A DNA stretch of 64,000 bases, taken from assembly GCA_963727525.1 (NCBI GenBank), contig CAVSGO010000005.1, forward strand, positions 224,001 through 288,000, in the 5' to 3' direction. How positions within the stretch are numbered: position 1 is the first letter of the stretch; the number at the start of each line of letters is the position of its first letter. Position numbers and translations under genes: made by a program. The notes below the pieces were generated by a model, which was not told the origin of the DNA, did not search any database, and saw nothing but the letters and a program-made list of their open reading frames with translations. This document shows, piece by piece, positions 1 to 64,000 of this stretch. Source of the stretch: an uncultured bacterium. Lineage in GTDB: Bacteria > Krumholzibacteriota > Krumholzibacteriia > LZORAL124-64-63.

Positions 1-1014
1 GACAAGCGACTTCATCACGGCCACGCTGTCGTTCACACCCTTCAGTAGCACCGTCTGCGAACCGAGCGGAATGCCGGCATCGGCCAGGCGGCGGCAGGCT
101 CGCGCCGTCTCGGGCGTGGCCTCGTCCGGGTGCGTGAAGTGCAGGCTGAGGAACAGCGGGTGGTGGCGGCGCAGCATGCGCACGAGTTGCGGCGTGACGC
201 GCTGCGGCAAGACCGCCGGCACCTTGGTGCCGATGCGCACGAACTGCACGTGCGGGATGCGACGCAGCTCCGTGAGCAACCAGTCGAGCTTCTCGTCGGA
301 CACGAGCAGCGGATCGCCACCCGAGAGCAGCACGTCACGGATCGCCGGCGTTCGGCGAATGTACTCGAGGCCATCGAGCAGGCGATCGCGGTCGGGCAGG
401 ATCTCGTCCTGCCCCACCACGCGCGAGCGCGTGCAGTAGCGGCAGAACATGGCGCATTGGTCGTTCACCAGGAAGAGCACGCGGTCGGGATAGCGATGCA
501 CGATGCCGGGCACCGGGCTCGACGCGTCCTCGTTGAGCGGATCGTCCGACTCTCCGGGGGAACACATCAGCTCGGCCGGCACCGGGACGACCGTCTTGCG
601 CAGGGGCTGCTCCGGATCGCGACGATCGAGCAGGCTCGCGTAGTACGGCGTCACCGCCACGGGGAGCAGCGAGCCGTGGAACTGCATGGCCTGCGTCTCG
701 GCCTCGCTGAGGTCGAGCACGCGCGCTAGCTCGTCGGCCGTGCGGATGCGATTGCGCAGCTGCCAGTGCCAGTCGTGCCAGTCGCGATCGCCGGCCGCCG
801 GAAAGTACTGGCTGCGGAACGCACGCGTACGGGGGCCGGATCTGGGCAAAGAGGACTTGAGGAGATAGCTCGGAGGGAGGTCGGCTGGTGCGTGATCAGC
901 TTCGGGAACGCTCCCAACGGACGGAGGCTCGTCGGCGGTGTCCGACGGGACCTCCCGCTGGTACGTGGGCTGCGGCCCACTGAGCGCGCCACCAGGCACG
1001 CGATGATGCTGCAT
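1..1014 (-). CDS. kamA: KamA-family radical SAM protein (lysine 2,3-aminomutase-like), 3' end truncated by the window edge
   Basis: Absent from the ORF track because there is no stop in the window. Manual translation gives WHDWHWQLRNRI, SPVPGIVHRYPDRVL, CAMFCRYCTRSR (CxxxCxxC), VLLSGGDPL and SQTVLLKGVND. ATG at 1014 has an AAGGAG RBS. Confidence 0.9.
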   Translation of the reverse strand, partial: MQHHRVPGGALSGPQPTYQREVPSDTADEPPSVGSVPEADHAPADLPPSYLLKSSLPRSGPRTRAFRSQYFPAAGDRDWHDWHWQLRNRIRTADELARVLDLSEAETQAMQFHGSLLPVAVTPYYASLLDRRDPEQPLRKTVVPVPAELMCSPGESDDPLNEDASSPVPGIVHRYPDRVLFLVNDQCAMFCRYCTRSRVVGQDEILPDRDRLLDGLEYIRRTPAIRDVLLSGGDPLLVSDEKLDWLLTELRRIPHVQFVRIGTKVPAVLPQRVTPQLVRMLRRHHPLFLSLHFTHPDEATPETARACRRLADAGIPLGSQTVLLKGVNDSVAVMKSLV

Positions 1015-1118
1015 TCGTCTCCTTTGCCTGCGGCACGGTACCCGTACCGGCGGTCCTGGCGCGTCGCTGGGGCCATGTCTGGCGCTCTTTGCGACGCAAC
1101 CGGTGCTGATGGCGCGAG

Positions 1119-1146
1119 AAGATAACGAGCGGCGCCCGCTTGTCAA
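1119..1146 (-). promoter_or_regulatory. sigma70-type promoter for kamA
   Basis: Minus strand TTGACA-16 bp-TATCTT, about 100 nt upstream of the ATG. Confidence 0.55.
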
Positions 1147-1233
1147 TCCCCTCCCGCCTGCCAGGGCGAAAAATCTTTCGGAAGGTCCGGGGCGGAACTT
1201 GAGGTCCCATTGCCGCGAACGTCTCCCGGCCGC

Positions 1234-1890
1234 TCATGACGGCACCACCATCCGGAAGATGCCGATCCAGTGGCACGCGCTGCCTGCCAGCACGAAGACA
1301 TGCCAGATCGTATGGTGAAAGGGCAAGCGGCGCCACACATAGAAGACCACGCCGCCCGTATAGAACAGGCCGCCGGCGAGCAGCCAGATCAGGACGACGC
1401 CATCGATGGTCTGCAGCATGGGCTTGATAGCGCTCACGATGAGCCAGCTCATGCCGAGGTAGATCGTCAGCGACGCCCAGCGGAAACGCCGGTTGGTGGC
1501 CACGTCGAGCGTGGCACCAGCCAGGGCCAGGCCCCAGGCCACACCGAAGAGCGTCCAGCCCCACGGCCCGCGCAGGGGCCCCAGACAGAACGGGGTGTAC
1601 GTACCCGCGATGAGCAGGTAGATGGCGGCATGGTCGATCTGCTTGAGTACGTGTTTGGCGCGCGGCCGGGTCACGGCATGGTACACGGTCGAGGCCAGGT
1701 AGAGCAGCACCAGCGTGCCACCGTAAATCGCCACGCTGGTCACGGCCCAGGCGTCGCCATGCCGGTAGGTCTGGACTACCAGCACCACGAGACCGGCCGT
1801 GGCCAGCAGCACGCCCAGGCCATGGGTCCCAGCATGCAGCCACTCCTCGAGCGGCGAGTAGTAGCCACCGGTATGGGCGCGCTGCTCCAC
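1234..1890 (-). CDS. Hemolysin III / PAQR (YqfA/TrhA-like) membrane protein
   Basis: EEWLHAGTHG, STVYH, DHAAIYLLIAGTYTP, HTIWHVFV; about 7 TM. Start is probably GTG 1890 or TTG 1893 after GAGGTG (ORF extends to 1944). Confidence 0.92.
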   Translation of the reverse strand: MEQRAHTGGYYSPLEEWLHAGTHGLGVLLATAGLVVLVVQTYRHGDAWAVTSVAIYGGTLVLLYLASTVYHAVTRPRAKHVLKQIDHAAIYLLIAGTYTPFCLGPLRGPWGWTLFGVAWGLALAGATLDVATNRRFRWASLTIYLGMSWLIVSAIKPMLQTIDGVVLIWLLAGGLFYTGGVVFYVWRRLPFHHTIWHVFVLAGSACHWIGIFRMVVPS

Positions 1891-2014
1891 CAAGCTTATC
1901 ACCTCGAATGGCCACCTTGCGGCGGCGGGGGAACCATATTTCATGGGTCGATCGGAAGCGTAAACCCGGCGACCCGTCGCCGCCAGATGTCAGTACCGGG
2001 AGTTGCGTCAAGCC

Positions 2015-2650
2015 ATGGAGACACCCCCCAACTGGTTCGAGGACATCTACGCCGCAAGCACCGCCGAGGGCGACGGCGTGCCCTGGGCGCGCATGGCCCC
2101 CAGCGCCGAGATGATGACCTGGCTCGACCACGCGCAGCTCCGCGGCGACGGACTGAGCGCCCTCGTCGTGGGCTGTGGCCTGGGCGACGACGCCGAGGAA
2201 CTGGCACGTCGCGGCTTCGCCGTCACTGCGTTCGACGTGAGCGCCACGGCCATCGCGCTCTGCGGCGAGCGTTTTCCAGCCTCCCGGGTCGCGTACCAGG
2301 TGGCCGAGCTGTTCTCCGCACCGCCCGCCTGGCAGGGAGCGTTCGACCTGATCTGCGAGCACCGCACCGTCCAGAGCTTGCCCCCCGACTGGCAGGACCG
2401 CGGCATGGCCGCCATCGCGGCCTTCGCCCGGCCCGGCGGCGGCCGGATCCTGGCGATCGCCGACATGCGCCCGGAGGGTGCCGAGAAAACCGGTCCCCCG
2501 TGGCGGCTGCGCCCCGAGGAGCTGTCTGGCTTCCGCACCGCCGGCCTGCATGAGGAGAGCTTCATGCACGAGCCGCTACGGACGCGCGGCGGCCGCTCGC
2601 GCGTCACAGCCGTCTACACTCGTCCGGACCCGCGACTCCAGACGCAATGA
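2015..2650 (+). CDS. Class I SAM-dependent methyltransferase (TPMT-like)
   Basis: WFEDIYA...VPWA, LVVGCGLGDDA, AFDVSATAI, GPPW motifs. Confidence 0.85.
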   Translation: METPPNWFEDIYAASTAEGDGVPWARMAPSAEMMTWLDHAQLRGDGLSALVVGCGLGDDAEELARRGFAVTAFDVSATAIALCGERFPASRVAYQVAELFSAPPAWQGAFDLICEHRTVQSLPPDWQDRGMAAIAAFARPGGGRILAIADMRPEGAEKTGPPWRLRPEELSGFRTAGLHEESFMHEPLRTRGGRSRVTAVYTRPDPRLQTQ

Positions 2651-2760
2651 CTCTGGACCCGACTTGACGCTCGTCGGCACGACCTCGATACTCTGACGGG
2701 CCGGCCCGGCCGGCCCCTGTCGCCGTCGCCCGATCGCATCTCTTCCCACGAGGTCTGCCG

Positions 2761-3735
2761 ATGCCCAAGCTCATCGACACCCTGCTCCTGCTCGCGCTGC
2801 CGGCCAGCGGCAAGTCCGAGGTGCGCCGGTATCTGGCCACCCTCGACCCCGCCGAGTGCCGTGACCTCCTCGGCATCGGCCCGACCGTGCAGCTCGATGA
2901 TTTCCCTTACGTGCACATCATGCGCCGCATCAGTGACGAGCTGAACCAGCGCGACCTGCCCGGCCCGTATTTTCTGTCCCCGGCGCTGCCCTTCCGCGAG
3001 CCGCGCGACTGGGGCACGTTGATCGAGCTGCTCAACGAGGACTATGACGATCTGCGCGCCCAGCGGCTGGCGAGGGCCGATTCCGCCGCGGCCTGGCTCT
3101 TCGACCGCTTCGACCGGGCCCGCGCCCTGGTGGGCGCCGACCCGGCGCTACGCAAACTTCCGGAGGGCGTGCGGCGCGAGTTGGAATCCACGCTCGAAAC
3201 CGAATGCCGCGAGCTCCTCGAGCAGAAGAACGCCGCCCACCCCGACACGCTCGACGGCAAGACGCTGCTGCTCGAGTTCGCCCGCGGCGGCGCCGACGGC
3301 TCGCCCATGCCGCTGCCGGCGCCGTACGGCTACCGCTACAGCCTGGACCGTCTCAGCGACCGCATCCTCTCGCGCGCGGCCGTCCTCTACATCTGGGTCA
3401 CGCCCGAGGAGTCGCGCCGCAAGAACACCGAACGCACCGACCCGGACGACCCGGGCAGCATCCTGCACCACGGCGTGCCTAACGCGGTGATGTATGGCGA
3501 TTACGGTTGTGACGACATGGCCTGGCTACTCAACCAGAGCGACCGCCTACGCACCATCCGCGTGGAAAAAAACGGCAAGGTGTACCATCTGCCGGTGGGA
3601 CGCCTCGACAACCGGGAGGATCGGACGACGTTCGTGCGCGAGGAGCCGTCGCAATGGGCACCGGCCGACGTGAAGAAGCTACGCGACGGCCTGAGCCAGG
3701 CCTTCGCTGACCTCCACCGCGCCCGCTCCGGCTAG
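2761..3735 (+). CDS. Hypothetical protein with N-terminal P-loop (kinase-like)
   Basis: LLLLALPASGKSE Walker A-like motif, EFARGG, VLYIWVTPEESRRKN; gene-like codon bias. Confidence 0.75.
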   Translation: MPKLIDTLLLLALPASGKSEVRRYLATLDPAECRDLLGIGPTVQLDDFPYVHIMRRISDELNQRDLPGPYFLSPALPFREPRDWGTLIELLNEDYDDLRAQRLARADSAAAWLFDRFDRARALVGADPALRKLPEGVRRELESTLETECRELLEQKNAAHPDTLDGKTLLLEFARGGADGSPMPLPAPYGYRYSLDRLSDRILSRAAVLYIWVTPEESRRKNTERTDPDDPGSILHHGVPNAVMYGDYGCDDMAWLLNQSDRLRTIRVEKNGKVYHLPVGRLDNREDRTTFVREEPSQWAPADVKKLRDGLSQAFADLHRARSG

Positions 3736-3796
3736 CGCCTGGTCTTCCGGTGTTGTCCAATCGCGAGCCCGCCGCCCTGGCGGGCTCGCATCGCGC

Positions 3797-4033
3797 TCAG
3801 ACCAGCCGGGTCGCCAGCAGGCCGACGAACCCGACCAGGAAGACGAACCAGCCCCCGGCCATCACGGCACGGCCGCGACCGAGTGGGCTTTCGGCAAGAT
3901 CGTGCACCGGCAGCGCGCGCGTGGCGGAGCGCCGGGCCTTGCCCGTCATCTGGGTTCCGATGAGTGCGATGAGTGATCCGACGATGATCAGGAGCGATGA
4001 AGGTAATATGAGGTCTTCGCCCATCAGTGCCAT
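3797..4033 (-). CDS. Small 2-TM membrane protein
   Basis: Two hydrophobic helices (LLIIVGSLIALIG; GGWFVFLVGFVGLL). Start at 4033 or 4024. Confidence 0.55.
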   Translation of the reverse strand: MALMGEDLILPSSLLIIVGSLIALIGTQMTGKARRSATRALPVHDLAESPLGRGRAVMAGGWFVFLVGFVGLLATRLV

Positions 4034-4539
4034 CCAGTTCGGCCGTGACGCATGCCCGCGCCCCCGGCACGTCCAGCGGCGCCCCGCCCCTCTCTGGCCG
4101 GCGCGCCTCCCCCGAGACTTGGAGTCTCGCAGGGGGAATGTTGCCGCCACGCGAATTCGCCGATCCGCGGCAACGCGGGCCTCAAGATAGCGCGCCGGAT
4201 CCCAGGAGCAAGCCTGTTGGTACGGAATCTCACAAGGCCACGAGATCATTATAGCGAATTGCGTGCCACGACGTCCAGATCCTCGACGGTCCGAGCCATG
4301 CCAGACTCACCGACCCATGTGTCGAGGGACGCCACCGGCGCCGGCACAAACGCGTAAGTCATTATACAATAATTGCTTAAAGATCCATTACCGTACGAGT
4401 TCGGCCCTCGCCACGGCGCCGCCGCCCCGCGGCCCAGCGGCCCCACCACCCGCACCCGATACACGCCAGACCCGGCCGGGGCCCCGGCCGCATCGCGACC
4501 ATCCCCGCGTGCCTCGTGAGCGATGGCGCCCGCGCATCC

Positions 4540-4775
4540 TCCACCCCGATGGCAACCGGCGTTTGCAACGCCAGTCCCTGGTGTCCCCCCGCGGCGACGG
4601 CAGTGAACCCGCTGTTGGGTCGCGGCAACGTGCACTGGTACACCACGTTGCTCCCCACCGCCACGACCTGGCCATCGGACTTGAGACCGAGACTGCGAAA
4701 GGCACCCGCGGCGATCGCGACGTAGCCCGCGTTCGGCTGCGGCGCACGACCGCTCGCTCCGCGATGATACCACAT
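4540..4775 (-). pseudogene. Remnant of an RCC1-repeat secreted protein
   Basis: PQPNAGYVAIAAGAFRSLGLKSDGQVVAVGSNVVYQCTLPRPNSGFTAVAAGGHQGLAL is about 1.5 RCC1-like repeats; no signal peptide or intact C-terminus. Confidence 0.6.
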
Positions 4776-4813
4776 CAGAGATGATCTCACGACCAGCACC
4801 GTCGTCGTACGCC

Positions 4814-6259
4814 CTAGCTCCGCCCCCCTACCCGCGCCCCCACCACCGCCGCCACGCACGCCAGTGCCCAGGCCGCGAAGCGCAGCGAGATCGCCGCGTT
4901 CAGGCCTGGCACCAGCACCCACACGACCGTGGCCAAGGCCCCGGTAACCATACCGGCCACCACGCCGGCGCCGTTCATGCCGCGCCAGTGCAACGAGAGC
5001 AGCAGCACCGGGCCGAAGCTGGCGCCAAGGCCGCCCCAGGCGAGGGACACAACGTCGTAGATCAGATCGTGGCTGACCGCGGCGAGCACGAACGCGGCCA
5101 CGCCCACCGCGAGGGTCACCACGCGGCTCATCGCCACGAGCTGGGATTGCGTCATCGTGCGCTTCAGCGCGCGGCTCCAGAAGTCCTCGACGATGGTCGA
5201 CGTGGCCACGAGGAGCTGGCTGTCGGCCGTGGACATCATGGCCGCCACGGCGCCGGAGATGAGGATGCCCGCGATCCACGCGGGGAAGAGCAGGTTGGCC
5301 AGCACCGGCAGGATGCGCTCGGGATCGCCGCCCACGTCGGCGAGGTCGGCGCCCGTGACCACGTGGTTGTGCACGAGCGTGATACCCACGGCGCCCACGA
5401 GGGCGGCGCCGCCGTAGGCGAGCACGGTCCACACGAGGGCCACGCGCCGGCCGGTGCGCAACGAGTCGGGCCGGTCGATCGCCATGAACTTGGTCACCAG
5501 GTGCGGCTGGCCCATGTAGCCCAGGCCCCACGAGAGGCCGCCGATCACCGCCGCCGCGGCCGCCCAGCCGGTGGCGCCGCCGGTGAGCGACGCCGTCTGC
5601 CCCGTGACCTGCATCGCCGCGACGATGTCCAGGTGCTGGTGCGCGATGACGACAAGGCCGATGACGGGCATCAGCACCAGGGTGACGATCATGAGCACGG
5701 CCTGCACCACGTCGGTGTAGCACACGGCGAGGAAGCCGCCCATGAGGGTGTACAGCACCACCACCAGCGCGCCCAGCGGCATTCCCAGCGCGGGATCGAG
5801 CCCGAAGGTGACGGCCAGCACCTTGCCCGCGCCCAGGAACTGCGCGGCCACGTAGAAGCTGAAGAAGAAGACGATGATGAGCATGGAGAGCACACGCACT
5901 GGCGCGCCATAGGGGCCGCTCACCTGCGCGAAGAACTCCGGCAGCGTGATCGCGCCTCGCGCCTCGCTCACCACGCGCAGCTTGCGCGCGATCACCGTCC
6001 AGTAGAAGACGATACCGCTCACACAACCCAGCACCGTCCATACCTGCACCAGACCCTCGGCATAGAGCGCGCCACTGAGCCCCAGAATGAGCCAGCTCGA
6101 CTCGGCCGCCGTCCGCTCGCTGAGGGCGATGACCCAGGCGCCGAGGCGGCGGCCACCCAGGATGAAGTCCTCCTTCGTGCGGTTCTTGCCGAAGGTCCAC
6201 ACGGCGACGCCGGCGATGAGCAAGAGGTAGACGACCAGTCCCACGAGCGGAGAATTCAT
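4814..6259 (-). CDS. putP: Sodium/proline symporter (SSS family)
   Basis: DFILGGRRLG, ESSWLILGLSG, WGLGYMGQPH, AAMMSTADSQL, GASFGP. ATG 6259 overlaps the upstream TGA. Confidence 0.88.
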   Translation of the reverse strand: MNSPLVGLVVYLLLIAGVAVWTFGKNRTKEDFILGGRRLGAWVIALSERTAAESSWLILGLSGALYAEGLVQVWTVLGCVSGIVFYWTVIARKLRVVSEARGAITLPEFFAQVSGPYGAPVRVLSMLIIVFFFSFYVAAQFLGAGKVLAVTFGLDPALGMPLGALVVVLYTLMGGFLAVCYTDVVQAVLMIVTLVLMPVIGLVVIAHQHLDIVAAMQVTGQTASLTGGATGWAAAAAVIGGLSWGLGYMGQPHLVTKFMAIDRPDSLRTGRRVALVWTVLAYGGAALVGAVGITLVHNHVVTGADLADVGGDPERILPVLANLLFPAWIAGILISGAVAAMMSTADSQLLVATSTIVEDFWSRALKRTMTQSQLVAMSRVVTLAVGVAAFVLAAVSHDLIYDVVSLAWGGLGASFGPVLLLSLHWRGMNGAGVVAGMVTGALATVVWVLVPGLNAAISLRFAAWALACVAAVVGARVGGRS

Positions 6260-7524
6260 CAAGCCACCCAGCGCGTGAGGAGATAGATGAAACCGAAACC
6301 GACGAGATAGACCAGCCCCGCCCAGCTCAGCGCACGCATACCCGGCCCGGGGCGCTCGGCCACCGGCACGGTGTCCAGCCGCACCACCTTGAAGTTGAGC
6401 CAGCCCACCACCGGGGCCGTGAGAAACGCCGTGATCGTGGCCACGTCGACCAGCGCCGTCAGGCCGCGGAGCCACGCGGCGATGATCCCCCAGCTCACGG
6501 CCATGATCGCCACCAGCAAGCCCACGTACCCGGTGCGCCCACCGGCGGCGTCGGCCCCCGCCCAGCCATCGCCCGCGCGCAGCAGGCGCCAGCAACCGAC
6601 GAGGGTGCGCGTGTAGCCGTCGCACACCGTGAGGGTGGTGGAGAACATGGTGATGAAAGCGACGACGCCGATCATGCGTCCGCTCCAGGCGCCGAGCGTC
6701 TGCGTGTACATGGTGATGAGCTGGCGCGAGAAGACGAGGCCGCTGGGCGAGAAATCGGTCCCCGTGCCGAACATGACCAGGGCGCCAAAGCAGACGAAGG
6801 CCACGGCGAGCACACCCGTGACGGTGTAACCGACCACGAAATCGAAGCGGCAATCGCTCACCGACACGCGGCGGTGCTCCTCGCGGTTCTTCGCCAGCGT
6901 CCATAGCGACGACCACGCCGAGATATCGATGGGTGCGGGCATGAAGCCCATGAGCGCGAGCAGGAAGGCGATGCCGCTTGCCGTCCACAGGTCGGGCCGC
7001 GGCACGTGAATGTCGCCGATCGGCCCATGCACCGCCGCCACGGCCACCGCGATCAGCGTGAGGACACCCAGCAGCGAGATCATCACCTTCATCGTGCGGT
7101 CGAGAGTCTGGTAGCGCCCCACCGCGAGGATGGCGGCCACCAGCACGAGCACCAGCAGCGCGAGCTGCGGGAGCGTCCAGTCCACGCCCAGCAGCGTGCC
7201 GCAGAGGCCGGCCGTCACCGCCGTGACGGCGGCCGCGTTCACCACCGACGACACGATCGCGATGGCGAAGAACACCAGCAGCGCACCCCGTCCCACGCGG
7301 CGGAAACCATGCAACAAGCTCTCGTTCGTGGCCGCGGTGTAGCGGTGCGCGTACTCGAAGAACGGGTACTTCAGGACGAGGATCAGGATCACCGGCCACA
7401 GCAGCGTGAAGCCCCAACCGGCCCCCGCGCGCGTCGACTGCACGAGGTGCGAGGCGCCGATGGCCGCGCCGGCGAAGAGCAAGCCGGGCCCGAGAGCGCG
7501 CAGACGTGACGACGCGGGCCTCAT
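6259..7524 (-). CDS. NRAMP-related (YcsG-like) transporter
   Basis: LGPGLLFAGAAIGASHLVQSTRAGA, GFMPAPID; about 11 TM. Confidence 0.8.
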   Translation of the reverse strand: MRPASSRLRALGPGLLFAGAAIGASHLVQSTRAGAGWGFTLLWPVILILVLKYPFFEYAHRYTAATNESLLHGFRRVGRGALLVFFAIAIVSSVVNAAAVTAVTAGLCGTLLGVDWTLPQLALLVLVLVAAILAVGRYQTLDRTMKVMISLLGVLTLIAVAVAAVHGPIGDIHVPRPDLWTASGIAFLLALMGFMPAPIDISAWSSLWTLAKNREEHRRVSVSDCRFDFVVGYTVTGVLAVAFVCFGALVMFGTGTDFSPSGLVFSRQLITMYTQTLGAWSGRMIGVVAFITMFSTTLTVCDGYTRTLVGCWRLLRAGDGWAGADAAGGRTGYVGLLVAIMAVSWGIIAAWLRGLTALVDVATITAFLTAPVVGWLNFKVVRLDTVPVAERPGPGMRALSWAGLVYLVGFGFIYLLTRWVA

Positions 7525-7940
7525 GGGCGATTCCGCGGTTCGAGATAGCGACCGAGCTGCTCGCGAGCCACGTCGTCGAAGGCACGGGAGCGGCCGCTGG
7601 CCAGGTCGAAGAGCACGAAGGTCACGTCGGCGTCCACGAGCGGGTGGCCGCTGTCACGATTCACCGCTTCCTGGCGACATACGCCGGTCTTGCCGCCCAG
7701 GTGGGTCATCCAGGCACCGATGCGCACCACGTCGTGCCGGCCGGCCGGCGCACGGTAGTTCACGTCGATGTTCACGACGGCGATGCCCAGGCCTGCGTCA
7801 TCCCAGCGGCGCACGTCGATGGCCTCATCGAGCCAGCGCCAGCGCGTCTCCTCGAACAACTCGAGCCAACGGGCGTTATTCACATGTCCGTAGCCGTCGA
7901 GGTGGTAGCCGCGTACGGCGATCTCGGTGAAGAAGCGCAA
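7521..7940 (-). CDS. Acyl-CoA thioesterase (YbgC/FadM hotdog family)
   Basis: VRGYHLDGYGHVNNARWLE motif. Confidence 0.88.
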   Translation of the reverse strand: MRFFTEIAVRGYHLDGYGHVNNARWLELFEETRWRWLDEAIDVRRWDDAGLGIAVVNIDVNYRAPAGRHDVVRIGAWMTHLGGKTGVCRQEAVNRDSGHPLVDADVTFVLFDLASGRSRAFDDVAREQLGRYLEPRNRP

Positions 7941-7956
7941 AGGTGCTCCTGCCTCG

Positions 7957-8607
7957 TCATTCCAGCGGGGTGAGTCCCTCGCGGATGGCGTACTTCGTGA
8001 GCTCGGCGATCGAGCGGATGCCGAGCTTGTCCATGATCTGCTTGCGGTGGCTCTCCACTGTCTTCACGGAGAGATGCAGTTCGCCGGCGATCTCCTTCGT
8101 GGCACGCCCGGCCGCCAGGAGTTGCAGCACCTCTCGCTCGCGGGCGCTGAGCACGGCGAAGGCGCTGCCGTCGTCGGCCTCGGCGAGGCGGATGTAGTCC
8201 TTGATCACCTGCTCACTCACGGCCGGGCTGAGGTAGAGCCGCCCGGCGAGGACCTCGGCAATCACGCCCGTCAGCTCGCTGAAACCCGCCTCCTTGAGTA
8301 CGTACGCCGCGGCGCCGGCGCGGAGCGCCTCCACCACGTAACGGCGGTCGCTGTGCATCGAGAGCACGACGATGCGGGTCTGCGGGTGGTCCCGCGCGAG
8401 CCGCCGCGCCACTTCGATGCCATGCAATCCGGGCATGGCGAGGTCGAGGATGATCACGTCGGGCTGCAGCTCGCCCACCAGCGCAATGGCCTCGAGGCCA
8501 TCCTGAGCCTCGCCAACCACCTCGAGTCCGGCGTGGCTCGCCAGCAGGGCGCGCAGGCCGTCGCGAAACATCTTGTGATCGTCGGCCAGCAGGATACGCG
8601 TGGTCAC
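7957..8607 (-). CDS. NarL/LuxR-family response regulator
   Basis: ILLADDH, LDLAMP, LSAREREVLQL...KTVESHRKQIM. GTG start overlaps the kinase stop. Confidence 0.93.
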   Translation of the reverse strand: MTTRILLADDHKMFRDGLRALLASHAGLEVVGEAQDGLEAIALVGELQPDVIILDLAMPGLHGIEVARRLARDHPQTRIVVLSMHSDRRYVVEALRAGAAAYVLKEAGFSELTGVIAEVLAGRLYLSPAVSEQVIKDYIRLAEADDGSAFAVLSAREREVLQLLAAGRATKEIAGELHLSVKTVESHRKQIMDKLGIRSIAELTKYAIREGLTPLE

Positions 8608-9725
8608 GGTCGCTCCTTTCGCGGCAGCGGCGCCAGCAAACGCACGCGCGTGCCGCCGGCGGGCCGGCACGACAGCTCGAGGGAGCCGCCGAGCTGGCGC
8701 ACGCGCTCCTCCAGACTGAAGAGGCCGAATCGATGGTCACGACGCGCGGCAAGAGCTACCGCCGGATCGAGGCCGCGGCCATCGTCCTCGACCACGAGGG
8801 CGAGCGTGGCGTCGTCGCACACCAGTTCCACGGTGGCGCGCCGTGCATCGGCATGCTTGACCACGTTCACCAGCAGCTCGCGCGCGGACTTGAAGTAGAG
8901 CACGCGCAGGTCGTCCGGCAGGTCGCGGCGGCACCGGTCGCGCACCACCACCGCGAGCCCGTGCTTTTCCCCGACCTGCTCGCCCAGCCACTCCAACGCC
9001 GGCCCCAGTCCCAGTTCGTAGAGCACCGGCGGACTCAGCTCGAACGTGAGGCTCCGCGTGTAGCGGATGGCCTGGTCGATGAGGCGCAGCAGCTCCTCGA
9101 GAGCGGGATCGTGGCCGCCGAAGGCCGCTTCGCCCTGGAGCTGGCGCAAGCGGCCGCGCACGAAGGCCAGCGCCTGGCCCAGGTGGTCGTGAAGATCGCT
9201 GGCGATCTCGCGGCGCTCGCGGGCCTCGGCCAGACACAGTTCGCTGGTCAGGCGGCGCAGATCAGCGGTGCGGTCGGCCACCTGGCGTTCGAGCTGCTCG
9301 TTGACGGCGACGAGTGCAGCGTCGTCCAGGCAGTGCTGCCAGTAGCCCCGCAGCATATCGGCGAGGGAACGGATCAGCTCGCGCTCCTCGCGTAGGAACG
9401 GCCCCTCATCCGCGGAGGGGCGCTCCTCCCGGTAGGCGACCTCGAGCACGCCGGGAGACCGGTCGCGCAGCCGGAACTCCTCGCGCTGCATCCAGGGCGT
9501 CTCGACGTGGCCGGGCGTGGCCCAGGTCCGGTCGTCTAGCCGGATCCGGGCCGTCGCGGTCTCCGGGAACTGCCAGGCCCCAGGCACCTGCGCCAGGACG
9601 TCGGACACCACCGCGTCCAGGGGCCTCTCGGTATCCTGGAGCAGACGGGCCGTACGGTGCAGGGCGGTGAGTTCCTTCACGCGCTCCTGGAGGCTGTGGT
9701 GTAGGGCGTCATGCATGCCGGGCAT
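8604..9725 (-). CDS. Soluble sensor histidine kinase (HisKA_3) with GAF-like N-terminus
   Basis: ERREIASDLHDHLGQ, ELLVNVVKHA, EDDGRG, FGLFSLEERV; no TM helices. Start 9716 or 9725. Confidence 0.9.
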   Translation of the reverse strand: MPGMHDALHHSLQERVKELTALHRTARLLQDTERPLDAVVSDVLAQVPGAWQFPETATARIRLDDRTWATPGHVETPWMQREEFRLRDRSPGVLEVAYREERPSADEGPFLREERELIRSLADMLRGYWQHCLDDAALVAVNEQLERQVADRTADLRRLTSELCLAEARERREIASDLHDHLGQALAFVRGRLRQLQGEAAFGGHDPALEELLRLIDQAIRYTRSLTFELSPPVLYELGLGPALEWLGEQVGEKHGLAVVVRDRCRRDLPDDLRVLYFKSARELLVNVVKHADARRATVELVCDDATLALVVEDDGRGLDPAVALAARRDHRFGLFSLEERVRQLGGSLELSCRPAGGTRVRLLAPLPRKERP

Positions 9726-9788
9726 CGTAGCCTGCGCGCAGGCGCGGGACAAGGCCCGCTCCTGTCCCCGCCCGAACGCCCGGCATGA

Positions 9789-9846
9789 CAGGGATTCCCT
9801 GAGGCCGGGCCAGGGAATTGGCCACACGTTTTCAGGATTACCCTCG
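9789..9846. promoter_or_regulatory. Three phased operator-like sites with a 22-bp period
   Basis: CAGGGATTCCCTG (9789), CAGGGAATTGGCC (9811), CAGGATTACCCTC (9833) between the divergent kinase and amt genes. Confidence 0.55.
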
Positions 9847-9940
9847 TTGCCCGCGCGCCTCATGACTGTGACCATTGAACTTACGCTACCGCGCGTGCGC
9901 GGCAGCATCTCGCCCGTCACCCCACCGGGAGGTCGCAGTC

Positions 9941-11143
9941 GTGCTCGACACTGGCAACACCGGATTCATGCTCCTGGCCACCAGCCTCGTCATGCTCATG
10001 ACGCCGGGTCTGGCCTTCTTCTACGGCGGGCTCGTGGGCCGCCGCAACGTGCTCTCGATCATGATCCAGAGCTTCGTGTCCATGGGCATCACCACGATCC
10101 TCTGGTACGTGGTAGGATACTCCCTGTGCTTCAGCGGCGACGGCCCGATCATCGGCAACCTCGACCTGGCCTTCCTGCGCGGCGTCGACCCGTCGACGAT
10201 GTTCGCAGCCAGCGGCATCCCGCTCATCGTGTTCATCGCTTACCAGATGATGTTCGCCATCATCACGCCGGCCCTCATCACGGGCGCCTTCAGCAACCGC
10301 GTGCGGTTCCCGGCCTACCTCGTGTTCCTCGTGCTGTGGCTGCTGCTCGTCTACTTCCCGTTCGTCCACATGGTTTGGGGTGGCGGCATCCTGCAGAAGT
10401 GGGGTGTGCTCGACTTCGCCGGCGGCATCGTGGTGCACAACATCGCCGGCATGGCAGCCCTGGCCTCGGTACTCTACGTGGGCAAGCGCAAGGTGGCCGA
10501 TTCGGGCCCGCATAGCATCCCGCTGGTGGCGCTGGGCACCGGTCTGCTGTGGTTCGGCTGGTATGGCTTCAACGCCGGCAGCGAGCTGGCCGTGGACGGC
10601 ATCACCTCGCTGGCCTTCCTCAACACCGACATCGCCGCCAGCTTCGCAGCCATCACCTGGCTGGTCATCGAGTGGAACCGTGCGCACAAGCCGCGCTTCG
10701 TGGGCCTGTTGACGGGCGCCGTCGCCGGCCTGGCCACCATCACACCCGCGGCCGCCTTCGTACCGATCTGGGCGGCCGCCGTCATCGGCATCGTGGCGGG
10801 CACCGTGTGCTACTGGGCCGTGGAGATGAAGAACAAGCTGGGCTGGGACGATGCCCTCGACGTCTGGGGCGTACACGGTGTAGGCGGCGCCCTTGGCATC
10901 ATCATGCTGGGCGTGCTGGGCACGACGGCCGTGAACCCGAACGGCGCCAATGGCCTGATCAACGGTGGCACCGCGTTCTTCGGCAAGCAGGTCGCGGCCG
11001 TCGCCATTTCTTCGGTGTATGCCTTCGTCTTCACCTATGTCATGTTGTGGCTCATCGATCGCGTCATGACGGTACGCACCAGCCAGGAGCAGGAATCGAC
11101 ACTGGACGAGTCGCTCCACGGTGAATCCGCGTACCTCACCTGA
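9941..11143 (+). CDS. amt: Ammonium transporter
   Basis: LMTPGLAFFYGG, DFAGGIVVH, LLWFGWYGFNAGS, DDALDVWGVHG (both conserved His). GTG start with GGGAGG RBS. Confidence 0.95.
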   Translation: MLDTGNTGFMLLATSLVMLMTPGLAFFYGGLVGRRNVLSIMIQSFVSMGITTILWYVVGYSLCFSGDGPIIGNLDLAFLRGVDPSTMFAASGIPLIVFIAYQMMFAIITPALITGAFSNRVRFPAYLVFLVLWLLLVYFPFVHMVWGGGILQKWGVLDFAGGIVVHNIAGMAALASVLYVGKRKVADSGPHSIPLVALGTGLLWFGWYGFNAGSELAVDGITSLAFLNTDIAASFAAITWLVIEWNRAHKPRFVGLLTGAVAGLATITPAAAFVPIWAAAVIGIVAGTVCYWAVEMKNKLGWDDALDVWGVHGVGGALGIIMLGVLGTTAVNPNGANGLINGGTAFFGKQVAAVAISSVYAFVFTYVMLWLIDRVMTVRTSQEQESTLDESLHGESAYLT

Positions 11144-11160
11144 TCACGGAGGAGACGGAC

Positions 11161-12144
11161 GTGAAGACAGCAATCATCGTGACCCTCGCCATGCTACTCA
11201 TGGCGGCGTCTGCCCCGGCCCAGGACACGGCCATGACCGGCTTCGTGGATGCCAGCTACTTCGAGAACTTGGCCAACCGCGCTGGCGAGTTCGGCCTCGA
11301 CCAGGCCGAGCTGGACGTCGACCACCAGGCCAGCGAGAAAACACTGCTGCGCGCCGATCTGGAATGGGTGAAGGTCGGCGATGACTTCGTCGCTCAGGTC
11401 GAGCAGGCATTCCTGCAATACACCTGCAGCGCCGACTGGACATTCACCTTCGGCCGCTTCAACGCCCCGATCGGCTTCGAGAAGCTCGACCCCGACGAGA
11501 TGTACCAGTACAGCCACTCGCTCGTCTTCGACTACGGACTGCCCGTGAATCTCACGGGCGCAATGATCGGCAAGACGCTCGGCGAGCGGTTCGACGTGGT
11601 GGGCTACGGCGTGAACGGCTGGGACATCAACGCCGAGTCGAACAAGATCAAGACCTGGGGCGGCCGCCTTGGCTACACCGGCGACATCTCCGGCGCCGGC
11701 GTATCGGTGATCGGCGGCAAGGAAGGCGGCGGCGGGGCGCAGGAGTTCAACCGCACCGTGTTCGACGCGGATCTCGGCTGCACCCCGGACGGATGGGTCT
11801 TCGGCGCCGACATCAACCACGGCAAGGTCACCCGCGGCGGCGCCGATGCCACCTGGTCCGGTTTCCTGGTGATGGCCCACCACGACTTCACCGACCGCAT
11901 GGGCCTCACAGTACGCGCCGACTACTTCGACGACCAGGATGGCTATGTGTTCGGCAAGGTCGGCGGCGAGGCGCAGACGCGCTCCGCACTGACGATTGCC
12001 CCCACCTTCGTCCTCGACGATGGCTTCGGCGCGCTCATCGAGCTACGCGTCGACAAGAGCGACCAGAACGCCTTCGCCGACAGCGACGGCAAACCGACAG
12101 ACATGAGCACGTCGGTGGCCTTCGAGATGACGTACGGGTTCTGA
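11161..12144 (+). CDS. Outer-membrane beta-barrel porin (BBP2-like), amt-associated
   Basis: Signal peptide, VEQAF, GRFNAPIGFE, NGWD, C-terminal F; directly downstream of amt. Confidence 0.8.
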   Translation: MKTAIIVTLAMLLMAASAPAQDTAMTGFVDASYFENLANRAGEFGLDQAELDVDHQASEKTLLRADLEWVKVGDDFVAQVEQAFLQYTCSADWTFTFGRFNAPIGFEKLDPDEMYQYSHSLVFDYGLPVNLTGAMIGKTLGERFDVVGYGVNGWDINAESNKIKTWGGRLGYTGDISGAGVSVIGGKEGGGGAQEFNRTVFDADLGCTPDGWVFGADINHGKVTRGGADATWSGFLVMAHHDFTDRMGLTVRADYFDDQDGYVFGKVGGEAQTRSALTIAPTFVLDDGFGALIELRVDKSDQNAFADSDGKPTDMSTSVAFEMTYGF

Positions 12145-12168
12145 ATCGACGCTGATCAGGGAAGAAGG

Positions 12169-12199
12169 ACCGCCGCCTTCCTCGGGGAGGGCGGCGGTT
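12169..12199 (+). terminator. Hairpin terminator between convergent genes
   Basis: ACCGCCGCC...GGCGGCGGT GC-rich stem. Confidence 0.6.
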
Positions 12200-12295
12200 C
12201 GCGTCGGCGCGTGCGCGGTCGATCCGCTTCGACGCCGATCGGCACCGGCAGTCCGCTACCGAACGCGGCAATCCGGTGGGCATCGTCCGTCGCGA

Positions 12296-12859
12296 TCACG
12301 TGACGATATCGACCGCCAAGCCCAGAACGAAGATCACCAGCAGCACCTGATGCAGCCAGGCCCGGCGGCTGATCGAAAGCAGGGCACACAGCGCCAGGTA
12401 CACCGCACTTCCGACGAGCGCCGGCACGGGAACGCCCAGCGCCCCGGTCATGCCGTATCGCTTGATCGCGTTGATCACCAGCGCCAGCAACGTCGCGACA
12501 CCGAGCAGGGCCCAGGAGTAACGATGGTGCGTGAAGTAATACTCGCGTAGATCCACCGTATCGGTCCCGATCCGGTCTGGCAACGCCACGGACACCAGCA
12601 GGTAGATCACCAGCGCCAGATGGCCGTATGCCACGAAGTAATAGATGTTCACCCAGTCGCCGCTACCCTCGAACGACGCGAGATCCCACCAGTTTCGGAG
12701 AATGGTCAGGAACAGGTACCAGGCGGCCAGCAGCGGCAGCCAGTGCCAGCGCACCTGACGCCGCGCTCGGATCAGCCGATGCAGGCTGAGAAACAGGTCC
12801 GTCAGCATCAGACCGTAGACGATGGTGAACAGCGTGATCGTGATTTCGTACTGACTTAT
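12296..12859 (-). CDS. Hypothetical multi-TM membrane protein (start codon uncertain)
   Basis: About 6 TM helices, VRWHWLP motif. The protein-like sequence begins at ATA 12859 (ISQYE); the ORF extends to 12907. Confidence 0.65.
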   Translation of the reverse strand: MSQYEITITLFTIVYGLMLTDLFLSLHRLIRARRQVRWHWLPLLAAWYLFLTILRNWWDLASFEGSGDWVNIYYFVAYGHLALVIYLLVSVALPDRIGTDTVDLREYYFTHHRYSWALLGVATLLALVINAIKRYGMTGALGVPVPALVGSAVYLALCALLSISRRAWLHQVLLVIFVLGLAVDIVT

Positions 12860-12968
12860 CGCACGCCGCCAACGTCGGCCCGGTGGTTCCCGCCGTGTTC
12901 GCCGCAAATCCTAGTATGCGGCGGCGACAGGTACCATACGCGATCCAGTGCCGGTACCGGCACCAGAG

Positions 12969-13373
12969 CTACGCATCCGTGTACGTGAGATCGGAGAAAT
13001 CGAAACCGGGAAGGCACGTGCATGACGTGAGGGCCCACCCGCCGGGCACCGGAACAGCGTCCATCCACACCTGCGGCGGCACGACGACGCCGGTGGTACG
13101 TGTCGCATCCAGTCGATGGACGACCGCGTCGCCGGTTTCGCCGATCAGCCGCAGATCGAGCCCCGGGCCATCGATCAGCGCCCAGGTTTCCGCAGCACGC
13201 AGACGATGCCTGCGTGACACCTGCCCGGGCCCGAGCAGATAGATGATCGCCGTCGCAGCCGCACGCACGCCGCGGGGAGTGGCGACAGTGCGGCGCGCAC
13301 GCCAGGTCTCGCGGAACCAGCCGCCCTCGGGGTGAGGCTCGAGCCCGAGTATACGCACGAGACGATCGATCAC
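12969..13373 (-). CDS. Cupin, DUF985 family
   Basis: LGLEPHPEGGWFRE, TAIIYLL, SCTCLPGFDFSD. GTG overlaps the SDR stop. Confidence 0.82.
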   Translation of the reverse strand: MIDRLVRILGLEPHPEGGWFRETWRARRTVATPRGVRAAATAIIYLLGPGQVSRRHRLRAAETWALIDGPGLDLRLIGETGDAVVHRLDATRTTGVVVPPQVWMDAVPVPGGWALTSCTCLPGFDFSDLTYTDA

Positions 13374-14128
13374 AGGTTCTGCCCCCCCGACACCTCGATG
13401 CGGATACCGTTGGCCCAGCCGAGGTCGTCCGACAGGATGGCCGCGACCGCGGCTCCGATATCGTCGGCTTCGCCCACGCGACCCAGCGGGATGGTCGACG
13501 CGATGTGGGCGTTGACCTGGGCGTTGTCGCGCACCATGCCGCCACCGAAATCGGTGGCGATGGCACCCGGAGCGATGACGTTCACGCGAATCCCGCGCGC
13601 GCCGAGTTCCCTGGCCATGTACCGCGTGAGCACCTCCACGCCGCCCTTCAATGATCCGTAGGCGGCGAACCCCGGCAGGCTGAACCGTGCCAGGCCCGAC
13701 GAGACGTTGAGAATGCGGCCCCCGTCGGCGATCATCGGCAGCAGCGTCTGCGTCAGGAAGAACGGTCCCTTCAGGTGGATACGCATGAGGTCGTCGAACT
13801 GCGCCTCCGTGGTCTCGGCGAAGGGTGCGTACACGCCGATGCCGGCGTTGTTGACGAGGTGGTCGAAGCGATCGCGACCGAACGTCGCGGACAGTGTCTC
13901 GCGCAGACGGTCTGCGAATGCAGAGAAGGTGTCGCTCTTGCCGACGTCCAGCGGCAGCATCGCGGTCCGCCCGCCGGCGTCCGTGATCTCCCGAACAACG
14001 GCGTCCGCCTCGTCCTCGCGCGAGCGAAACGTACCCACCACGCCGACACCCCGCCTCGCGAGATGCAGCGCCATGCTGCGGCCGAGACCGCGGCTGGCAC
14101 CGGTGATGACGGCGATCTTCTGGTTCAT
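13370..14128 (-). CDS. Short-chain dehydrogenase/reductase
   Basis: TGASRGLG, NNAG, YGSLK (YxxxK), PGAIATDFGGG. Confidence 0.93.
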   Translation of the reverse strand: MNQKIAVITGASRGLGRSMALHLARRGVGVVGTFRSREDEADAVVREITDAGGRTAMLPLDVGKSDTFSAFADRLRETLSATFGRDRFDHLVNNAGIGVYAPFAETTEAQFDDLMRIHLKGPFFLTQTLLPMIADGGRILNVSSGLARFSLPGFAAYGSLKGGVEVLTRYMARELGARGIRVNVIAPGAIATDFGGGMVRDNAQVNAHIASTIPLGRVGEADDIGAAVAAILSDDLGWANGIRIEVSGGQNL

Positions 14129-14246
14129 GATGACAACCCTCTCCGAGTGTGATGGTCGATACGGCGTGATACAGCTGGCGGCGATAGACGCCCGCGAGCA
14201 CAGGATAGCCCCATCCCCCGCATTGGCACGACCATCCGGTGTCGCG

Positions 14247-16037
14247 TCAGCGCTGGCGGATCTCGAAGTATCCTGCCTCGGCCTGCGCGATGGCTTGCAA
14301 TGTCGCCTGCAGCGAGTCGACCGCCGCCGCCGAGAGACTCGTACCCACGGGGTGTACGGCCTTCTCGAGATGCAGGAAGCGGCCGTCCTGCCAGCACCGG
14401 CGCGACCAGCGCAGTCCGGGCGCCTCCAGGACCAGCGAATCCGCGGCGACAAGGGCGAAATCCGCGGGCAACTCGAGCTGCCAGGAGACCGACAGCTCCG
14501 GCTGGCCACGCCAGTCCAGGCGGCCCTCGCACGGCGCGACGAGCCGGGCGGGCAGCAGGTCGGACAGCATGGCGCGCGGCAGGAAGATCCGGTGAGTATC
14601 GCGCGGCAGGACGGCGTCACTCGTGGGGATGAACGACATCTGCAGCGGGGCGTGGCAATCCTCCAGACCGTTCGCGGACCAGGACCCGGTCCCGGCGGAA
14701 ACCGCGGTCGGGGCGAGGAGGGGCATCACGATCCGGCGCGCTGCGGCCTCGTCGCGATCGGCCAGAAGAATGCGCCACCGGAGAGCCTGCCCGCCCGTGA
14801 GCTCACCCATCACGGAGAAGGCCAGCCTCCCGGACGCCGAGAGACTCCCTTCGAGGCGACGCCGCACGGCCCCGGGCGCCCACGCTGTCTCGGGGATCTC
14901 CGCGAGGCCCATCGCGTCCGGCTTCAGGAGCAGGACCATGGAAGCGGCGTCGCTGCGCGGTACGGCACCGGCGGGGTAGCGATCGACGGTGGCGTCGAGG
15001 AGATCCCGTTGCCATCGGCTTCCGTCCGCACGAGTACGGGATACGCTGCGACGCCGACGGAGGTAGTGGCACCGCCGCTGCACCCACGCGTAGAGGCGCT
15101 CGATCTTCGCGTGTGTATCGGCAGCGTCGCCCGTGATCGCGGCCGCCTCCGACGCCATGGCCTCGCTGGTGACGAACCTGTCTTCGATGGCCGCCAGGTA
15201 GGCCGTGCCGACGTCCGCCCACGTGAGGCCGTAGACCATCGACCCGGATGCTGCGCCGCCCAGGGAGGCGAGGTGCGGCACCACGCGCACGTGCGGGTAC
15301 ACGTCGCCGCATGACATGAGCGTGTCACCGACGTCCCCGCGAATCGACCAGGCATAGCTTCGCCAGCGGCCATCAACCGTGACGTTGAAGGTGAGCACCT
15401 CGTCCGCGCGGGCCGTATCCGCCGTCGCCCACAAGACCTCGTGGTCGTCCGGCAAGCGCAACGCGCACGCCGCGGTGAGGCAAGGGGCGTCGGTGTCGCC
15501 CAGCGCGAACGGGGGCAGTCCCTGCCAACCGTCGATGCGGTAGGTCGCCGTGACTCGCACGCGGTCGCCGACCGTGATCCCCGGCACGTAAGCCGTGGCC
15601 AGCTCACCATCCAGGATCACGACACCGTCGTCCTGCACGGTGGTCACGTTCCAATTGAGGTCCTTCTGACGCCAGCGGCGTTCCTCGTCGGGTCCCGTGA
15701 CGATCACCTCGAACCGTTCCAGGCGCTGCGAAGGCCCCTCGCGATAGGTGACGACCGACGTGGGCAGGATGGCCGTGCGCGTCCTGACGGCGGTCTCGTA
15801 ACGATAGCTGAATCGTCCCCGCATTCCCCGGCTACGGGCGTCGTACTGCAGTTCCATCCCCTGCCACGACTGGACCACGGCGTGGTCGGACTCTCCACAA
15901 CGCGCGAGGAAGTCGGCGACCTGCGGGGCCGCGGGCGGTGCGGAACAGACGAGGTCAAAGGCGTGGGCGGCGCCAATCAGGACGCTGCTCGCAACGGCCA
16001 CAACGAGCAGGCCCGGCCATTGCCCATCACGGCGCAC
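14247..16037 (-). pseudogene. DUF3857/transglutaminase-like exported protein with catalytic core deleted (frame still open)
   Basis: Signal peptide, VPGITVGD, KIERLYAWVQ..HYL, LDAT. The Cys and His segments are missing, and SVGVAAYPVLVRT lies in another frame. Confidence 0.65.
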
Positions 16038-17871
16038 GGGTGAGCACCACCGGATTGAGCTCGAACTCGTGCATCGCCTGCGCCTGCAGACCCAGCCTTT
16101 CGAGGGACTGACTGTCGCTCTCGGTGCAGGCGCGCTCCTTCAGCGACCGCGTCACGACCAGGAACCCCGCGTCGATCCGGAACGAGGCGTGGTACTCGAA
16201 TTGCTTGAAGCCCAGGGTGCGATCGGCGGGAAGCGCCGCGCCAGCCAGGATTCCGCCAGCGCAGTCGCGTTCGCCTCGTCCTGGAAATCGTCGGCCAGCG
16301 GCGTCAATCCGGATGACGTCACGTGAATCGTCGCGACGTAGGACTGATCGCCAGCTCGCGCGAGATCGCATACCTCCATCAGCAGACTCGCCGCGTCCCC
16401 CTGACCGGTCGGGACCTTGACGAGCTGGCACCACTGGGCTTTCTCCACCATGTCGAGATAGCGACGCACGGGGTTCTTGCTCAGGACGCCAGCGTGCAAC
16501 GCCGCTTGCTCCAGGAGTTCGGTATTGGCGGCGTCGGCCTCGCAATCATAGGCCATGGCCTGGGCACCAGCGAGACGCGGGCGCGGGCGCCCAGCCGGAC
16601 ACGCCTCGCAGCCGAGGTCGAACCAGAGGTCATGATCCTGCCACATCGCCTTGACGAGGGGGCTCGTGACCTGCCCCCAATTTCGGGTAGTCCGGGAAGA
16701 AGCCCCCTTCCTCGGGGTCGTGCACCCACACGACTTCCGCCGGCACCTCCAGGCTCCGCAGCCTGGCGAGCAGCACGTAGCTCTTCTCGTAGACACTGCC
16801 CGCACGCGCCTTCAGAACGTCGTCGACAGTCTGCGTTTCGTCCCGTCGGTCGTAGACCTCGCTCAGGACCAGCTGCAGCTCGTCCCGCACGTACGCGAAG
16901 AGGCGCTCGGGCACGGCGACGGAGTCGGCCGGCGCGGCCAGATCGTGCGCCAGGGCCGCAACATCCTTCTGCCCCTGCAGGTAGTGCCGTTCCACCGCAG
17001 CTATCTGCGCGGCGATCATGTTCCAGTCGCGATGCTCGATCCAGACAAAACCGGTCCGGCCCCAGGGTATGCGCTCGGCGCGCCACACGACGCTGATGCT
17101 CGGCGACTGCAGGGCCGCCCCGGGAGCGTACAGTTCATCGTACACCGGATCGATGTCGTCGACCCGGAGTCGCATATCGAGCACCTGGCCATTCTTCTCC
17201 TTCAGGGTCTCCTTCTTCAGCGCGTCCGCGCGCATGCGGCTCCCGAAGACGACGAAGACGAGGCGTCAGTCGTTGCGGACGCGGAGTTCGCAGCGAGCCA
17301 CCGGATCATCACCGGCCAGCAGCCAGTCTTCCCGGGAAAGTTGCGTGTCGTTTTTCGTCGTGATCGAGATGCCGATCAGATCACCGGGGTGCGCGGTATC
17401 GAACGCCACCACCAGCGTGCTCGCGCGGCGGTCGCGATCACCCTTCTGCAGCTTGATGCGGTTGCGGGCAAGGATGCGCATCTGTGCCACGGCCGTCGTT
17501 GCGGCCGTGGAATCGGCCGCCTGCAGGGTGAACGCGGCGACGTCTCTCACCTCGACACCCGGCGGGAAATCGCGGACGTAGCTGGTCAGTCGCTCGGCCT
17601 CCCCGCGCCGCACCCACCAGACGATGTTCTCCGTCTCCTGGAACGAGCGCGTGTCGGCGTCGAAGATGCGCTGGTGATAGGCCACGACCGCATCGCGTCC
17701 CAGACGCCGCGCCTGGCGTTCCCCGATGGGTAGGGTCTCGGCAAGGATACCGGCCAGCCGCCCCGGATCTGCGGCCAGCATGTCCTCGGCCACCGCAAGC
17801 GACGCCCACGAGAGCCCGACGAGGACGACACCAGCCCATAACAGCGCTGGCTGGGGCCTGAGTGTGAGCAT
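16027..17871 (-). pseudogene. Second DUF3857/transglutaminase-like protein, disrupted
   Basis: In-frame TGA at 17266-17268 and frameshifts near 16680 and 16230. ORF pieces 17266..17967, 16630..17235, 16152..16805 and 16027..16545 join into one colinear protein. Confidence 0.7.
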
Positions 17872-17975
17872 GGCATCCGTTTTCGTCAGGGAACGGATCG
17901 ACAACACCCCGGAAGATCGTAGCATCACGCAGCGCGCGCAGGCAACGGCCGCGCGCGCGAGCCTCACCCCATGTC

Positions 17976-19388
17976 TCAGCGATAAGCCGCCGACTGCCCG
18001 CTCGCCTGGATGGCCTCGAGCGCGGCGTGGCGGTAGAGGTCGGACAACGTGGGATAGTTATAGAGCGTCTCGGCGATGCGCCAGGCGTCGGCGTTGCCGT
18101 GCAGGAATGCCTGACCGATGTGGATCAGCTCGCTGGCGCTGAAACCGACGATGTGGGCGCCCACCAGGCGCAAGGAGGGGGTCTCGAAGAGCAGCTTGAG
18201 GATGCCGCCGGTGGCGCCGAGGATCTGGCCGCGAGGGTTGTAGTCGTAGCGGCCGCGGCCGACGACGTACGGGGTTCCGCGTTCCTGAAGGGCCGCCTCC
18301 GTGGCACCGATGTAGCTGACCTCTGGGATCGAGTAGATGGCGAACGGAAGCATCTCGGTCTGGGCGCGCGGGCCGCGCAGGCCGTAGGCGTTGCGAATGG
18401 CCTGGCGGCCCTGCTCCATCGCGGTGGAAGCGAGGGCGGGGTAGCCGATCACGTCGCCGATCGCGAACACGTGCGGCACGGCCGTGCGGTATTGCGCGTC
18501 GACTTCCAGCAATCCGCGGGTGTTGGCCTCCAGCCCGACGTTCTCGAGGCCGATGTCGGCCGTGTTGCCATCGCGGCCGACGCTGTAGAGCATCGCGTCG
18601 GCCTCCAGCACGCGACCGTTCCGCAGGCGACAGAGCACACATGGCGGCGTGCCCGGCAGACGGTCGATGGTCTCGTACGTCGTGCCCGGCACGAAGTCGA
18701 TGCCGAGCTGGATCAGCTCGGACCTGAGCACGTCGGCGATCTCGCGGTCGAGATACGGCAGGAGCTCGTCGCGAGTATCCACCAGCGTCACCGAGAGTCC
18801 CAGCGCCGCGAAGATCGACGCGTACTCCACACCGATCACGCCGGCGCCGAGCACGATCACCGAACGCGGCATGCGCGGCGTGTTGAGGATGGTGGCGCTG
18901 TCGAAGATGGTCTCGTCGTCGAAGGGCACGTCGGCCGGCCGGTTGGGGCAGGTGCCGGTGGCGATCACCATGATGTCACCACTCAACCGTTGCTCGCCGC
19001 CGTCGGGCCGCTCCACGCGCAGGGCGTGCGGGTCGACGAACCGCCCGTGCCCCTGCACCAGCTCCACGCCGTACCTGCCCAGCGCCTTGTTGATCAGCTC
19101 CAGCTCGCGCTGCACGACCATGCGCTTGCGGTGCATGAAGTCGCCGATGGTGATCTCGCCGTCGAGGCTGGCGCGGATGGCATCGAGCTTGGCCAGGGTG
19201 AGGCCGTGCACGAAGAGGGCGCTCTCGCGCAGGGTCTTGCTCGGGATCGCGCCCCAGTTCACGCCGGTGCCGCCCACGGCGTGATAGCTCTCGATCAACG
19301 CGGTGCGCTTGCCGTTGCGGGCGGCCTGGATCGCGGCGCGGTCGCCGGCCGGCCCGCCACCGACCACCACGACGTCGTAATGCTGCAT
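17976..19388 (-). CDS. sthA: Soluble pyridine nucleotide transhydrogenase
   Basis: GGGPAG, WGAIPSKTLRE, GAGVIGVEYAS, GDVIGYPALASTAMEQGR, NYPTLS. Confidence 0.9.
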   Translation of the reverse strand: MQHYDVVVVGGGPAGDRAAIQAARNGKRTALIESYHAVGGTGVNWGAIPSKTLRESALFVHGLTLAKLDAIRASLDGEITIGDFMHRKRMVVQRELELINKALGRYGVELVQGHGRFVDPHALRVERPDGGEQRLSGDIMVIATGTCPNRPADVPFDDETIFDSATILNTPRMPRSVIVLGAGVIGVEYASIFAALGLSVTLVDTRDELLPYLDREIADVLRSELIQLGIDFVPGTTYETIDRLPGTPPCVLCRLRNGRVLEADAMLYSVGRDGNTADIGLENVGLEANTRGLLEVDAQYRTAVPHVFAIGDVIGYPALASTAMEQGRQAIRNAYGLRGPRAQTEMLPFAIYSIPEVSYIGATEAALQERGTPYVVGRGRYDYNPRGQILGATGGILKLLFETPSLRLVGAHIVGFSASELIHIGQAFLHGNADAWRIAETLYNYPTLSDLYRHAALEAIQASGQSAAYR

Positions 19389-19546
19389 CGTGCCTCCTCT
19401 GGGCCCCCGGTTCTGGGCCTCCAGTGTCGCCCGATTCGCCAGGGAACGCCAGCCGTAACCCGTTGTCCTGCGCGGCGAGAGCCGTTGCCGACCGCCCGGC
19501 CCCGCGGCGCGGCTAGGAATTCCTCAAGAATCGTCTCGCTCTCGCC

Positions 19547-19562
19547 ATGTAAGCGGTTACAT
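19547..19562. promoter_or_regulatory. LacI-family/cre-like operator
   Basis: ATGTAAGCGGTTACAT near-perfect palindrome with central GCG, about 110 bp upstream of the secreted esterase gene. Confidence 0.6.
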
Positions 19563-19673
19563 CACCACCGTTGGTCTGCTAGACTCCGCTTGTTGCATCC
19601 TGGATATCATTTCCTCGAAGCAACACCCCATCGTCTCCTTGGTCCGACAACCTCAAGCGAAAGGCGCGAGCCG

Positions 19674-22600
19674 ATGAGAAACCTAGCTCACGTCCGGGCT
19701 GTCGCAGCCACCGTGCTGCTCCTCGTGCTGGGCACACCGGCCCTGGCGCAGTTCGTCGACGGCATGCCCGCCGAGGGCGTCCTCGGCCCCACCGATTTCA
19801 CCACTCGCCCCTCTGCCGCCACCACCGACAGCCAGTTCAACGGCCCCAATGGCGTGGCGGTGGATCCGCTGACGGGCAAGCTCTTCGTGGTCGACCGCGG
19901 CAACCATCGCGTGCTGCGCTGGTCGTCGGTCGATGCCATGGTCGATGGCGCGGCCGCCGAGGCGGTCCTCGGTCAAACGGACTTCGTCACCGGCACATCC
20001 GGCCTCAGCGCCACCCGGTTCAACAACCCCATCGGCGCCTGCGTGGACGCCGTCGGTCGCCTCTGGATCGGCGACTTCAGCAACAATCGCGTGCTGCGCT
20101 TCGACGACGCGTCGAACAAAGCCACCGGCGCCGCCGCCGACGCGGTGCTCGGACAGCCTGATTTCGTCACCGGGTCGTCGGGCACCACCGCCGACAAGAT
20201 GGGCGGCCCCGTGGGCGTGTTCCTCGACGCCGACGGCATCCTCTGGGTGAGCAACTTCAACAATCATCGCGTGCTGCGCTTCGACGACGCCGCGAACAAG
20301 CCCGACGGCGCCGCCGCCGATGGCGTGCTCGGTCAGCCCGACTTCACCAGCGGTTCCAGCTCGCTTTCGCAGACCGGCATGGCCAACCCGAATGACGTCG
20401 TCGTCGACGCCAGCGGCAACCTCTACGTGAGCGACTACGCCAACCGCCGCGTGCTACGCTTCGACGCCGCGGCCATCAAGGCCAACGGCGCCGCGGCCGA
20501 CGGCGTGCTCGGCAAACCCGACTTCGTCACCGGCGGCTCCATGCTCAGCCAGACCACCATGGGCACGACGCGCTACGTCGAGGTGGACGCCGCGGGCCAC
20601 CTGTACGTGGTAGGCGAGGGCAACAACCGCATGCTCGTCTTCAACGATGCGGCGACGCTGCCCAACGGCGCGCCGGCCGATTTCGTGATCGGCCAGCCCG
20701 ACTTCGACACCAGCACCATCCTCGATCCCCCGACGGCCTCCAGCCTGCGCACGCCGCGCGCCGTCGAGGTTGACGAGACCAACCACGTGCTCTGGCTCGC
20801 CGACTGGGCGAACCAGCGCGTGCTGCGCTACCCCATCGGCTCCACCACCGAGCCGAACATCATCCTCGTGTCGCCCAGTGGCGGCGAGGAGTGGCTCTCG
20901 GGCAGCACCCACGCCATCACCTGGGGCGTCAACATGGTGGCGACCCTGACCATCGAATACTCCACCGACGACGGCGCCTCCTGGCAAACCATCGCCTCGG
21001 GCGTGGACGCGTCCCTCGGCACCTACGCCTGGATCGTCCCGGCCGCGCCGACGACCACGGCCCGCGTGCGTCTGAGCGACGAAGCCGACAGCGCCGTGAA
21101 CGACATCGACGCGCAGTCGTTCACGATCGCCATGCCCGTGTACACGATCATGGTGGAATCTCCCAATGGCTCGCAGCAGTGGGAGGTCGGCTCGAGCCAG
21201 CACATCCTCTTCACGGCAGTGAACCTGACATCGGTGGATGTCGAGGTCAGCGACGACGGCGGCAGCACGTGGACCACCGTGGCCGCGGCGGCTCCCGCCA
21301 GCGACGGCTCCGTGGCGTGGACCGTGCCCGATGGTCCCGGTGATCAGTACCTCATGCGCGTCACCGACGCCGACGGTTCCGGTGCCACGGATACCAGCGA
21401 CGAGATGTTCGCCGTGGTCCTCGAGGTCACCGGCGACGAGTTCGACGAGATCTTCTTTCGCGACAGCCCCACGCCCGACTACTACGATCCCAGCTACGTC
21501 TTCGCCAATACGCCGAGCACGTTCGTGAGCTGGGGCTCGTCCAAGATCCCCGTGGCCACGGAACGCTCGCTCCGCGGCAACTACAGCTTGTCGTTCGAGT
21601 GGAACTCGCAGGTCGGCGGCGACTGGGGCGCGGCCGTGGCCTCGCTCGGCTGGCTCGGCCACGACGTCGCCCAGCGCGACAGCCTGGTCTTCTGGGTCTA
21701 CACCGACGAGCCCATCGATCCAGCGGATCTGCCCTGCATCTACCTGGAAGACCTCTCCAACGCGAAGACCGAGCACCTCCCGCTGTCCGACTACCTGGGC
21801 GCCATCACGTCAGCCGAATGGCAACGCGTCGCCCTCGACCTGCAGGTCTTCCGCGACCATCCGGGATCGGCCGACCTCACGCGCATCAAGACCATCTTCT
21901 TCGGCCAGCAGGCAGCCGACGGCGTGGCGCACCACTGGTTCATGGACGACGTGCGCATGACCGGCGGCGAGATCCTCACCGGCCTGGACGTGCCCACCAT
22001 CGTCGTGCTCGGCTCGTCCACCGCAGCGGGTACCGGCGCCAGTTCTCCCGACAGCTCGTGGGTCGGCCGGTACCGGCACTACGTGGTGGAACAGGACAGC
22101 ACCGCGCAGGTGGTCAACCTGGCGATCGGCGGCTTCACCACCTACAACATCATGCCCGACGGATATGAACCGCCGGCCGGTCGTCCGGGCCCGAGCCCGG
22201 GCCACAATATCACCCGAGCCCTGGCCTACGACCCCTGGGCCATCATCATCAACCTGCCCAGCAACGACATCACCTCGGGCTTCACCATCGAGGAGCAGCT
22301 CGCGAACTACGACGTGGTACTGGGCCTGGCCGCGGATGCGGACATTCCCGTGTGGATCTCCACCACGCAGCCGCGCAACCTGCCGACGCAGGAGCAGCGC
22401 GACCTGCAGCACACCATGGCCGACACCACGCTCACCCTCTTCGGCGACCACGCCGTCGACTTCTGGTACGGCCTTGCGGCCGCCGATGGCACCATCCTGC
22501 CGGAGTACGACTCGGGTGACGGCATCCACCTGAACGACTCGGGACACGCCGTGCTGTACGGACGCGTCGTCGCCAGGGACATCTGGAATCAGATCACGGC

Positions 22601-22919
22601 GGTGGAGAATCCGTACGAGGACGACACGCCCACCGTGCCAGGAGCCACCCGGCTATTTCAGAACGCACCGAACCCCTTCAACCCCAGCACGAAGATCAAC
22701 TTCTCGCTGAATCAGGCCGGCGACGTGACGCTGGCCGTCTACGATCTGCGCGGCCACCAGGTGCGGCGCCTCGTGGCGGGCGCGATGGTGGCCGGCGACC
22801 ACACCATCGTCTGGGACGGCAAGAACGATCGCGGCCAGCCCACGGCCAGCGGCGTGTACTTCTACCGCCTGCAAACGCCCGCGCGCGTGCTTACACGGTC
22901 GATGCTGATGGTGAAATAG
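19674..22919 (+). CDS. Secreted multidomain protein: NHL repeats, 2 Ig-like domains, CBM-like domain, SGNH/GDSL hydrolase, FlgD-Ig C-terminal domain
   Basis: Signal peptide, repeated NxRVLRFD...VLGQPDF, SPxGGExW Ig-like units, LGSSTAAG and DGIHLN SGNH blocks, NAPNPFNP...MLMVK. True ATG at 19674. Confidence 0.85.
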   Translation: MRNLAHVRAVAATVLLLVLGTPALAQFVDGMPAEGVLGPTDFTTRPSAATTDSQFNGPNGVAVDPLTGKLFVVDRGNHRVLRWSSVDAMVDGAAAEAVLGQTDFVTGTSGLSATRFNNPIGACVDAVGRLWIGDFSNNRVLRFDDASNKATGAAADAVLGQPDFVTGSSGTTADKMGGPVGVFLDADGILWVSNFNNHRVLRFDDAANKPDGAAADGVLGQPDFTSGSSSLSQTGMANPNDVVVDASGNLYVSDYANRRVLRFDAAAIKANGAAADGVLGKPDFVTGGSMLSQTTMGTTRYVEVDAAGHLYVVGEGNNRMLVFNDAATLPNGAPADFVIGQPDFDTSTILDPPTASSLRTPRAVEVDETNHVLWLADWANQRVLRYPIGSTTEPNIILVSPSGGEEWLSGSTHAITWGVNMVATLTIEYSTDDGASWQTIASGVDASLGTYAWIVPAAPTTTARVRLSDEADSAVNDIDAQSFTIAMPVYTIMVESPNGSQQWEVGSSQHILFTAVNLTSVDVEVSDDGGSTWTTVAAAAPASDGSVAWTVPDGPGDQYLMRVTDADGSGATDTSDEMFAVVLEVTGDEFDEIFFRDSPTPDYYDPSYVFANTPSTFVSWGSSKIPVATERSLRGNYSLSFEWNSQVGGDWGAAVASLGWLGHDVAQRDSLVFWVYTDEPIDPADLPCIYLEDLSNAKTEHLPLSDYLGAITSAEWQRVALDLQVFRDHPGSADLTRIKTIFFGQQAADGVAHHWFMDDVRMTGGEILTGLDVPTIVVLGSSTAAGTGASSPDSSWVGRYRHYVVEQDSTAQVVNLAIGGFTTYNIMPDGYEPPAGRPGPSPGHNITRALAYDPWAIIINLPSNDITSGFTIEEQLANYDVVLGLAADADIPVWISTTQPRNLPTQEQRDLQHTMADTTLTLFGDHAVDFWYGLAAADGTILPEYDSGDGIHLNDSGHAVLYGRVVARDIWNQITAVENPYEDDTPTVPGATRLFQNAPNPFNPSTKINFSLNQAGDVTLAVYDLRGHQVRRLVAGAMVAGDHTIVWDGKNDRGQPTASGVYFYRLQTPARVLTRSMLMVK

Positions 22920-22989
22920 ACGCCATGACGATGGAGGCCCCGGTCATCGCGGCCGGGGCTTCCTGGATCTGGCGGCGCGAGTCCCGACG

Positions 22990-23240
22990 GCTGCCGCGCC
23001 ACAAGTACCGGGTTGGTCACGCGGTGGCGGAGCGGATCCACGGTTTGGCCCAGCAACAGGTCGCCCAGCATGCGATGGCCGTGCGGTCCCATGACCAGCA
23101 GGTCGAGGTGGTGACTCACCACGAAGGCGGCAAGCTCCTTCACCGGATCGCCATGCAAGAGGGCGATCTCCATGGCCACGCCGAGGGCGCGGACCTCCTC
23201 GGCGATCTCCGTGAGGTAGCGCTCGTCGCCGCCATGCGTC
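22990..23240 (-). pseudogene. Universal stress protein domain fragment (probably the C-terminus of an MntH-USP transporter)
   Basis: GDPVKEL, DLLVMGPHGHRMLGDLLLGQTVDPLRH..PVLV; the N-terminal part is absent. Confidence 0.6.
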
Positions 23241-23359
23241 CGGCAGATCGGCAAGGCGCGCCAACCCAGGGGTCACGTCCGAACCCTGCGGGATCGGCGT
23301 TCCACCGGGGTCGTGCGACGGACGTCCCAGCCGGAGGTCCAGGCGCTACACCATCGTCC

Positions 23360-23610
23360 GACAGCACGTGCTCCCGGCGATGGGCCTCCGCATGCACCCG
23401 CGCCGGCGGCACACCCAGAACACGCACGAGAAACGTCCCCACCAGCCCCTCGCGATCGAGGGTCTTGAGCATGCCCGTCACCGATGCCGCCGCCACCCCT
23501 AGCCGGTCGACAAGTCGATTGATAGTCACCGCGGCGGTGTTGGCCTCGAGACGCATGATGGCGGTGAGATAATCGCCGTGGGTCACGCTCATCTTGGGAA
23601 TGGTCAGCAT
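23360..23610 (-). pseudogene. mntR: DtxR/MntR-family regulator with an internal deletion
   Basis: DYLTAI, LGVAAASVTGMLKTL..EGLV joined directly to TFLVRVLG..AEAHRREHVLSD; the wing and RxHR segment are missing. Confidence 0.7.
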
Positions 23611-23642
23611 CGTGTCCTCCCCAGATTTCATGTCAGCAGGGA

Positions 23643-23663
23643 TATTTCAGTCTGCCTGAAATA
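23643..23663. promoter_or_regulatory. DtxR/MntR-box-like palindrome
   Basis: TATTTCAG-TCTGC-CTGAAATA perfect 8-bp inverted repeat upstream of the mntR remnant. Confidence 0.65.
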
Positions 23664-23753
23664 CATCTCAAGCGATTTTTTATCAACGTGTTACGGAAAA
23701 CGACGAAGCCCACGCCGTAGCATGGGCCCGTCCAATCCGGCGGCGACCACAAG

Positions 23754-24569
23754 CTATTTTACCAGGACCATCCGCCGGGTCGCCACCACCCCCGCGCCCT
23801 CGAGCCGGTACACGTACGTGCCCGAGGCCACGGCCTGGCCGCGGGAGTCCCGCCCATCCCAGGTGGTGCGATGCTCGCCGGCCGGCAGATCGCCGTCGAC
23901 GAGGGTGGCCACGCGCCGGCCGTCCAACCCGTACACCGCGACGGTGGTATGGCCGGGCGCCGGGAGCGCGAAGCGGATCGTCGTGCGCGGGTTGAAGGGA
24001 TTCGGCTGGTTGTCCAGCGACACGGCGGCCGGTCTGGCTCCGGCCGCGGGGCCGCTCTCGTTGATCGTGAACGCCGGGCTCTGGGACGTACGCAGCGACG
24101 TGACCGCGCCCACGTGTTCGCGGTCGCCGCCCACGAAGGCGGGCGCGGGCGGCGTCACCGAGGACGGATCGTTGGCCGCCAGGCGGAGCCAGCCGGGCTG
24201 ATCGTCGGTGACCACACAGGTGGCGCGCGCCAGCACGATGTGGTCTGCCGCAGGCAAAGGCCGGGCTAGACCCACCGCGAAACGCGGCGCCTCGGCGATG
24301 TTGAGAGCCTGCCCCTCGTATACCCAGTCGGCGATCCGCAGGTTCGGCGACGCCGCGACGACGCATTCCCAGCCACGCACATCCACGCCAGCATGGGACA
24401 GCACGAGGTAGACCGGGAACGGGGTGTCCGGCGTGACCGTGGCCTCGGCACCAGTAGCTGCCTCATCGGCATAGATCCCGATATCGGACGCCTGCAACGG
24501 TGTCGCGAGGAAGACGCTGCCCACGAGCGCGAACAGCGGCAGGAACGAAAGGGCTTGTCTGGTCTTCAT
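23754..24569 (-). CDS. Secreted beta-sandwich (cohesin-like?) protein with FlgD-Ig C-terminal domain
   Basis: Signal peptide, IGIYAD..VYLVL..VRGWE, NQPNPFNP...RMVLVK; AGGAG RBS. Confidence 0.8.
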   Translation of the reverse strand: MKTRQALSFLPLFALVGSVFLATPLQASDIGIYADEAATGAEATVTPDTPFPVYLVLSHAGVDVRGWECVVAASPNLRIADWVYEGQALNIAEAPRFAVGLARPLPAADHIVLARATCVVTDDQPGWLRLAANDPSSVTPPAPAFVGGDREHVGAVTSLRTSQSPAFTINESGPAAGARPAAVSLDNQPNPFNPRTTIRFALPAPGHTTVAVYGLDGRRVATLVDGDLPAGEHRTTWDGRDSRGQAVASGTYVYRLEGAGVVATRRMVLVK

Positions 24570-24619
24570 GCTCGTCTCCTCGATCATGGCGCAGCCCAGC
24601 GACCGCGCGCGTCTGGGAC

Positions 24620-26095
24620 TTACGGACAGCCGGCGCAGGCTGTCCCGTTGGCGAGCGCGAGCGCGGCGAAGTCCGAGAGGTTGAGCACCCCGTCGAAATG
24701 GAAATCTGCGCATACGGTGTAGGCGACGAAATACGCCTGGGCGAATAGAGGGATGTCGGCCAGGTTCATGATGCCGTCCCCGTTCATGTCAGGGCTATGG
24801 AACTGGATGTCCATGGGTTGCCCCAGCGGTCCCCAGGATGTCATGACCTGCGTCATCTCGCCGCCGGCCGCGTCGGTACATCCGCCGGCACACACGGGGT
24901 TGGAAAAAGTTGTCCGCCCGGCCGGTCCGGTCGGCGCGTCGGCAATGGGTACCCGATCCGACGTCGAGCAGCAATCGCGGCACGTGGCGAGATTCCCCAG
25001 CGTGGTCTCCAGCCACATATGGTCCGCGGGCACCCCCGCGATCGCCACGCCGGTACAGCTGATCATCTGCACGTCGACCGTGGCATCCACGACCACACCG
25101 CCCGGTGCGAACGCATGCGTCAAAGGGTCGCCCGTGCAGATCGGGATGTTGGTCACCCAGACCTGTCCCGCAGCGCGAGTGCCGGCTGTGCTGGCGTTGA
25201 GGTCGGGACAATCGGGATTCGTGTTTACCGTCACCGGATTTCCGGCGAACTGGCCAGCGGTGAACGTGCTGCAACCCAGGTCCACGTTGCTCACCGGCCC
25301 CACGAAACCATCGGGGCCGCTGGGCGCCGCGTTGTTCGTGACGGTGGTGTTGCAGCAGAACACCAGCGACTGGTTCACGGCGTACAGACCGCCGCCCTCG
25401 GTGATCGCATCGTTGGTGTCGACCAGGCAACCATTGGCGCGGCCGGTCTATTGCGCGGTGAACGCCAGGGCGCCGCCCTGCTCGGCATGGTTGTTCGCCA
25501 TGGTGCAGAGGCTGAATTCCGCGTCGCTCATGTCGTCCAGCAAACAGCCGCCGCCCCGGTGCTGGGCGTCGTTGACATCGAAGCTGCAGTGACGGATGTC
25601 GAGATCGGCATGGGAGCCGAAGAGACCGCCGCCCGCCACGGCCCGATTGTCGCGAATTCCGGATTCCTGGAGGTACACGGTGGCATCGATGGCAGCCACG
25701 CCGCCACCATGATCGCCATTGACGAGGGGGCCGTTCGCCTGGCAATGAGAGAACACGAAACCGCGCACGTGGACCGTGGCGTTATTGACGTAGAGACCGC
25801 GCCCGGCGAAGCCGGGGTCGACGACCACCGGGCCGGTCCCTGCGAACCGAACCAGGCAGATGTCCTTGTTCTCGACGACGATGCAGTTGGTACTGCCGGT
25901 GAGGGCGTCCGTCGTGATGCAGGACGTATATGTCCCGCCATCGACGAGGATGATGTCTCCCGAGGAGGCGACATTGACGGCCGCCTGGATGGTCGAAAAG
26001 GATCCGGGGACGTAATAGGTGGTGGCGAGCGCCGCCTGCGCTACGGTGAACACCGCGATGGCGACGACCGCCGACACGCGATTGGTTCGGCCCAT
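24620..26095 (-). pseudogene. Secreted beta-helix protein with C-terminal dockerin-like repeats, interrupted by one in-frame TAG
   Basis: YYVPGSFSTIQAAV, N..GGG repeats, TAG at 25448-25450 with the frame continuing, DMNGDGIMNLAD and DFHFDGVLNLSD. Confidence 0.75.
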
Positions 26096-26368
26096 GGCTC
26101 TTCCCTTCGGTTCGGCGGTGATATGATTTTTGGACAGATGCGAGGCGTGGCGCTGATTCTGGAGAAATTTTATCTGATCTTGACATGCGAATGCAAGTCC
26201 GGGTCTTGGTTCAGGGGATCTCGCCAGGATTAGCGGCGTCCAAAAATTACGAGAAAAGCCCTCCACAACTTTCGCTTGTCGTCGAATCGGCAGCATACGA
26301 GATTGGAGCTCGGCTCGCGCCCGCGAGGGCCCGACGAATCCGAGGACCCCTGATACCGAAGAGAATCG

Positions 26369-26740
26369 ATGCGTCACCTGTTGCACCTGATCGTCTCCAT
26401 CCTCATGTGGGTCCTCTTCGGATACTACTGGTACATCGTCATGGGACGTGAAGTCGGCCCCGGCACCACGCGGGCCATCGTGATCCTGGGCATGCTGGTT
26501 CTCGTGGGCCTGGTGACGACGGCGCTCTGGATCGAGCACAATCTGCTCCTCGCGCGCAGGCTCGAGGGACGCCGGCAGGGAGTGCGCGGAGCGCCTGAGC
26601 CGAACATCGAATGGGATGCCATCGGGCGGCCGATTACGCATCCCGGATTGCCGTTGCTGCGTGCGGCGACGATCGTCGACATCACGGCGGACCCCGAGAG
26701 CAAGACCTTCACGGTCGGAGCTGCGAAGGAACCGTCGTGA
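26369..26740 (+). CDS. 2-TM PgaD-like accessory protein
   Basis: Two TM helices followed by WIEHN..RR..RR; coupled to the GT2 gene. Confidence 0.6.
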   Translation: MRHLLHLIVSILMWVLFGYYWYIVMGREVGPGTTRAIVILGMLVLVGLVTTALWIEHNLLLARRLEGRRQGVRGAPEPNIEWDAIGRPITHPGLPLLRAATIVDITADPESKTFTVGAAKEPS

Positions 26741-28005
26741 ACCTGTACGACCTGGTCGTCTCGTTCGAGCAGACGTGGGTGTACGGCGCGCTACTCGTGT
26801 ACTTCGCCTGGTATCCCATGGCCACCAGCGCCATGTGGATCTACACGGCGATCATCTACTTCCGCCGGCGCGAGCACCGGGACGAGGACTCCGCGGCTTC
26901 ATTCTACCGTCTCGATCGCACACCGCGCGTGAGCTTCCTCATTCCCGCCTTCAACGAGGAAGACAACATCGCTGAGACCGTGGCGGGTGTGCTCGCCGTC
27001 GACTACCCCGATTTCGAGGTCGTCGTCATCGACGATTGCTCCACCGACGGCACCCTGGCTCGCCTGCAACCCCTCGCCGACGCCGGCCGCATCCGCCTGA
27101 TCCGCAAGCGCGTGAACGAGGGCAAGGCCATGGCGCTGAACGACGCCTTGCCGCTGTGCACCGGCGAATTGCTCATGGTGATGGATGCCGACGCGATTCC
27201 CGATCCGGGCATCCTCAAGGCCATGGTCCCCCACTTCCGCTCGCCCCGCGTGGGTGCGGTGACGGGCAATCCGCGGGTGGTGAATCGCGACAGTTTCCTC
27301 GCCAAGCTGCAGGCCATCGAGTTCGCCAGCATCATCTCACTGATGCGGCGCGCGCAGCGCGTATGGGGCCGCATCATGACCATGTCCGGCGTGGTGGGGA
27401 TCTTCCGCCGCGAGGCATTGCAGGATGTCGGCTATTACAGCCCGGAGATGGCCACGGAGGACATCGACATCACCTGGCGCCTGCAGATCCGCCACTGGGA
27501 CGTGCGCTACGAATCGCAGGCGGTGATGTGGATGCGCGTGCCGCAGTCGTTGAAGGGGCTGTGGCGGCAGCGGCGCCGCTGGGCGCTCGGGCTGAGCCAG
27601 GTGATGCATCGTCACTGGCGCACCGTGCTACACTGGGAGCACCGCCGGTTCTGGCCCGTGATCGTGGAAGCCAGCCTCTCGGTGGCCTGGGCCTACACTT
27701 ACGTCTTCCTGAGCCTCGTCTGGATCATCAGTTACGCGCTTGGGTATCCGCCGGTGGGCGCGAGCCCCATCCCCAATTTCTGGGGCATGCTCATCGCCAC
27801 GGTGTGCGTGTTGCAGCTCATCACAGGGGTGATGCTCGACCGCAACTACGACCGCACCCTGCCGCGATACTTCGTGCACGCGGTGTTCTACCCGCTCATC
27901 TACTGGATCCTGATGGCCGTGATCACGGTCGTGACACATCCACGCGGCGCCAACGTGAACCGACAGAAGCGGCGCTACACGCTCTGGAAGCCGGTGAGGG
28001 AATGA
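26737..28005 (+). CDS. pgaC: Poly-beta-1,6-GlcNAc synthase (GT2, PgaC/IcaA-like)
   Basis: IPAFNEE, DDCSTD, GKAMALN, DAD, GAVTGNPRV, TEDID, QRRRW. Confidence 0.88.
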   Translation: MNLYDLVVSFEQTWVYGALLVYFAWYPMATSAMWIYTAIIYFRRREHRDEDSAASFYRLDRTPRVSFLIPAFNEEDNIAETVAGVLAVDYPDFEVVVIDDCSTDGTLARLQPLADAGRIRLIRKRVNEGKAMALNDALPLCTGELLMVMDADAIPDPGILKAMVPHFRSPRVGAVTGNPRVVNRDSFLAKLQAIEFASIISLMRRAQRVWGRIMTMSGVVGIFRREALQDVGYYSPEMATEDIDITWRLQIRHWDVRYESQAVMWMRVPQSLKGLWRQRRRWALGLSQVMHRHWRTVLHWEHRRFWPVIVEASLSVAWAYTYVFLSLVWIISYALGYPPVGASPIPNFWGMLIATVCVLQLITGVMLDRNYDRTLPRYFVHAVFYPLIYWILMAVITVVTHPRGANVNRQKRRYTLWKPVRE

Positions 28006-29480
28006 CCGTGCGCCTCCGCCTCGTCATGGCCTGGCTTGCCCTGGCCGCGCCCAGTCTGGCCGAGATGGCCGCGGCGCAGACCGCGTCGGTCCCGGACACC
28101 GCGATGTTCGGGGTGCACGTCATCAATACGCCCGCCGCCTGGCGCGAGATCGACGCCGCCCGCGAGGCGGCGGGACACGACGCACACGCAGCATCCGCGG
28201 CTGCCTTCATCCGGGGCCTGAATCACGATGCACGCCTCGTCGGCGAGGTCTGCGACGAGCTGGCCTTCCAGAAGCTGTGGCTCGAGCAGCACGACCGCGC
28301 CATCTTCTACTTCCGTCGCTACCTGGCACGGCATCCGGGCGAGGTGAATCGGGACGCGCGCAAAGGGCTCGCGCTCGCCTATAGCTGGAGCGGCCGCCAG
28401 GGCCTGGCCATCGACATGTATCGCCGTCTCGTCGAGGAGGATCCCGGCGATCTCGACGCGCGCCTCGGGTTCGGACGCTCGCTCATCTGGGGCAATCACC
28501 TGCACGAGGGGTTCCACGTGCTGCGAGGCCTCGAGATCGAGCATCCCGACGACGACCATGGCGCCGGCGATTTCTTGCTGACGACCCTCGACTCCTACGA
28601 ACCGCACGTCGACATCCGCTGGGATGGCATCCGGGACAGCGACGACCTCACGATCCACCGTTACACGGTCCGGGGGCGCGCCAACGTCGGCGAGGCCCTG
28701 CCCGAAGTGGGCGCGGGGGTGGCCTTCATCGCACAGTCGGAAGAACCCGACGTCACCGCGCCCCGATTCCAGGCTGGTCTCGTCGCTCCGCTCGCGCACA
28801 CGGTCACGCTGCACGCCTACGGCTGGGTCGATCACCTGACGAGCGACGGCGCCCTGCCGACGACCGGTGAGTCGCTCGACTGGACGCGCCTCGGCGGCGA
28901 CGGCTGGCTCACGTGGCAGCCGCTTGCCCGCCTGCGCCTCGATCTGGGCGCGAGCAGCCAGGTCGTGGAGACCTACGTCGCCTTCGGCGAGCACCTCCAC
29001 TACGAGCCGCTGAGCCTGTCGGCCGACTGGCGTTTCGCGCGCCAATGGACGCTGTCCGGCGCCGGCCAGTATGCGAGCTACAGCGACGACAACACCCGTC
29101 GTCGCGGCTCGCTGCAGCTCTGGTGGAAGCATACCGGCGCCTGGGACCTCGCCGTGGGGCCAGGCATCTATGTCATGGACTACACTCACCCCTATCCGGG
29201 CGGTTACTGGGCGCCCGAAGGGGTGCGCAACGCCACGATGGCGGCGAAGATCGCCCACCACTGGGCACGTCTCGCCATTGCCGTGGACGGAAGCTACGGC
29301 GTGGAGAAGGAAACAGATGCCGACGCCATCGCGGTGGGCGGCATCCACGGCCACGTGGGCTGGCGCTTCGTCCCCGGCTGGTTGCTCGGTCTCGACGCCG
29401 CGCACTCCCGCAGCCGCTTCACCAGCGACAGCGGCTATCACCGCACCACGGGCACGGTCGCCATCCGGGCGCTCTTCTGA
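28002..29480 (+). CDS. TPR plus beta-barrel exporter (PgaA-like)
   Basis: Signal peptide, TPR helices (LALAYSWSG), DSD barrel start, GYWAP, C-terminal F; operon context. Confidence 0.7.
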   Translation: MTVRLRLVMAWLALAAPSLAEMAAAQTASVPDTAMFGVHVINTPAAWREIDAAREAAGHDAHAASAAAFIRGLNHDARLVGEVCDELAFQKLWLEQHDRAIFYFRRYLARHPGEVNRDARKGLALAYSWSGRQGLAIDMYRRLVEEDPGDLDARLGFGRSLIWGNHLHEGFHVLRGLEIEHPDDDHGAGDFLLTTLDSYEPHVDIRWDGIRDSDDLTIHRYTVRGRANVGEALPEVGAGVAFIAQSEEPDVTAPRFQAGLVAPLAHTVTLHAYGWVDHLTSDGALPTTGESLDWTRLGGDGWLTWQPLARLRLDLGASSQVVETYVAFGEHLHYEPLSLSADWRFARQWTLSGAGQYASYSDDNTRRRGSLQLWWKHTGAWDLAVGPGIYVMDYTHPYPGGYWAPEGVRNATMAAKIAHHWARLAIAVDGSYGVEKETDADAIAVGGIHGHVGWRFVPGWLLGLDAAHSRSRFTSDSGYHRTTGTVAIRALF

Positions 29481-29481
29481 C

Positions 29482-30525
29482 ATGGGCACTTCGCGTCGAC
29501 GCCGCTTCGCGATCGCGATCACCATGGTGGTCGCCATCGCTTCGCTCGGCCTCGTACTGCGCAGCCGTACCCTCCACCAGCCCGCCGAGCACAGCGCGAG
29601 CTACCACCTCGACCCCACCGACCTGGCCACCTCGGCGAGCGCCGACATCGGGCCGGGCGTGCGTATCCTCTGCTACCACTACTTCCGCCGCGATTTCGAT
29701 CCGATCTACCTCGTGCGCGTGTTCGCGGCCGTGGTGCTCGGCATGCCGGCGCTCGGCCCCCAGGAGTTCTGGACAATGCCGATCAGCCAGTTCGAGCGGC
29801 ACCTGCGCTATTTCCGCGACGAGCACATCCCTGTACTCACGCTGGGCGATATCGCCGCGTACCAGGCGCGCGGCGAAGCGCTGCCCGACCCGGCAGTGGT
29901 CATCACGATCGACGATGCCGACCGCAGCGTGTACCGACTCGCCTGGCCCCTCCTGAAGCGCTACGGCATGCGGGCGCATCTCTTCGTGCCCACCAGCGAG
30001 GTGGGCCTGCACTGGAGCGGCATCGATGTCTGCACGTGGGCGGAGCTGCGCGAGATGGGCGACTCCGGCGTCCTCATCGTCGGCTCGCACACGCACGATC
30101 TGCACTACAAGGTCGCGACGGACGCCGGGCGCCAGCCGGTATTCTGGAATCCGCAGACGATCAGCACGGCGCAGCGCACGGAGGAGCTGGCCGAACTGCG
30201 TGCGATCGGCACCGCGCCGGACCATTCCGATGCCAACGCCGCAGCCCCGCCGTCCGATCCCATCGCGGCCGATCTGCTTCTGAGCCGGCGTCTCGTGGAA
30301 CGCCACATCGGCAAGAGCTGCCTCTGGCTCGCCTGGCCCTACGGCTTCGGGAGCGGACGCCTCGACAGCCTCGCCGCACGCGTCGGCTTCCACGGCACCC
30401 TGAGTCTGCGTCCGCGCTCGGTCGAGGACGATTCCCCGCCCTGGCATCTGGGCCGGTTCACGCTGACGGCCAAGACCACCCCCCAGGAAGTAGCCGCGTT
30501 CTTCGTCGATTCTGCGCCGTTCTAG
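29482..30525 (+). CDS. Polysaccharide deacetylase (CE4, IcaB/PgaB N-domain-like)
   Basis: N-terminal TM, ILCYH, ITIDD, GSHTHDLH, AWPYG. Confidence 0.85.
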   Translation: MGTSRRRRFAIAITMVVAIASLGLVLRSRTLHQPAEHSASYHLDPTDLATSASADIGPGVRILCYHYFRRDFDPIYLVRVFAAVVLGMPALGPQEFWTMPISQFERHLRYFRDEHIPVLTLGDIAAYQARGEALPDPAVVITIDDADRSVYRLAWPLLKRYGMRAHLFVPTSEVGLHWSGIDVCTWAELREMGDSGVLIVGSHTHDLHYKVATDAGRQPVFWNPQTISTAQRTEELAELRAIGTAPDHSDANAAAPPSDPIAADLLLSRRLVERHIGKSCLWLAWPYGFGSGRLDSLAARVGFHGTLSLRPRSVEDDSPPWHLGRFTLTAKTTPQEVAAFFVDSAPF

Positions 30526-30528
30526 TGA

Positions 30529-30558
30529 GAGGCTCCCGGACGATCGACCGGGAGCCTC
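30529..30558. terminator. Bidirectional terminator hairpin
   Basis: GAGGCTCCCGG / CCGGGAGCCTC 11-bp stem between convergent genes. Confidence 0.75.
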
Positions 30559-30581
30559 ACGCCCCGATGACACACGGTCGT

Positions 30582-31148
30582 CTACTGGAAGAGCGCCTTC
30601 ACGTCGCTCCAGCTCTGGCTGGTCGCTCCCACCGACTGGTCGTTCAGACGCGCCACGACGGGCGTTCCGAACGAGTAGCTGCAAGGTTGCAGATCGCCAC
30701 CGCCGAAGTCCACCACCGGGAACCCATCCGGGAGACTCGAGGGATCCGAGGGGCCAAAGGTGATCTCCTCGTAGCTCGTGCTCTCGGTGTAGAAGATCGC
30801 GTTCGAGAGGACAGTCCCGGTGGGACTCACTGGAACCGGCGTGAGGAAGTGTACGATCTGGTTGGTGTTCGTGCCGGTATTCTCGCCCCAGCCCATCGAC
30901 GTGACATACACCTGGAAATCCGCCGCCGTGCAGGCGATGGAGACCTCGTAACCGGCCACCTCACTTCCCATCGCGTTCGTCAGGACGACGTACCCGATCC
31001 GGGCGTAGCCGGGAACAATGGTAGTCGCCGCGGTCTCGTAGTTGAACTCGGTGTCGCTGAAGTAGAATCCCATGACGTTGTCGTCGGCCAGCGCCGCACC
31101 CGCCACGAACGTGAACACCACCGCAAGGCTCATGAACGTGTTGCGCAT
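30582..31148 (-). CDS. Secreted hypothetical protein with SWSDVKALFQ C-terminal tail
   Basis: Signal peptide, MGFYFSD..YVVLTN..VAGYE (same pattern as the 23754 gene); GAGGAGG RBS. Confidence 0.8.
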   Translation of the reverse strand: MRNTFMSLAVVFTFVAGAALADDNVMGFYFSDTEFNYETAATTIVPGYARIGYVVLTNAMGSEVAGYEVSIACTAADFQVYVTSMGWGENTGTNTNQIVHFLTPVPVSPTGTVLSNAIFYTESTSYEEITFGPSDPSSLPDGFPVVDFGGGDLQPCSYSFGTPVVARLNDQSVGATSQSWSDVKALFQ

Positions 31149-31245
31149 GATCATCCTCCTCGTTGTGGACTCATCTGCCCATCGTGAATCCAGCGTGATC
31201 TCCATGTGTGATAGGCGGAACGTATTGTCGGAGGAGACACGGCGA

Positions 31246-32301
31246 TTACGAGCGAGAACCGACGAGCGTGCGGTATTGCCTCGCCACGCGCAGCAGCAAG
31301 GTGCCGACCACGGAGCGGCGCTGGAACTGGCGCCGCATCTCCGGCACGGCGCCGAACCGGCGCTTGAAATCCCAGAGGCTCCGCCGCCCCACGCTGCCCC
31401 CGAAGTCGACGGCCGTGAGCCCGCGCGCGCAGGCTGCCATGATGTCGAGCCAGTAGAGGAGCACCGCCGGAAACACGCCGGACTCCGTCCCTCCGCGCAC
31501 GCCGCCTTGCCAGGAGATCAGGCGTCCGCGCGACACGAAGCCGAAGTGACCGCCCAGCAGCTCGCCATCGCGGCTCACGGTGCCGAAGACCACGTCATCG
31601 GGGGCTTCTCGCATGAGATCCTGCATGAATGCCAGCGGCACGGGCGCCTGCGCGAAGCGTGCCGCGCGCTGGCGGTAAAGCTGGTACCACGGGGCCAGGC
31701 GGGCCGGATCGCGCTCTTCCCGGATAGTGCAGCCCAGCCGGAGCGAGCGATCGCGCTCGCGCCGCCGGATCCCGGCGAGATTACGCTCGGTCGCGTCCAA
31801 TCCGCCCGCGCAGGGGACGATCGCCGTACGCGTCTCGATCGCCAGCCAGGGCGGCCCCGGCGTGACCAGGGCATGACGCGCGGCGGCGTCGGCCGAGAGC
31901 GTGAACGCGGCCAGCATGCGGCAGCCGCCAACGTGATCTCCTAGCCCGCTCACGAGCGACCGGAACACGGCCGCCTGAACCTCCGGCGGAAGATCCGCCG
32001 GCACCTGCGGCCCACAGACCACACCATCCAGGCTGCTCTCCAGACGATTCATACCCCACCGCCGCCGCTCGATCACCGGCAGACAGCCCACCATCTCGCC
32101 CTCGCACTCGGCGACGAGCCAGAGCCCCCGCGCCCGCGCATAGTGGCGCGCCACGAGATCGAGCCAGAAAGCGCGTGCTGCCAGCTCGGCATCGGGTACG
32201 CGAGCAAGCAACGTCGCGAGTCCGGCCGGCGCGGCGTCGAGACCCTGGACGTGTATGGGGATTTTTAAGGCGCCGCCAGGCGATTTCGTGGATTTCGACA
32301 A
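31246..32301 (-). CDS. GNAT/FemAB-like acyltransferase (Acetyltransf_6-like)
   Basis: VDFGGS...LWDFKRRFGA C-terminal motif; start uncertain. Confidence 0.75.
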   Translation of the reverse strand: MSKSTKSPGGALKIPIHVQGLDAAPAGLATLLARVPDAELAARAFWLDLVARHYARARGLWLVAECEGEMVGCLPVIERRRWGMNRLESSLDGVVCGPQVPADLPPEVQAAVFRSLVSGLGDHVGGCRMLAAFTLSADAAARHALVTPGPPWLAIETRTAIVPCAGGLDATERNLAGIRRRERDRSLRLGCTIREERDPARLAPWYQLYRQRAARFAQAPVPLAFMQDLMREAPDDVVFGTVSRDGELLGGHFGFVSRGRLISWQGGVRGGTESGVFPAVLLYWLDIMAACARGLTAVDFGGSVGRRSLWDFKRRFGAVPEMRRQFQRRSVVGTLLLRVARQYRTLVGSRS

Positions 32302-32463
32302 GTTGGAACGGTTCCCCGCTGGGCGGACACTCGACCGCGACAGCCAACAATCTGCCGTTGACCCCTATCGCGGGGTCGGTACCTCGACGTCTCCGTAAGG
32401 ATACCACCAAGTCGCCCGCCGGGCGAGCCTGGTATTCGCAGAGTATTCGGCTCTCTTTACACC

Positions 32464-33686
32464 GTGCCACGAAGAATGTTGGCGGGTCCAGCGCTTGCCT
32501 GGGCCCGTCCTCATGAACACCAAAACACTCACTTCATGCCCTACGCTTCCTCCCCACTGCCCCAACCCTAACTGCAAATACCACAAGCCTCAGCCGCATT
32601 CCTGGCCCTTCGCGCTCTTCGGCACCTTCTCCCGAAAATCCCCGCCCTACACCGTCCAGCGCTACCTCTGCCTGGCCTGCGGCAGGACCTGCTCAGACCA
32701 GACCTTCCGCACCACATACTGGCTCAAACGCGCCGATCTCCTGCCCAAGGTCCACAAGCACGCCGTCTCAGGTGCCGCCAACCGCCAGATCGCCAGGCTC
32801 CTCGACACCTCGCCGACGACCGTCGACAACCTCCTCGCCCGCCTCGGCCGACACTGCATCCTCTTCCATCGACACCTGGTGTCCCAGGCGTCACCCTTCG
32901 TGGACATCGCCATCGACGGCCTCGTCACCTTCGAGCACTCCCAGTACTTCCCCTACGAGATCGTCACGGCCGTCGATCGCCCCTCCAGCTTCATCATCCA
33001 CTTCGCCGAGGCCGAGCGGCGACGCAGCGGGGCGATGACCGACGAGCAGAAATGGAAACGGTCCCTCTTTGAACAAAACTATGGCCGGCCGGACCCCAGG
33101 TCGTTGATGCGGGCGCTGCTCGAGGTGCTCTCGGTCTCGCTCGACGGCGCCACCGAGGCCCACATCTGGAGCGACAAGCACAAGACCTATCCCTACGCGA
33201 TCGCGAAGCTACGGTATTGCAAGGTGATCCACGAGACGATCGACTCCCGTGAGCCGCGGACGAGTCGCAACCCGTTGTTCGAGGTCAACTTGCTGGACAT
33301 GTTGCTGCGGCATTGTCTGAAAGACCACACGCGGGAGACGATCGCGTTCGGAAAGCGACGCCAGCATTCGATCTACCGGCTGGCGATCTTCCTGGTGTGG
33401 CGCAACACGATCAAGTTGCGTCGGGAGAAGCGGTGCTGGAGCACGCCGGCGATGCAGATCGGGATCGCCACGAAGCCCCTGACCGAGGAGGAGGTGTTGT
33501 CGCGGCGGCTGTTCGTGTCGCATATCGAGTTGCCGCCGTTGTGGGATGACTACTACTGGCGACGGGTCGAGACGCGGCCATTGAAGGTGAACCGGAGGCA
33601 CAAGCTGACGTACGCCGCGTAGTGAGAAAGTCGGGCCTAGCAGGCGAGATGGCGGTGCGAAGCCTCGTCAACATTCTTCTTGGCAC
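32464..33686 (+). mobile_element. IS1-like insertion sequence
   Basis: Inverted repeats GTGCCACGAAGAATGTTGGCG (32464-32484) and CGTCAACATTCTTCTTGGCAC (33666-33686), 19/21 match, bracketing a single transposase ORF. No target-site duplication found. Confidence 0.7.
32513..33622 (+). CDS. IS1-like transposase (Zn ribbon, HTH, RNase H/DDE-like core)
   Basis: CPNPNC...QRYLCLACGRT, RQIARLL..SPTTV, IAIDG, IWSD, TPAMQIGI. Confidence 0.75.
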   Translation: MNTKTLTSCPTLPPHCPNPNCKYHKPQPHSWPFALFGTFSRKSPPYTVQRYLCLACGRTCSDQTFRTTYWLKRADLLPKVHKHAVSGAANRQIARLLDTSPTTVDNLLARLGRHCILFHRHLVSQASPFVDIAIDGLVTFEHSQYFPYEIVTAVDRPSSFIIHFAEAERRRSGAMTDEQKWKRSLFEQNYGRPDPRSLMRALLEVLSVSLDGATEAHIWSDKHKTYPYAIAKLRYCKVIHETIDSREPRTSRNPLFEVNLLDMLLRHCLKDHTRETIAFGKRRQHSIYRLAIFLVWRNTIKLRREKRCWSTPAMQIGIATKPLTEEEVLSRRLFVSHIELPPLWDDYYWRRVETRPLKVNRRHKLTYAA

Positions 33687-33702
33687 AACTCAAGGTAAGC
33701 GA

Positions 33703-34656
33703 TCACCAGGGGAGATTCGCCAGGTCGACGTTCCCTCCCGAAATCACCACGCCGATGCGCCGCCCTCCGACCTCGCCACGCTTCTCGAGCAGAGCGGCCA
33801 GCCCCACGGCGCCCGAGGGTTCGATGACCAGCTTCATGCGCTCCCAGATCAGGCGCATGGCCCCTATCACGGCGGTATCGCCCACGGTGACGATGCGCTC
33901 CACGCGGTCGCGGATGATCGGGTAGGTGAGCGTGCCGAGGCTGGTGAGCAGGCCGTCGCAGATGGTCTGCGGGTTCACACTGGCGATGATCTTCCCCGCG
34001 GCGAGGGAGCGCGCCGCGTCGTCGGCGCCCGCTGGTTCGGCCGCGAGAACCCGCACACCAGGCGCCGACTCCGTGACGGCGATCGCCGTGCCGCTGAGCA
34101 AGCCGCCGCCACCGACGGGAGTCATCACCACGTCGAGACCGGGCGCCTGTTCCAGCAGTTCGAGCGCGGCCGTGCCCTGGCCGGCGATCACCCGCGCATC
34201 GTTGTAGGGATGCACGACATGCGCTCCCGTGCGCGCCACAACCTGGTCGAGCGTATCCTCGCGCGCCTGCAGCGTGGGTTCGCACGGGATGATCTCGGCG
34301 CCGTAGCCGGCCACGGCATCGCGCTTCACGGCCGGCGCCGTGCGCGGCATGACGACATAGGCCGGGATCCCGCGCACGCGGGCCGCCAGCGCCAGGGCCT
34401 GGGCGTGGTTGCCGCTGCTGTGGGTGGTCACGCCGCGCGCCGCGGTGGCGTCGTCGAGCGACTGCACGGCGTTGGTGGCGCCGCGGTACTTGAAGGCGCC
34501 CACCTTCTGCAGGTTCTCGCACTTGAAGTACACCTGCGCGTCGACAAGGGCGTCGATGGTCGCGCACGTCATCACCGGGGTGCGGTGCGCGAAGCCGGCG
34601 ATGCGGGCCTGTGCGGCGCGGATGTCGGCCAGTGTCGGGACCACGAGCTTGCTCAT
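33703..34656 (-). CDS. PLP-dependent serine/threonine dehydratase or serine racemase
   Basis: FKCENLQKVGAFKYRGA, SSGNHAQA, PVGGGGL, SGGNVD. Confidence 0.92.
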   Translation of the reverse strand: MSKLVVPTLADIRAAQARIAGFAHRTPVMTCATIDALVDAQVYFKCENLQKVGAFKYRGATNAVQSLDDATAARGVTTHSSGNHAQALALAARVRGIPAYVVMPRTAPAVKRDAVAGYGAEIIPCEPTLQAREDTLDQVVARTGAHVVHPYNDARVIAGQGTAALELLEQAPGLDVVMTPVGGGGLLSGTAIAVTESAPGVRVLAAEPAGADDAARSLAAGKIIASVNPQTICDGLLTSLGTLTYPIIRDRVERIVTVGDTAVIGAMRLIWERMKLVIEPSGAVGLAALLEKRGEVGGRRIGVVISGGNVDLANLPW

Positions 34657-37600
34657 TCCAGGGCCGCCTCCCCGGCCGGTGCGCCACGCCGGCGCCGCAG
34701 CCGGGTCTGGAGCGCATCCATGGCCTCGTAGAACACCGGCGTGACGAAAAGGGTGAGGAACTGCGAGAATAGCAGGCCGCCCACCACGGCCAGGCCCAGC
34801 GGCCGCCGCGATTCGGCGCCGGCGCCATGCGCCAGCGCGATGGGCAGCGTGCCCATGAGGGCGGCCATCGTGGTCATCATGATGGGGCGGAAGCGGATCA
34901 CGCAGGCCTCGTAGATGGCGTCGCGTGCGCTCTTGCCCTCGGTGCGCTGCGCGTGCAGCGCGAAGTCGATCATGATGATGCCGTTCTTCTTCACCAGGCC
35001 CACCAGCATGATGATGCCCACGAAGGCATAGATGCTCAGCTCCACCTTGAAGATCATGAGCGTGACGAGGGCGCCGAATCCGGCGAACGGCAGCGCCGAG
35101 AGTATGGTGAGCGGGTGGATGAAGCTCTCGTACAGGATGCCCAGTACGAGGTAGATGACGACCACCGCGAGCAGCAGGAGCAGTCCGAGACCCGCCGACG
35201 ACGACTGGAAGGCCTCCGCCGTCCCCTGGAAACTCGTCGTGACCGTGGCCGGCAGCGTGCGCGCAGCGATACTCTGCACCCTCGTCACAGCGGCCGAGAG
35301 GGCCACGCCGGGCGCCGTGTTGAACGACAGCGTCACCGCCGGGAGCTGCCCCGAGTGATTTACCGCGAGCGGGCCGGCCGTCTGGTGGATGGTCGCCAGC
35401 GCGCTCAGCGGCACCAGCGCACCGCCACTCGACGACACGTAGAGCAGTCCGAGGGAACTGGCGTCGAGCTGATACTGCGGGGCGAGCTCCATCACCACGT
35501 CATACGTGTTGTTCTGACCGTAGATCGTGGAGATGCGCCGCGACCCGTAGGCCGTGTAGAGCGCATCCTCGATGGCCTGCGGCGATACTCCCAGCGCCGA
35601 GGCGCGGTCGCGATCGATGTCCACGGACACCTGCGGATTGTTGAGCTGCATGTCGCTGGTCACGTCCTGCAGTTCCGGCAGATCGACGAGGCGGTCGAGC
35701 AGGAGCTGGCCGTAGCGGTACAGGGTATCGGTGTCCGCCGTCTGCAGCGTGTACTGGTACTCGCTCTTGGTGATGCGCCCGCCGAGCCGGATCGGCGGCG
35801 GATTCTGCAGGAACATCATGATGCCCGGCACCTGCGACGCCTTGCGGCGCAGCACCTGGATCACCTCATCGGCCGACAGCTTGCGCTCGCCGCGCGGCTT
35901 GAGTCGGATCAGGATGAAGCCGGTGTTGCTCGCATTGCTGCCGCGCGATCCGCAGCTCGACATGTACGATTCGACGTTGTCGTCGGCCGCGATGATCTGC
36001 GCCAGCGCCTGCTGATGCGCCACCAGATCCGCGTACGACACGCCCTGCGCCGCCTCGGTGCGTCCGAAGATGCGCCCGGTGTCCTCGCTGGGCAGGAAAC
36101 CCTGCGGGATGATCTTGAACAGCACCACCGTGCCGGCCAGCACCACCACCAGGAACACGAGCACGGCGCGGCCATGATCGAGCGACCAGGCCAGCCCCGT
36201 CGCATAGAGTGCCAGCGACCGCGCAAAGACCCGCTCGAGCGCGTTGTAGATCCGGCCGTGCACGCGGTCGCCCTCTGACCGCAAGAAGCGGCTACAGAGC
36301 ATGGGCGTGAGCGTGAGGGAAGCGAAACCCGAGATGAGGATGGCCGTGGCGATCACCACGCCGAATTCGCGGAACAGGCGTCCGATGATGCCGCCCATCA
36401 GCAACACGGGAATGAACACGGCGGCGAGCGACAGCGTCATCGACACGATCGTGAAGCCGATCTCCCGCGAACCCGCATACGCCGCCACGATCGCGGACTC
36501 TCCCTTTTCCATGTGGCGCACGATGTTCTCGAGCATGACGATGGCGTCGTCCACCACGAAGCCGAGCGACAGCGTGAGCGCCATGAGCGAGAGGTTGTCG
36601 AGGCTGAAGCCGAGCAGGTCCATCACCAGGAAGGTGCCGATGATCGACATCGGCAGTGCCAGGCTCGGGATCACGGTGGCGGACAGGTTGCGCAGGAAGG
36701 CGAAGATCACCAGCACCACCAGGCCCAGGGTGATGGCCAGCGTCACCTTGACGTCCTTGAGCGAGGCCTGGATCGATTCGGAGCGGTCGAAGAGCACGTT
36801 CAACGACACCGACTGCGGGAGTTGCTGCTCGAACTCGGGAAACAGCGCGCGTACCGCCTGCACCACGGCGACCGTGTTCGTGCCCGGCTGACGCTGGATG
36901 GCGAGGATCACCGAGCGCGCGTCGTTGAACCAGGCGGCCGTCTTGTCGTTCTGCACGCTATCGAGCACGTGGCCCAGCTCGGCGAGCCGCACGGCGCGGC
37001 CGCCGCGGTAGGACACGATGATGGGCCGGAACTGCTTCGCGTTCACCACCTGACCGTTCGCCTGCACCGAGTAGGCGCGGTAGCGACCGTCAAGCGCGCC
37101 GGTGGGCAAATTGACGTTGGCGCTGCGCACGGCGCCGGCCACCTGGTCGATGCCCAGACCCTGCGCGGCCAGGAGCTGCGGATCGAGCTGGATGCGCACG
37201 GCATACTTCTGCGAGCCATACACCTGCACCTGGGCCACACCCTCGACCATAGAGATGCGCTGGGCCAGGAGCGTCTCGCCGTACTCGTCGAGGGTCGATA
37301 GCGGCAGCGTCGGCGAGGTGAGCGCCACGTAGAGGATGGGCTGGTCGGCGGGGTTCACCTTGCGGAACGACGGCGGGTTGGGCATATCGGGCGGCAACTG
37401 CCCCTGCGCCACCGAGATGGCCGACTGCACGTCCTGCGCCGCCGCGTCGAGATCGCGACCGAGGTCGAATTGCAGCGTGATGCTCGTCACGCCCTGGAAG
37501 CTGGACGATGTCATCGACGAGATACCGGCGATGGTCGAGAACTGCTTCTCGAGCGGCGTGGCCACGGCCGAAGCCATGGTCTCCGGGCTGGCGCCAGGCA

Positions 37601-37751
37601 GATTGGCGGTGATGCTCAATGTCGGAAAATCCACGTTCGGCAGGTCCGACACCGGGAGCTGCCGGTAGCCGGCCAGACCGAATATGAGGATGGCCAGCGT
37701 CACGAGCGTGGTCATGATCGGCCGGCGAATGAACAGGGCCGAGAGGTTCAT
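34653..37751 (-). CDS. RND efflux permease (MdtB/MdtC-like)
   Basis: FIRRPIMT, GASPETMASAVATPLE, GFVVDDAIV, KKNGI, RFRPIMMTT. Confidence 0.93.
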   Translation of the reverse strand: MNLSALFIRRPIMTTLVTLAILIFGLAGYRQLPVSDLPNVDFPTLSITANLPGASPETMASAVATPLEKQFSTIAGISSMTSSSFQGVTSITLQFDLGRDLDAAAQDVQSAISVAQGQLPPDMPNPPSFRKVNPADQPILYVALTSPTLPLSTLDEYGETLLAQRISMVEGVAQVQVYGSQKYAVRIQLDPQLLAAQGLGIDQVAGAVRSANVNLPTGALDGRYRAYSVQANGQVVNAKQFRPIIVSYRGGRAVRLAELGHVLDSVQNDKTAAWFNDARSVILAIQRQPGTNTVAVVQAVRALFPEFEQQLPQSVSLNVLFDRSESIQASLKDVKVTLAITLGLVVLVIFAFLRNLSATVIPSLALPMSIIGTFLVMDLLGFSLDNLSLMALTLSLGFVVDDAIVMLENIVRHMEKGESAIVAAYAGSREIGFTIVSMTLSLAAVFIPVLLMGGIIGRLFREFGVVIATAILISGFASLTLTPMLCSRFLRSEGDRVHGRIYNALERVFARSLALYATGLAWSLDHGRAVLVFLVVVLAGTVVLFKIIPQGFLPSEDTGRIFGRTEAAQGVSYADLVAHQQALAQIIAADDNVESYMSSCGSRGSNASNTGFILIRLKPRGERKLSADEVIQVLRRKASQVPGIMMFLQNPPPIRLGGRITKSEYQYTLQTADTDTLYRYGQLLLDRLVDLPELQDVTSDMQLNNPQVSVDIDRDRASALGVSPQAIEDALYTAYGSRRISTIYGQNNTYDVVMELAPQYQLDASSLGLLYVSSSGGALVPLSALATIHQTAGPLAVNHSGQLPAVTLSFNTAPGVALSAAVTRVQSIAARTLPATVTTSFQGTAEAFQSSSAGLGLLLLLAVVVIYLVLGILYESFIHPLTILSALPFAGFGALVTLMIFKVELSIYAFVGIIMLVGLVKKNGIIMIDFALHAQRTEGKSARDAIYEACVIRFRPIMMTTMAALMGTLPIALAHGAGAESRRPLGLAVVGGLLFSQFLTLFVTPVFYEAMDALQTRLRRRRGAPAGEAALE

Positions 37752-38881
37752 GACGGGTTCGCCCCGCTCGTTCCCACGGCGTCCTTCTCCACGATCTTGC
37801 TGCCCGGGCGCAGCCGGAGCTGGCCGTCCGTGACCACCTTCTCGCCCACCTGCACACCGTCGGCGATGATGGCGTCGTTTCCCACGCGACGGCTCACCGT
37901 CACCGGACGCACGGCCACCGTGGCATCGTCGTTCACGACGAAGAGGTAGTCGCCGTTCTGGCCCGTGTCGATGGCCTGGGCCGGCACCGTCACCACGCCC
38001 GCGAGTTGCCGCAGCACGAGCACCGTGTTGAGGAACTCGCCCGGCCACAGGCTGTCGTCGGTGTTGGGGAACTCTGCCTTCAGCAGGATTGTGCCGGTGG
38101 ACGTGTCGACCGCGTTGTCGATGAACGTGAGCTTGCCCTCGCGCATGACGTCGGTCTCGCTCGGCGCCGTGGCCCGCACCGCCAGCGTGCCGTCAGCCGA
38201 CTGGGCGAGGATGTCCGGCAACGCCTGCTCCGGGACACTGAAGCGCACATAGATCGGCCGGATCTGGTGGATCACGGCCAGGGGGGACGCGCCCCCCGCG
38301 CTGACGAGGTTGCCGGCATCCACCAGCGTCTCGCCGATGCGCCCGGCGATGGGCGCGGCGATGGTGCAGTATGCCAGGTTGAGGCGCGCCAGCGTGACGG
38401 CGGCGGAATCAGCACTGGCCGACGCGCGCGCGGACGCGAGCTGCGACTCGAGATCGGCATTCTCCTGCACCGCCACGTAGTCCTTCTGCAAGAGCGCGGC
38501 GTAGCGCTCCATCTTGGCGGCCAGGTTGGCGGCCGTGGCGGCGTCGCGCGCGAGGTTAGCCTGTGCCGACGCCAGGGCGGCCTGGAACGGTGCGGCGTCG
38601 ATCGTGAAGATCGTCTGCCCCGCCTGCACGCGATCGCCCTCGGTGAACGCCACGCGTTCGAGGATGCCCGTCACCTGGGCCCGCACCGCCACCGACCGGA
38701 AGGCCTCCGCGTGCCCGAACGCGCTCACCTCCAGGGGCAGCGTCTTCTGCGTGGCGACCGCCGTCACCACGGGCACCGACGGCGGACCGGCCGGCCCCTT
38801 GCCGTCCTTGCATCCGCTGAGGACCAGGATCACGGCCAGGTTCAAGGCGAGGACCAGACCGACGCTGCGACCAGGGTTCAT
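37748..38881 (-). CDS. RND periplasmic adaptor (MdtA-like lipoprotein)
   Basis: Lipobox LSGC, APIAGRIG, IDNAVDTSTGT. Confidence 0.92.
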   Translation of the reverse strand: MNPGRSVGLVLALNLAVILVLSGCKDGKGPAGPPSVPVVTAVATQKTLPLEVSAFGHAEAFRSVAVRAQVTGILERVAFTEGDRVQAGQTIFTIDAAPFQAALASAQANLARDAATAANLAAKMERYAALLQKDYVAVQENADLESQLASARASASADSAAVTLARLNLAYCTIAAPIAGRIGETLVDAGNLVSAGGASPLAVIHQIRPIYVRFSVPEQALPDILAQSADGTLAVRATAPSETDVMREGKLTFIDNAVDTSTGTILLKAEFPNTDDSLWPGEFLNTVLVLRQLAGVVTVPAQAIDTGQNGDYLFVVNDDATVAVRPVTVSRRVGNDAIIADGVQVGEKVVTDGQLRLRPGSKIVEKDAVGTSGANPS

Positions 38882-40368
38882 CGTGCACCATCCTGCGTTG
38901 TGTCGCTACCGGGTCGTATGGTGGCCACCGGCGGCGACGTACCCAGGCGCCCGGTGGCGTGCGCGAGGGAGGCCACGGCCAGGTACCAGTCGGTACGGGC
39001 CTGCACGTCCTGCGCGCGCGCGTCCTCCAGCGTCGTCTGCGCCGCCAGCAGATCGAGGATCGAATCCAGGCCCGAGCGGTAGCGCTCGGTGGCGACATCG
39101 TGCGATTGCGTCGCGGAGTCGAGGAACTCGCGCGCCGTCTGCAAACGCTGGGTCGCGGTCCGCAGGTCGTAGTAGCCCTGCCACACGTTCAGCTCCACCG
39201 AGCTGCGCAGTGTCTCCAGCCGGCTCTCCGCCAGAGCCTCTTCGGCCTGCGCCTGGCGCACGTCGTTCACGTGAGAGAAACCCGTGAAGAGCGGCAGATT
39301 CAGGAACACGCCGGCGAGATACGTGTCGCGTGTCTGGTCGAATCCGTCGTAATAGCGGCGGGCCACGCTGCCCTGCACCGTGATCTCTGGACGGCCCTGC
39401 CCCTTCACGGCGCCCACGTGGGCGCGGGCCGCCAGTACCGACGCCCGGGCGGCGGCCAGCGCCGGCCGGTAGGTCTGGGCGTCGACGATAAGATCCTCGA
39501 CAGCGGTGGCCACCGAGTCCGCGGGCGGGGTGCCGGGCAGGAAACCGACGTCGTAGTCCACGGTGGGCGACAATCCCATCGCCGTGGCCAGAGACCCGCG
39601 CACCGTCTGGATCTGCCCCGCAAGCGTCTGCTCGGTCAGCTTCTGCTGCGCGAGGTTGCTGCGGGCTTGCAACACATCGGCCAGGGTGGCGAGGCCCGCG
39701 CTGCGCCGCTGCTCCGCCGCATCGACGTTGGCCGTCGCCTCCTCCACGGCCTGGGCCGCGGCCTCGTGCAGGGCGTGGGTGCTGAGATACTGGTAGTAGG
39801 TTTGCTCGACCGTCAGGGCCACGTCCTGGATCGTCTGGTTGTGGCTCCAGTTGGCCTGGTAGAGCGACTGTCGTGCCTGCTCCACGGTGCCGGCACGCTT
39901 GCCGAAGTCGAAGAGCACCGCGTTGAGGGCCACCGCGGGCGTGAAGCTGGTGAGGGTGGTGGGCGGCTGGGTGCCCACCGAGTTCTGCGATCGCTGGTAT
40001 CCCGCGCTTGCGCCGATCTGCGGCCAGTAGGCGCCCTGCTTGGTCCCCAGGTTCGCCGACGCCGCCAGTGCCGACGCCCACGACGCCCGCGTCAACGGGT
40101 TGTTGCGCAGGGCGAGATCGACGATGTCCGTCAGCGTCCACTCGTTGCGGGCCATGAGAAGATCGTCAGGCAGCACCACGGCGGGCGCGGCGGGCGGCGC
40201 CGCCGGCAATGCTTCGTGCGGCGGCCGCCAAGCCTGCGCAGGATCGTCCGGAATACGGCTGCGCACATCAAGGCCCGTCACCGTGGCGCAACCGGCCAGT
40301 GCGACGGTAAGGAACAGGCCGGCCCAGAGCCCGGACCTTGACCGCCGGCGCCGACGAGAGAGGGGCAT
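38878..40368 (-). CDS. TolC-family outer-membrane efflux lipoprotein
   Basis: LAGC lipobox, ALRNNP, RYRSGLDSILDLL. Confidence 0.9.
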   Translation of the reverse strand: MPLSRRRRRSRSGLWAGLFLTVALAGCATVTGLDVRSRIPDDPAQAWRPPHEALPAAPPAAPAVVLPDDLLMARNEWTLTDIVDLALRNNPLTRASWASALAASANLGTKQGAYWPQIGASAGYQRSQNSVGTQPPTTLTSFTPAVALNAVLFDFGKRAGTVEQARQSLYQANWSHNQTIQDVALTVEQTYYQYLSTHALHEAAAQAVEEATANVDAAEQRRSAGLATLADVLQARSNLAQQKLTEQTLAGQIQTVRGSLATAMGLSPTVDYDVGFLPGTPPADSVATAVEDLIVDAQTYRPALAAARASVLAARAHVGAVKGQGRPEITVQGSVARRYYDGFDQTRDTYLAGVFLNLPLFTGFSHVNDVRQAQAEEALAESRLETLRSSVELNVWQGYYDLRTATQRLQTAREFLDSATQSHDVATERYRSGLDSILDLLAAQTTLEDARAQDVQARTDWYLAVASLAHATGRLGTSPPVATIRPGSDTTQDGAR

Positions 40369-40535
40369 GGTCGATCCTTTCACGGACGGCAAGCAAGTAG
40401 GCGCAAACATTAAATCCGAGGAGTGCCGCGCGCCATCGCGACCTCGATTGACGCGGCGTTTTCTCGTGGACGGCGCCGCGCCGCGATGCCAGAATCAGGT
40501 ATCCAACGCTCTTGCTTGAACCTGGAGGCCTGAAC

Positions 40536-41096
40536 ATGGCGTTTCTTGGCGATCTGTGGTTGCCGATCCTTCTCTCGTCGGTTGCTGTCTTCGTCGTCAG
40601 CGCGGTCATCCACATGGTTCTGCCCGTGCACAAGGGCGAGTACCGCAAGCTACCGGGCGAGGCCGATGTGATGAAGACCATGCGCAGCCTGGGCGTCCGC
40701 CCTGGCGACTACGCCTTCCCGCACTGCACGATGCAGGAGATGGGCACGGACGACGCGAAGGCGCGTTACGCCGCGGGGCCCGTGGGCTTCCTCACCGTCG
40801 TCCCCAGCGGCGTGCCCAGCTTCGCCCGCAGCCTGGTGCTCTGGTTCCTCTTCACGCTGGTGGTCGGCGTGTTCACGGCGTACATCACCGCGCTCGCCGC
40901 CGATCCGGGCACGCACTACCTGCGCATCTTCCGTGTCGCCGGCGCGGTAGCCACGCTGGGCTACGCCGTCACGTACATCCCCGACGTCATCTGGAAAGGT
41001 CGCAGCTGGAAGACCACCGGCCTGCACATGCTCGACGGCTTGATCTACGGACTGCTGACGGCCGGCATGTTCGGCTGGCTCTGGCCGGCGGCCTAG
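40536..41096 (+). CDS. Hypothetical 4-TM membrane protein
   Basis: LWLPILLS..IHMVLP.H, PGDY.FP, DGLIYGLLTAG; GGAGG RBS. Confidence 0.75.
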   Translation: MAFLGDLWLPILLSSVAVFVVSAVIHMVLPVHKGEYRKLPGEADVMKTMRSLGVRPGDYAFPHCTMQEMGTDDAKARYAAGPVGFLTVVPSGVPSFARSLVLWFLFTLVVGVFTAYITALAADPGTHYLRIFRVAGAVATLGYAVTYIPDVIWKGRSWKTTGLHMLDGLIYGLLTAGMFGWLWPAA

Positions 41097-41117
41097 CTCT
41101 GCCGATTCCGGGTGCGA

Positions 41118-41146
41118 TTGACAGGCGGTCGCGCAACCGCCACCAT
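41118..41146 (+). promoter_or_regulatory. Possible sigma70 promoter of the dipeptidase gene
   Basis: TTGACA-17 bp-CACCAT. Confidence 0.4.
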
Positions 41147-41198
41147 GAAAGCGTGGTTCGCCCGCCAGTAGATCACCGTTCCTGGAAAGGACCACCCC

Positions 41199-42839
41199 AT
41201 GCGCATGCTGCCCCGCTGTGTCTGGATTTCCGGCTTCACCCTGCTACTCGGTGCTACCGCCGCCAGCGCCTGCACGAACTTCCTCGTCACCCGCGGAGCC
41301 TCGCAGGACGGCGAGGTGATGATCACCTACACGTGCGACGGCGAGTTCCACCCCACCCTCCAGCAGGTCCCTGCCGCCGACCACCAGCCTGGCGACGTGT
41401 ACGAGATCAAGGACTGGAGCGGACAGGTGCGTGCCACCATCCCGGAGATCGCCCACACCTACGCCGTGGTGGGCCTGATGAACGAACACCAGGTGACGAT
41501 CGGCGAGACCACCTTCGACGGGCGTCCGGAGCTGGTGAATCCCGAGGGGATGCTTCACTACTGGTTCCTGATGCGCCTGGCGCTCATGCGCGCGGCCACG
41601 GCGCGCGGGGCGGTGACGGTGATGGGCGATCTCGTGGCGCAGTATGGCTACCGCTCCACGGGCGAGAGCTTCTCCATCGGCGACCCGCAGGAAGCGTGGC
41701 TCATGGAGATGATCGGCCCGGGCCCCGGCGGCCAGGGTGCCCTCTGGGTGGCGCGGCGCGTGCCCGACGGCGCCGTGTGCGGCCACGCCAACATGTCGCG
41801 CATCCGCGAGTTTCCCACCGACGACCCGCAGAACTGCCTCTTCTCCCCCGGTGTGATCGACACGGCCGTCGCCCGCGGCTGGTGGAGCCCGCAGGCGAAG
41901 CGCCCCTTCAGTTTCAGCGAGGCTTACTGCCCCGTCACGCCGCAGACGCTGCGCTACACCGCGACGCGGGTCTGGAGCATGTTCCGCCGCGTCGCGCCGT
42001 CGCTCCAACTCTCCCCCGACTTCCATCGCGGCGTACCCGGCGCGCAGCCCTACCCCCTGTGGGTGAAACCCGATCACAAGCTCACCGTGAGCGATGTCTT
42101 CGCCGTCATGCGCGATCACTACGAGGGCACGTTCTACGATATGACGCAGGGTGTCGACGCCGGCCCCTTCGGCTGCCCCGTGCGCTCCCAGCCCATGGGC
42201 TGGGAGCTGGACGGCGAGAAGTACACGTGGGAACGGCCCATCTCCACGAAGAAGACCGGCTTCTCGTTCGTGTCCGAGTGCCGCGGCTGGCTGCCCGACG
42301 CGGTGGGCGGCCGCCACTGGTACGGGGTCGACGACACCTACACGACCTGCTACGTCCCGCTCTACTGCGGCATCGACGCGGTCCCCGTGGCCTACGCCAC
42401 CGGCAGCCTGCAGCACTTCTCGTGGGACAGCGCCTGGTGGGTGTTCAACTTCGTCGCCAACTACGCCAATCTCCGCTACCGCGACATGGTGCTGGATATC
42501 CGCGCCGTGCAGTCCGCCCTCGAGGGCGCGTGCCTCGCCGAGCTGCCGGCCGTGGAACAGACCGCCTGCGCGCTCGCGAAGAGCGATCCCGCGGCGATGA
42601 CGCGCTATCTCACGCAGTACTCCGTGCAAAAAGGTGCGGCGGTTGTCGCGCGCTGGCGGCAACTCGGAGAGGAGCTGCTCACGAAGTACAACGACGGCTA
42701 CGTGAAGGACGAGAACGGCCAGCCGCGCGAGCGGGGTTACCCCGAGGACTGGCGACGCGATGTGCGTGAACTGCGGCCCGACGCGTTCAAGCTGCCGTCC
42801 GCGCAACCCGACTCGCTGAAGACCGCGCTACCGTACTGA
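41199..42839 (+). CDS. C69-family dipeptidase (Ntn hydrolase)
   Basis: Signal peptide followed by the catalytic N-terminal CTN; MNEHQVTIGETT, GESFSIGD, SAWWVFN. Confidence 0.9.
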   Translation: MRMLPRCVWISGFTLLLGATAASACTNFLVTRGASQDGEVMITYTCDGEFHPTLQQVPAADHQPGDVYEIKDWSGQVRATIPEIAHTYAVVGLMNEHQVTIGETTFDGRPELVNPEGMLHYWFLMRLALMRAATARGAVTVMGDLVAQYGYRSTGESFSIGDPQEAWLMEMIGPGPGGQGALWVARRVPDGAVCGHANMSRIREFPTDDPQNCLFSPGVIDTAVARGWWSPQAKRPFSFSEAYCPVTPQTLRYTATRVWSMFRRVAPSLQLSPDFHRGVPGAQPYPLWVKPDHKLTVSDVFAVMRDHYEGTFYDMTQGVDAGPFGCPVRSQPMGWELDGEKYTWERPISTKKTGFSFVSECRGWLPDAVGGRHWYGVDDTYTTCYVPLYCGIDAVPVAYATGSLQHFSWDSAWWVFNFVANYANLRYRDMVLDIRAVQSALEGACLAELPAVEQTACALAKSDPAAMTRYLTQYSVQKGAAVVARWRQLGEELLTKYNDGYVKDENGQPRERGYPEDWRRDVRELRPDAFKLPSAQPDSLKTALPY

Positions 42840-43961
42840 GGCGCGGCGACCGATGAGATCGGTGTAGAGGTGCTCCATCCGCGTCAACATGCGGTCCTCG
42901 CCGAAAAGCGCGTGCGCGCGTGCCTGCCCCGCCTGGCCGAGGCGCACGCGCAGGGCCGCATCGTCGAGCAGGCGTTGGGTGGCAGCGGCCAGGGCGGCGC
43001 CGTCGCGGGGCGGCACCATGAGTCCGGTCTCTTCATCCACCACGATGTCGAGCACCCCGTCGCAGTTCGACGACACCGTCGGCAGCCCCATCGCCATCGC
43101 CTCGATCAACGCCAGCCCGAAGGCTTCGGCGCGCGACGGGAAGGCGAAGACATCCATCGCCTCCAGCATCTGGGGGATGTCCTGGCGGAAACCCGTCACG
43201 ACGAAGCGCTCGCGCAGCCCGTACGCGTCGATGCGCGCGAGGATGGCGTCGCCCTCCGCCTCCTCGCCGCGCGTGGGTTCGCCCACCACGAGGAACCGGG
43301 CGCGCGGTCGCGCGGCCGCCACCTCGCGGGCCATCTCGAGGAACTCGAGATGCCCCTTGTGGCGTGTCACGCGGCCGACGATGCCCACCACGAGATCATC
43401 GGGTGCCAGGCCCAGCTCGGCGCGCGTGCGCAGACGACGTTGCGGATCCGACACGAAGCGGCCGAGGTCCACGCCGTTGTGGATCACCGTCACCTTGTCG
43501 GGAGCGATCGGGTGCATGGCGATCACGTTCGTGCGGATCACCTCGCTGATCGCGATCACCGCATCGACGCGCCGGTACAGCCAGTGGTGCACCCACAGGC
43601 GCTTGGGGCGGATCACGCCCACGTGCTTGTGCAGCACCAGGGGCGTACGCCGGTGGCCGATCAGGGCAGGCACCAGGGTGAAGAGGTCGCGCGACCAGTC
43701 GGTGTGCACGAGATCCACACCCTCGCCGCGGACAACGGAACCCAGGCGTCGCGCCTGCCGCGGATGCACCTTGCTCCAGAGGTCGGCGGTCACGGGCAGG
43801 AAGCCCGCGGCCCGCAAGCGTTCCTCGGTGGTCGTACCCGGCGCGCAGACGGGGACGACGCGATGGCCCCGCGCCCGCAGGCTGGCGCTCGACTGGACCA
43901 TGCTCATCTCCATGCCGCCCCACGCGCGGCTCGTGCACACCTTCAGGATCGTCAGCGCCAT
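42828..43961 (-). CDS. GT4 glycosyltransferase
   Basis: WGGME, HNGVD, KGH, EAFGLALIEAMA. Confidence 0.92.
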   Translation of the reverse strand: MALTILKVCTSRAWGGMEMSMVQSSASLRARGHRVVPVCAPGTTTEERLRAAGFLPVTADLWSKVHPRQARRLGSVVRGEGVDLVHTDWSRDLFTLVPALIGHRRTPLVLHKHVGVIRPKRLWVHHWLYRRVDAVIAISEVIRTNVIAMHPIAPDKVTVIHNGVDLGRFVSDPQRRLRTRAELGLAPDDLVVGIVGRVTRHKGHLEFLEMAREVAAARPRARFLVVGEPTRGEEAEGDAILARIDAYGLRERFVVTGFRQDIPQMLEAMDVFAFPSRAEAFGLALIEAMAMGLPTVSSNCDGVLDIVVDEETGLMVPPRDGAALAAATQRLLDDAALRVRLGQAGQARAHALFGEDRMLTRMEHLYTDLIGRRASVR

Positions 43962-44163
43962 GCTCGTTACCCCTCGTCTCGCCGCAGCGGTGCCTGCCCG
44001 GCATGATGCACCGTCGGGGCCGCGACGGGCCAGAATTATCCAGAGCCGCACGAATATTTAGCCGGTAGCTCGGGTTTTCGATTCGCGGCGGTCTTGCGGT
44101 GCGCTACCCTCGCCTCAGTCCGGAGGCAAGCTGTCGCGGTATCGAGATGCGAGGTGATGAGCC

Positions 44164-44835
44164 ATGGCACAGTGGTGGCAAGAATTGACGCTCGAACTGC
44201 ACATCTTCTATGCGCTCGGCATCGCCAGCACCGTCATCCTCCTGATCCAGCTCTTCATGACGGTGATCGGGCTGGACCATGATGCGGCGTTCGACGGTGG
44301 TGTCGACGGTGGTGTCGACGGCGGGGCGTTCGACGGCGGTGTCGACGGCGGGGCGTTCGACGGCGGTGTCGACGGCGGGGCGTTCGACGGCGCCGGCCTG
44401 CACGATGCCTCGGCTGCCGAGCACAGCTCCGGCCTGCACGTGCTCTCCACCCGCACGATCGTGGCCTTCCTCGCCGGCTTCGGCTGGACCGGCGTGATCG
44501 CGCGCACCGGCGGCATCTCCACCGGCCTCTCGGCGCTTGCGGCCCTGGCCGTGGGCACGGTGCTCATGTTCATGGTGTACTGGCTGATGCGCGTGCTCTA
44601 CGGGCTGCGACAGAGCGGAAATGTCGACTACCGCAACGCCATTGGTCAGGTGGGCACGGTGTACGTGCGCATTCCGGCCGCGGGCGTGGGCACCGGCCAG
44701 ATCCAGGTTCTCGTGCAGGGGCGCCTGGCGACGGTCGCCGCGGTCACCGATGGCCCCGAGAACATCACGAGCGGACGCAAGGTCAAGGTGACCGCTCAGC
44801 TCAGCGAGAGCATCCTGAAGGTCGAGGCGCTCTGA
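44164..44835 (+). CDS. NfeD-like membrane protein (flotillin partner)
   Basis: TM helices, FLAGFGW, OB-fold C-terminus (IGQVGTVYVRIP). Confidence 0.82.
   Translation: MAQWWQELTLELHIFYALGIASTVILLIQLFMTVIGLDHDAAFDGGVDGGVDGGAFDGGVDGGAFDGGVDGGAFDGAGLHDASAAEHSSGLHVLSTRTIVAFLAGFGWTGVIARTGGISTGLSALAALAVGTVLMFMVYWLMRVLYGLRQSGNVDYRNAIGQVGTVYVRIPAAGVGTGQIQVLVQGRLATVAAVTDGPENITSGRKVKVTAQLSESILKVEAL
44287..44392 (+). repeat. In-frame tandem repeat (27-bp unit AFDGGVDGG)
   Basis: GCGTTCGACGGCGGTGTCGACGGCGGG repeated about 3.5 times, with one extra 12-bp VDGG unit. Confidence 0.9.
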
Positions 44836-44875
44836 ATCACGCCGGGCGGCGGGCCCGGCCAGCGGAGGGACAATC

Positions 44876-46282
44876 ATGTCGGGTTACTCGTTCCTGATCC
44901 TCATCGCCACCATCGTCCTGATCTTCTTCGTGACCATCGTCAGCTTTGCGGCGCGCTACAAGCGCTGCCCGTCGGACAAGATCCTCGTGGTCTTCGGCAA
45001 GATCTCCGGCAAGGGCCCCGCGGCGTCGGCCAAGTGCATCCACGGCGGCGCCACCTTCGTGTGGCCCGTACTGCAGGACTACGCGTTTCTCGACCTCACG
45101 CCCATCCCCATCGACATCAAGCTCGAGGGCGCCCTCTCGCTGCAGAACATCCGCGTCAACACCCCCTCCACGTTCACGGTGGGCATCGCGACCGACCAGG
45201 GCGTGATGCAGAATGCGGCCGAACGCCTGCTCGGCCTCACGATGCAGAACGTCCAGGACATTGCCCGCGACATCATCTTCGGCCAGATGCGTGTCGTGAT
45301 CGCGACCATGTCCATCGAGGACATCAACGCCGACCGCGAGCAGCTCATCGACAACATCACCAAGGGCGTGGAGAGCGAGCTGCAGAAGGTGGGTCTACGG
45401 CTGATCAACGTGAACATCCAGGACATCACCGACGAGTCGGGCTACATCGATGCCCTGGGCCGCGAGGCGGCCGCGCGCGCCATCAACGAGGCCAAGAAGA
45501 AGGTGGCCGAACAGGAGCGCGACGGCGAGATCGGCAAGGCCGAGGCCGAGCGCGAGCAGCGCATCAAGGTGGCGGCCGCGCATGCGTCGGCCGTGGAGGG
45601 CGAGAACGTGGCCAAGGTCACCGTCGCCAACTCCGACGCCGAGCGGCGCGAGCGCCAGGCCGAGGCCGAGCGGCGCGCCATGGCCGCCGAGAAGGTGCAG
45701 TCGGCGCAGGCCCTGCAGGAAGCGTACTCAGCCGAGGAGACGGCCGAACGCCAGCGCGCCAAGCGCGAGGAAGCCACGCAGGTCGCCAACATCATCGTGC
45801 CCGCGGAGATCGAGAAGCGCCGCGTGGAGACCATCGCCGAGGCCGAGGCCGAGCGCATCCGCCGCACCAAGCGCGGCGAGGCCGACGGCGTGCTCTCGAT
45901 GATGACGGCCGAGGCCGACGGTCTCAAGGCGATCCTCACCCGCAAGGCAGCCGGCTTCACCGACCTGGTGCGGGCCGCCGAGGACAAGGCCGAGCTGGCC
46001 GCCCTGCTGCTCATCACCGAGCAGCTTCCGAAGCTCGTCGAGGAGCAGGTGAAGGCCATCTCCAACCTGAAGATCGACCAGATCACCGTCTGGGAGAACG
46101 GGCGCAATGGCAACGGCCGCACGTCCACGGCCGACTTCCTTTCCGGCATGGTGGGTTCGCTGCCGCCACTGCATGAGCTCACGCGCAACGTCGGCATCGA
46201 TCTGCCCGCGTACCTCGGCAAGGTGAAGGACCTCAAGGACGTCGGTCCCGCGGCCCCGCCTGCCGGTGGGACGGATGCCTGA
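44876..46282 (+). CDS. Flotillin / SPFH (band 7) protein
   Basis: RYKRCPSDKILV, GG.FVWP.LQDY, AEAE coiled-coil region. Confidence 0.92.
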   Translation: MSGYSFLILIATIVLIFFVTIVSFAARYKRCPSDKILVVFGKISGKGPAASAKCIHGGATFVWPVLQDYAFLDLTPIPIDIKLEGALSLQNIRVNTPSTFTVGIATDQGVMQNAAERLLGLTMQNVQDIARDIIFGQMRVVIATMSIEDINADREQLIDNITKGVESELQKVGLRLINVNIQDITDESGYIDALGREAAARAINEAKKKVAEQERDGEIGKAEAEREQRIKVAAAHASAVEGENVAKVTVANSDAERRERQAEAERRAMAAEKVQSAQALQEAYSAEETAERQRAKREEATQVANIIVPAEIEKRRVETIAEAEAERIRRTKRGEADGVLSMMTAEADGLKAILTRKAAGFTDLVRAAEDKAELAALLLITEQLPKLVEEQVKAISNLKIDQITVWENGRNGNGRTSTADFLSGMVGSLPPLHELTRNVGIDLPAYLGKVKDLKDVGPAAPPAGGTDA

Positions 46283-47021
46283 CCACGTCGGAGCCGCGCA
46301 CGAGCGGGGATTCGCCATCCTCCACGCGCGCGGCCCCTGCCTCGTGGTCGCCAAGCCCGCCGGACTCCTCACCCAGGCGCCGGCGGGCGTCGACAGCCTC
46401 GAGACCCGCATCAAGCTCTGGCGCCATGCCACGGTCGGTGCCCCCAGGGACGGTTTCCTGGGTGTGGTCCATCGCCTCGATCGTCCCGCCACCGGCGCCA
46501 TGGTCTTCGCCTTCACGGTCCGCGCCACCCGTAATCTGAGCGGCCAGTTCGCACAGCGGACGGTGCGCAAGGAATACTGGGCGGCGGTGGAGGGCGTCGT
46601 CGACCCTCCGGCCGGCACCTGGACCGATCATCTGCGCAAGATCCCCGATCAGCCGAGGGCCGAGATCGTGCCGGCCGAACACCCGGACGCGCGCCACGCC
46701 GTCCTGCATTACCGGACGCTGGCCACCGCGCCCTGGGGTTCGTGGCTCGCGATCGCGCTCGCGACCGGCCGCACCCACCAGATCCGCGCCCAGGCCGCAA
46801 GCCGCGGCCACCCCGTCCTCGGCGACGATGCCTATGGCGCGACCACCGCGTTCGGCTCCGCCTACGACGACAAGCGATTGCAGGCCATCGCGTTGCACTC
46901 CAAAAGCCTCGACTTCGCCGACCCCGCGACCGGCGAGCCCGTGGCGGTGATCGCGCCAGTCGACACTCCCTGGAATGATCTCGGCCTGCCGGCCGCCAAT
47001 CTCCAGCCGCCACCCGCTTGA
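46275..47021 (+). CDS. RluA-family pseudouridine synthase
   Basis: KPAGL, VHRLDRPATG, TGRTHQIR, HPVLGD, LH. Confidence 0.9.
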   Translation: MPDHVGAAHERGFAILHARGPCLVVAKPAGLLTQAPAGVDSLETRIKLWRHATVGAPRDGFLGVVHRLDRPATGAMVFAFTVRATRNLSGQFAQRTVRKEYWAAVEGVVDPPAGTWTDHLRKIPDQPRAEIVPAEHPDARHAVLHYRTLATAPWGSWLAIALATGRTHQIRAQAASRGHPVLGDDAYGATTAFGSAYDDKRLQAIALHSKSLDFADPATGEPVAVIAPVDTPWNDLGLPAANLQPPPA

Positions 47022-47141
47022 CACCGTCCTCGCGAATCCCGGCCACGAGGACAACCCTCAATCGCTGCGCGAATGGTCCGACTATTGATCATCAGTATCC
47101 GGTCCCGGATATCCATGGCTTTTTGCGAAAGGCGGCCTGCC

Positions 47142-47807
47142 ATGCACTTGCGCCTCATCGCGTCCATCGCGCTCGCCCTGATCGTGCTGGCGCCGACCGC
47201 TTGGGCGGCCGACCTCGCGGTCGATCTCGACGCCGGCACCCGTGCCGGTTTCGGCGGCCAGGTCAGCGGCCTGCTCACCCAGTTCACCCCCGGCGCTCCG
47301 CTGGCGCTCCGTGCCGGTCTGGGCTACTTCTCGCACACACCGACGAATCCCTACGATGCGCGCCACGTGTTCATCAATGACAACACCAACGGCACGCCCG
47401 AGAAGACCGGCCATCTCTGGACCATGAACTTCGACCTGCTCGTGCCGGTCGGCCATTTCGGCATGCAGACCGTGACGCTCGTCACGGGCGTGCGGTACTC
47501 GCACTACACCGCCCACTTCCAGTACATCGGCGGCAACGAGAGCTTCGACGTGGTCGGCAACCCGTGGGGCGTGGGCCTGGGCCTGGAGACCGCGTTCCGC
47601 ACCGGCGACCATTCCGCATTCGTCCTGAAGGCGGGCGTCGATCACTACTTCGACGCCGAGCTGACAGGGCATGACACGACCTACGCGCCCGACGGCGTCG
47701 ACGTGAACCCGCGCGACGGCTACACGTACGACGACGCCAAGGCGGCCACGAATCCTCCCACCTACGAGATCGTGGGCATGATCGGCTGGCGCATGGGACT
47801 GAAGTGA
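47142..47807 (+). CDS. Outer-membrane beta-barrel protein
   Basis: Signal peptide, alternating amphipathic beta strands, long loops (FINDNTNGTPEK). Confidence 0.7.
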   Translation: MHLRLIASIALALIVLAPTAWAADLAVDLDAGTRAGFGGQVSGLLTQFTPGAPLALRAGLGYFSHTPTNPYDARHVFINDNTNGTPEKTGHLWTMNFDLLVPVGHFGMQTVTLVTGVRYSHYTAHFQYIGGNESFDVVGNPWGVGLGLETAFRTGDHSAFVLKAGVDHYFDAELTGHDTTYAPDGVDVNPRDGYTYDDAKAATNPPTYEIVGMIGWRMGLK

Positions 47808-47840
47808 TCGCGGGGAGCTCCCGCATCCCCGCAGCGCTCG

Positions 47841-47866
47841 CGAGGCCCCGGTAATCCGGGGCCTCG
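47841..47866 (+). terminator. Hairpin terminator
   Basis: CGAGGCCCCGG-TAAT-CCGGGGCCTCG. Confidence 0.65.
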
Positions 47867-48054
47867 TCGCCGAGCCACGCCGACAACGTCTTGTCCTGTC
47901 GTACCACGTTCCGTAAGACGTCGCCCACCCCGGGTGCCGGCGCGAGTCGAGCACCGCGCGCGGATGCGCGCTCGGATGCGATTTGACCTCGACGACCACC
48001 CTGGTTTACACTCTCGGACCCTCCGACCCTGACATTCGAGCAAGGGAGCGTACC

Positions 48055-50541
48055 ATGAATCACCGCGAACGCCTGTTCTGCCTCGTCCTGGCGGTCGCGC
48101 TCGCCGCGAGCGCGTCGGCCGCATCGTTCGACACGCTGACCGGCGAGCCCATCCCGGCCCCGTCGCGCGACGTCCCCGCCGTCATGCCGCCCCCGTTGCC
48201 CGCGGACGGGCTGCGCGACGGCCTCACCCTCATTGCCCACCTCGCCGAGGGCACGAGCAAGGAGGTGCGGGCGCTCGGCGGCAACTTCATCGTGTGGCAG
48301 AACGGGGCCTGGCTCGAGTTCTTCGACGTCAGCACGCCGGCTAGCCCCGTCCGCGTGGCGCGCTGGCTGCTGGCGGCGCAGCCGTCGGACATGACCGTCG
48401 TCGGCACCACGCTGTACGTGGCCCTGCGCAAGACCGAAGGTCTGCTGGCGCTCGACGTGAGCGACCCCACCGCCCCGACCCTGCTCGACCAGCTCACGGG
48501 GTACGACATGCTCTCGGTCTGTGTGGAAGGCACGTACGCGTATTGCGGCCTCGGGTCGACAGGAGTCGTCATCGTGGACGTGAGCGACGCCCACGCCATG
48601 TCGGCGCTCACGACCTTCGACACGCCCGGTTCCGCCAACGGCACCGCCATCGCCGGCAACACCCTCTACGTGGCGCAGGGCACGAGCGGTCTGGGTATCT
48701 ACGACGTGACGTTCCCGGCGGCGCCCGCGGCGCTGGGCTCCTACGCCACGGGAAGCTTCAATACCTTCGTGGCCGTGCAGAACGACGTGGCCTATCTCGC
48801 CGGCAACTTCGGACTCATCACCGTGAACGTGGCCATCCCCACCGTACCGACGCTGCTCGCGACCCTCGGCGTGGGCGACACCACGTACGAGATGGATTTG
48901 CACGGCGACGAGCTGTACCTCGCCGGCCTGAGCGGCGCCGTGCGCGTGGACATCAGCGATCCGGCGGCACCCGCGATCCTCGCGCAGTCGGCGGTGGCCG
49001 GCGGCCTTTCCGTGGCGGTGGTCGGCGACGCCGCGTTCCTCGCGGATCGCTTCATCGGCCTGCGCGCCTACGCTGCGCTGACGCTGGCACCGATCGGCGT
49101 GACGCGCAACGCTGGCTTCTCGAACCGCGTGCACCTCGTGGGGCCCTACCTGTACGTGGTAGATCTCGGCGGCGGCCTGCGCATCTGGGATATCACCGAT
49201 CCTGCCAACGCCACCATGCTGTCGGCCACGGACCTGCCTGCCAACAGCCAGGACGTGTTCGTGGACGGTGCGGTGGCCTATGTAGTGAACGCGAACAACA
49301 GCGGCGAGGGCCTGAAGGTTCTCGACGTGAGCGACCCCGCGGCGCCGACGTTGCTCGCCTCCTACAACACCCAGAACCAGGGCTATGGGCTCGACGTGCA
49401 GAACGACCGCGTCTACATCGCCAATGGTTTCGGCGGCCTCGACGTGGTCGACGTGTCCAACCCGACGGCACCCGCCGACCTGGGCGGCTTCGCCTTCGGC
49501 GCCAACGCGTTCGACACCAAGGTCGACGGTTCGGTGGCCTATATGGCACTTTTCGGTGGCGGTATGGCCAGCGTCGACGTGAGCGATCCCGGTTCCATCT
49601 CGCTGCTCGACCAGCAGATCGGCTGGGGCTTCCTCAACGCCCTCGACATCGCCGCGGGTTACGCGTGGGTGGCCGACGGCCAGTACGGCCTGCGCGTCGT
49701 CGACATCAGCGATCCGTCCAATCTGGTCACCCTGGGTACGGCCGGCATCTCCGGCCAGGCGCGTGACGTGGTGTGGAACGGCTACGTCTACGCCGGTGAC
49801 GATTTCTACGGCCTGCGCCAGTTCGACGTCACCGATCCCACGGCCCCCGTTCTGGCCGGCAGCTTCCCCAGTGCCGACCGCGGCATGGGCGTGGACGCGG
49901 CTGACGAGATCGTGGTGCTCGCCGCCGGCGAGGCCGGCGTGTACCTATTCCAGGGCCCGCCTCCCGTGGCCGCCGCCACCGGCATGCTCACGGCGCTGGT
50001 GAACCAGCAGGCGGTGTCGCTCACCATCAGCGGCAACACCGCCGCCGCTGGCGACCTCGTGGTCACACGCACGACGGACGACGCCACCGCGGCCCGCACC
50101 TGGACCGCCGCCGAGTTCGACGGCCTGCAGGTCGCCGGCAGCAGCGTGAGCGCCCACCTCGTCGACCACGATGCGGTCGGTTTCCCACGTACCTACACCC
50201 TGGCCCTGCACACCGCCGGTGGCGACATCGCGCTCGCCGAGACGCGCGTCACGGGCGGGCTGCCAACGGCGCTGCAGCTCACGGCCGCGCCCAACCCGTT
50301 CAATCCGCAGCTCACCGTCGCCTTCGCGCTACCGGCGCCGTCGCCGGTGACCGTGGCGATCTACGACGCCGCGGGCCGCCTGGTGCGCACCTTCGACCTC
50401 GGCCAGCGCCCGGCCGGCCCGGGTCAGGTTGTCTGGAACGGCCGCGACACGTCTGGACAGGCCTGCGCGAGCGGCGTCTATGCGCTGCGGCTCACGGCAG
50501 GCGACCGTGTCACGAGCCAGACGGTAACCCTGGTGAAGTGA
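48055..50541 (+). CDS. LVIVD-repeat secreted protein with FlgD-Ig C-terminal domain
   Basis: Many GLxVxD[VI]S[DN]PxxP repeats; AAPNPFNP...VTLVK. Confidence 0.88.
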   Translation: MNHRERLFCLVLAVALAASASAASFDTLTGEPIPAPSRDVPAVMPPPLPADGLRDGLTLIAHLAEGTSKEVRALGGNFIVWQNGAWLEFFDVSTPASPVRVARWLLAAQPSDMTVVGTTLYVALRKTEGLLALDVSDPTAPTLLDQLTGYDMLSVCVEGTYAYCGLGSTGVVIVDVSDAHAMSALTTFDTPGSANGTAIAGNTLYVAQGTSGLGIYDVTFPAAPAALGSYATGSFNTFVAVQNDVAYLAGNFGLITVNVAIPTVPTLLATLGVGDTTYEMDLHGDELYLAGLSGAVRVDISDPAAPAILAQSAVAGGLSVAVVGDAAFLADRFIGLRAYAALTLAPIGVTRNAGFSNRVHLVGPYLYVVDLGGGLRIWDITDPANATMLSATDLPANSQDVFVDGAVAYVVNANNSGEGLKVLDVSDPAAPTLLASYNTQNQGYGLDVQNDRVYIANGFGGLDVVDVSNPTAPADLGGFAFGANAFDTKVDGSVAYMALFGGGMASVDVSDPGSISLLDQQIGWGFLNALDIAAGYAWVADGQYGLRVVDISDPSNLVTLGTAGISGQARDVVWNGYVYAGDDFYGLRQFDVTDPTAPVLAGSFPSADRGMGVDAADEIVVLAAGEAGVYLFQGPPPVAAATGMLTALVNQQAVSLTISGNTAAAGDLVVTRTTDDATAARTWTAAEFDGLQVAGSSVSAHLVDHDAVGFPRTYTLALHTAGGDIALAETRVTGGLPTALQLTAAPNPFNPQLTVAFALPAPSPVTVAIYDAAGRLVRTFDLGQRPAGPGQVVWNGRDTSGQACASGVYALRLTAGDRVTSQTVTLVK

Positions 50542-50552
50542 TTCCCCCTGAC

Positions 50553-50596
50553 AAACGGCGAGGCTCGCACCACTGCGGTGCGAGCCTCGCCCGTTT
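50553..50596. terminator. Bidirectional terminator
   Basis: GGCGAGGCTCGCACC / GGTGCGAGCCTCGCC stem with AAAC and GTTT flanks. Confidence 0.8.
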
Positions 50597-50614
50597 CCGG
50601 CAACATGACAGCAA

Positions 50615-51229
50615 CTACTGGAAGAGAGCCTTCACCTGGCTCCAGCTCGTCGCCTCATCCGCGACGGTGCCCTGGTCGATCACGGCGTTGTCGACATACA
50701 TCGACGACAGGCTGCTCGGATCGGCGCCCGTGACGGCGGAGAGTTGCATCGTGAGGATGTCGGTGCCGCTGGGAGCCGTGAACGTCCCGGTGATCGTCGT
50801 CCAGTCGGCCGGGGAATACGGCCCGAGGACCGGGGTCTGTCCGATGACGCCCACGCCGCCCTGCTCGGCGAAGATCTGGACGAAGAACACGCCGCCGACG
50901 GCCACCTGGCCGACCTTCAGATCGACCGCGAAGTCGACGGGACCCGGTACGGCGTTGCCGATATCCGTCAACTGCTTCAGCGTCAGGTTGAGGGCCTGGC
51001 CATGGTTGTCCATGAACGCGCAATGGGTGCCAGGCGCGCCGATACCGTTGTCGCCGGCCAGGACGGAGATACTCGCATCCGGTCCTGCGCCATAGACGAG
51101 CCAGCCGGTGAGGTCTCCCATCTCGAATCCCGGGTTCACGAGCAGGTTGTCGGCGGCGGCAGCGCCGACAAACGCGACGGTCAGCGCGAGCAGAGCCGCG
51201 CCACGGATCACGATCTTCACGATAGACAT
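50615..51229 (-). CDS. Secreted CBM4/9-like protein with SWSQVKALFQ tail
   Basis: Signal peptide, NLLVNPGFE.G..GW, WTTITGTFTAP, YVDN. Confidence 0.8.
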   Translation of the reverse strand: MSIVKIVIRGAALLALTVAFVGAAAADNLLVNPGFEMGDLTGWLVYGAGPDASISVLAGDNGIGAPGTHCAFMDNHGQALNLTLKQLTDIGNAVPGPVDFAVDLKVGQVAVGGVFFVQIFAEQGGVGVIGQTPVLGPYSPADWTTITGTFTAPSGTDILTMQLSAVTGADPSSLSSMYVDNAVIDQGTVADEATSWSQVKALFQ

Positions 51230-51282
51230 GGTCGAATCTCCTTTGTTGGATAGTGACTCCTGGGTTCGCCCGGGGATCATAC

Positions 51283-51307
51283 ACTATGTTCGGTTACCGA
51301 ACATAGT
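51283..51307. promoter_or_regulatory. Perfect palindromic operator (IclR/ROK-like)
   Basis: ACTATGTTCGGT-T-ACCGAACATAGT, 12-bp arms, in the AT-rich divergent promoter region. Confidence 0.75.
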
Positions 51308-51468
51308 AAAAAAAGATGGAAATATCGGCCTTGAATTGGCAAACAACTGGCGAAAAAGATCGCCATGATATTCTCTATTGTGCGGGCTCCGTACAAAGTA
51401 TATGATCGCGAGGTCCTCGCGGCGGTCGCGACGACGATCGACCCCTCACCCCTCCCGGAGAGACCCTC

Positions 51469-53259
51469 ATGAAGACCCCGTCCCTCGCCTTCGCGCTCGT
51501 CCTCCTGGCGACCGGCGCCGCCCATGCCCAGATCGGTCCCCTGCTCTGGCAGGACAACTGCGACGACCTCGCGAACTGGATCGTCCTGACGGGCAACGGC
51601 GCCTGGGGCTGGGGCAACGGGGAGCTGGAGTACTACTCCGAGAACAACGTCAGCATCGCCGACGTCGCCGGCGAGCCGGGCAACCACGCCTTGCGCCTGA
51701 CGGCGCGCGAGGAGAGCGGCCCGGAAATCGTCGACCAGTGGGGCAACCCGCTGCACTACACGTCGGGCCGCGTGATGTCGCGCTCGTTCGTCACGGTGCA
51801 ATACGGCATGATCGAGGCGCGCGTGCGTGTGCCGGACCTCGACCTGGGTGGCTGGCCGGCCATCTGGCTGCTCGGCAACGCCAACTTCGCCTGGCCGCGC
51901 AGCGGCGAGATCGACCTGCTCGAGATGGGCAGCCACCAGAGCTTCCGCGACCTGCACGACGAGCACAACGGCGGCGACGGTCTCGACCACGCCACCGTGA
52001 ACCAGGCGGTGAGTGCCAACGCGCTGTTCTACACCGACACCGCCGTGTCGCCCGACAATCCCTCCGGCGCGGCGAGTCTGGCCTGGGACCCCGAAGACCT
52101 GTACTGCCGCCCCTACTACGACATGACCGCGGGCCTCACCGACCGCTTCCTCACTTACCGCCTCTACTGGGACGTCGACAGCCTGCGCATGACGGTGATC
52201 GACGGCGGCGAGGAGCGCGAACTGTTCACGTCGCCCTTCACGATCGACGACGAGTCGGACGAGTTCCGCCACCCCTTCTATCTTCTCGCCAACCTGGCCA
52301 TTGGCGGCTCCTTCACCGACGCCTATAACCTCGGCGATCCCGGCAGCGGACTGCCCGTGTCCATGCCCTTCCCGGCCACGATGGACATCGACTACATCCG
52401 CGTCTTCGAGTGGAACGGCCAGGGCGACGTGCACCTGGGCCCGCCGCCGTTCGCGCAGGGCAGCTTCGGCGTCTTCACGGACACCACGCCGGTCGACGAC
52501 GCCTTCGTGCCCGGCGAGAATGCCGAGATCTACGTGTGGGAAGGCACCCTCACCGACGGCAACATCCCGCCCCACGAGGGCGACCACGTGCTATCGTGGC
52601 AGACCACCGGCCTGGGCTGGTTTGGCGCCGGCATCATGGCACACCAGCCGCTCAACCTCTTCGACTTCGGCGACGGCAACCTCGAGTTCTGGATCAAGAT
52701 CCCCGCCAACGTCACCTTCAAAATCGGCGTCATCGACTCGTGGGGTAATCAGCACTACGTGGAGTTCCCCGCGTTCCAGACCACGTACGGCCTCGTGCGC
52801 AACGGCGAGTGGGGCCAGGCGGCCATCCCGGTGAATGATCTGCGCGGCGTTGCGATCGACCTGCGCATGCTCAGCTACGCCTTCGTCATCCTCGAGGAGC
52901 ATGGTACGGCCTGCACGTTCGCCATCGACGACATCGTGTGGACCGGCGGCGGCACCACGGCCACACCCGACGCAGGCACGGCGCCGGCCGTGACCCTGCT
53001 GCCCAGTGCGCCGAACCCGTTCAACGCCATGACAGAGATCCGCTTCGAAATGCCTCTGCCCGGCCCTTACGCCATCGACGTGTACGACATCGCGGGTCGG
53101 CGCGTGCGCCGCTTCTCGGGCATCGGCGAAGCGGGCCGCAACACCCTCCTGTGGGACGGCCGGGACGATGCGGGCGCCACCGCAGCCTCCGGCGTCTACA
53201 CGTATCGCGTGCAGGCCGGCGGCGCCGCCGTCAGCGGGACCATGATGATGGTGAAGTAG
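51469..53259 (+). CDS. GH16 beta-1,3-glucanase with CBM-like domain and FlgD-Ig C-terminal domain
   Basis: GWGNGELEYY, YTSGR, WPAIWLL, WPRSGEIDLLE (ExDxxE), NLAIGG, DYIRV; PNPFN. Confidence 0.92.
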   Translation: MKTPSLAFALVLLATGAAHAQIGPLLWQDNCDDLANWIVLTGNGAWGWGNGELEYYSENNVSIADVAGEPGNHALRLTAREESGPEIVDQWGNPLHYTSGRVMSRSFVTVQYGMIEARVRVPDLDLGGWPAIWLLGNANFAWPRSGEIDLLEMGSHQSFRDLHDEHNGGDGLDHATVNQAVSANALFYTDTAVSPDNPSGAASLAWDPEDLYCRPYYDMTAGLTDRFLTYRLYWDVDSLRMTVIDGGEERELFTSPFTIDDESDEFRHPFYLLANLAIGGSFTDAYNLGDPGSGLPVSMPFPATMDIDYIRVFEWNGQGDVHLGPPPFAQGSFGVFTDTTPVDDAFVPGENAEIYVWEGTLTDGNIPPHEGDHVLSWQTTGLGWFGAGIMAHQPLNLFDFGDGNLEFWIKIPANVTFKIGVIDSWGNQHYVEFPAFQTTYGLVRNGEWGQAAIPVNDLRGVAIDLRMLSYAFVILEEHGTACTFAIDDIVWTGGGTTATPDAGTAPAVTLLPSAPNPFNAMTEIRFEMPLPGPYAIDVYDIAGRRVRRFSGIGEAGRNTLLWDGRDDAGATAASGVYTYRVQAGGAAVSGTMMMVK

Positions 53260-53485
53260 GCCATCGCGTTGGCACGCGGGCGAGGCCACGCTTCCCGAAC
53301 GGAGACGAAGCTCGCAACACGATGGTGCGAGTTCCACCCATGACCGGTCTTGACCCGGGCTCCGAATCCGACGATCACGTATATATGATAATATTTCTCG
53401 TATTTTTTGACCCCGGACCTGCGGCCCTGTGATACCATGGCGGTGCTGCCGGAAACCACCGTCAGCGTCGCCCTGGAGGATACCT

Positions 53486-53887
53486 ATGCGCAAATTCATG
53501 CATGCCCTTGGTATCGCCACGCTGGTTCTCGCCCTGGCGGGCGTGGCGGTCGCGGATACGTTCAACGTGAGCATCGGCGATAGCTTCTACTCACCGGCCG
53601 ACCTCGCCATCCACGTCGGGGACATGGTCGTGTGGACGAACAACGGATTGCACCAGCACACTGTCGATCAGAGCATGACCGATATGTCGTGCGATGTCTT
53701 CCCCGGTGGGTTCTCCTCGGGGACCCTCAACCCCGGGGATTCCTACAACTGGACCGCCACGAGCGCGAGCGACATCTACTACCACTGTATGTTCCACTGC
53801 CCGTCGATGGCGGCGCGGCTCACCGTCGAGGATGGTGTCGCCGCCGAGCCGTCGTCCTGGAGCACCATCAAGTCGCTCTACCGCTGA
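53486..53887 (+). CDS. Plastocyanin-like cupredoxin with SWSTIKSLYR tail
   Basis: Signal peptide, GD.V.W.N..HT, YHCMFHCPSM (type-1 Cu His/Cys/His/Met). Confidence 0.85.
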   Translation: MRKFMHALGIATLVLALAGVAVADTFNVSIGDSFYSPADLAIHVGDMVVWTNNGLHQHTVDQSMTDMSCDVFPGGFSSGTLNPGDSYNWTATSASDIYYHCMFHCPSMAARLTVEDGVAAEPSSWSTIKSLYR

Positions 53888-53907
53888 GCGCATTCTCCGG
53901 AAACGCT

Positions 53908-53937
53908 GCGGCCCCGGCGTCCAAACGCCGGGGCCGC
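53908..53937. terminator. Bidirectional terminator
   Basis: GCGGCCCCGGCGT / ACGCCGGGGCCGC stem. Confidence 0.8.
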
Positions 53938-53964
53938 TTCTCCTTGATACTGTTCGGACATTGA

Positions 53965-55467
53965 TCAGTGCTTCGACGGTGAGGCCTCTTCCGCCGAACC
54001 GTAGCGCACGTCGCCGCCCGGGCCGTAGAGATCGGTCAGACGGATATCGATCCGCCGGTTCTTGGCGCGGCCCTCCGTCGTGTCGTTGCTGGCCAGAGGC
54101 ACCGACTCGCCGTAGCCCATGGCGTCGATGCGCGTGGAGTCGGCCGGCATATTGGCCACGACGTAGCTGCGTACCGCATCGGCCCGTTCCACGCTGAGGC
54201 GCTGGTTCAGGTCGTCGTCCCCCGCGGCGTCGGTATGGCCCTCGATGGTGATCTCCGCTTCGGGGAAGATACGCAAGGCGCTCTGGATCTTCGTCAGCAG
54301 CAGGAAGTTCTGCGGCTCGATCTCGGCCGATCCCACCGGGAACGACAGACCATAGAGCCGGCAGATCAGCTCGTCGCCCTGCTGAATCACGGTCGCCTGA
54401 TCCGAGCTGAACAGGTTGCGAAGTTCACGGATATCCGCATCGCGCTTGCGCGCCACGCGCAGACCGGCCGCCGTCGATTCCTCACGTTCCTGCACCAGCG
54501 CCAGCGCCTGGTCGAGCGAATCCGCCCGCGAATTCGTGGTCAGCAACTTGTCGCGCAGGTTGTTGCGGTCGGCCTCAAGACTCGCCACGCCCGCCTTGAT
54601 GGCGGCGCCCGCATCGGAGATGCCGTTGGCGAAGCTCACCGGAACGTTGACGACCTCGGCCACCTCGGCCAGAGCCGCCTCGTGAGCGAGCTGGAGATCC
54701 TCGAACGCCTTGCGGTCGTCGGCGCCCACGGCGTCCGACGTCCTCGCGATATAGGTCGCGTGCTGGAAGCCCTCCGTCGCGGCCCGCGCCTGCTCACGCG
54801 CCTTCGCGCGCTGATAGCGGTCGCCCTCCAGGGTCTTTTCCGCGGCCTGGAGGTCGGCCACGCCCTGATTGAAGGTGCGCGAGGCTTTCTCGTCGGCTTG
54901 AGCATCCTCGGCCGTCTTACGTGCATCGCGCGCCGAGCCCAGCAGGTCGACCCGGATGGCCTTCAGCTCCGCGTCGCGGAACTGCTGCTCGGCCTTGGTC
55001 GCCTCGCGCCGCGCGTCGTTGTTGTGGCCACCCTCGACGTCGCGACCCGCCTCGTACATGGTCTCCTTGGCCTCCTTCCAGGCCTCGGGCGCGTGGTCCG
55101 GCGCCCCCGCCGTCAACGCATCCGAACGGGCCGTGATGGCACTCGTCAGCACCACCTTGCCGATCTCGGCGTATTGACGCGCGGCCTCGAGCTGCTTGTC
55201 GGCCTTGGCGAGATCGGCGTTGATGTCCTCGATCTTGCCGCCCTTGTGAAAGCGCTCCCGCGCCTTGTCGAGTTGCTTCGCGGCCTCGTCGTAGGTCTTG
55301 GGGGCATACAGTTGCCAGTTGTCGGCCTTCGCTTGCTGGAATCTCGCCTCGGTATCGCTGAGGCGGTTCTCGATGGTCGGGTCCTGAGCGAATGCGACCG
55401 AGGCCAGCGCGCCGGACACGACGATGGCCGCGGTCGTGAATCTGAGCCACGTACGAATGGGTTTCAT
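53965..55467 (-). CDS. OmpA-C domain protein with helical (DUF4398-like) N-terminal repeats
   Basis: Signal peptide, YAPxxY/W repeats, IEGHTD, LS..RA.AV, NRRIDI. Confidence 0.88.
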   Translation of the reverse strand: MKPIRTWLRFTTAAIVVSGALASVAFAQDPTIENRLSDTEARFQQAKADNWQLYAPKTYDEAAKQLDKARERFHKGGKIEDINADLAKADKQLEAARQYAEIGKVVLTSAITARSDALTAGAPDHAPEAWKEAKETMYEAGRDVEGGHNNDARREATKAEQQFRDAELKAIRVDLLGSARDARKTAEDAQADEKASRTFNQGVADLQAAEKTLEGDRYQRAKAREQARAATEGFQHATYIARTSDAVGADDRKAFEDLQLAHEAALAEVAEVVNVPVSFANGISDAGAAIKAGVASLEADRNNLRDKLLTTNSRADSLDQALALVQEREESTAAGLRVARKRDADIRELRNLFSSDQATVIQQGDELICRLYGLSFPVGSAEIEPQNFLLLTKIQSALRIFPEAEITIEGHTDAAGDDDLNQRLSVERADAVRSYVVANMPADSTRIDAMGYGESVPLASNDTTEGRAKNRRIDIRLTDLYGPGGDVRYGSAEEASPSKH

Positions 55468-55696
55468 GTGACGCATCTCCTTGACGATGGTGACTGGGAT
55501 CAAATTCGAGATCGCGAAACGCATCGCTATCGCGTGCCGTTGCGCCTGCGTCCTGGTGTGGCAACAACGTAGTTGAACTCCGGGTTTTACACTACTGCCG
55601 CCCGTACGGACGCCCGCATCGCCGGGTCACAAGGAACACCGCGGCCCCCTGGATCCGGGAGACCGCGGTGTTTCTCTCGCCGTTCGCAATACTGAT

Positions 55697-56299
55697 CTAG
55701 AACATCCAGTTCATCCTCAGTCCTAGGCTCGACTCGCAGAAGCTGACATCCTGGAGATCGCCGAAATCCTGCGACATGCTGCTTCGCGTCTCGACCCCCA
55801 ACCCCAGAGAGAAAGCCTTGCTCATCATCCACTCGTAGCCGAGACCGAAGGCCGCCACACCGGCGCCCTTCTCGATCGCCTCCTCGCGCGTGGTATCCAC
55901 ATCGTCGGGCAACTCCGTGCTCAGACCGGCGGCACCGAGGCCCGCGCGCAGGTAAAAGCCGCCACCTGTGGGATATAGCGTCGCGACGAGTGCCGCCGAA
56001 CCGATACCGTAGTCGCGATCGTGGTCATCGCGGCCCGTGCCACGAGCGTCGAGCGCCAGCGTGAACCGTGGCGAGAATGCATATCCGAAACGCAGCCCGA
56101 GGCTGGCCGACGGCACATCGCCGCTTTCCCACTTGTGGCCGTTCTTCGTGTACTCGATCCGCATCTCCCCGGTCCCGAAGTCGAGGCCCCCGAAGAAACC
56201 ATGGCGGTTCTCCCTCACCTGTCCTGCCTGGGCGGCGACGGTGGTGGCGAGGCTGGCGATCAGAACGAGGGTCGAGAGCAACTTCTGGCGGCGCATCAT
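55697..56299 (-). CDS. Outer-membrane beta-barrel protein
   Basis: Signal peptide, LRFGYAF, YLRAGLG, GLGYEW, C-terminal WMF. Confidence 0.78.
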   Translation of the reverse strand: MMRRQKLLSTLVLIASLATTVAAQAGQVRENRHGFFGGLDFGTGEMRIEYTKNGHKWESGDVPSASLGLRFGYAFSPRFTLALDARGTGRDDHDRDYGIGSAALVATLYPTGGGFYLRAGLGAAGLSTELPDDVDTTREEAIEKGAGVAAFGLGYEWMMSKAFSLGLGVETRSSMSQDFGDLQDVSFCESSLGLRMNWMF

Positions 56300-56560
56300 G
56301 ACTTGGCTCCTTGCTTCCGGTGAAGGGGCACCCTCTGTGGTCGCCCCGTTGTCGTCTCGTGGGCGCCTATCGCAGGCGGCGTACCACCGGAAACCCCTTG
56401 CACCGTCGAGTTGCGTAATATATTGTATTATAACATGTTACAATGATATGCCTGGCGTCATATGGGGACCGCTACCCGCACGCCACACTGTGCCGATCCG
56501 TCACACTGTGCCTTTCCGCGTGACGCGCGGTGCCCTCCCCCACGGCTTCCGCCGAACGCG

Positions 56561-56755
56561 TCAGTCGTCCTCGGTGCGCACGTCGACGCTCACGACCTCG
56601 CCGGCCGACACCCGGGCCGTGACGACGATCGGTCGGCAACACACGCTGCAGTCCTCGATGTACTCCTGATGCGCTACCGACGGATCCACGAGCACGTCGA
56701 TCGCCTCCCCACAGTAAGGACAGAGGATGGTGGTAGGGTGCAGACCGTCCGTCAT
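56561..56755 (-). CDS. CPXCG-motif cysteine-rich protein
   Basis: CPYCGE...YIEDCSVCCRP. Confidence 0.88.
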   Translation of the reverse strand: MTDGLHPTTILCPYCGEAIDVLVDPSVAHQEYIEDCSVCCRPIVVTARVSAGEVVSVDVRTEDD

Positions 56756-56771
56756 CGTGGCTGGCCTGTCG

Positions 56772-57950
56772 TCACACCCGCCCCCGCGGTTCCTCGCCCA
56801 GTTCCCGCCCCAGCGCTGCCACGAGCCTCTCGATATCGTGCGCGGCATTGTACCCCTGGCACGAGATCCGGACATAAGGCCGGTCCTGCCAGGTGAACAC
56901 GGGGATCTCGATGCCGTGCACGTCCCGTAGCGCGCGCTGAAGTCGATCGCGGTCGCAGGGCGGCAGAGGCAGCGTCTGCATCTGGAGGGGCTCGGCCGCA
57001 TCATGCAGGCAAAGAGGCGCCAGGCCGGTAAGGCGGTTGATCGCCGCGCTGGCATGCTGCACGAGTGCTTGGCAGCGCGCCTGCACGGCGGGCCAGTCGT
57101 GGTCGCGACGGAAATCGAGGGCGGCAGGAACGGCGAGGGCGGCAGCGGGATCGCGGGTGCCTGTCCACTCCTGCTCGTCGACGAAGCGGCTCGGGCCCGG
57201 GTGGGTGCTGCGCCAGCCCCAGCTCACCACCAGCGGCTCGAGGAGCGGCTGCACCTCGGGTCGCGCGTGGAGGAATGCGGCGCCCTTCGGGGCCATCAGC
57301 CACTTGTGGCAGTTGCCGGCGTAGAAATCGGCGCCGAGGGCATCGAGGTCGAGGTCGATCTGGCCGGGCGCGTGGGCGCCGTCGATCACGGTGGTGATGC
57401 CGGCATCGCGGGCGCGTCGCACCAGCTCGGCCACCGGGAACACGAGGGCCGTGGCACTGGTGATGTGGCTGAGGAAGAGCACGCGCGTGCGGTCGGTGAC
57501 GTGAGACCAGATCTGCTCCACGATCGCCCCGGCCGCCACCACGGGTACCATGACCGGTGCCTTCACATAACGCGCGCCCTGCTTCTCGCAGAGGAACGTC
57601 CACATGCGATCCATGGCACCGTACTCGTGATCGGTGGTGAGGACCTCGTCGCCGCGGTCGAGGGCCAGCGAGCGAGCCACGATGTTCAGACCGGTGGTGG
57701 CGTTGGGCACGAACACCAAGTCGTCGATACGCGCTCCGACGAACGCGGCAAGCACCGCGCGCGCCCCCCGCATGCGCCCGGGCAACGTGCGTTCCTCGTG
57801 AAGGAAGTCCACCGGCTCGCGCTCCAGTTCGCGCTGCAACCGCTGGTATTCCTCGTGAACCGGCCGCGGGCAGGCGCCGAACGAACCGTGGTTCAGGAAC
57901 ACGACGTCGTCGCGAAGGAGGAAGAGTTGGCGCAGGTTCGTGTCGATCAT
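56772..57950 (-). CDS. Class V PLP aminotransferase (isopenicillin-N epimerase/EgtE-like)
   Basis: FLNHGSFGACP, NATTG, DGAHAPG, NCHKW, GTRD. Confidence 0.9.
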   Translation of the reverse strand: MIDTNLRQLFLLRDDVVFLNHGSFGACPRPVHEEYQRLQRELEREPVDFLHEERTLPGRMRGARAVLAAFVGARIDDLVFVPNATTGLNIVARSLALDRGDEVLTTDHEYGAMDRMWTFLCEKQGARYVKAPVMVPVVAAGAIVEQIWSHVTDRTRVLFLSHITSATALVFPVAELVRRARDAGITTVIDGAHAPGQIDLDLDALGADFYAGNCHKWLMAPKGAAFLHARPEVQPLLEPLVVSWGWRSTHPGPSRFVDEQEWTGTRDPAAALAVPAALDFRRDHDWPAVQARCQALVQHASAAINRLTGLAPLCLHDAAEPLQMQTLPLPPCDRDRLQRALRDVHGIEIPVFTWQDRPYVRISCQGYNAAHDIERLVAALGRELGEEPRGRV

Positions 57951-58312
57951 CCAGGCAGACTAAGCCCGCGGCGTTGACCTGCCAAGTCGCGTCTCGGCTG
58001 CTCGTGTTCGCCGGCGCTCGCGGGGTTTCTGCGGGAACGGGCGACCTCCGCGCCGCCTCGACCGGCGCGTTTCGGGCGCCCCCGCCATGACCACCAAGCC
58101 GTTGATACTCCGCCCTTTCTCCGCGGCCGAGCGACCTTGCCGGCGGCGTCCGCGCGGCTCTGAACACTGCAAGTCGCTGCTCAAGACGAGAAACGTGCAT
58201 CGCCGCGCCCGGCCCTGTAGGGTCGAACGTTCCCACCCGGCCATCAACAATGGCGCCGGCGCAACCTCCGGTCGCGCGCGCCTCATCGATTCGAAGTGAA
58301 GGAGGCCACCCG

Positions 58313-58714
58313 ATGCGATCCCCCCGAACCCTTCGCGGCGCACTGGTCATCGGCGTCATCACGTTGTTTCTCGCGGTCATCGCGATCGCCACAACCGACC
58401 CGCCGACGGCGCGGGCCACCGTACCGCATCTCGATCCACGGACTCGCGCGCACGCGCTGACCTTCACCGACGACCGCGCCGGCCTGGCGCCCTTGCCGCC
58501 GACTGCGACCGAACAGGTCAAGCTCGACGCGGCGCGCGCGGCCTGCGACGCCGCCGAGGCGGCCGGCACCCGCTGGATCGCCCCATCACCAGATCGCGCG
58601 ACGACGGCCGACGCAACAACCGCGCAGCGCAAGCTCGAACGCCTTCGCCACCAGCCGCCTCAGCCGCGGGCTCAACATCCGGGCATCCCCGCCAACGCAC
58701 AGGGAGGTGGATGA
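58313..58714 (+). CDS. Small exported hypothetical protein coupled to the protease gene
   Basis: AAGGAGG RBS, N-terminal hydrophobic helix, stop overlaps the next ATG. Confidence 0.6.
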   Translation: MRSPRTLRGALVIGVITLFLAVIAIATTDPPTARATVPHLDPRTRAHALTFTDDRAGLAPLPPTATEQVKLDAARAACDAAEAAGTRWIAPSPDRATTADATTAQRKLERLRHQPPQPRAQHPGIPANAQGGG

Positions 58715-61700
58715 TGCGACGCCTTTCTATCCTGATCGCCACCGCGCCGCTGGCCGCGAGCCTCGCCTTCGCTCCCGCGGCGCGGGCGCAGACGCTTCCC
58801 CGTGTCGGAACGATCGACAACGCCACCCTGGCGCACCACGCTGCGGCGCCGGCCCTCGATCCGGGCGCGATCGCACCTTGCCGCGTCGTCGCCCTCGACG
58901 ACGCGTCCACCGCGCTCGATCCGGTCACGGATAACGACGCCGCGCACTACGCGCGAGGCTCGGTGCTCGTGATGCTGGTGTTCGTCGACCATGCCGGTGG
59001 AACCTGGACGGTCGACGAACGCAACGAGCAAGCCGCCAAGGTCCGCGACTCCGAAGCGTTCTACCGTCAGTACCTGCCGGCTGCCGGATTCCTGACGTTC
59101 GATCACGAGAACTCCGCGAGCTATTACTACTATCAACCAGAGCTGGATTACGACCTCAACGACTACGCCGACTTCGAGAACTGGATGGTCACCGACGCCG
59201 CGGAGGCCATCGGCTTCACGAACGACGACGGCGACGGCTCGGTGATCGACGAGATGACATTCTGGCTGCAGGGGCAGCTCGGCGGCTGGAACAACGTGAT
59301 CGCCATCTTCATCCCGGCCGATTACTCCTTCGAGACCGCCGAAGCGGGCTGGACCACGTCTTGGTGCAAGGTGAGCCCCGACATGTCCTGGGGCACCATG
59401 GCCCACGAGTGGGGCCACGTCTTCGGCGCCTGCGACGAGGGCGGCGGCCCGGCCGGATGCAACGGTCTGAGCTGCAACGACGTGTGTATGAGCTACTATC
59501 TCGTGGACCAGGTGCCCAATGGCAACTGCACGAGCTGCCCTGGCGATGTGCCGTGCATCATGCAGGGCTATGTCAACGTGCCACCTTGCGCGTACACCTA
59601 CCGCAACTGGGCCTGGGTCGATGCCGACGGCAGCGGCCTGCTGGACAACACCATTGGCTGGGACGTGGACGCCCAGAACACATATACCATCTGGGAGATG
59701 TTCCACAACGGGTGGCTCATCAACACGAATACCGACTGGGGGTTCGTCGCGAACCAGCGCTGGCATTCCTGGTCGGCGGTCGGCGTACGCTCACGCGGAA
59801 GCTCCGACTACGCCATGTCCGTGTACGGCGACAACAACCGCAGCCACCACCTGGCGTCGGACTTCTTCTCCAACGGCATCCATTTCGTCGTCGGCGACTT
59901 CAATCACAACAACCTCGGCGAGAACCACATTCGTCTCTACAACCTTGGAGGCGCGGGGCAGTACGTCCTGTCGTACGAGGCCGGTGACCAGGTACTGTAC
60001 CCCGACGGCGTCGATCGATCGCAAAGCTGGGCGTCGACCAACGTCGTGAAGGCCTTCGACGTGCCCCTCTTCGCCGGCGAGACCATCGCCGTCCAGATGG
60101 ATATCGACACGCCGGGCCTGGACATGGGCATGGCGCTCTTCCGGTCCAACGGCGGTACCTACTATGCGCCGCGCACGAGCGCCGTGTGGGAAGCGGACGA
60201 CTGGCCGGCGGGCATCTCCGAGGCCTATACCTACGACGTGCCGGCCGACGACGTGTACGGCCTCGTGGTCTGGTCCAACAACGAACTGGCCGGGAACTTC
60301 TCGATCAAGATCGGTCCCTCGGTCCAGCAACTCGCAGAGGCGACGCCCTTCACGTCGAGCCTGGATCTGCGCCTATTCTCGTTCCAGCCGAATGCATTCT
60401 CGTGGGCCGTGGCTGCGGCGCGACCGGGCGCCTCGTCGAACCTACGCTTGAGCCTCTTCGACGATGCGGCCTTCACTGACATTCTGGGCACCTCCGGCGC
60501 CTACCCGAATGTGGAGTTCATTGCCGCCGACTACAATCCGGGCCATACCACCAACGACTACCTACGCGTCGTGCGGCAGAGTGGCGTGACGGCCTATCGC
60601 ACCGAATGGGAACAGGGTGACGACATCCTCGGAGGATTCTACGACGGCGACTGGCAGGCGAATCACGTCGCCAAGGTCTGGGACGCTCACCTGATCGGCG
60701 GCCAGGCCTATCGTGTACAGATGTACGAGAGCTTCCTCAGCTTGCTGGACACCGGTATCTACCTCATGAGCTCGGCCGACGGCGACCGCTATGTCCAGCG
60801 CAGCGGCGCCGCGGCAGGCAGCAACGGTCTGAGCAACCTCGGCGAGTGGTTCACCTACACCCCCACCCAGACCGACTGGTACGGCATCGTGGCGATCGCC
60901 AACGACGACAACGCCGGCACGTACACCGTGGGCGTGGGGCCGTACACCGTCCTGCCGCAGCAGGTGCCGCGCGTGTTCCCCGACGAGGTCGTCTGGGCCG
61001 ATGTCGGGGTCGGTTCGGGATCTTGGTCGGCTGTCGCGGTGCGGCCCGAGGTCGGCTCGACATCCCTGATCGCGCTGTGGGATTGCGAGGATCGCTTCCT
61101 CGACTGCTTCGTGACCTCCGACTACAGCGGCGACCACGTGCGCACCATCGCCATCGACGGCCACCACGCCGTGGCCCAGACCTACTACGCGCGCGCTGAG
61201 CGCACGAGCGGTCTCGGCTCGCAAGCCCTCTCGTTCGACACCGCGAGCGCGACCGACATCGTGTTCGACCCGCAGCATCTCGTGCAGCGCCAGGCCGGTT
61301 TTGTGGCCGACGAGGTGGTGCAGGCCTGGGATCTGCGCGTCGTGGCGGCACCGGCAACTCTGCGCATCTCGGTCGCACCGCAGGATGCCGGCGTGGATCT
61401 GGGATTGAGCGTGTTCGACTCCCAGTCGGGCGCGTATTTCCAGGCGTCGACCGCCGCGATCGCCTCCGCAGACGGCGCCGGCCCCGGCGGCAGCGAGCAC
61501 GTGGTTTTCGATGTCGCCACCAACGACGTCTACGGCCTCGTGATCACGAATCGCAACGGCGCGGCGGGCGACTACACGATCTACGTGGAGGCGGACGAGG
61601 GTACGTCGACGCCGGAGGCGACGCCCGTGTCTCTGGCGCTCCTGCCCAGCTCACCCAATCCCTTCAACCCGCGCACGACGGTGCGCTACACGCTGCCCGC

Positions 61701-61908
61701 GGCGGCAACCGTCGACCTGGCGATCTACGACCTGCAGGGCCGGCGCCTGCGCCAGCTGCTAGCGGGCGGCATACAGGCGTCCGGCACTCACGCCGTGGTT
61801 TTCGACGGCACGGACGACGCGGGCGCGACGCTCGGCGCCGGCGTGTACCTCTGCCGCCTCGCCGCGGACGGCAAGGTCTTCAATCAGAAACTGACGCTTG
61901 TGAAGTGA
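58711..61908 (+). CDS. Secreted Zn-metalloprotease (HExxH) with tandem beta-sandwich repeats and FlgD-Ig C-terminal domain
   Basis: AHEWGHVFGACDE, CIM Met-turn-like motif, three two-part repeats, SSPNPFNP...LTLVK. Confidence 0.85.
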   Translation: MMRRLSILIATAPLAASLAFAPAARAQTLPRVGTIDNATLAHHAAAPALDPGAIAPCRVVALDDASTALDPVTDNDAAHYARGSVLVMLVFVDHAGGTWTVDERNEQAAKVRDSEAFYRQYLPAAGFLTFDHENSASYYYYQPELDYDLNDYADFENWMVTDAAEAIGFTNDDGDGSVIDEMTFWLQGQLGGWNNVIAIFIPADYSFETAEAGWTTSWCKVSPDMSWGTMAHEWGHVFGACDEGGGPAGCNGLSCNDVCMSYYLVDQVPNGNCTSCPGDVPCIMQGYVNVPPCAYTYRNWAWVDADGSGLLDNTIGWDVDAQNTYTIWEMFHNGWLINTNTDWGFVANQRWHSWSAVGVRSRGSSDYAMSVYGDNNRSHHLASDFFSNGIHFVVGDFNHNNLGENHIRLYNLGGAGQYVLSYEAGDQVLYPDGVDRSQSWASTNVVKAFDVPLFAGETIAVQMDIDTPGLDMGMALFRSNGGTYYAPRTSAVWEADDWPAGISEAYTYDVPADDVYGLVVWSNNELAGNFSIKIGPSVQQLAEATPFTSSLDLRLFSFQPNAFSWAVAAARPGASSNLRLSLFDDAAFTDILGTSGAYPNVEFIAADYNPGHTTNDYLRVVRQSGVTAYRTEWEQGDDILGGFYDGDWQANHVAKVWDAHLIGGQAYRVQMYESFLSLLDTGIYLMSSADGDRYVQRSGAAAGSNGLSNLGEWFTYTPTQTDWYGIVAIANDDNAGTYTVGVGPYTVLPQQVPRVFPDEVVWADVGVGSGSWSAVAVRPEVGSTSLIALWDCEDRFLDCFVTSDYSGDHVRTIAIDGHHAVAQTYYARAERTSGLGSQALSFDTASATDIVFDPQHLVQRQAGFVADEVVQAWDLRVVAAPATLRISVAPQDAGVDLGLSVFDSQSGAYFQASTAAIASADGAGPGGSEHVVFDVATNDVYGLVITNRNGAAGDYTIYVEADEGTSTPEATPVSLALLPSSPNPFNPRTTVRYTLPAAATVDLAIYDLQGRRLRQLLAGGIQASGTHAVVFDGTDDAGATLGAGVYLCRLAADGKVFNQKLTLVK

Positions 61909-62063
61909 TGGATTCACCCCGCAGGCGTTCACTCCATCCGGCCCCGGTCGCGCGCGATCGGGGCCGTGCTTCGATTTGCATCACCCCAACCCGTGCACTA
62001 CCGTTCGCGCAACGCGTCCCTGCCGCCGCATGCGCGGCGCGCCCGATCCCCCGCGAGGTCACC

Positions 62064-62591
62064 GTGAGCTACGTCGACTGGGTCCGCGCCCATCCCCTGC
62101 TCTCCGCCGCCGTCCAGTTCGGCGTTCTCGGCACCCTGGGAGAGGTCGTGAGCGCGTGGTTGCGCGCCCGGCGCCCCGCGCTGCCGTGCACCTGGCCGCA
62201 GCTCGCCCTCAAGGTGCTGGCGTGGGCGCTGCTGGGGCTGGTGATCAAGTATGGCTTCGCGCTCATGAAGGGCGGCGCCCGCTCGCTCGTGGATCACGGC
62301 CTCGTGCCGGCGGCGCTGGGGGCGGGTGTGGGCTGGGCGTTCCTCGTGTCGGTGCTCACCAACACCCTCTTCGGGCCGCAGATGATGGCGATGCACCGGG
62401 TGGAGGACAATCTCATCCTCGGCCAGCGCGGGTTCGCGGGCATCCAGCGCGCGTGGAAGACGCTCGTGTGGTTCTGGATCCCGGCCCACACCGTCACCTT
62501 CAGCCTGCCGGTGGACTACCAGATCGGGCTGGCGGCGGTGTGGTCGGTGGCACTGGGGATCATCCTGGGACTGACGAGCCGGCGTCAGTAG
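62064..62591 (+). CDS. Mpv17/PMP22-like membrane protein
   Basis: QFGVLGTLGE, FGP.MM..HR, WFWIPAHTVTF.LP. Confidence 0.7.
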   Translation: MSYVDWVRAHPLLSAAVQFGVLGTLGEVVSAWLRARRPALPCTWPQLALKVLAWALLGLVIKYGFALMKGGARSLVDHGLVPAALGAGVGWAFLVSVLTNTLFGPQMMAMHRVEDNLILGQRGFAGIQRAWKTLVWFWIPAHTVTFSLPVDYQIGLAAVWSVALGIILGLTSRRQ

Positions 62592-62866
62592 CGGCGCCGC
62601 GGCGCCGGGGCGCCCTTGTCGCGGGCCACGTTCACGCGGATCCGGTGCCCGCGCACCTCCGTGCCGTCGAGGTCGTCGACCGCCGGCAGCACGCTGTCCG
62701 CGGACGCCATCGTGACGAAAGCGAACCCGCGCGAACATCCCGCGTCGTCGCGCATGAGCACGACCCGCGCCACCTCCCCGTAGGGAGCGAAGAGCTGGCG
62801 CAGGTCGTCTTCCGTCAGGTCGAGCGGGAGCTTGCCCGCGTAGATCTCGCCCGATCCGCCGTTCAC
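62585..62866 (-). CDS. RRM RNA-binding protein
   Basis: RNP2-like IYAGKL, RNP1 RGFAFVTM, IRVNVAR. GTG overlaps the upstream stop. Confidence 0.88.
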   Translation of the reverse strand: MNGGSGEIYAGKLPLDLTEDDLRQLFAPYGEVARVVLMRDDAGCSRGFAFVTMASADSVLPAVDDLDGTEVRGHRIRVNVARDKGAPAPRRRY

Positions 62867-63396
62867 GAGATCTTGACGACCACGGGCACGGGGACATCGG
62901 AGGGGCGCAGACAGACCTTGTTGTTGCAAGCCTGGGCGGCGAGGCTCAGATCTAGCGTCACCTCGCCGGTGGCGTTCGCGGGGATCTTGGCCGTCACCTT
63001 CAGTGTCTGCACACCCTCGTGCATCATGACGGCGTCACCCATGAAATCGCCCTTCACCGGATCGGGGTAGACCACGGTGACGTCCTTCACCGGCGATTCC
63101 TCGGTGGGGGTGAGATCGATGCCGATGTAGTAGCTCTCCGGATCCTCGGCGTAGCCATGGGCATAGAGATGCCAGTGCTCGGCGATCGTCACCTTCACGT
63201 CGAAGGTCACCGTGGCGCCGGCCTTGGCCTCGAGCTTCGGCGGCACGGCCACCGCCTTCACGACGTCGGCCGTCGACCGGGGCTTGGCGGGCGCCGCCGC
63301 GGGTTCGTCGCCACCGGCGCAGGCGACACCCGATGCGGCGAGCAACACGATGAGGATGGGGATCAGCCGCATACGGACGATGGTCGAGCGAAGCAT
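62863..63396 (-). CDS. DsbD N-terminal-like thiol:disulfide interchange domain protein
   Basis: WHLY, QACNNKVCLRP; signal or lipoprotein peptide. Confidence 0.8.
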   Translation of the reverse strand: MLRSTIVRMRLIPILIVLLAASGVACAGGDEPAAAPAKPRSTADVVKAVAVPPKLEAKAGATVTFDVKVTIAEHWHLYAHGYAEDPESYYIGIDLTPTEESPVKDVTVVYPDPVKGDFMGDAVMMHEGVQTLKVTAKIPANATGEVTLDLSLAAQACNNKVCLRPSDVPVPVVVKIS

Positions 63397-63430
63397 GGTC
63401 TCTCCTCGGTTCATGTTCGGGTCGGGTTGA

Positions 63431-64000
63431 TCAGGACGTCATCGCGTCCTGCGCATGCAGGATCCGATCGGCCGACCGGCGCAGGACCCGCACCAGCCGC
63501 TCGATGTTCTCGCGTTTCATCCGGCGATTTTCCACGTTCACGCGCAAGGCCACCCGGCCGCCGAGTACCGTGTAGCTGAACCAGGCATCTCCCTCGCGCT
63601 CCACCAGTTCCTGCAGCTGACGGTTGAGCCGGTCGGTCTCGCGCTCGTTGAACCGCGGCTGCCCCTTCGGGTTCCGCGGCACCCAGCGGAAGTTGCAGAT
63701 ACCCAGGGTATTGGGCCCCAGGAGCTCGAAATCACGCTCTCGCCGCAGGATGGCCGCCAGCAGGCGGGCCAGATAGATGTCGTTCTCGACCCAGGCGCCG
63801 AACTGGCGACGGCCGATGAGCTTGAGCGCCATCCACACCTTCAGGGCGTTGAAGCGCCGGCTGCCCTCCACACCATACTGGAAGAAGTTCACCTTGTCGC
63901 CCATGTGGAAGCCGCGCTGGTCGGGGATGATGCGCCGCCCCTGATCATCGTACTCCACCAACTCGCCGTTCTCGCCCGCCTTGACCTTGGCCATGTAGTA
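63431..64000 (-). CDS. Group II PLP-dependent decarboxylase, 5' end outside the window
   Basis: EGSRRFNALKVW, LGICNFR, WFSYT.L.G..ALR. Confidence 0.85.
   Translation of the reverse strand, partial: YYMAKVKAGENGELVEYDDQGRRIIPDQRGFHMGDKVNFFQYGVEGSRRFNALKVWMALKLIGRRQFGAWVENDIYLARLLAAILRRERDFELLGPNTLGICNFRWVPRNPKGQPRFNERETDRLNRQLQELVEREGDAWFSYTVLGGRVALRVNVENRRMKRENIERLVRVLRRSADRILHAQDAMTS

Follow-up and report, generated by a model that had tools for sequence, protein, structure and literature searches.

A short C-terminal tail on exported Krumholzibacteriota proteins that looks like an undescribed cell-envelope tag

Two kinds of ending on exported proteins

Three exported proteins encoded in the 64,000-nucleotide stretch of DNA analyzed here (the window) end in a 16-residue tail of the form V-[AG]-x4-S-W-S-x-[VI]-K-[AS]-L-[FY]-x-stop, and five further proteins end in a FlgD/T9SS-type C-terminal domain (CTD; Table 1). 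The three tails lie where the initial annotation had placed them, each being followed immediately by a stop codon, and the signal-peptide-like N-termini described for the three tail proteins were seen in 3/3. The AF2 model of the 30582 protein has a core (25-168) with a pLDDT of about 90, a low-confidence linker (169-179), and a helix (180-186); its best Foldseek matches are cohesins (E 3e-4, TM 0.4-0.6). The 50615 protein matches CBM_4_9 slightly under the Pfam cut-off (E 2e-5). The 53486 protein matches the plastocyanin model, also under cut-off (E 2e-6), and its gene starts 227 bp downstream of the CTD-bearing GH16-like gene.

Table 1. Tail-bearing genes, their tails, and FlgD/T9SS-type CTDs in the window
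Feature	Position	Strand	Basis or remark
Gene for exported 188-aa protein: signal peptide, cohesin-like beta-sandwich, flexible linker, tail	30582..31148	-	ORF, AF2, Foldseek
16-residue tail VGATSQSWSDVKALFQ	30585..30632	-	Stop directly after; matches tail profile
Gene for exported 204-aa protein, weak CBM_4_9 match, tail at end	50615..51229	-	ORF and Pfam
16-residue tail VADEATSWSQVKALFQ	50618..50665	-	Stop directly after; tail profile E 9.9e-10
Gene for exported 133-aa cupredoxin-like protein, tail at end	53486..53887	+	ORF and profile match
16-residue tail VAAEPSSWSTIKSLYR	53837..53884	+	Stop directly after; tail profile E 6.8e-9
CTD on very large exported protein	22662..22916	+	ORF end 22919
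CTD on 271-aa protein	23757..24011	-	ORF end 23754; core weakly like 30582 protein
CTD on LVIVD-repeat protein	50284..50538	+	ORF end 50541
CTD on GH16-like protein	53002..53256	+	ORF end 53259
Fifth CTD	61651..61905	+	ORF end 61908

The CTD at 23754 matches FlgD_ig (E 5e-10) and TIGR04183 (26.3 bits against a cut-off of 23), and FlgD/T9SS-type CTDs occur on 233 ORFs of the source genome, all distinct from the tail ORFs. The claim that no protein has both endings extends beyond the window, to 0/77 tail ORFs in the source genome (local CTD HMM) and 0/128 at 119 loci of other genomes. The endings had also been called interchangeable on the grounds that one family, represented by the 23754 and 30582 proteins, occurs once with each. 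The similarity of that pair is weak (E=0.006, 28% over 106 residues), and interchangeability itself holds genome-wide: a CTD-bearing paralogue exists for 21/73 tail cores at E<=1e-5, ten of these at E<=1e-39, and cohesin-like modules end in either tail or CTD. It is therefore plausible, at slightly below even confidence, that the tail is an alternative to the FlgD/T9SS-type CTD for the same kinds of passenger.

Sequence, carriers, and distribution of the tail

A loose pattern, W[SGATN].[IVLM]K.[LMIVF][FYW], has 82 matches in the 9,329,380 six-frame residues of the source genome, and 80 of these lie no more than five residues from a stop, with exactly one residue between motif and stop in 65 cases. 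Two of the 80, on different contigs, are identical to each other, which leaves 79 distinct terminal matches. The reversed motif, used as a control, gave 2 matches, and the observed pattern greatly exceeds what chance would produce. The genome-wide consensus is V-[AP]-[TV]-E-[PA]-x-[ST]-W-[GS]-x-[VI]-K-[SA]-L-[FY]-[R/Q/E], a conserved stretch of 16 residues that includes part of the linker (E at -4 in 51/80, V at -7 in 58/80). W and K are invariant also among tails outside the regex selection, and K stands in the middle of the 8-9 residues that follow W. The residue after the motif is a single R in 36/80 tails and E, Q, N, or D in 27/80; the final residue is acidic or an amide in 30/80.

The tail is conserved as protein and not as DNA, with 0.89, 1.21, and 0.75 bits of information at codon positions 1, 2, and 3, both AGC and TCG used for Ser, and 0.11 bits in the DNA past the stop. 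It is kept in 21/21 orthologues of the 30582 protein and persists among orthologues at 44-67% identity, some of which have R in place of K. One could still ascribe the similarity to a DNA element at gene ends, to chance, or to recent duplication of gene ends, given that 14/35 copies of one insertion sequence lie near tail genes, compared with 18% of the genome. Against this speak the free variation of synonymous codons, the unconserved DNA past the stop, the unrelated cores, the reversed-motif control (2 against 82), and retention in diverged orthologues and in two phyla. An origin without protein function is refuted at the sequence level by the codon variation and the reversed-motif control, and we regard it as practically negligible.

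The tail carriers are exported and small and have mutually unrelated cores. Using a crude home-made heuristic, signal peptides were recognized in 66/72 tail carriers, compared with 167/1000 control genes. The median size of tail proteins is 230 aa, compared with 762 aa for CTD ORFs as measured from stop to stop. A Pfam domain was found in 26/80 tail proteins, all of extracellular or binding type and none overlapping the tail itself: Beta_helix/NosD in ten, CHRD in three, and otherwise DUF642, PPC, LTD, Calx-beta, NIDO, DUF7450, Temptin_C, MAM-like, CBM_4_9, and cupredoxin. Three expectations of the initial annotation are thereby borne out, since the tail is frequent (80 ORFs), nearly always C-terminal (80/82 matches), and associated with signal peptides; rarity, occurrence internally or on cytoplasmic proteins as often as on exported ones, and a match to a characterized family (see below) were not observed.

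The tail was found in 145/151 sampled genomes of the source phylum, Krumholzibacteriota, and in 12/12 genomes of a second GTDB phylum, so the description "lineage-specific" does not stand in the sense of a single lineage, at least two GTDB phyla carrying it. In public data, it marks at least 1530 protein clusters, and among the best 150 public representatives, 143 have the motif no more than six residues from the end. Thousands of further tail-ended proteins exist in related candidate phyla.

Comparison with known terminal signals

The expectation that no characterized family model matches the tail held for NCBIfam (tail profile, 76 isolated tails), Pfam (148 isolated tails), and PDB sequences (tail profile), each with no match at E<=10, and we found no published description of it in the literature. 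TIGR04183, PF18962, and PF13860 matched neither the three window proteins nor the 80 full-length tail proteins, and neither set of isolated tails (76 and 148) at E<=10. The T9SS CTD (type A being TIGR04183/PF18962, and the kind here FlgD_ig, PF13860) resembles the tail in being C-terminal, present on many unrelated Sec-exported cores, and found in many copies per genome in the same genomes, where homologous cores have one ending or the other. Unlike the tail, it is an Ig-like folded unit some 85 residues long that ends in V-K; the 16 residues of the tail are predicted to form a linker and a two-turn helix, and none of the CTD models matches them. The tail is accordingly not a folded Ig-like CTD, which has about 70-100 residues.

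The tail might nevertheless be a third class of T9SS signal, read by a PorV- or PorP-like carrier at the SprA translocon for outer-membrane crossing. Its mutual exclusivity and interchangeability with the CTD would fit, as would the presence of FlgD-type CTD proteins in every tail-bearing genome tested (5/5; 4/4), of SprA in 5/5 genomes (4/5 in a second test), and of SprA, PorU, PorV, and four further PorV-like barrels in the source genome. In Flavobacterium, separate CTD classes use separate carrier proteins, as outlined in two reports (PMC10994853; PMC12618676), and such class-specific carriers would suit this explanation. However, known T9SS signals are the much larger folded domains described above, and the tail motif also occurs as tandem copies and at the start of the mature protein. 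Moreover, all but one of the four additional PorV-like barrels adjoin TonB-dependent receptors, which suggests uptake loci, and the source genome encodes two secretins, so that other outer-membrane routes may exist. We consider a third T9SS class unlikely, though worth keeping in view.

Tripartite signals (LPXTG/sortase, PEP-CTERM/exosortase, GlyGly-CTERM/rhombosortase, MYXO-CTERM/myxosortase) are likewise short C-terminal tags on unrelated exported proteins, with one domain seen with differing endings and E-P in the signature. As outlined in 10.1101/2023.06.07.544157, their three parts are the signature motif, a transmembrane helix, and a cluster of Arg residues. The tail, in contrast, lacks a hydrophobic span, has at most one basic end residue, and may be N-terminal or in tandem. 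It was rejected as a tripartite signal on the absence of a transmembrane segment, there being only 8-9 residues past W with K amid them, and of a C-terminal basic cluster, a lone R being present in 36/80. In the source genome (96.7% complete), neither exosortase (PF09721) nor PEP-CTERM (TIGR02595) had a match, the latter model matching no control genome either.

A related explanation is that the tail is a processing or covalent attachment site, with the Lys linked to peptidoglycan, LPS, or protein, or with a peptidase cutting in V-A-T-E-P. The invariant K, the conserved E and V of the linker, and the almost constant spacing from motif to C-terminus are in accord with this, and four PDZ-containing, tricorn-like S41 peptidases are encoded in the source genome, the gene of one lying two genes away from a tail-bearing lipoprotein gene. 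On the other hand, the final residue is variable and mostly polar, in which it differs from usual PDZ ligands, some orthologues have R instead of K, the exosortase and PEP-CTERM searches were negative, and neither in the source genome nor at 119 loci elsewhere is any enzyme gene associated with tail genes. Such a site is quite improbable.

Dockerins are about 60-70 residues long and contain two calcium-binding repeats, and the tail was rejected as one, as it lacks such repeats and PF00404 matched none of 148 tails at E<=10. They do resemble it as small, mostly C-terminal modules on dozens of diverse secreted proteins, sometimes repeated or N-terminal, which serve docking and not catalysis, and cohesin-like folds are present in the source genome. 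For the tail, however, no receptor module was identified, and the cohesin-like family seems paired with separate dockerin-like genes: at two loci, the gene immediately upstream has a dockerin-like C-terminus that scores sub-threshold. Peroxisomal PTS1/TPR, encapsulin cargo-loading peptides, and MinD/FtsA-type membrane-targeting helices also place diverse cargo through a tiny terminal peptide on a flexible linker. All of these act in the cytoplasm, whereas the tail proteins have Sec signal peptides.

A possible docking or anchoring peptide

AF2 predicts the tail as a short helix past a low-confidence linker, unpacked from the core (pLDDT about 55-60), which weakly supports the short helix proposed in the initial annotation. 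As that annotation stated, there is no TM helix. In one family, the motif is single (lipoprotein L036 of the source genome), twofold in tandem, or fourfold in tandem, and some members have it right behind the signal peptide as well as at the C-terminus. Varying copy number and placement at either terminus fit a binding module, more copies giving avidity, and favor a retained docking or anchoring peptide over a cleaved export signal. Against a docking module, more than 95% of motif copies are strictly terminal, which is not required of a pure binding module, and the helix is predicted with low confidence (pLDDT about 60).

We tentatively propose, with not quite even confidence, that the tail is a modular docking or anchoring peptide of about 16 residues for Sec-exported proteins. 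The passenger domain would fold once exported, with the tail remaining attached through the flexible linker. The last 9-10 tail residues would form a two-turn helix that has W, V/I, L, and F/Y along one side; at +1 and +5, the small residues G/S and S/A would leave room for tight packing. This helix would bind a conserved cell-envelope component non-covalently, most likely a protein, and so hold the passenger on the envelope. We infer that the mature protein retains the tail and that the tail binds something, its partner probably being a protein. The cohesin-like modules with either ending and the dockerin-like neighbors upstream fit this context: by analogy with anchoring scaffoldins, the tail may occupy the place of a cell-surface anchor.

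An in-plane amphipathic anchor to lipid (inner membrane, LPS, or outer membrane) that needs no protein receptor would account for the tail being a short helix at the chain end, on which W, V/I, L, and F/Y share a face and K/R lie next to it. Tandem copies and placement at either terminus would also be expected of membrane-targeting helices of the MinD and FtsA type. The hydrophobic moment is modest, though (0.41 compared with 0.31 +/- 0.15 in shuffled tails, 26% of which reach 0.41), mean hydrophobicity is low (0.10), and the final residue is often acidic or an amide (30/80). Invariant W and K and cross-phylum residue conservation exceed usual lipid-binding needs, and conservation of exact residues over at least two GTDB phyla is better explained by a specific partner than by general affinity for membranes. 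A lipid anchor is thus improbable.

The cognate machinery foreseen in the initial annotation was not found, in that no non-tail gene recurs beside tail genes in the source genome or at 119 loci elsewhere as a candidate receptor. The window's cohesin-like family was found in 2/5 tail-bearing genomes tested and, not being in every one, cannot be a universal tail partner. Among the sorting, anchoring, or docking roles first suggested, the evidence points to docking or anchoring and away from a classical cleaved sorting signal.

The tail looks like an undescribed tag that anchors or sorts proteins in the cell envelope. For the wider proposal of a second, undescribed envelope-placement system in FCB candidate phyla, operating beside T9SS with a 16-residue helical tag that lacks a membrane span and would be a universal docking peptide for a conserved receptor or carrier, we see the case as evenly balanced. 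If true, the system would equal T9SS in scale (about 80 tail proteins and about 230 CTD proteins here), its tag would be the smallest of its kind known in two-membrane bacteria, and proteins with two to four tags would be multivalent adaptors. C-terminal tags largely set the destination of bacterial surface and secreted proteins, and the earlier discoveries of LPXTG, PEP-CTERM, and the T9SS CTD each led to new machinery. Tail proteins are annotated as hypothetical because Pfam and NCBIfam have no model of the tail; a profile would improve secretome annotation for Krumholzibacteriota-like organisms. If the tail is a small autonomous docking peptide, it might find use as a compact tag for display, and a tag on about 80 proteins per genome across an uncultured phylum offers a handle for partner discovery.

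A C-terminal tail in the window and throughout the genome

Three window genes had been described in the initial annotation as encoding signal-peptide proteins with unrelated cores and nearly the same C-terminal peptide, V-[AG]-x4-S-W-S-x-[VI]-K-[AS]-L-[FY]-[QR]-stop (hereafter the tail), and all three ORFs, starts, tails, and stops are indeed present. The three cores are unrelated: the 30582 protein matches no family in Pfam or NCBIfam, and below threshold the 50615 protein matches CBM_4_9 and the 53486 protein cupredoxin models. Five other window ORFs end, as annotated, in a FlgD_ig/T9SS type A domain of ~85 residues (hereafter the CTD).

Features of the window and of other regions of its genome (C3, C5, C7, and C8 are contigs; sites outside the window are in contig coordinates)
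Feature	Location	Strand	Remarks
Tail VGATSQSWSDVKALFQ, 30582..31148	window 30585..30632	minus	stop directly after; ORF open, signal-peptide-like start
Tail VADEATSWSQVKALFQ, 50615..51229	window 50618..50665	minus	stop directly after; ORF open, signal-peptide-like start
Tail VAAEPSSWSTIKSLYR, 53486..53887	window 53837..53884	plus	stop directly after; ORF open, signal-peptide-like start
Dockerin-like gene	window 24620..25378	minus	directly upstream of 23754..24713 (minus)
Dockerin-like gene	C7:1688707-1689375	minus	
HTH_38 ORF, window copy	window 32495..33622	plus	
Internal motif match	C5:375363-375714	minus	
Internal motif match	C5:65609-65858	minus	
PorV-like barrel locus	C7:666969-676935		CTD genes
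PorV-like barrel locus	C8:23062-29002		CTD genes
PorV-like barrel locus	C3:383121-392187		CTD genes, one tail gene
Tail-bearing beta-helix gene	C7:5880-7094		
Tail-bearing beta-helix gene	C8:263359-264573		
L036, member of multi-motif family	C5:12450-13112		lipoprotein, one tail
Tricorn-like protease, 1173 aa	C5:16673-20194	minus	PD40 repeats, Tricorn_C1, PDZ, Peptidase_S41

A deliberately loose expression, W[SGATN].[IVLM]K.[LMIVF][FYW], was run on the six-frame translation (9.33 million residues) of the genome (4.66 Mb, 8 contigs, ~68% G+C, 96.7% complete; the window is C5:224001-288000). It gave 82 matches, 80 of them at most five residues before a stop (0 residues after the motif in 2, 1 in 65, 2 in 6, 3 in 4, and 5 in 3), and the reversed motif, as a control, gave two. 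The profile HMM suggested in the initial annotation, built from 76 tails, found 83 places, essentially the same set. In this genome the motif is common and nearly always C-terminal. The only two internal matches lie in short ORFs that continue beyond tail-like sequence, and are probably decayed gene ends or wrong-frame read-through.

Anchored on the tryptophan, conservation among the 80 tails spans positions -7 to +8. Information content peaks at codon positions 1 and 2 of the tail codons, synonymous codons differ among tails (serine is encoded by both AGC and TCG), and the 30 bases 3' of the stop carry 0.11 bits. The tail is conserved at the protein level; within the reach of sequence analysis, an artefact or a DNA-level origin is excluded. 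A cysteine occurs within 16 residues in 27 of the 80 tails, often ~9-14 residues N-terminal to the tryptophan, and similarly in many tails of other genomes (loci L089-L168); it may form a disulfide where the passenger domain ends.

Residues of the 80 tails of the genome, numbered from the tryptophan
Position	Residues
-7	V 58/80
-6	A/P 56/80
-5	T/V/A 69/80
-4	E 51/80, Q 11, D 6
-3	P/A/S 61/80
-1	T/S 62/80
0	W
+1	G 53/80, S 27/80
+3	V/I/L 80/80
+4	K
+5	S/A 74/80
+6	L 63/80
+7	F 48/80, Y 30/80
+8	R 36/80; E/Q/N/D 27/80

Carriers of the tail and the alternative T9SS-type ending

By a crude, home-made test, signal peptides are present in 66 of the 72 tail ORFs with a length of 150 aa or more, in 164/225 CTD ORFs, and in 167/1000 high-GC3 control ORFs, which bears out the expectation that the tail marks exported rather than cytoplasmic proteins. 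Eight tail ORFs shorter than 150 aa, several of which resemble fragments, were excluded from this count, and an earlier, laxer heuristic was replaced as too lenient (315/600 controls positive). Pfam domains were found in 26 of the 80 tail proteins, every one of an extracellular or binding type and none overlapping the tail; the only clear lipoprotein among the carriers is L036. Median length is 230 aa for tail proteins versus 762 aa for CTD ORFs (stop to stop). One pair of tail-bearing beta-helix genes among the 80 is identical on contigs C7 and C8, each with a small, likewise identical CTD gene upstream, and reflects recent duplication or else a repeat in the assembly.

A local CTD HMM, made from the window's four clearest CTDs with one iteration, places the domain at the extreme C-terminus of 233 ORFs in the genome. 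Tail and CTD never occur on one protein, either among 77 tail ORFs of this genome or in 119 loci of other genomes (128 ORFs with the tail, 42 with the CTD), as the initial annotation had proposed. Its further suggestion that the two endings are interchangeable stands genome-wide, since 21 of 73 tail cores, compared with both endings stripped, match a CTD-protein core (E<=1e-5, and E<=1e-39 for 10 of them), but the pair originally put forward, 30582 and 23754, is only marginally similar (E 0.006).

A T9SS is encoded in the genome, with SprA, PorU (436 bits, above cut-off) followed by PorV, and four more PorV-like barrels; there are also two secretins. It is unlikely, on our assessment, that the tail is a T9SS-linked export signal with a dedicated carrier. 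A predicted complex of PorV (residues 26-340, alignment of 28 rows) with the tail (alignment of 148 rows), run without controls, scored 0.01 against a mark of 0.32, which speaks neither for nor against this reading. A CTD gene lies directly upstream on the same strand of 9/80 tail genes versus 30/1000 controls, a modest enrichment that we take as clustering of secretome genes. Of the four additional PorV-like barrels, three, all outside the window, adjoin TonB-dependent receptor genes in a layout that resembles a polysaccharide-utilisation locus.

Distribution and novelty

The tail profile matches in 21/21 relatives and, at E<=1e-4, in 145 of the 151 genomes sampled from the same phylum, which is probably Candidatus Krumholzibacteriota, judging from Atlas neighbours of the 30582 protein and from the source name of a 60%-identical orthologue. 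Of the six apparent negatives, all but G102 were inspected; these five give weaker matches, and tails with a weaker upstream part are visible at ORF ends in their loci. The six were therefore discarded as a tail-free set, and profiling inside the phylum is impossible because all its examined genomes have tails.

Scanning one genome for each GTDB species with a strict DNA pattern gave at least 119 stretches. Among the matches listed, all 91 pattern matches in 80 parsed loci close in a true stop, with TGG also permitted, and most end in R at a codon unconstrained in the pattern. Labels among these matches include Eisenbacteria, Latescibacterota, Krumholzibacteriia, Fibrobacteraceae, Gemmatimonadota, and Verrucomicrobia; labels of this kind cannot be relied on, and G153, labelled Latescibacterota, is the same genome as G110 of our phylum sample, as identical coordinates and scores show. 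Independently of labels, genome G154 belongs to another phylum because its GTDB phylum comprises 12 genomes only, and tails occur in all 12 at E<=1e-6. The tail is thus not the lineage-specific signal first supposed; it is found in at least two phyla. A library of 1.84 billion public cluster representatives yielded 1530 matching proteins (E<=1e-3), and in 143 of the best 150 of these the motif lies at most six residues from the end.

That no characterised family model covers the tail was upheld. NCBIfam at E<=10 yielded no model for 76 tails, just three single chance matches; Pfam yielded none for 148 tails, with at most two matching any one family; and no PDB chain matched. Full-text literature searches found nothing relevant on the motif in several spellings, or on Krumholzibacteriota, Eisenbacteria, or Latescibacteria with T9SS or C-terminal terms. 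C-terminal sorting signals usually comprise a motif, a membrane helix, and an arginine cluster, according to the Haft preprint (10.1101/2023.06.07.544157), whereas the tail has neither helix nor cluster of this kind; the orphan WGxxGxxG-CTERM mentioned there is a model distinct from the tail. Exosortase-type sorting, an idea raised by the E-P in the motif, was rejected since the genome has no exosortase; PEP-CTERM was not found in it either. As a terminal tag of exported proteins, the tail is real, abundant, conserved, and so far undescribed; it occurs in at least two candidate phyla.

Candidate partners and possible role

A partner gene was sought up to 6 kb from the 80 tail genes: no non-tail gene recurs there beyond generic families, and again only generic families recur in the 119 loci of other genomes. 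These are ABC ATPases, histidine kinases, Ser/Thr kinases (6/21 near tail genes, no enrichment), and one insertion sequence. An ORF of ~375-379 aa with an HTH_38 match, probably an insertion-sequence transposase, has 35 near-identical copies in the genome, 14 of them at most 6 kb from a tail gene; such zones make up 18% of the genome.

All 21 orthologues of the 30582 protein, one of them 60% identical, retain the tail. AlphaFold2 modelling with these orthologues predicts, with confidence, a beta-sandwich spanning residues 25-168, followed by a low-confidence linker (169-179) and a short helix (180-186, pLDDT ~55-60). The best Foldseek matches to the sandwich are nearly all cohesins (E 3e-4 to 4e-3, TM 0.4-0.6), and the modelled fold is cohesin-like. 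As a universal tail receptor the cohesin-like domain was rejected, the family being found in 2/5 tail-bearing genomes. The short amphipathic helix of the initial annotation is weakly supported: W, V/I, L, and F/Y share one face of the predicted helix, although its hydrophobic moment exceeds that of shuffled tails only modestly; we consider a lipid-binding in-plane anchor quite improbable.

Two homologous proteins (35% identity, E 1e-25) have dockerin-like C-termini with a double-repeat look, both below the cut-off of Pfam Dockerin_1 (E 0.16 and 0.78). Each is encoded immediately upstream of a cohesin-like gene, which bears a CTD at one locus and a tail at the other; the 23754 protein core has no homologue besides itself. 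From sequence, this may represent cohesin-dockerin pairing in a Gram-negative candidate phylum. If the pairs are true, tail and CTD would, by analogy, occupy the place of the scaffoldin anchoring module, a position that would agree with an anchoring role.

More than one motif occurs in four of the best 150 of the 1530 representatives, all from one family of unknown fold and without a Pfam match, in which two public members and L036 are lipoproteins. Lipoprotein P0023 has four tandem motifs (its AlphaFold2 model, mean pLDDT 37, is uninformative) and P0053 two in tandem; P0041 and P0044 combine a motif that immediately follows the signal peptide with another at the C-terminus. A free C-terminus is therefore not essential, and copy number is able to grow. 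Such variable number and position would be expected of a binding module, not of a signal recognised once and cut off. A role of the tail as a processing or covalent-attachment site seems very improbable. One of four tricorn-like proteases in the genome is encoded two genes from L036.

We tentatively interpret the tail as a retained docking or anchoring helix for a conserved envelope partner; other roles, for example as an oligomerisation tag or degron, share what probability the readings discussed here leave. In kind, the tail stands with terminal sorting and anchoring tags, and it combines large scale with a clean definition and lends itself to direct tests.
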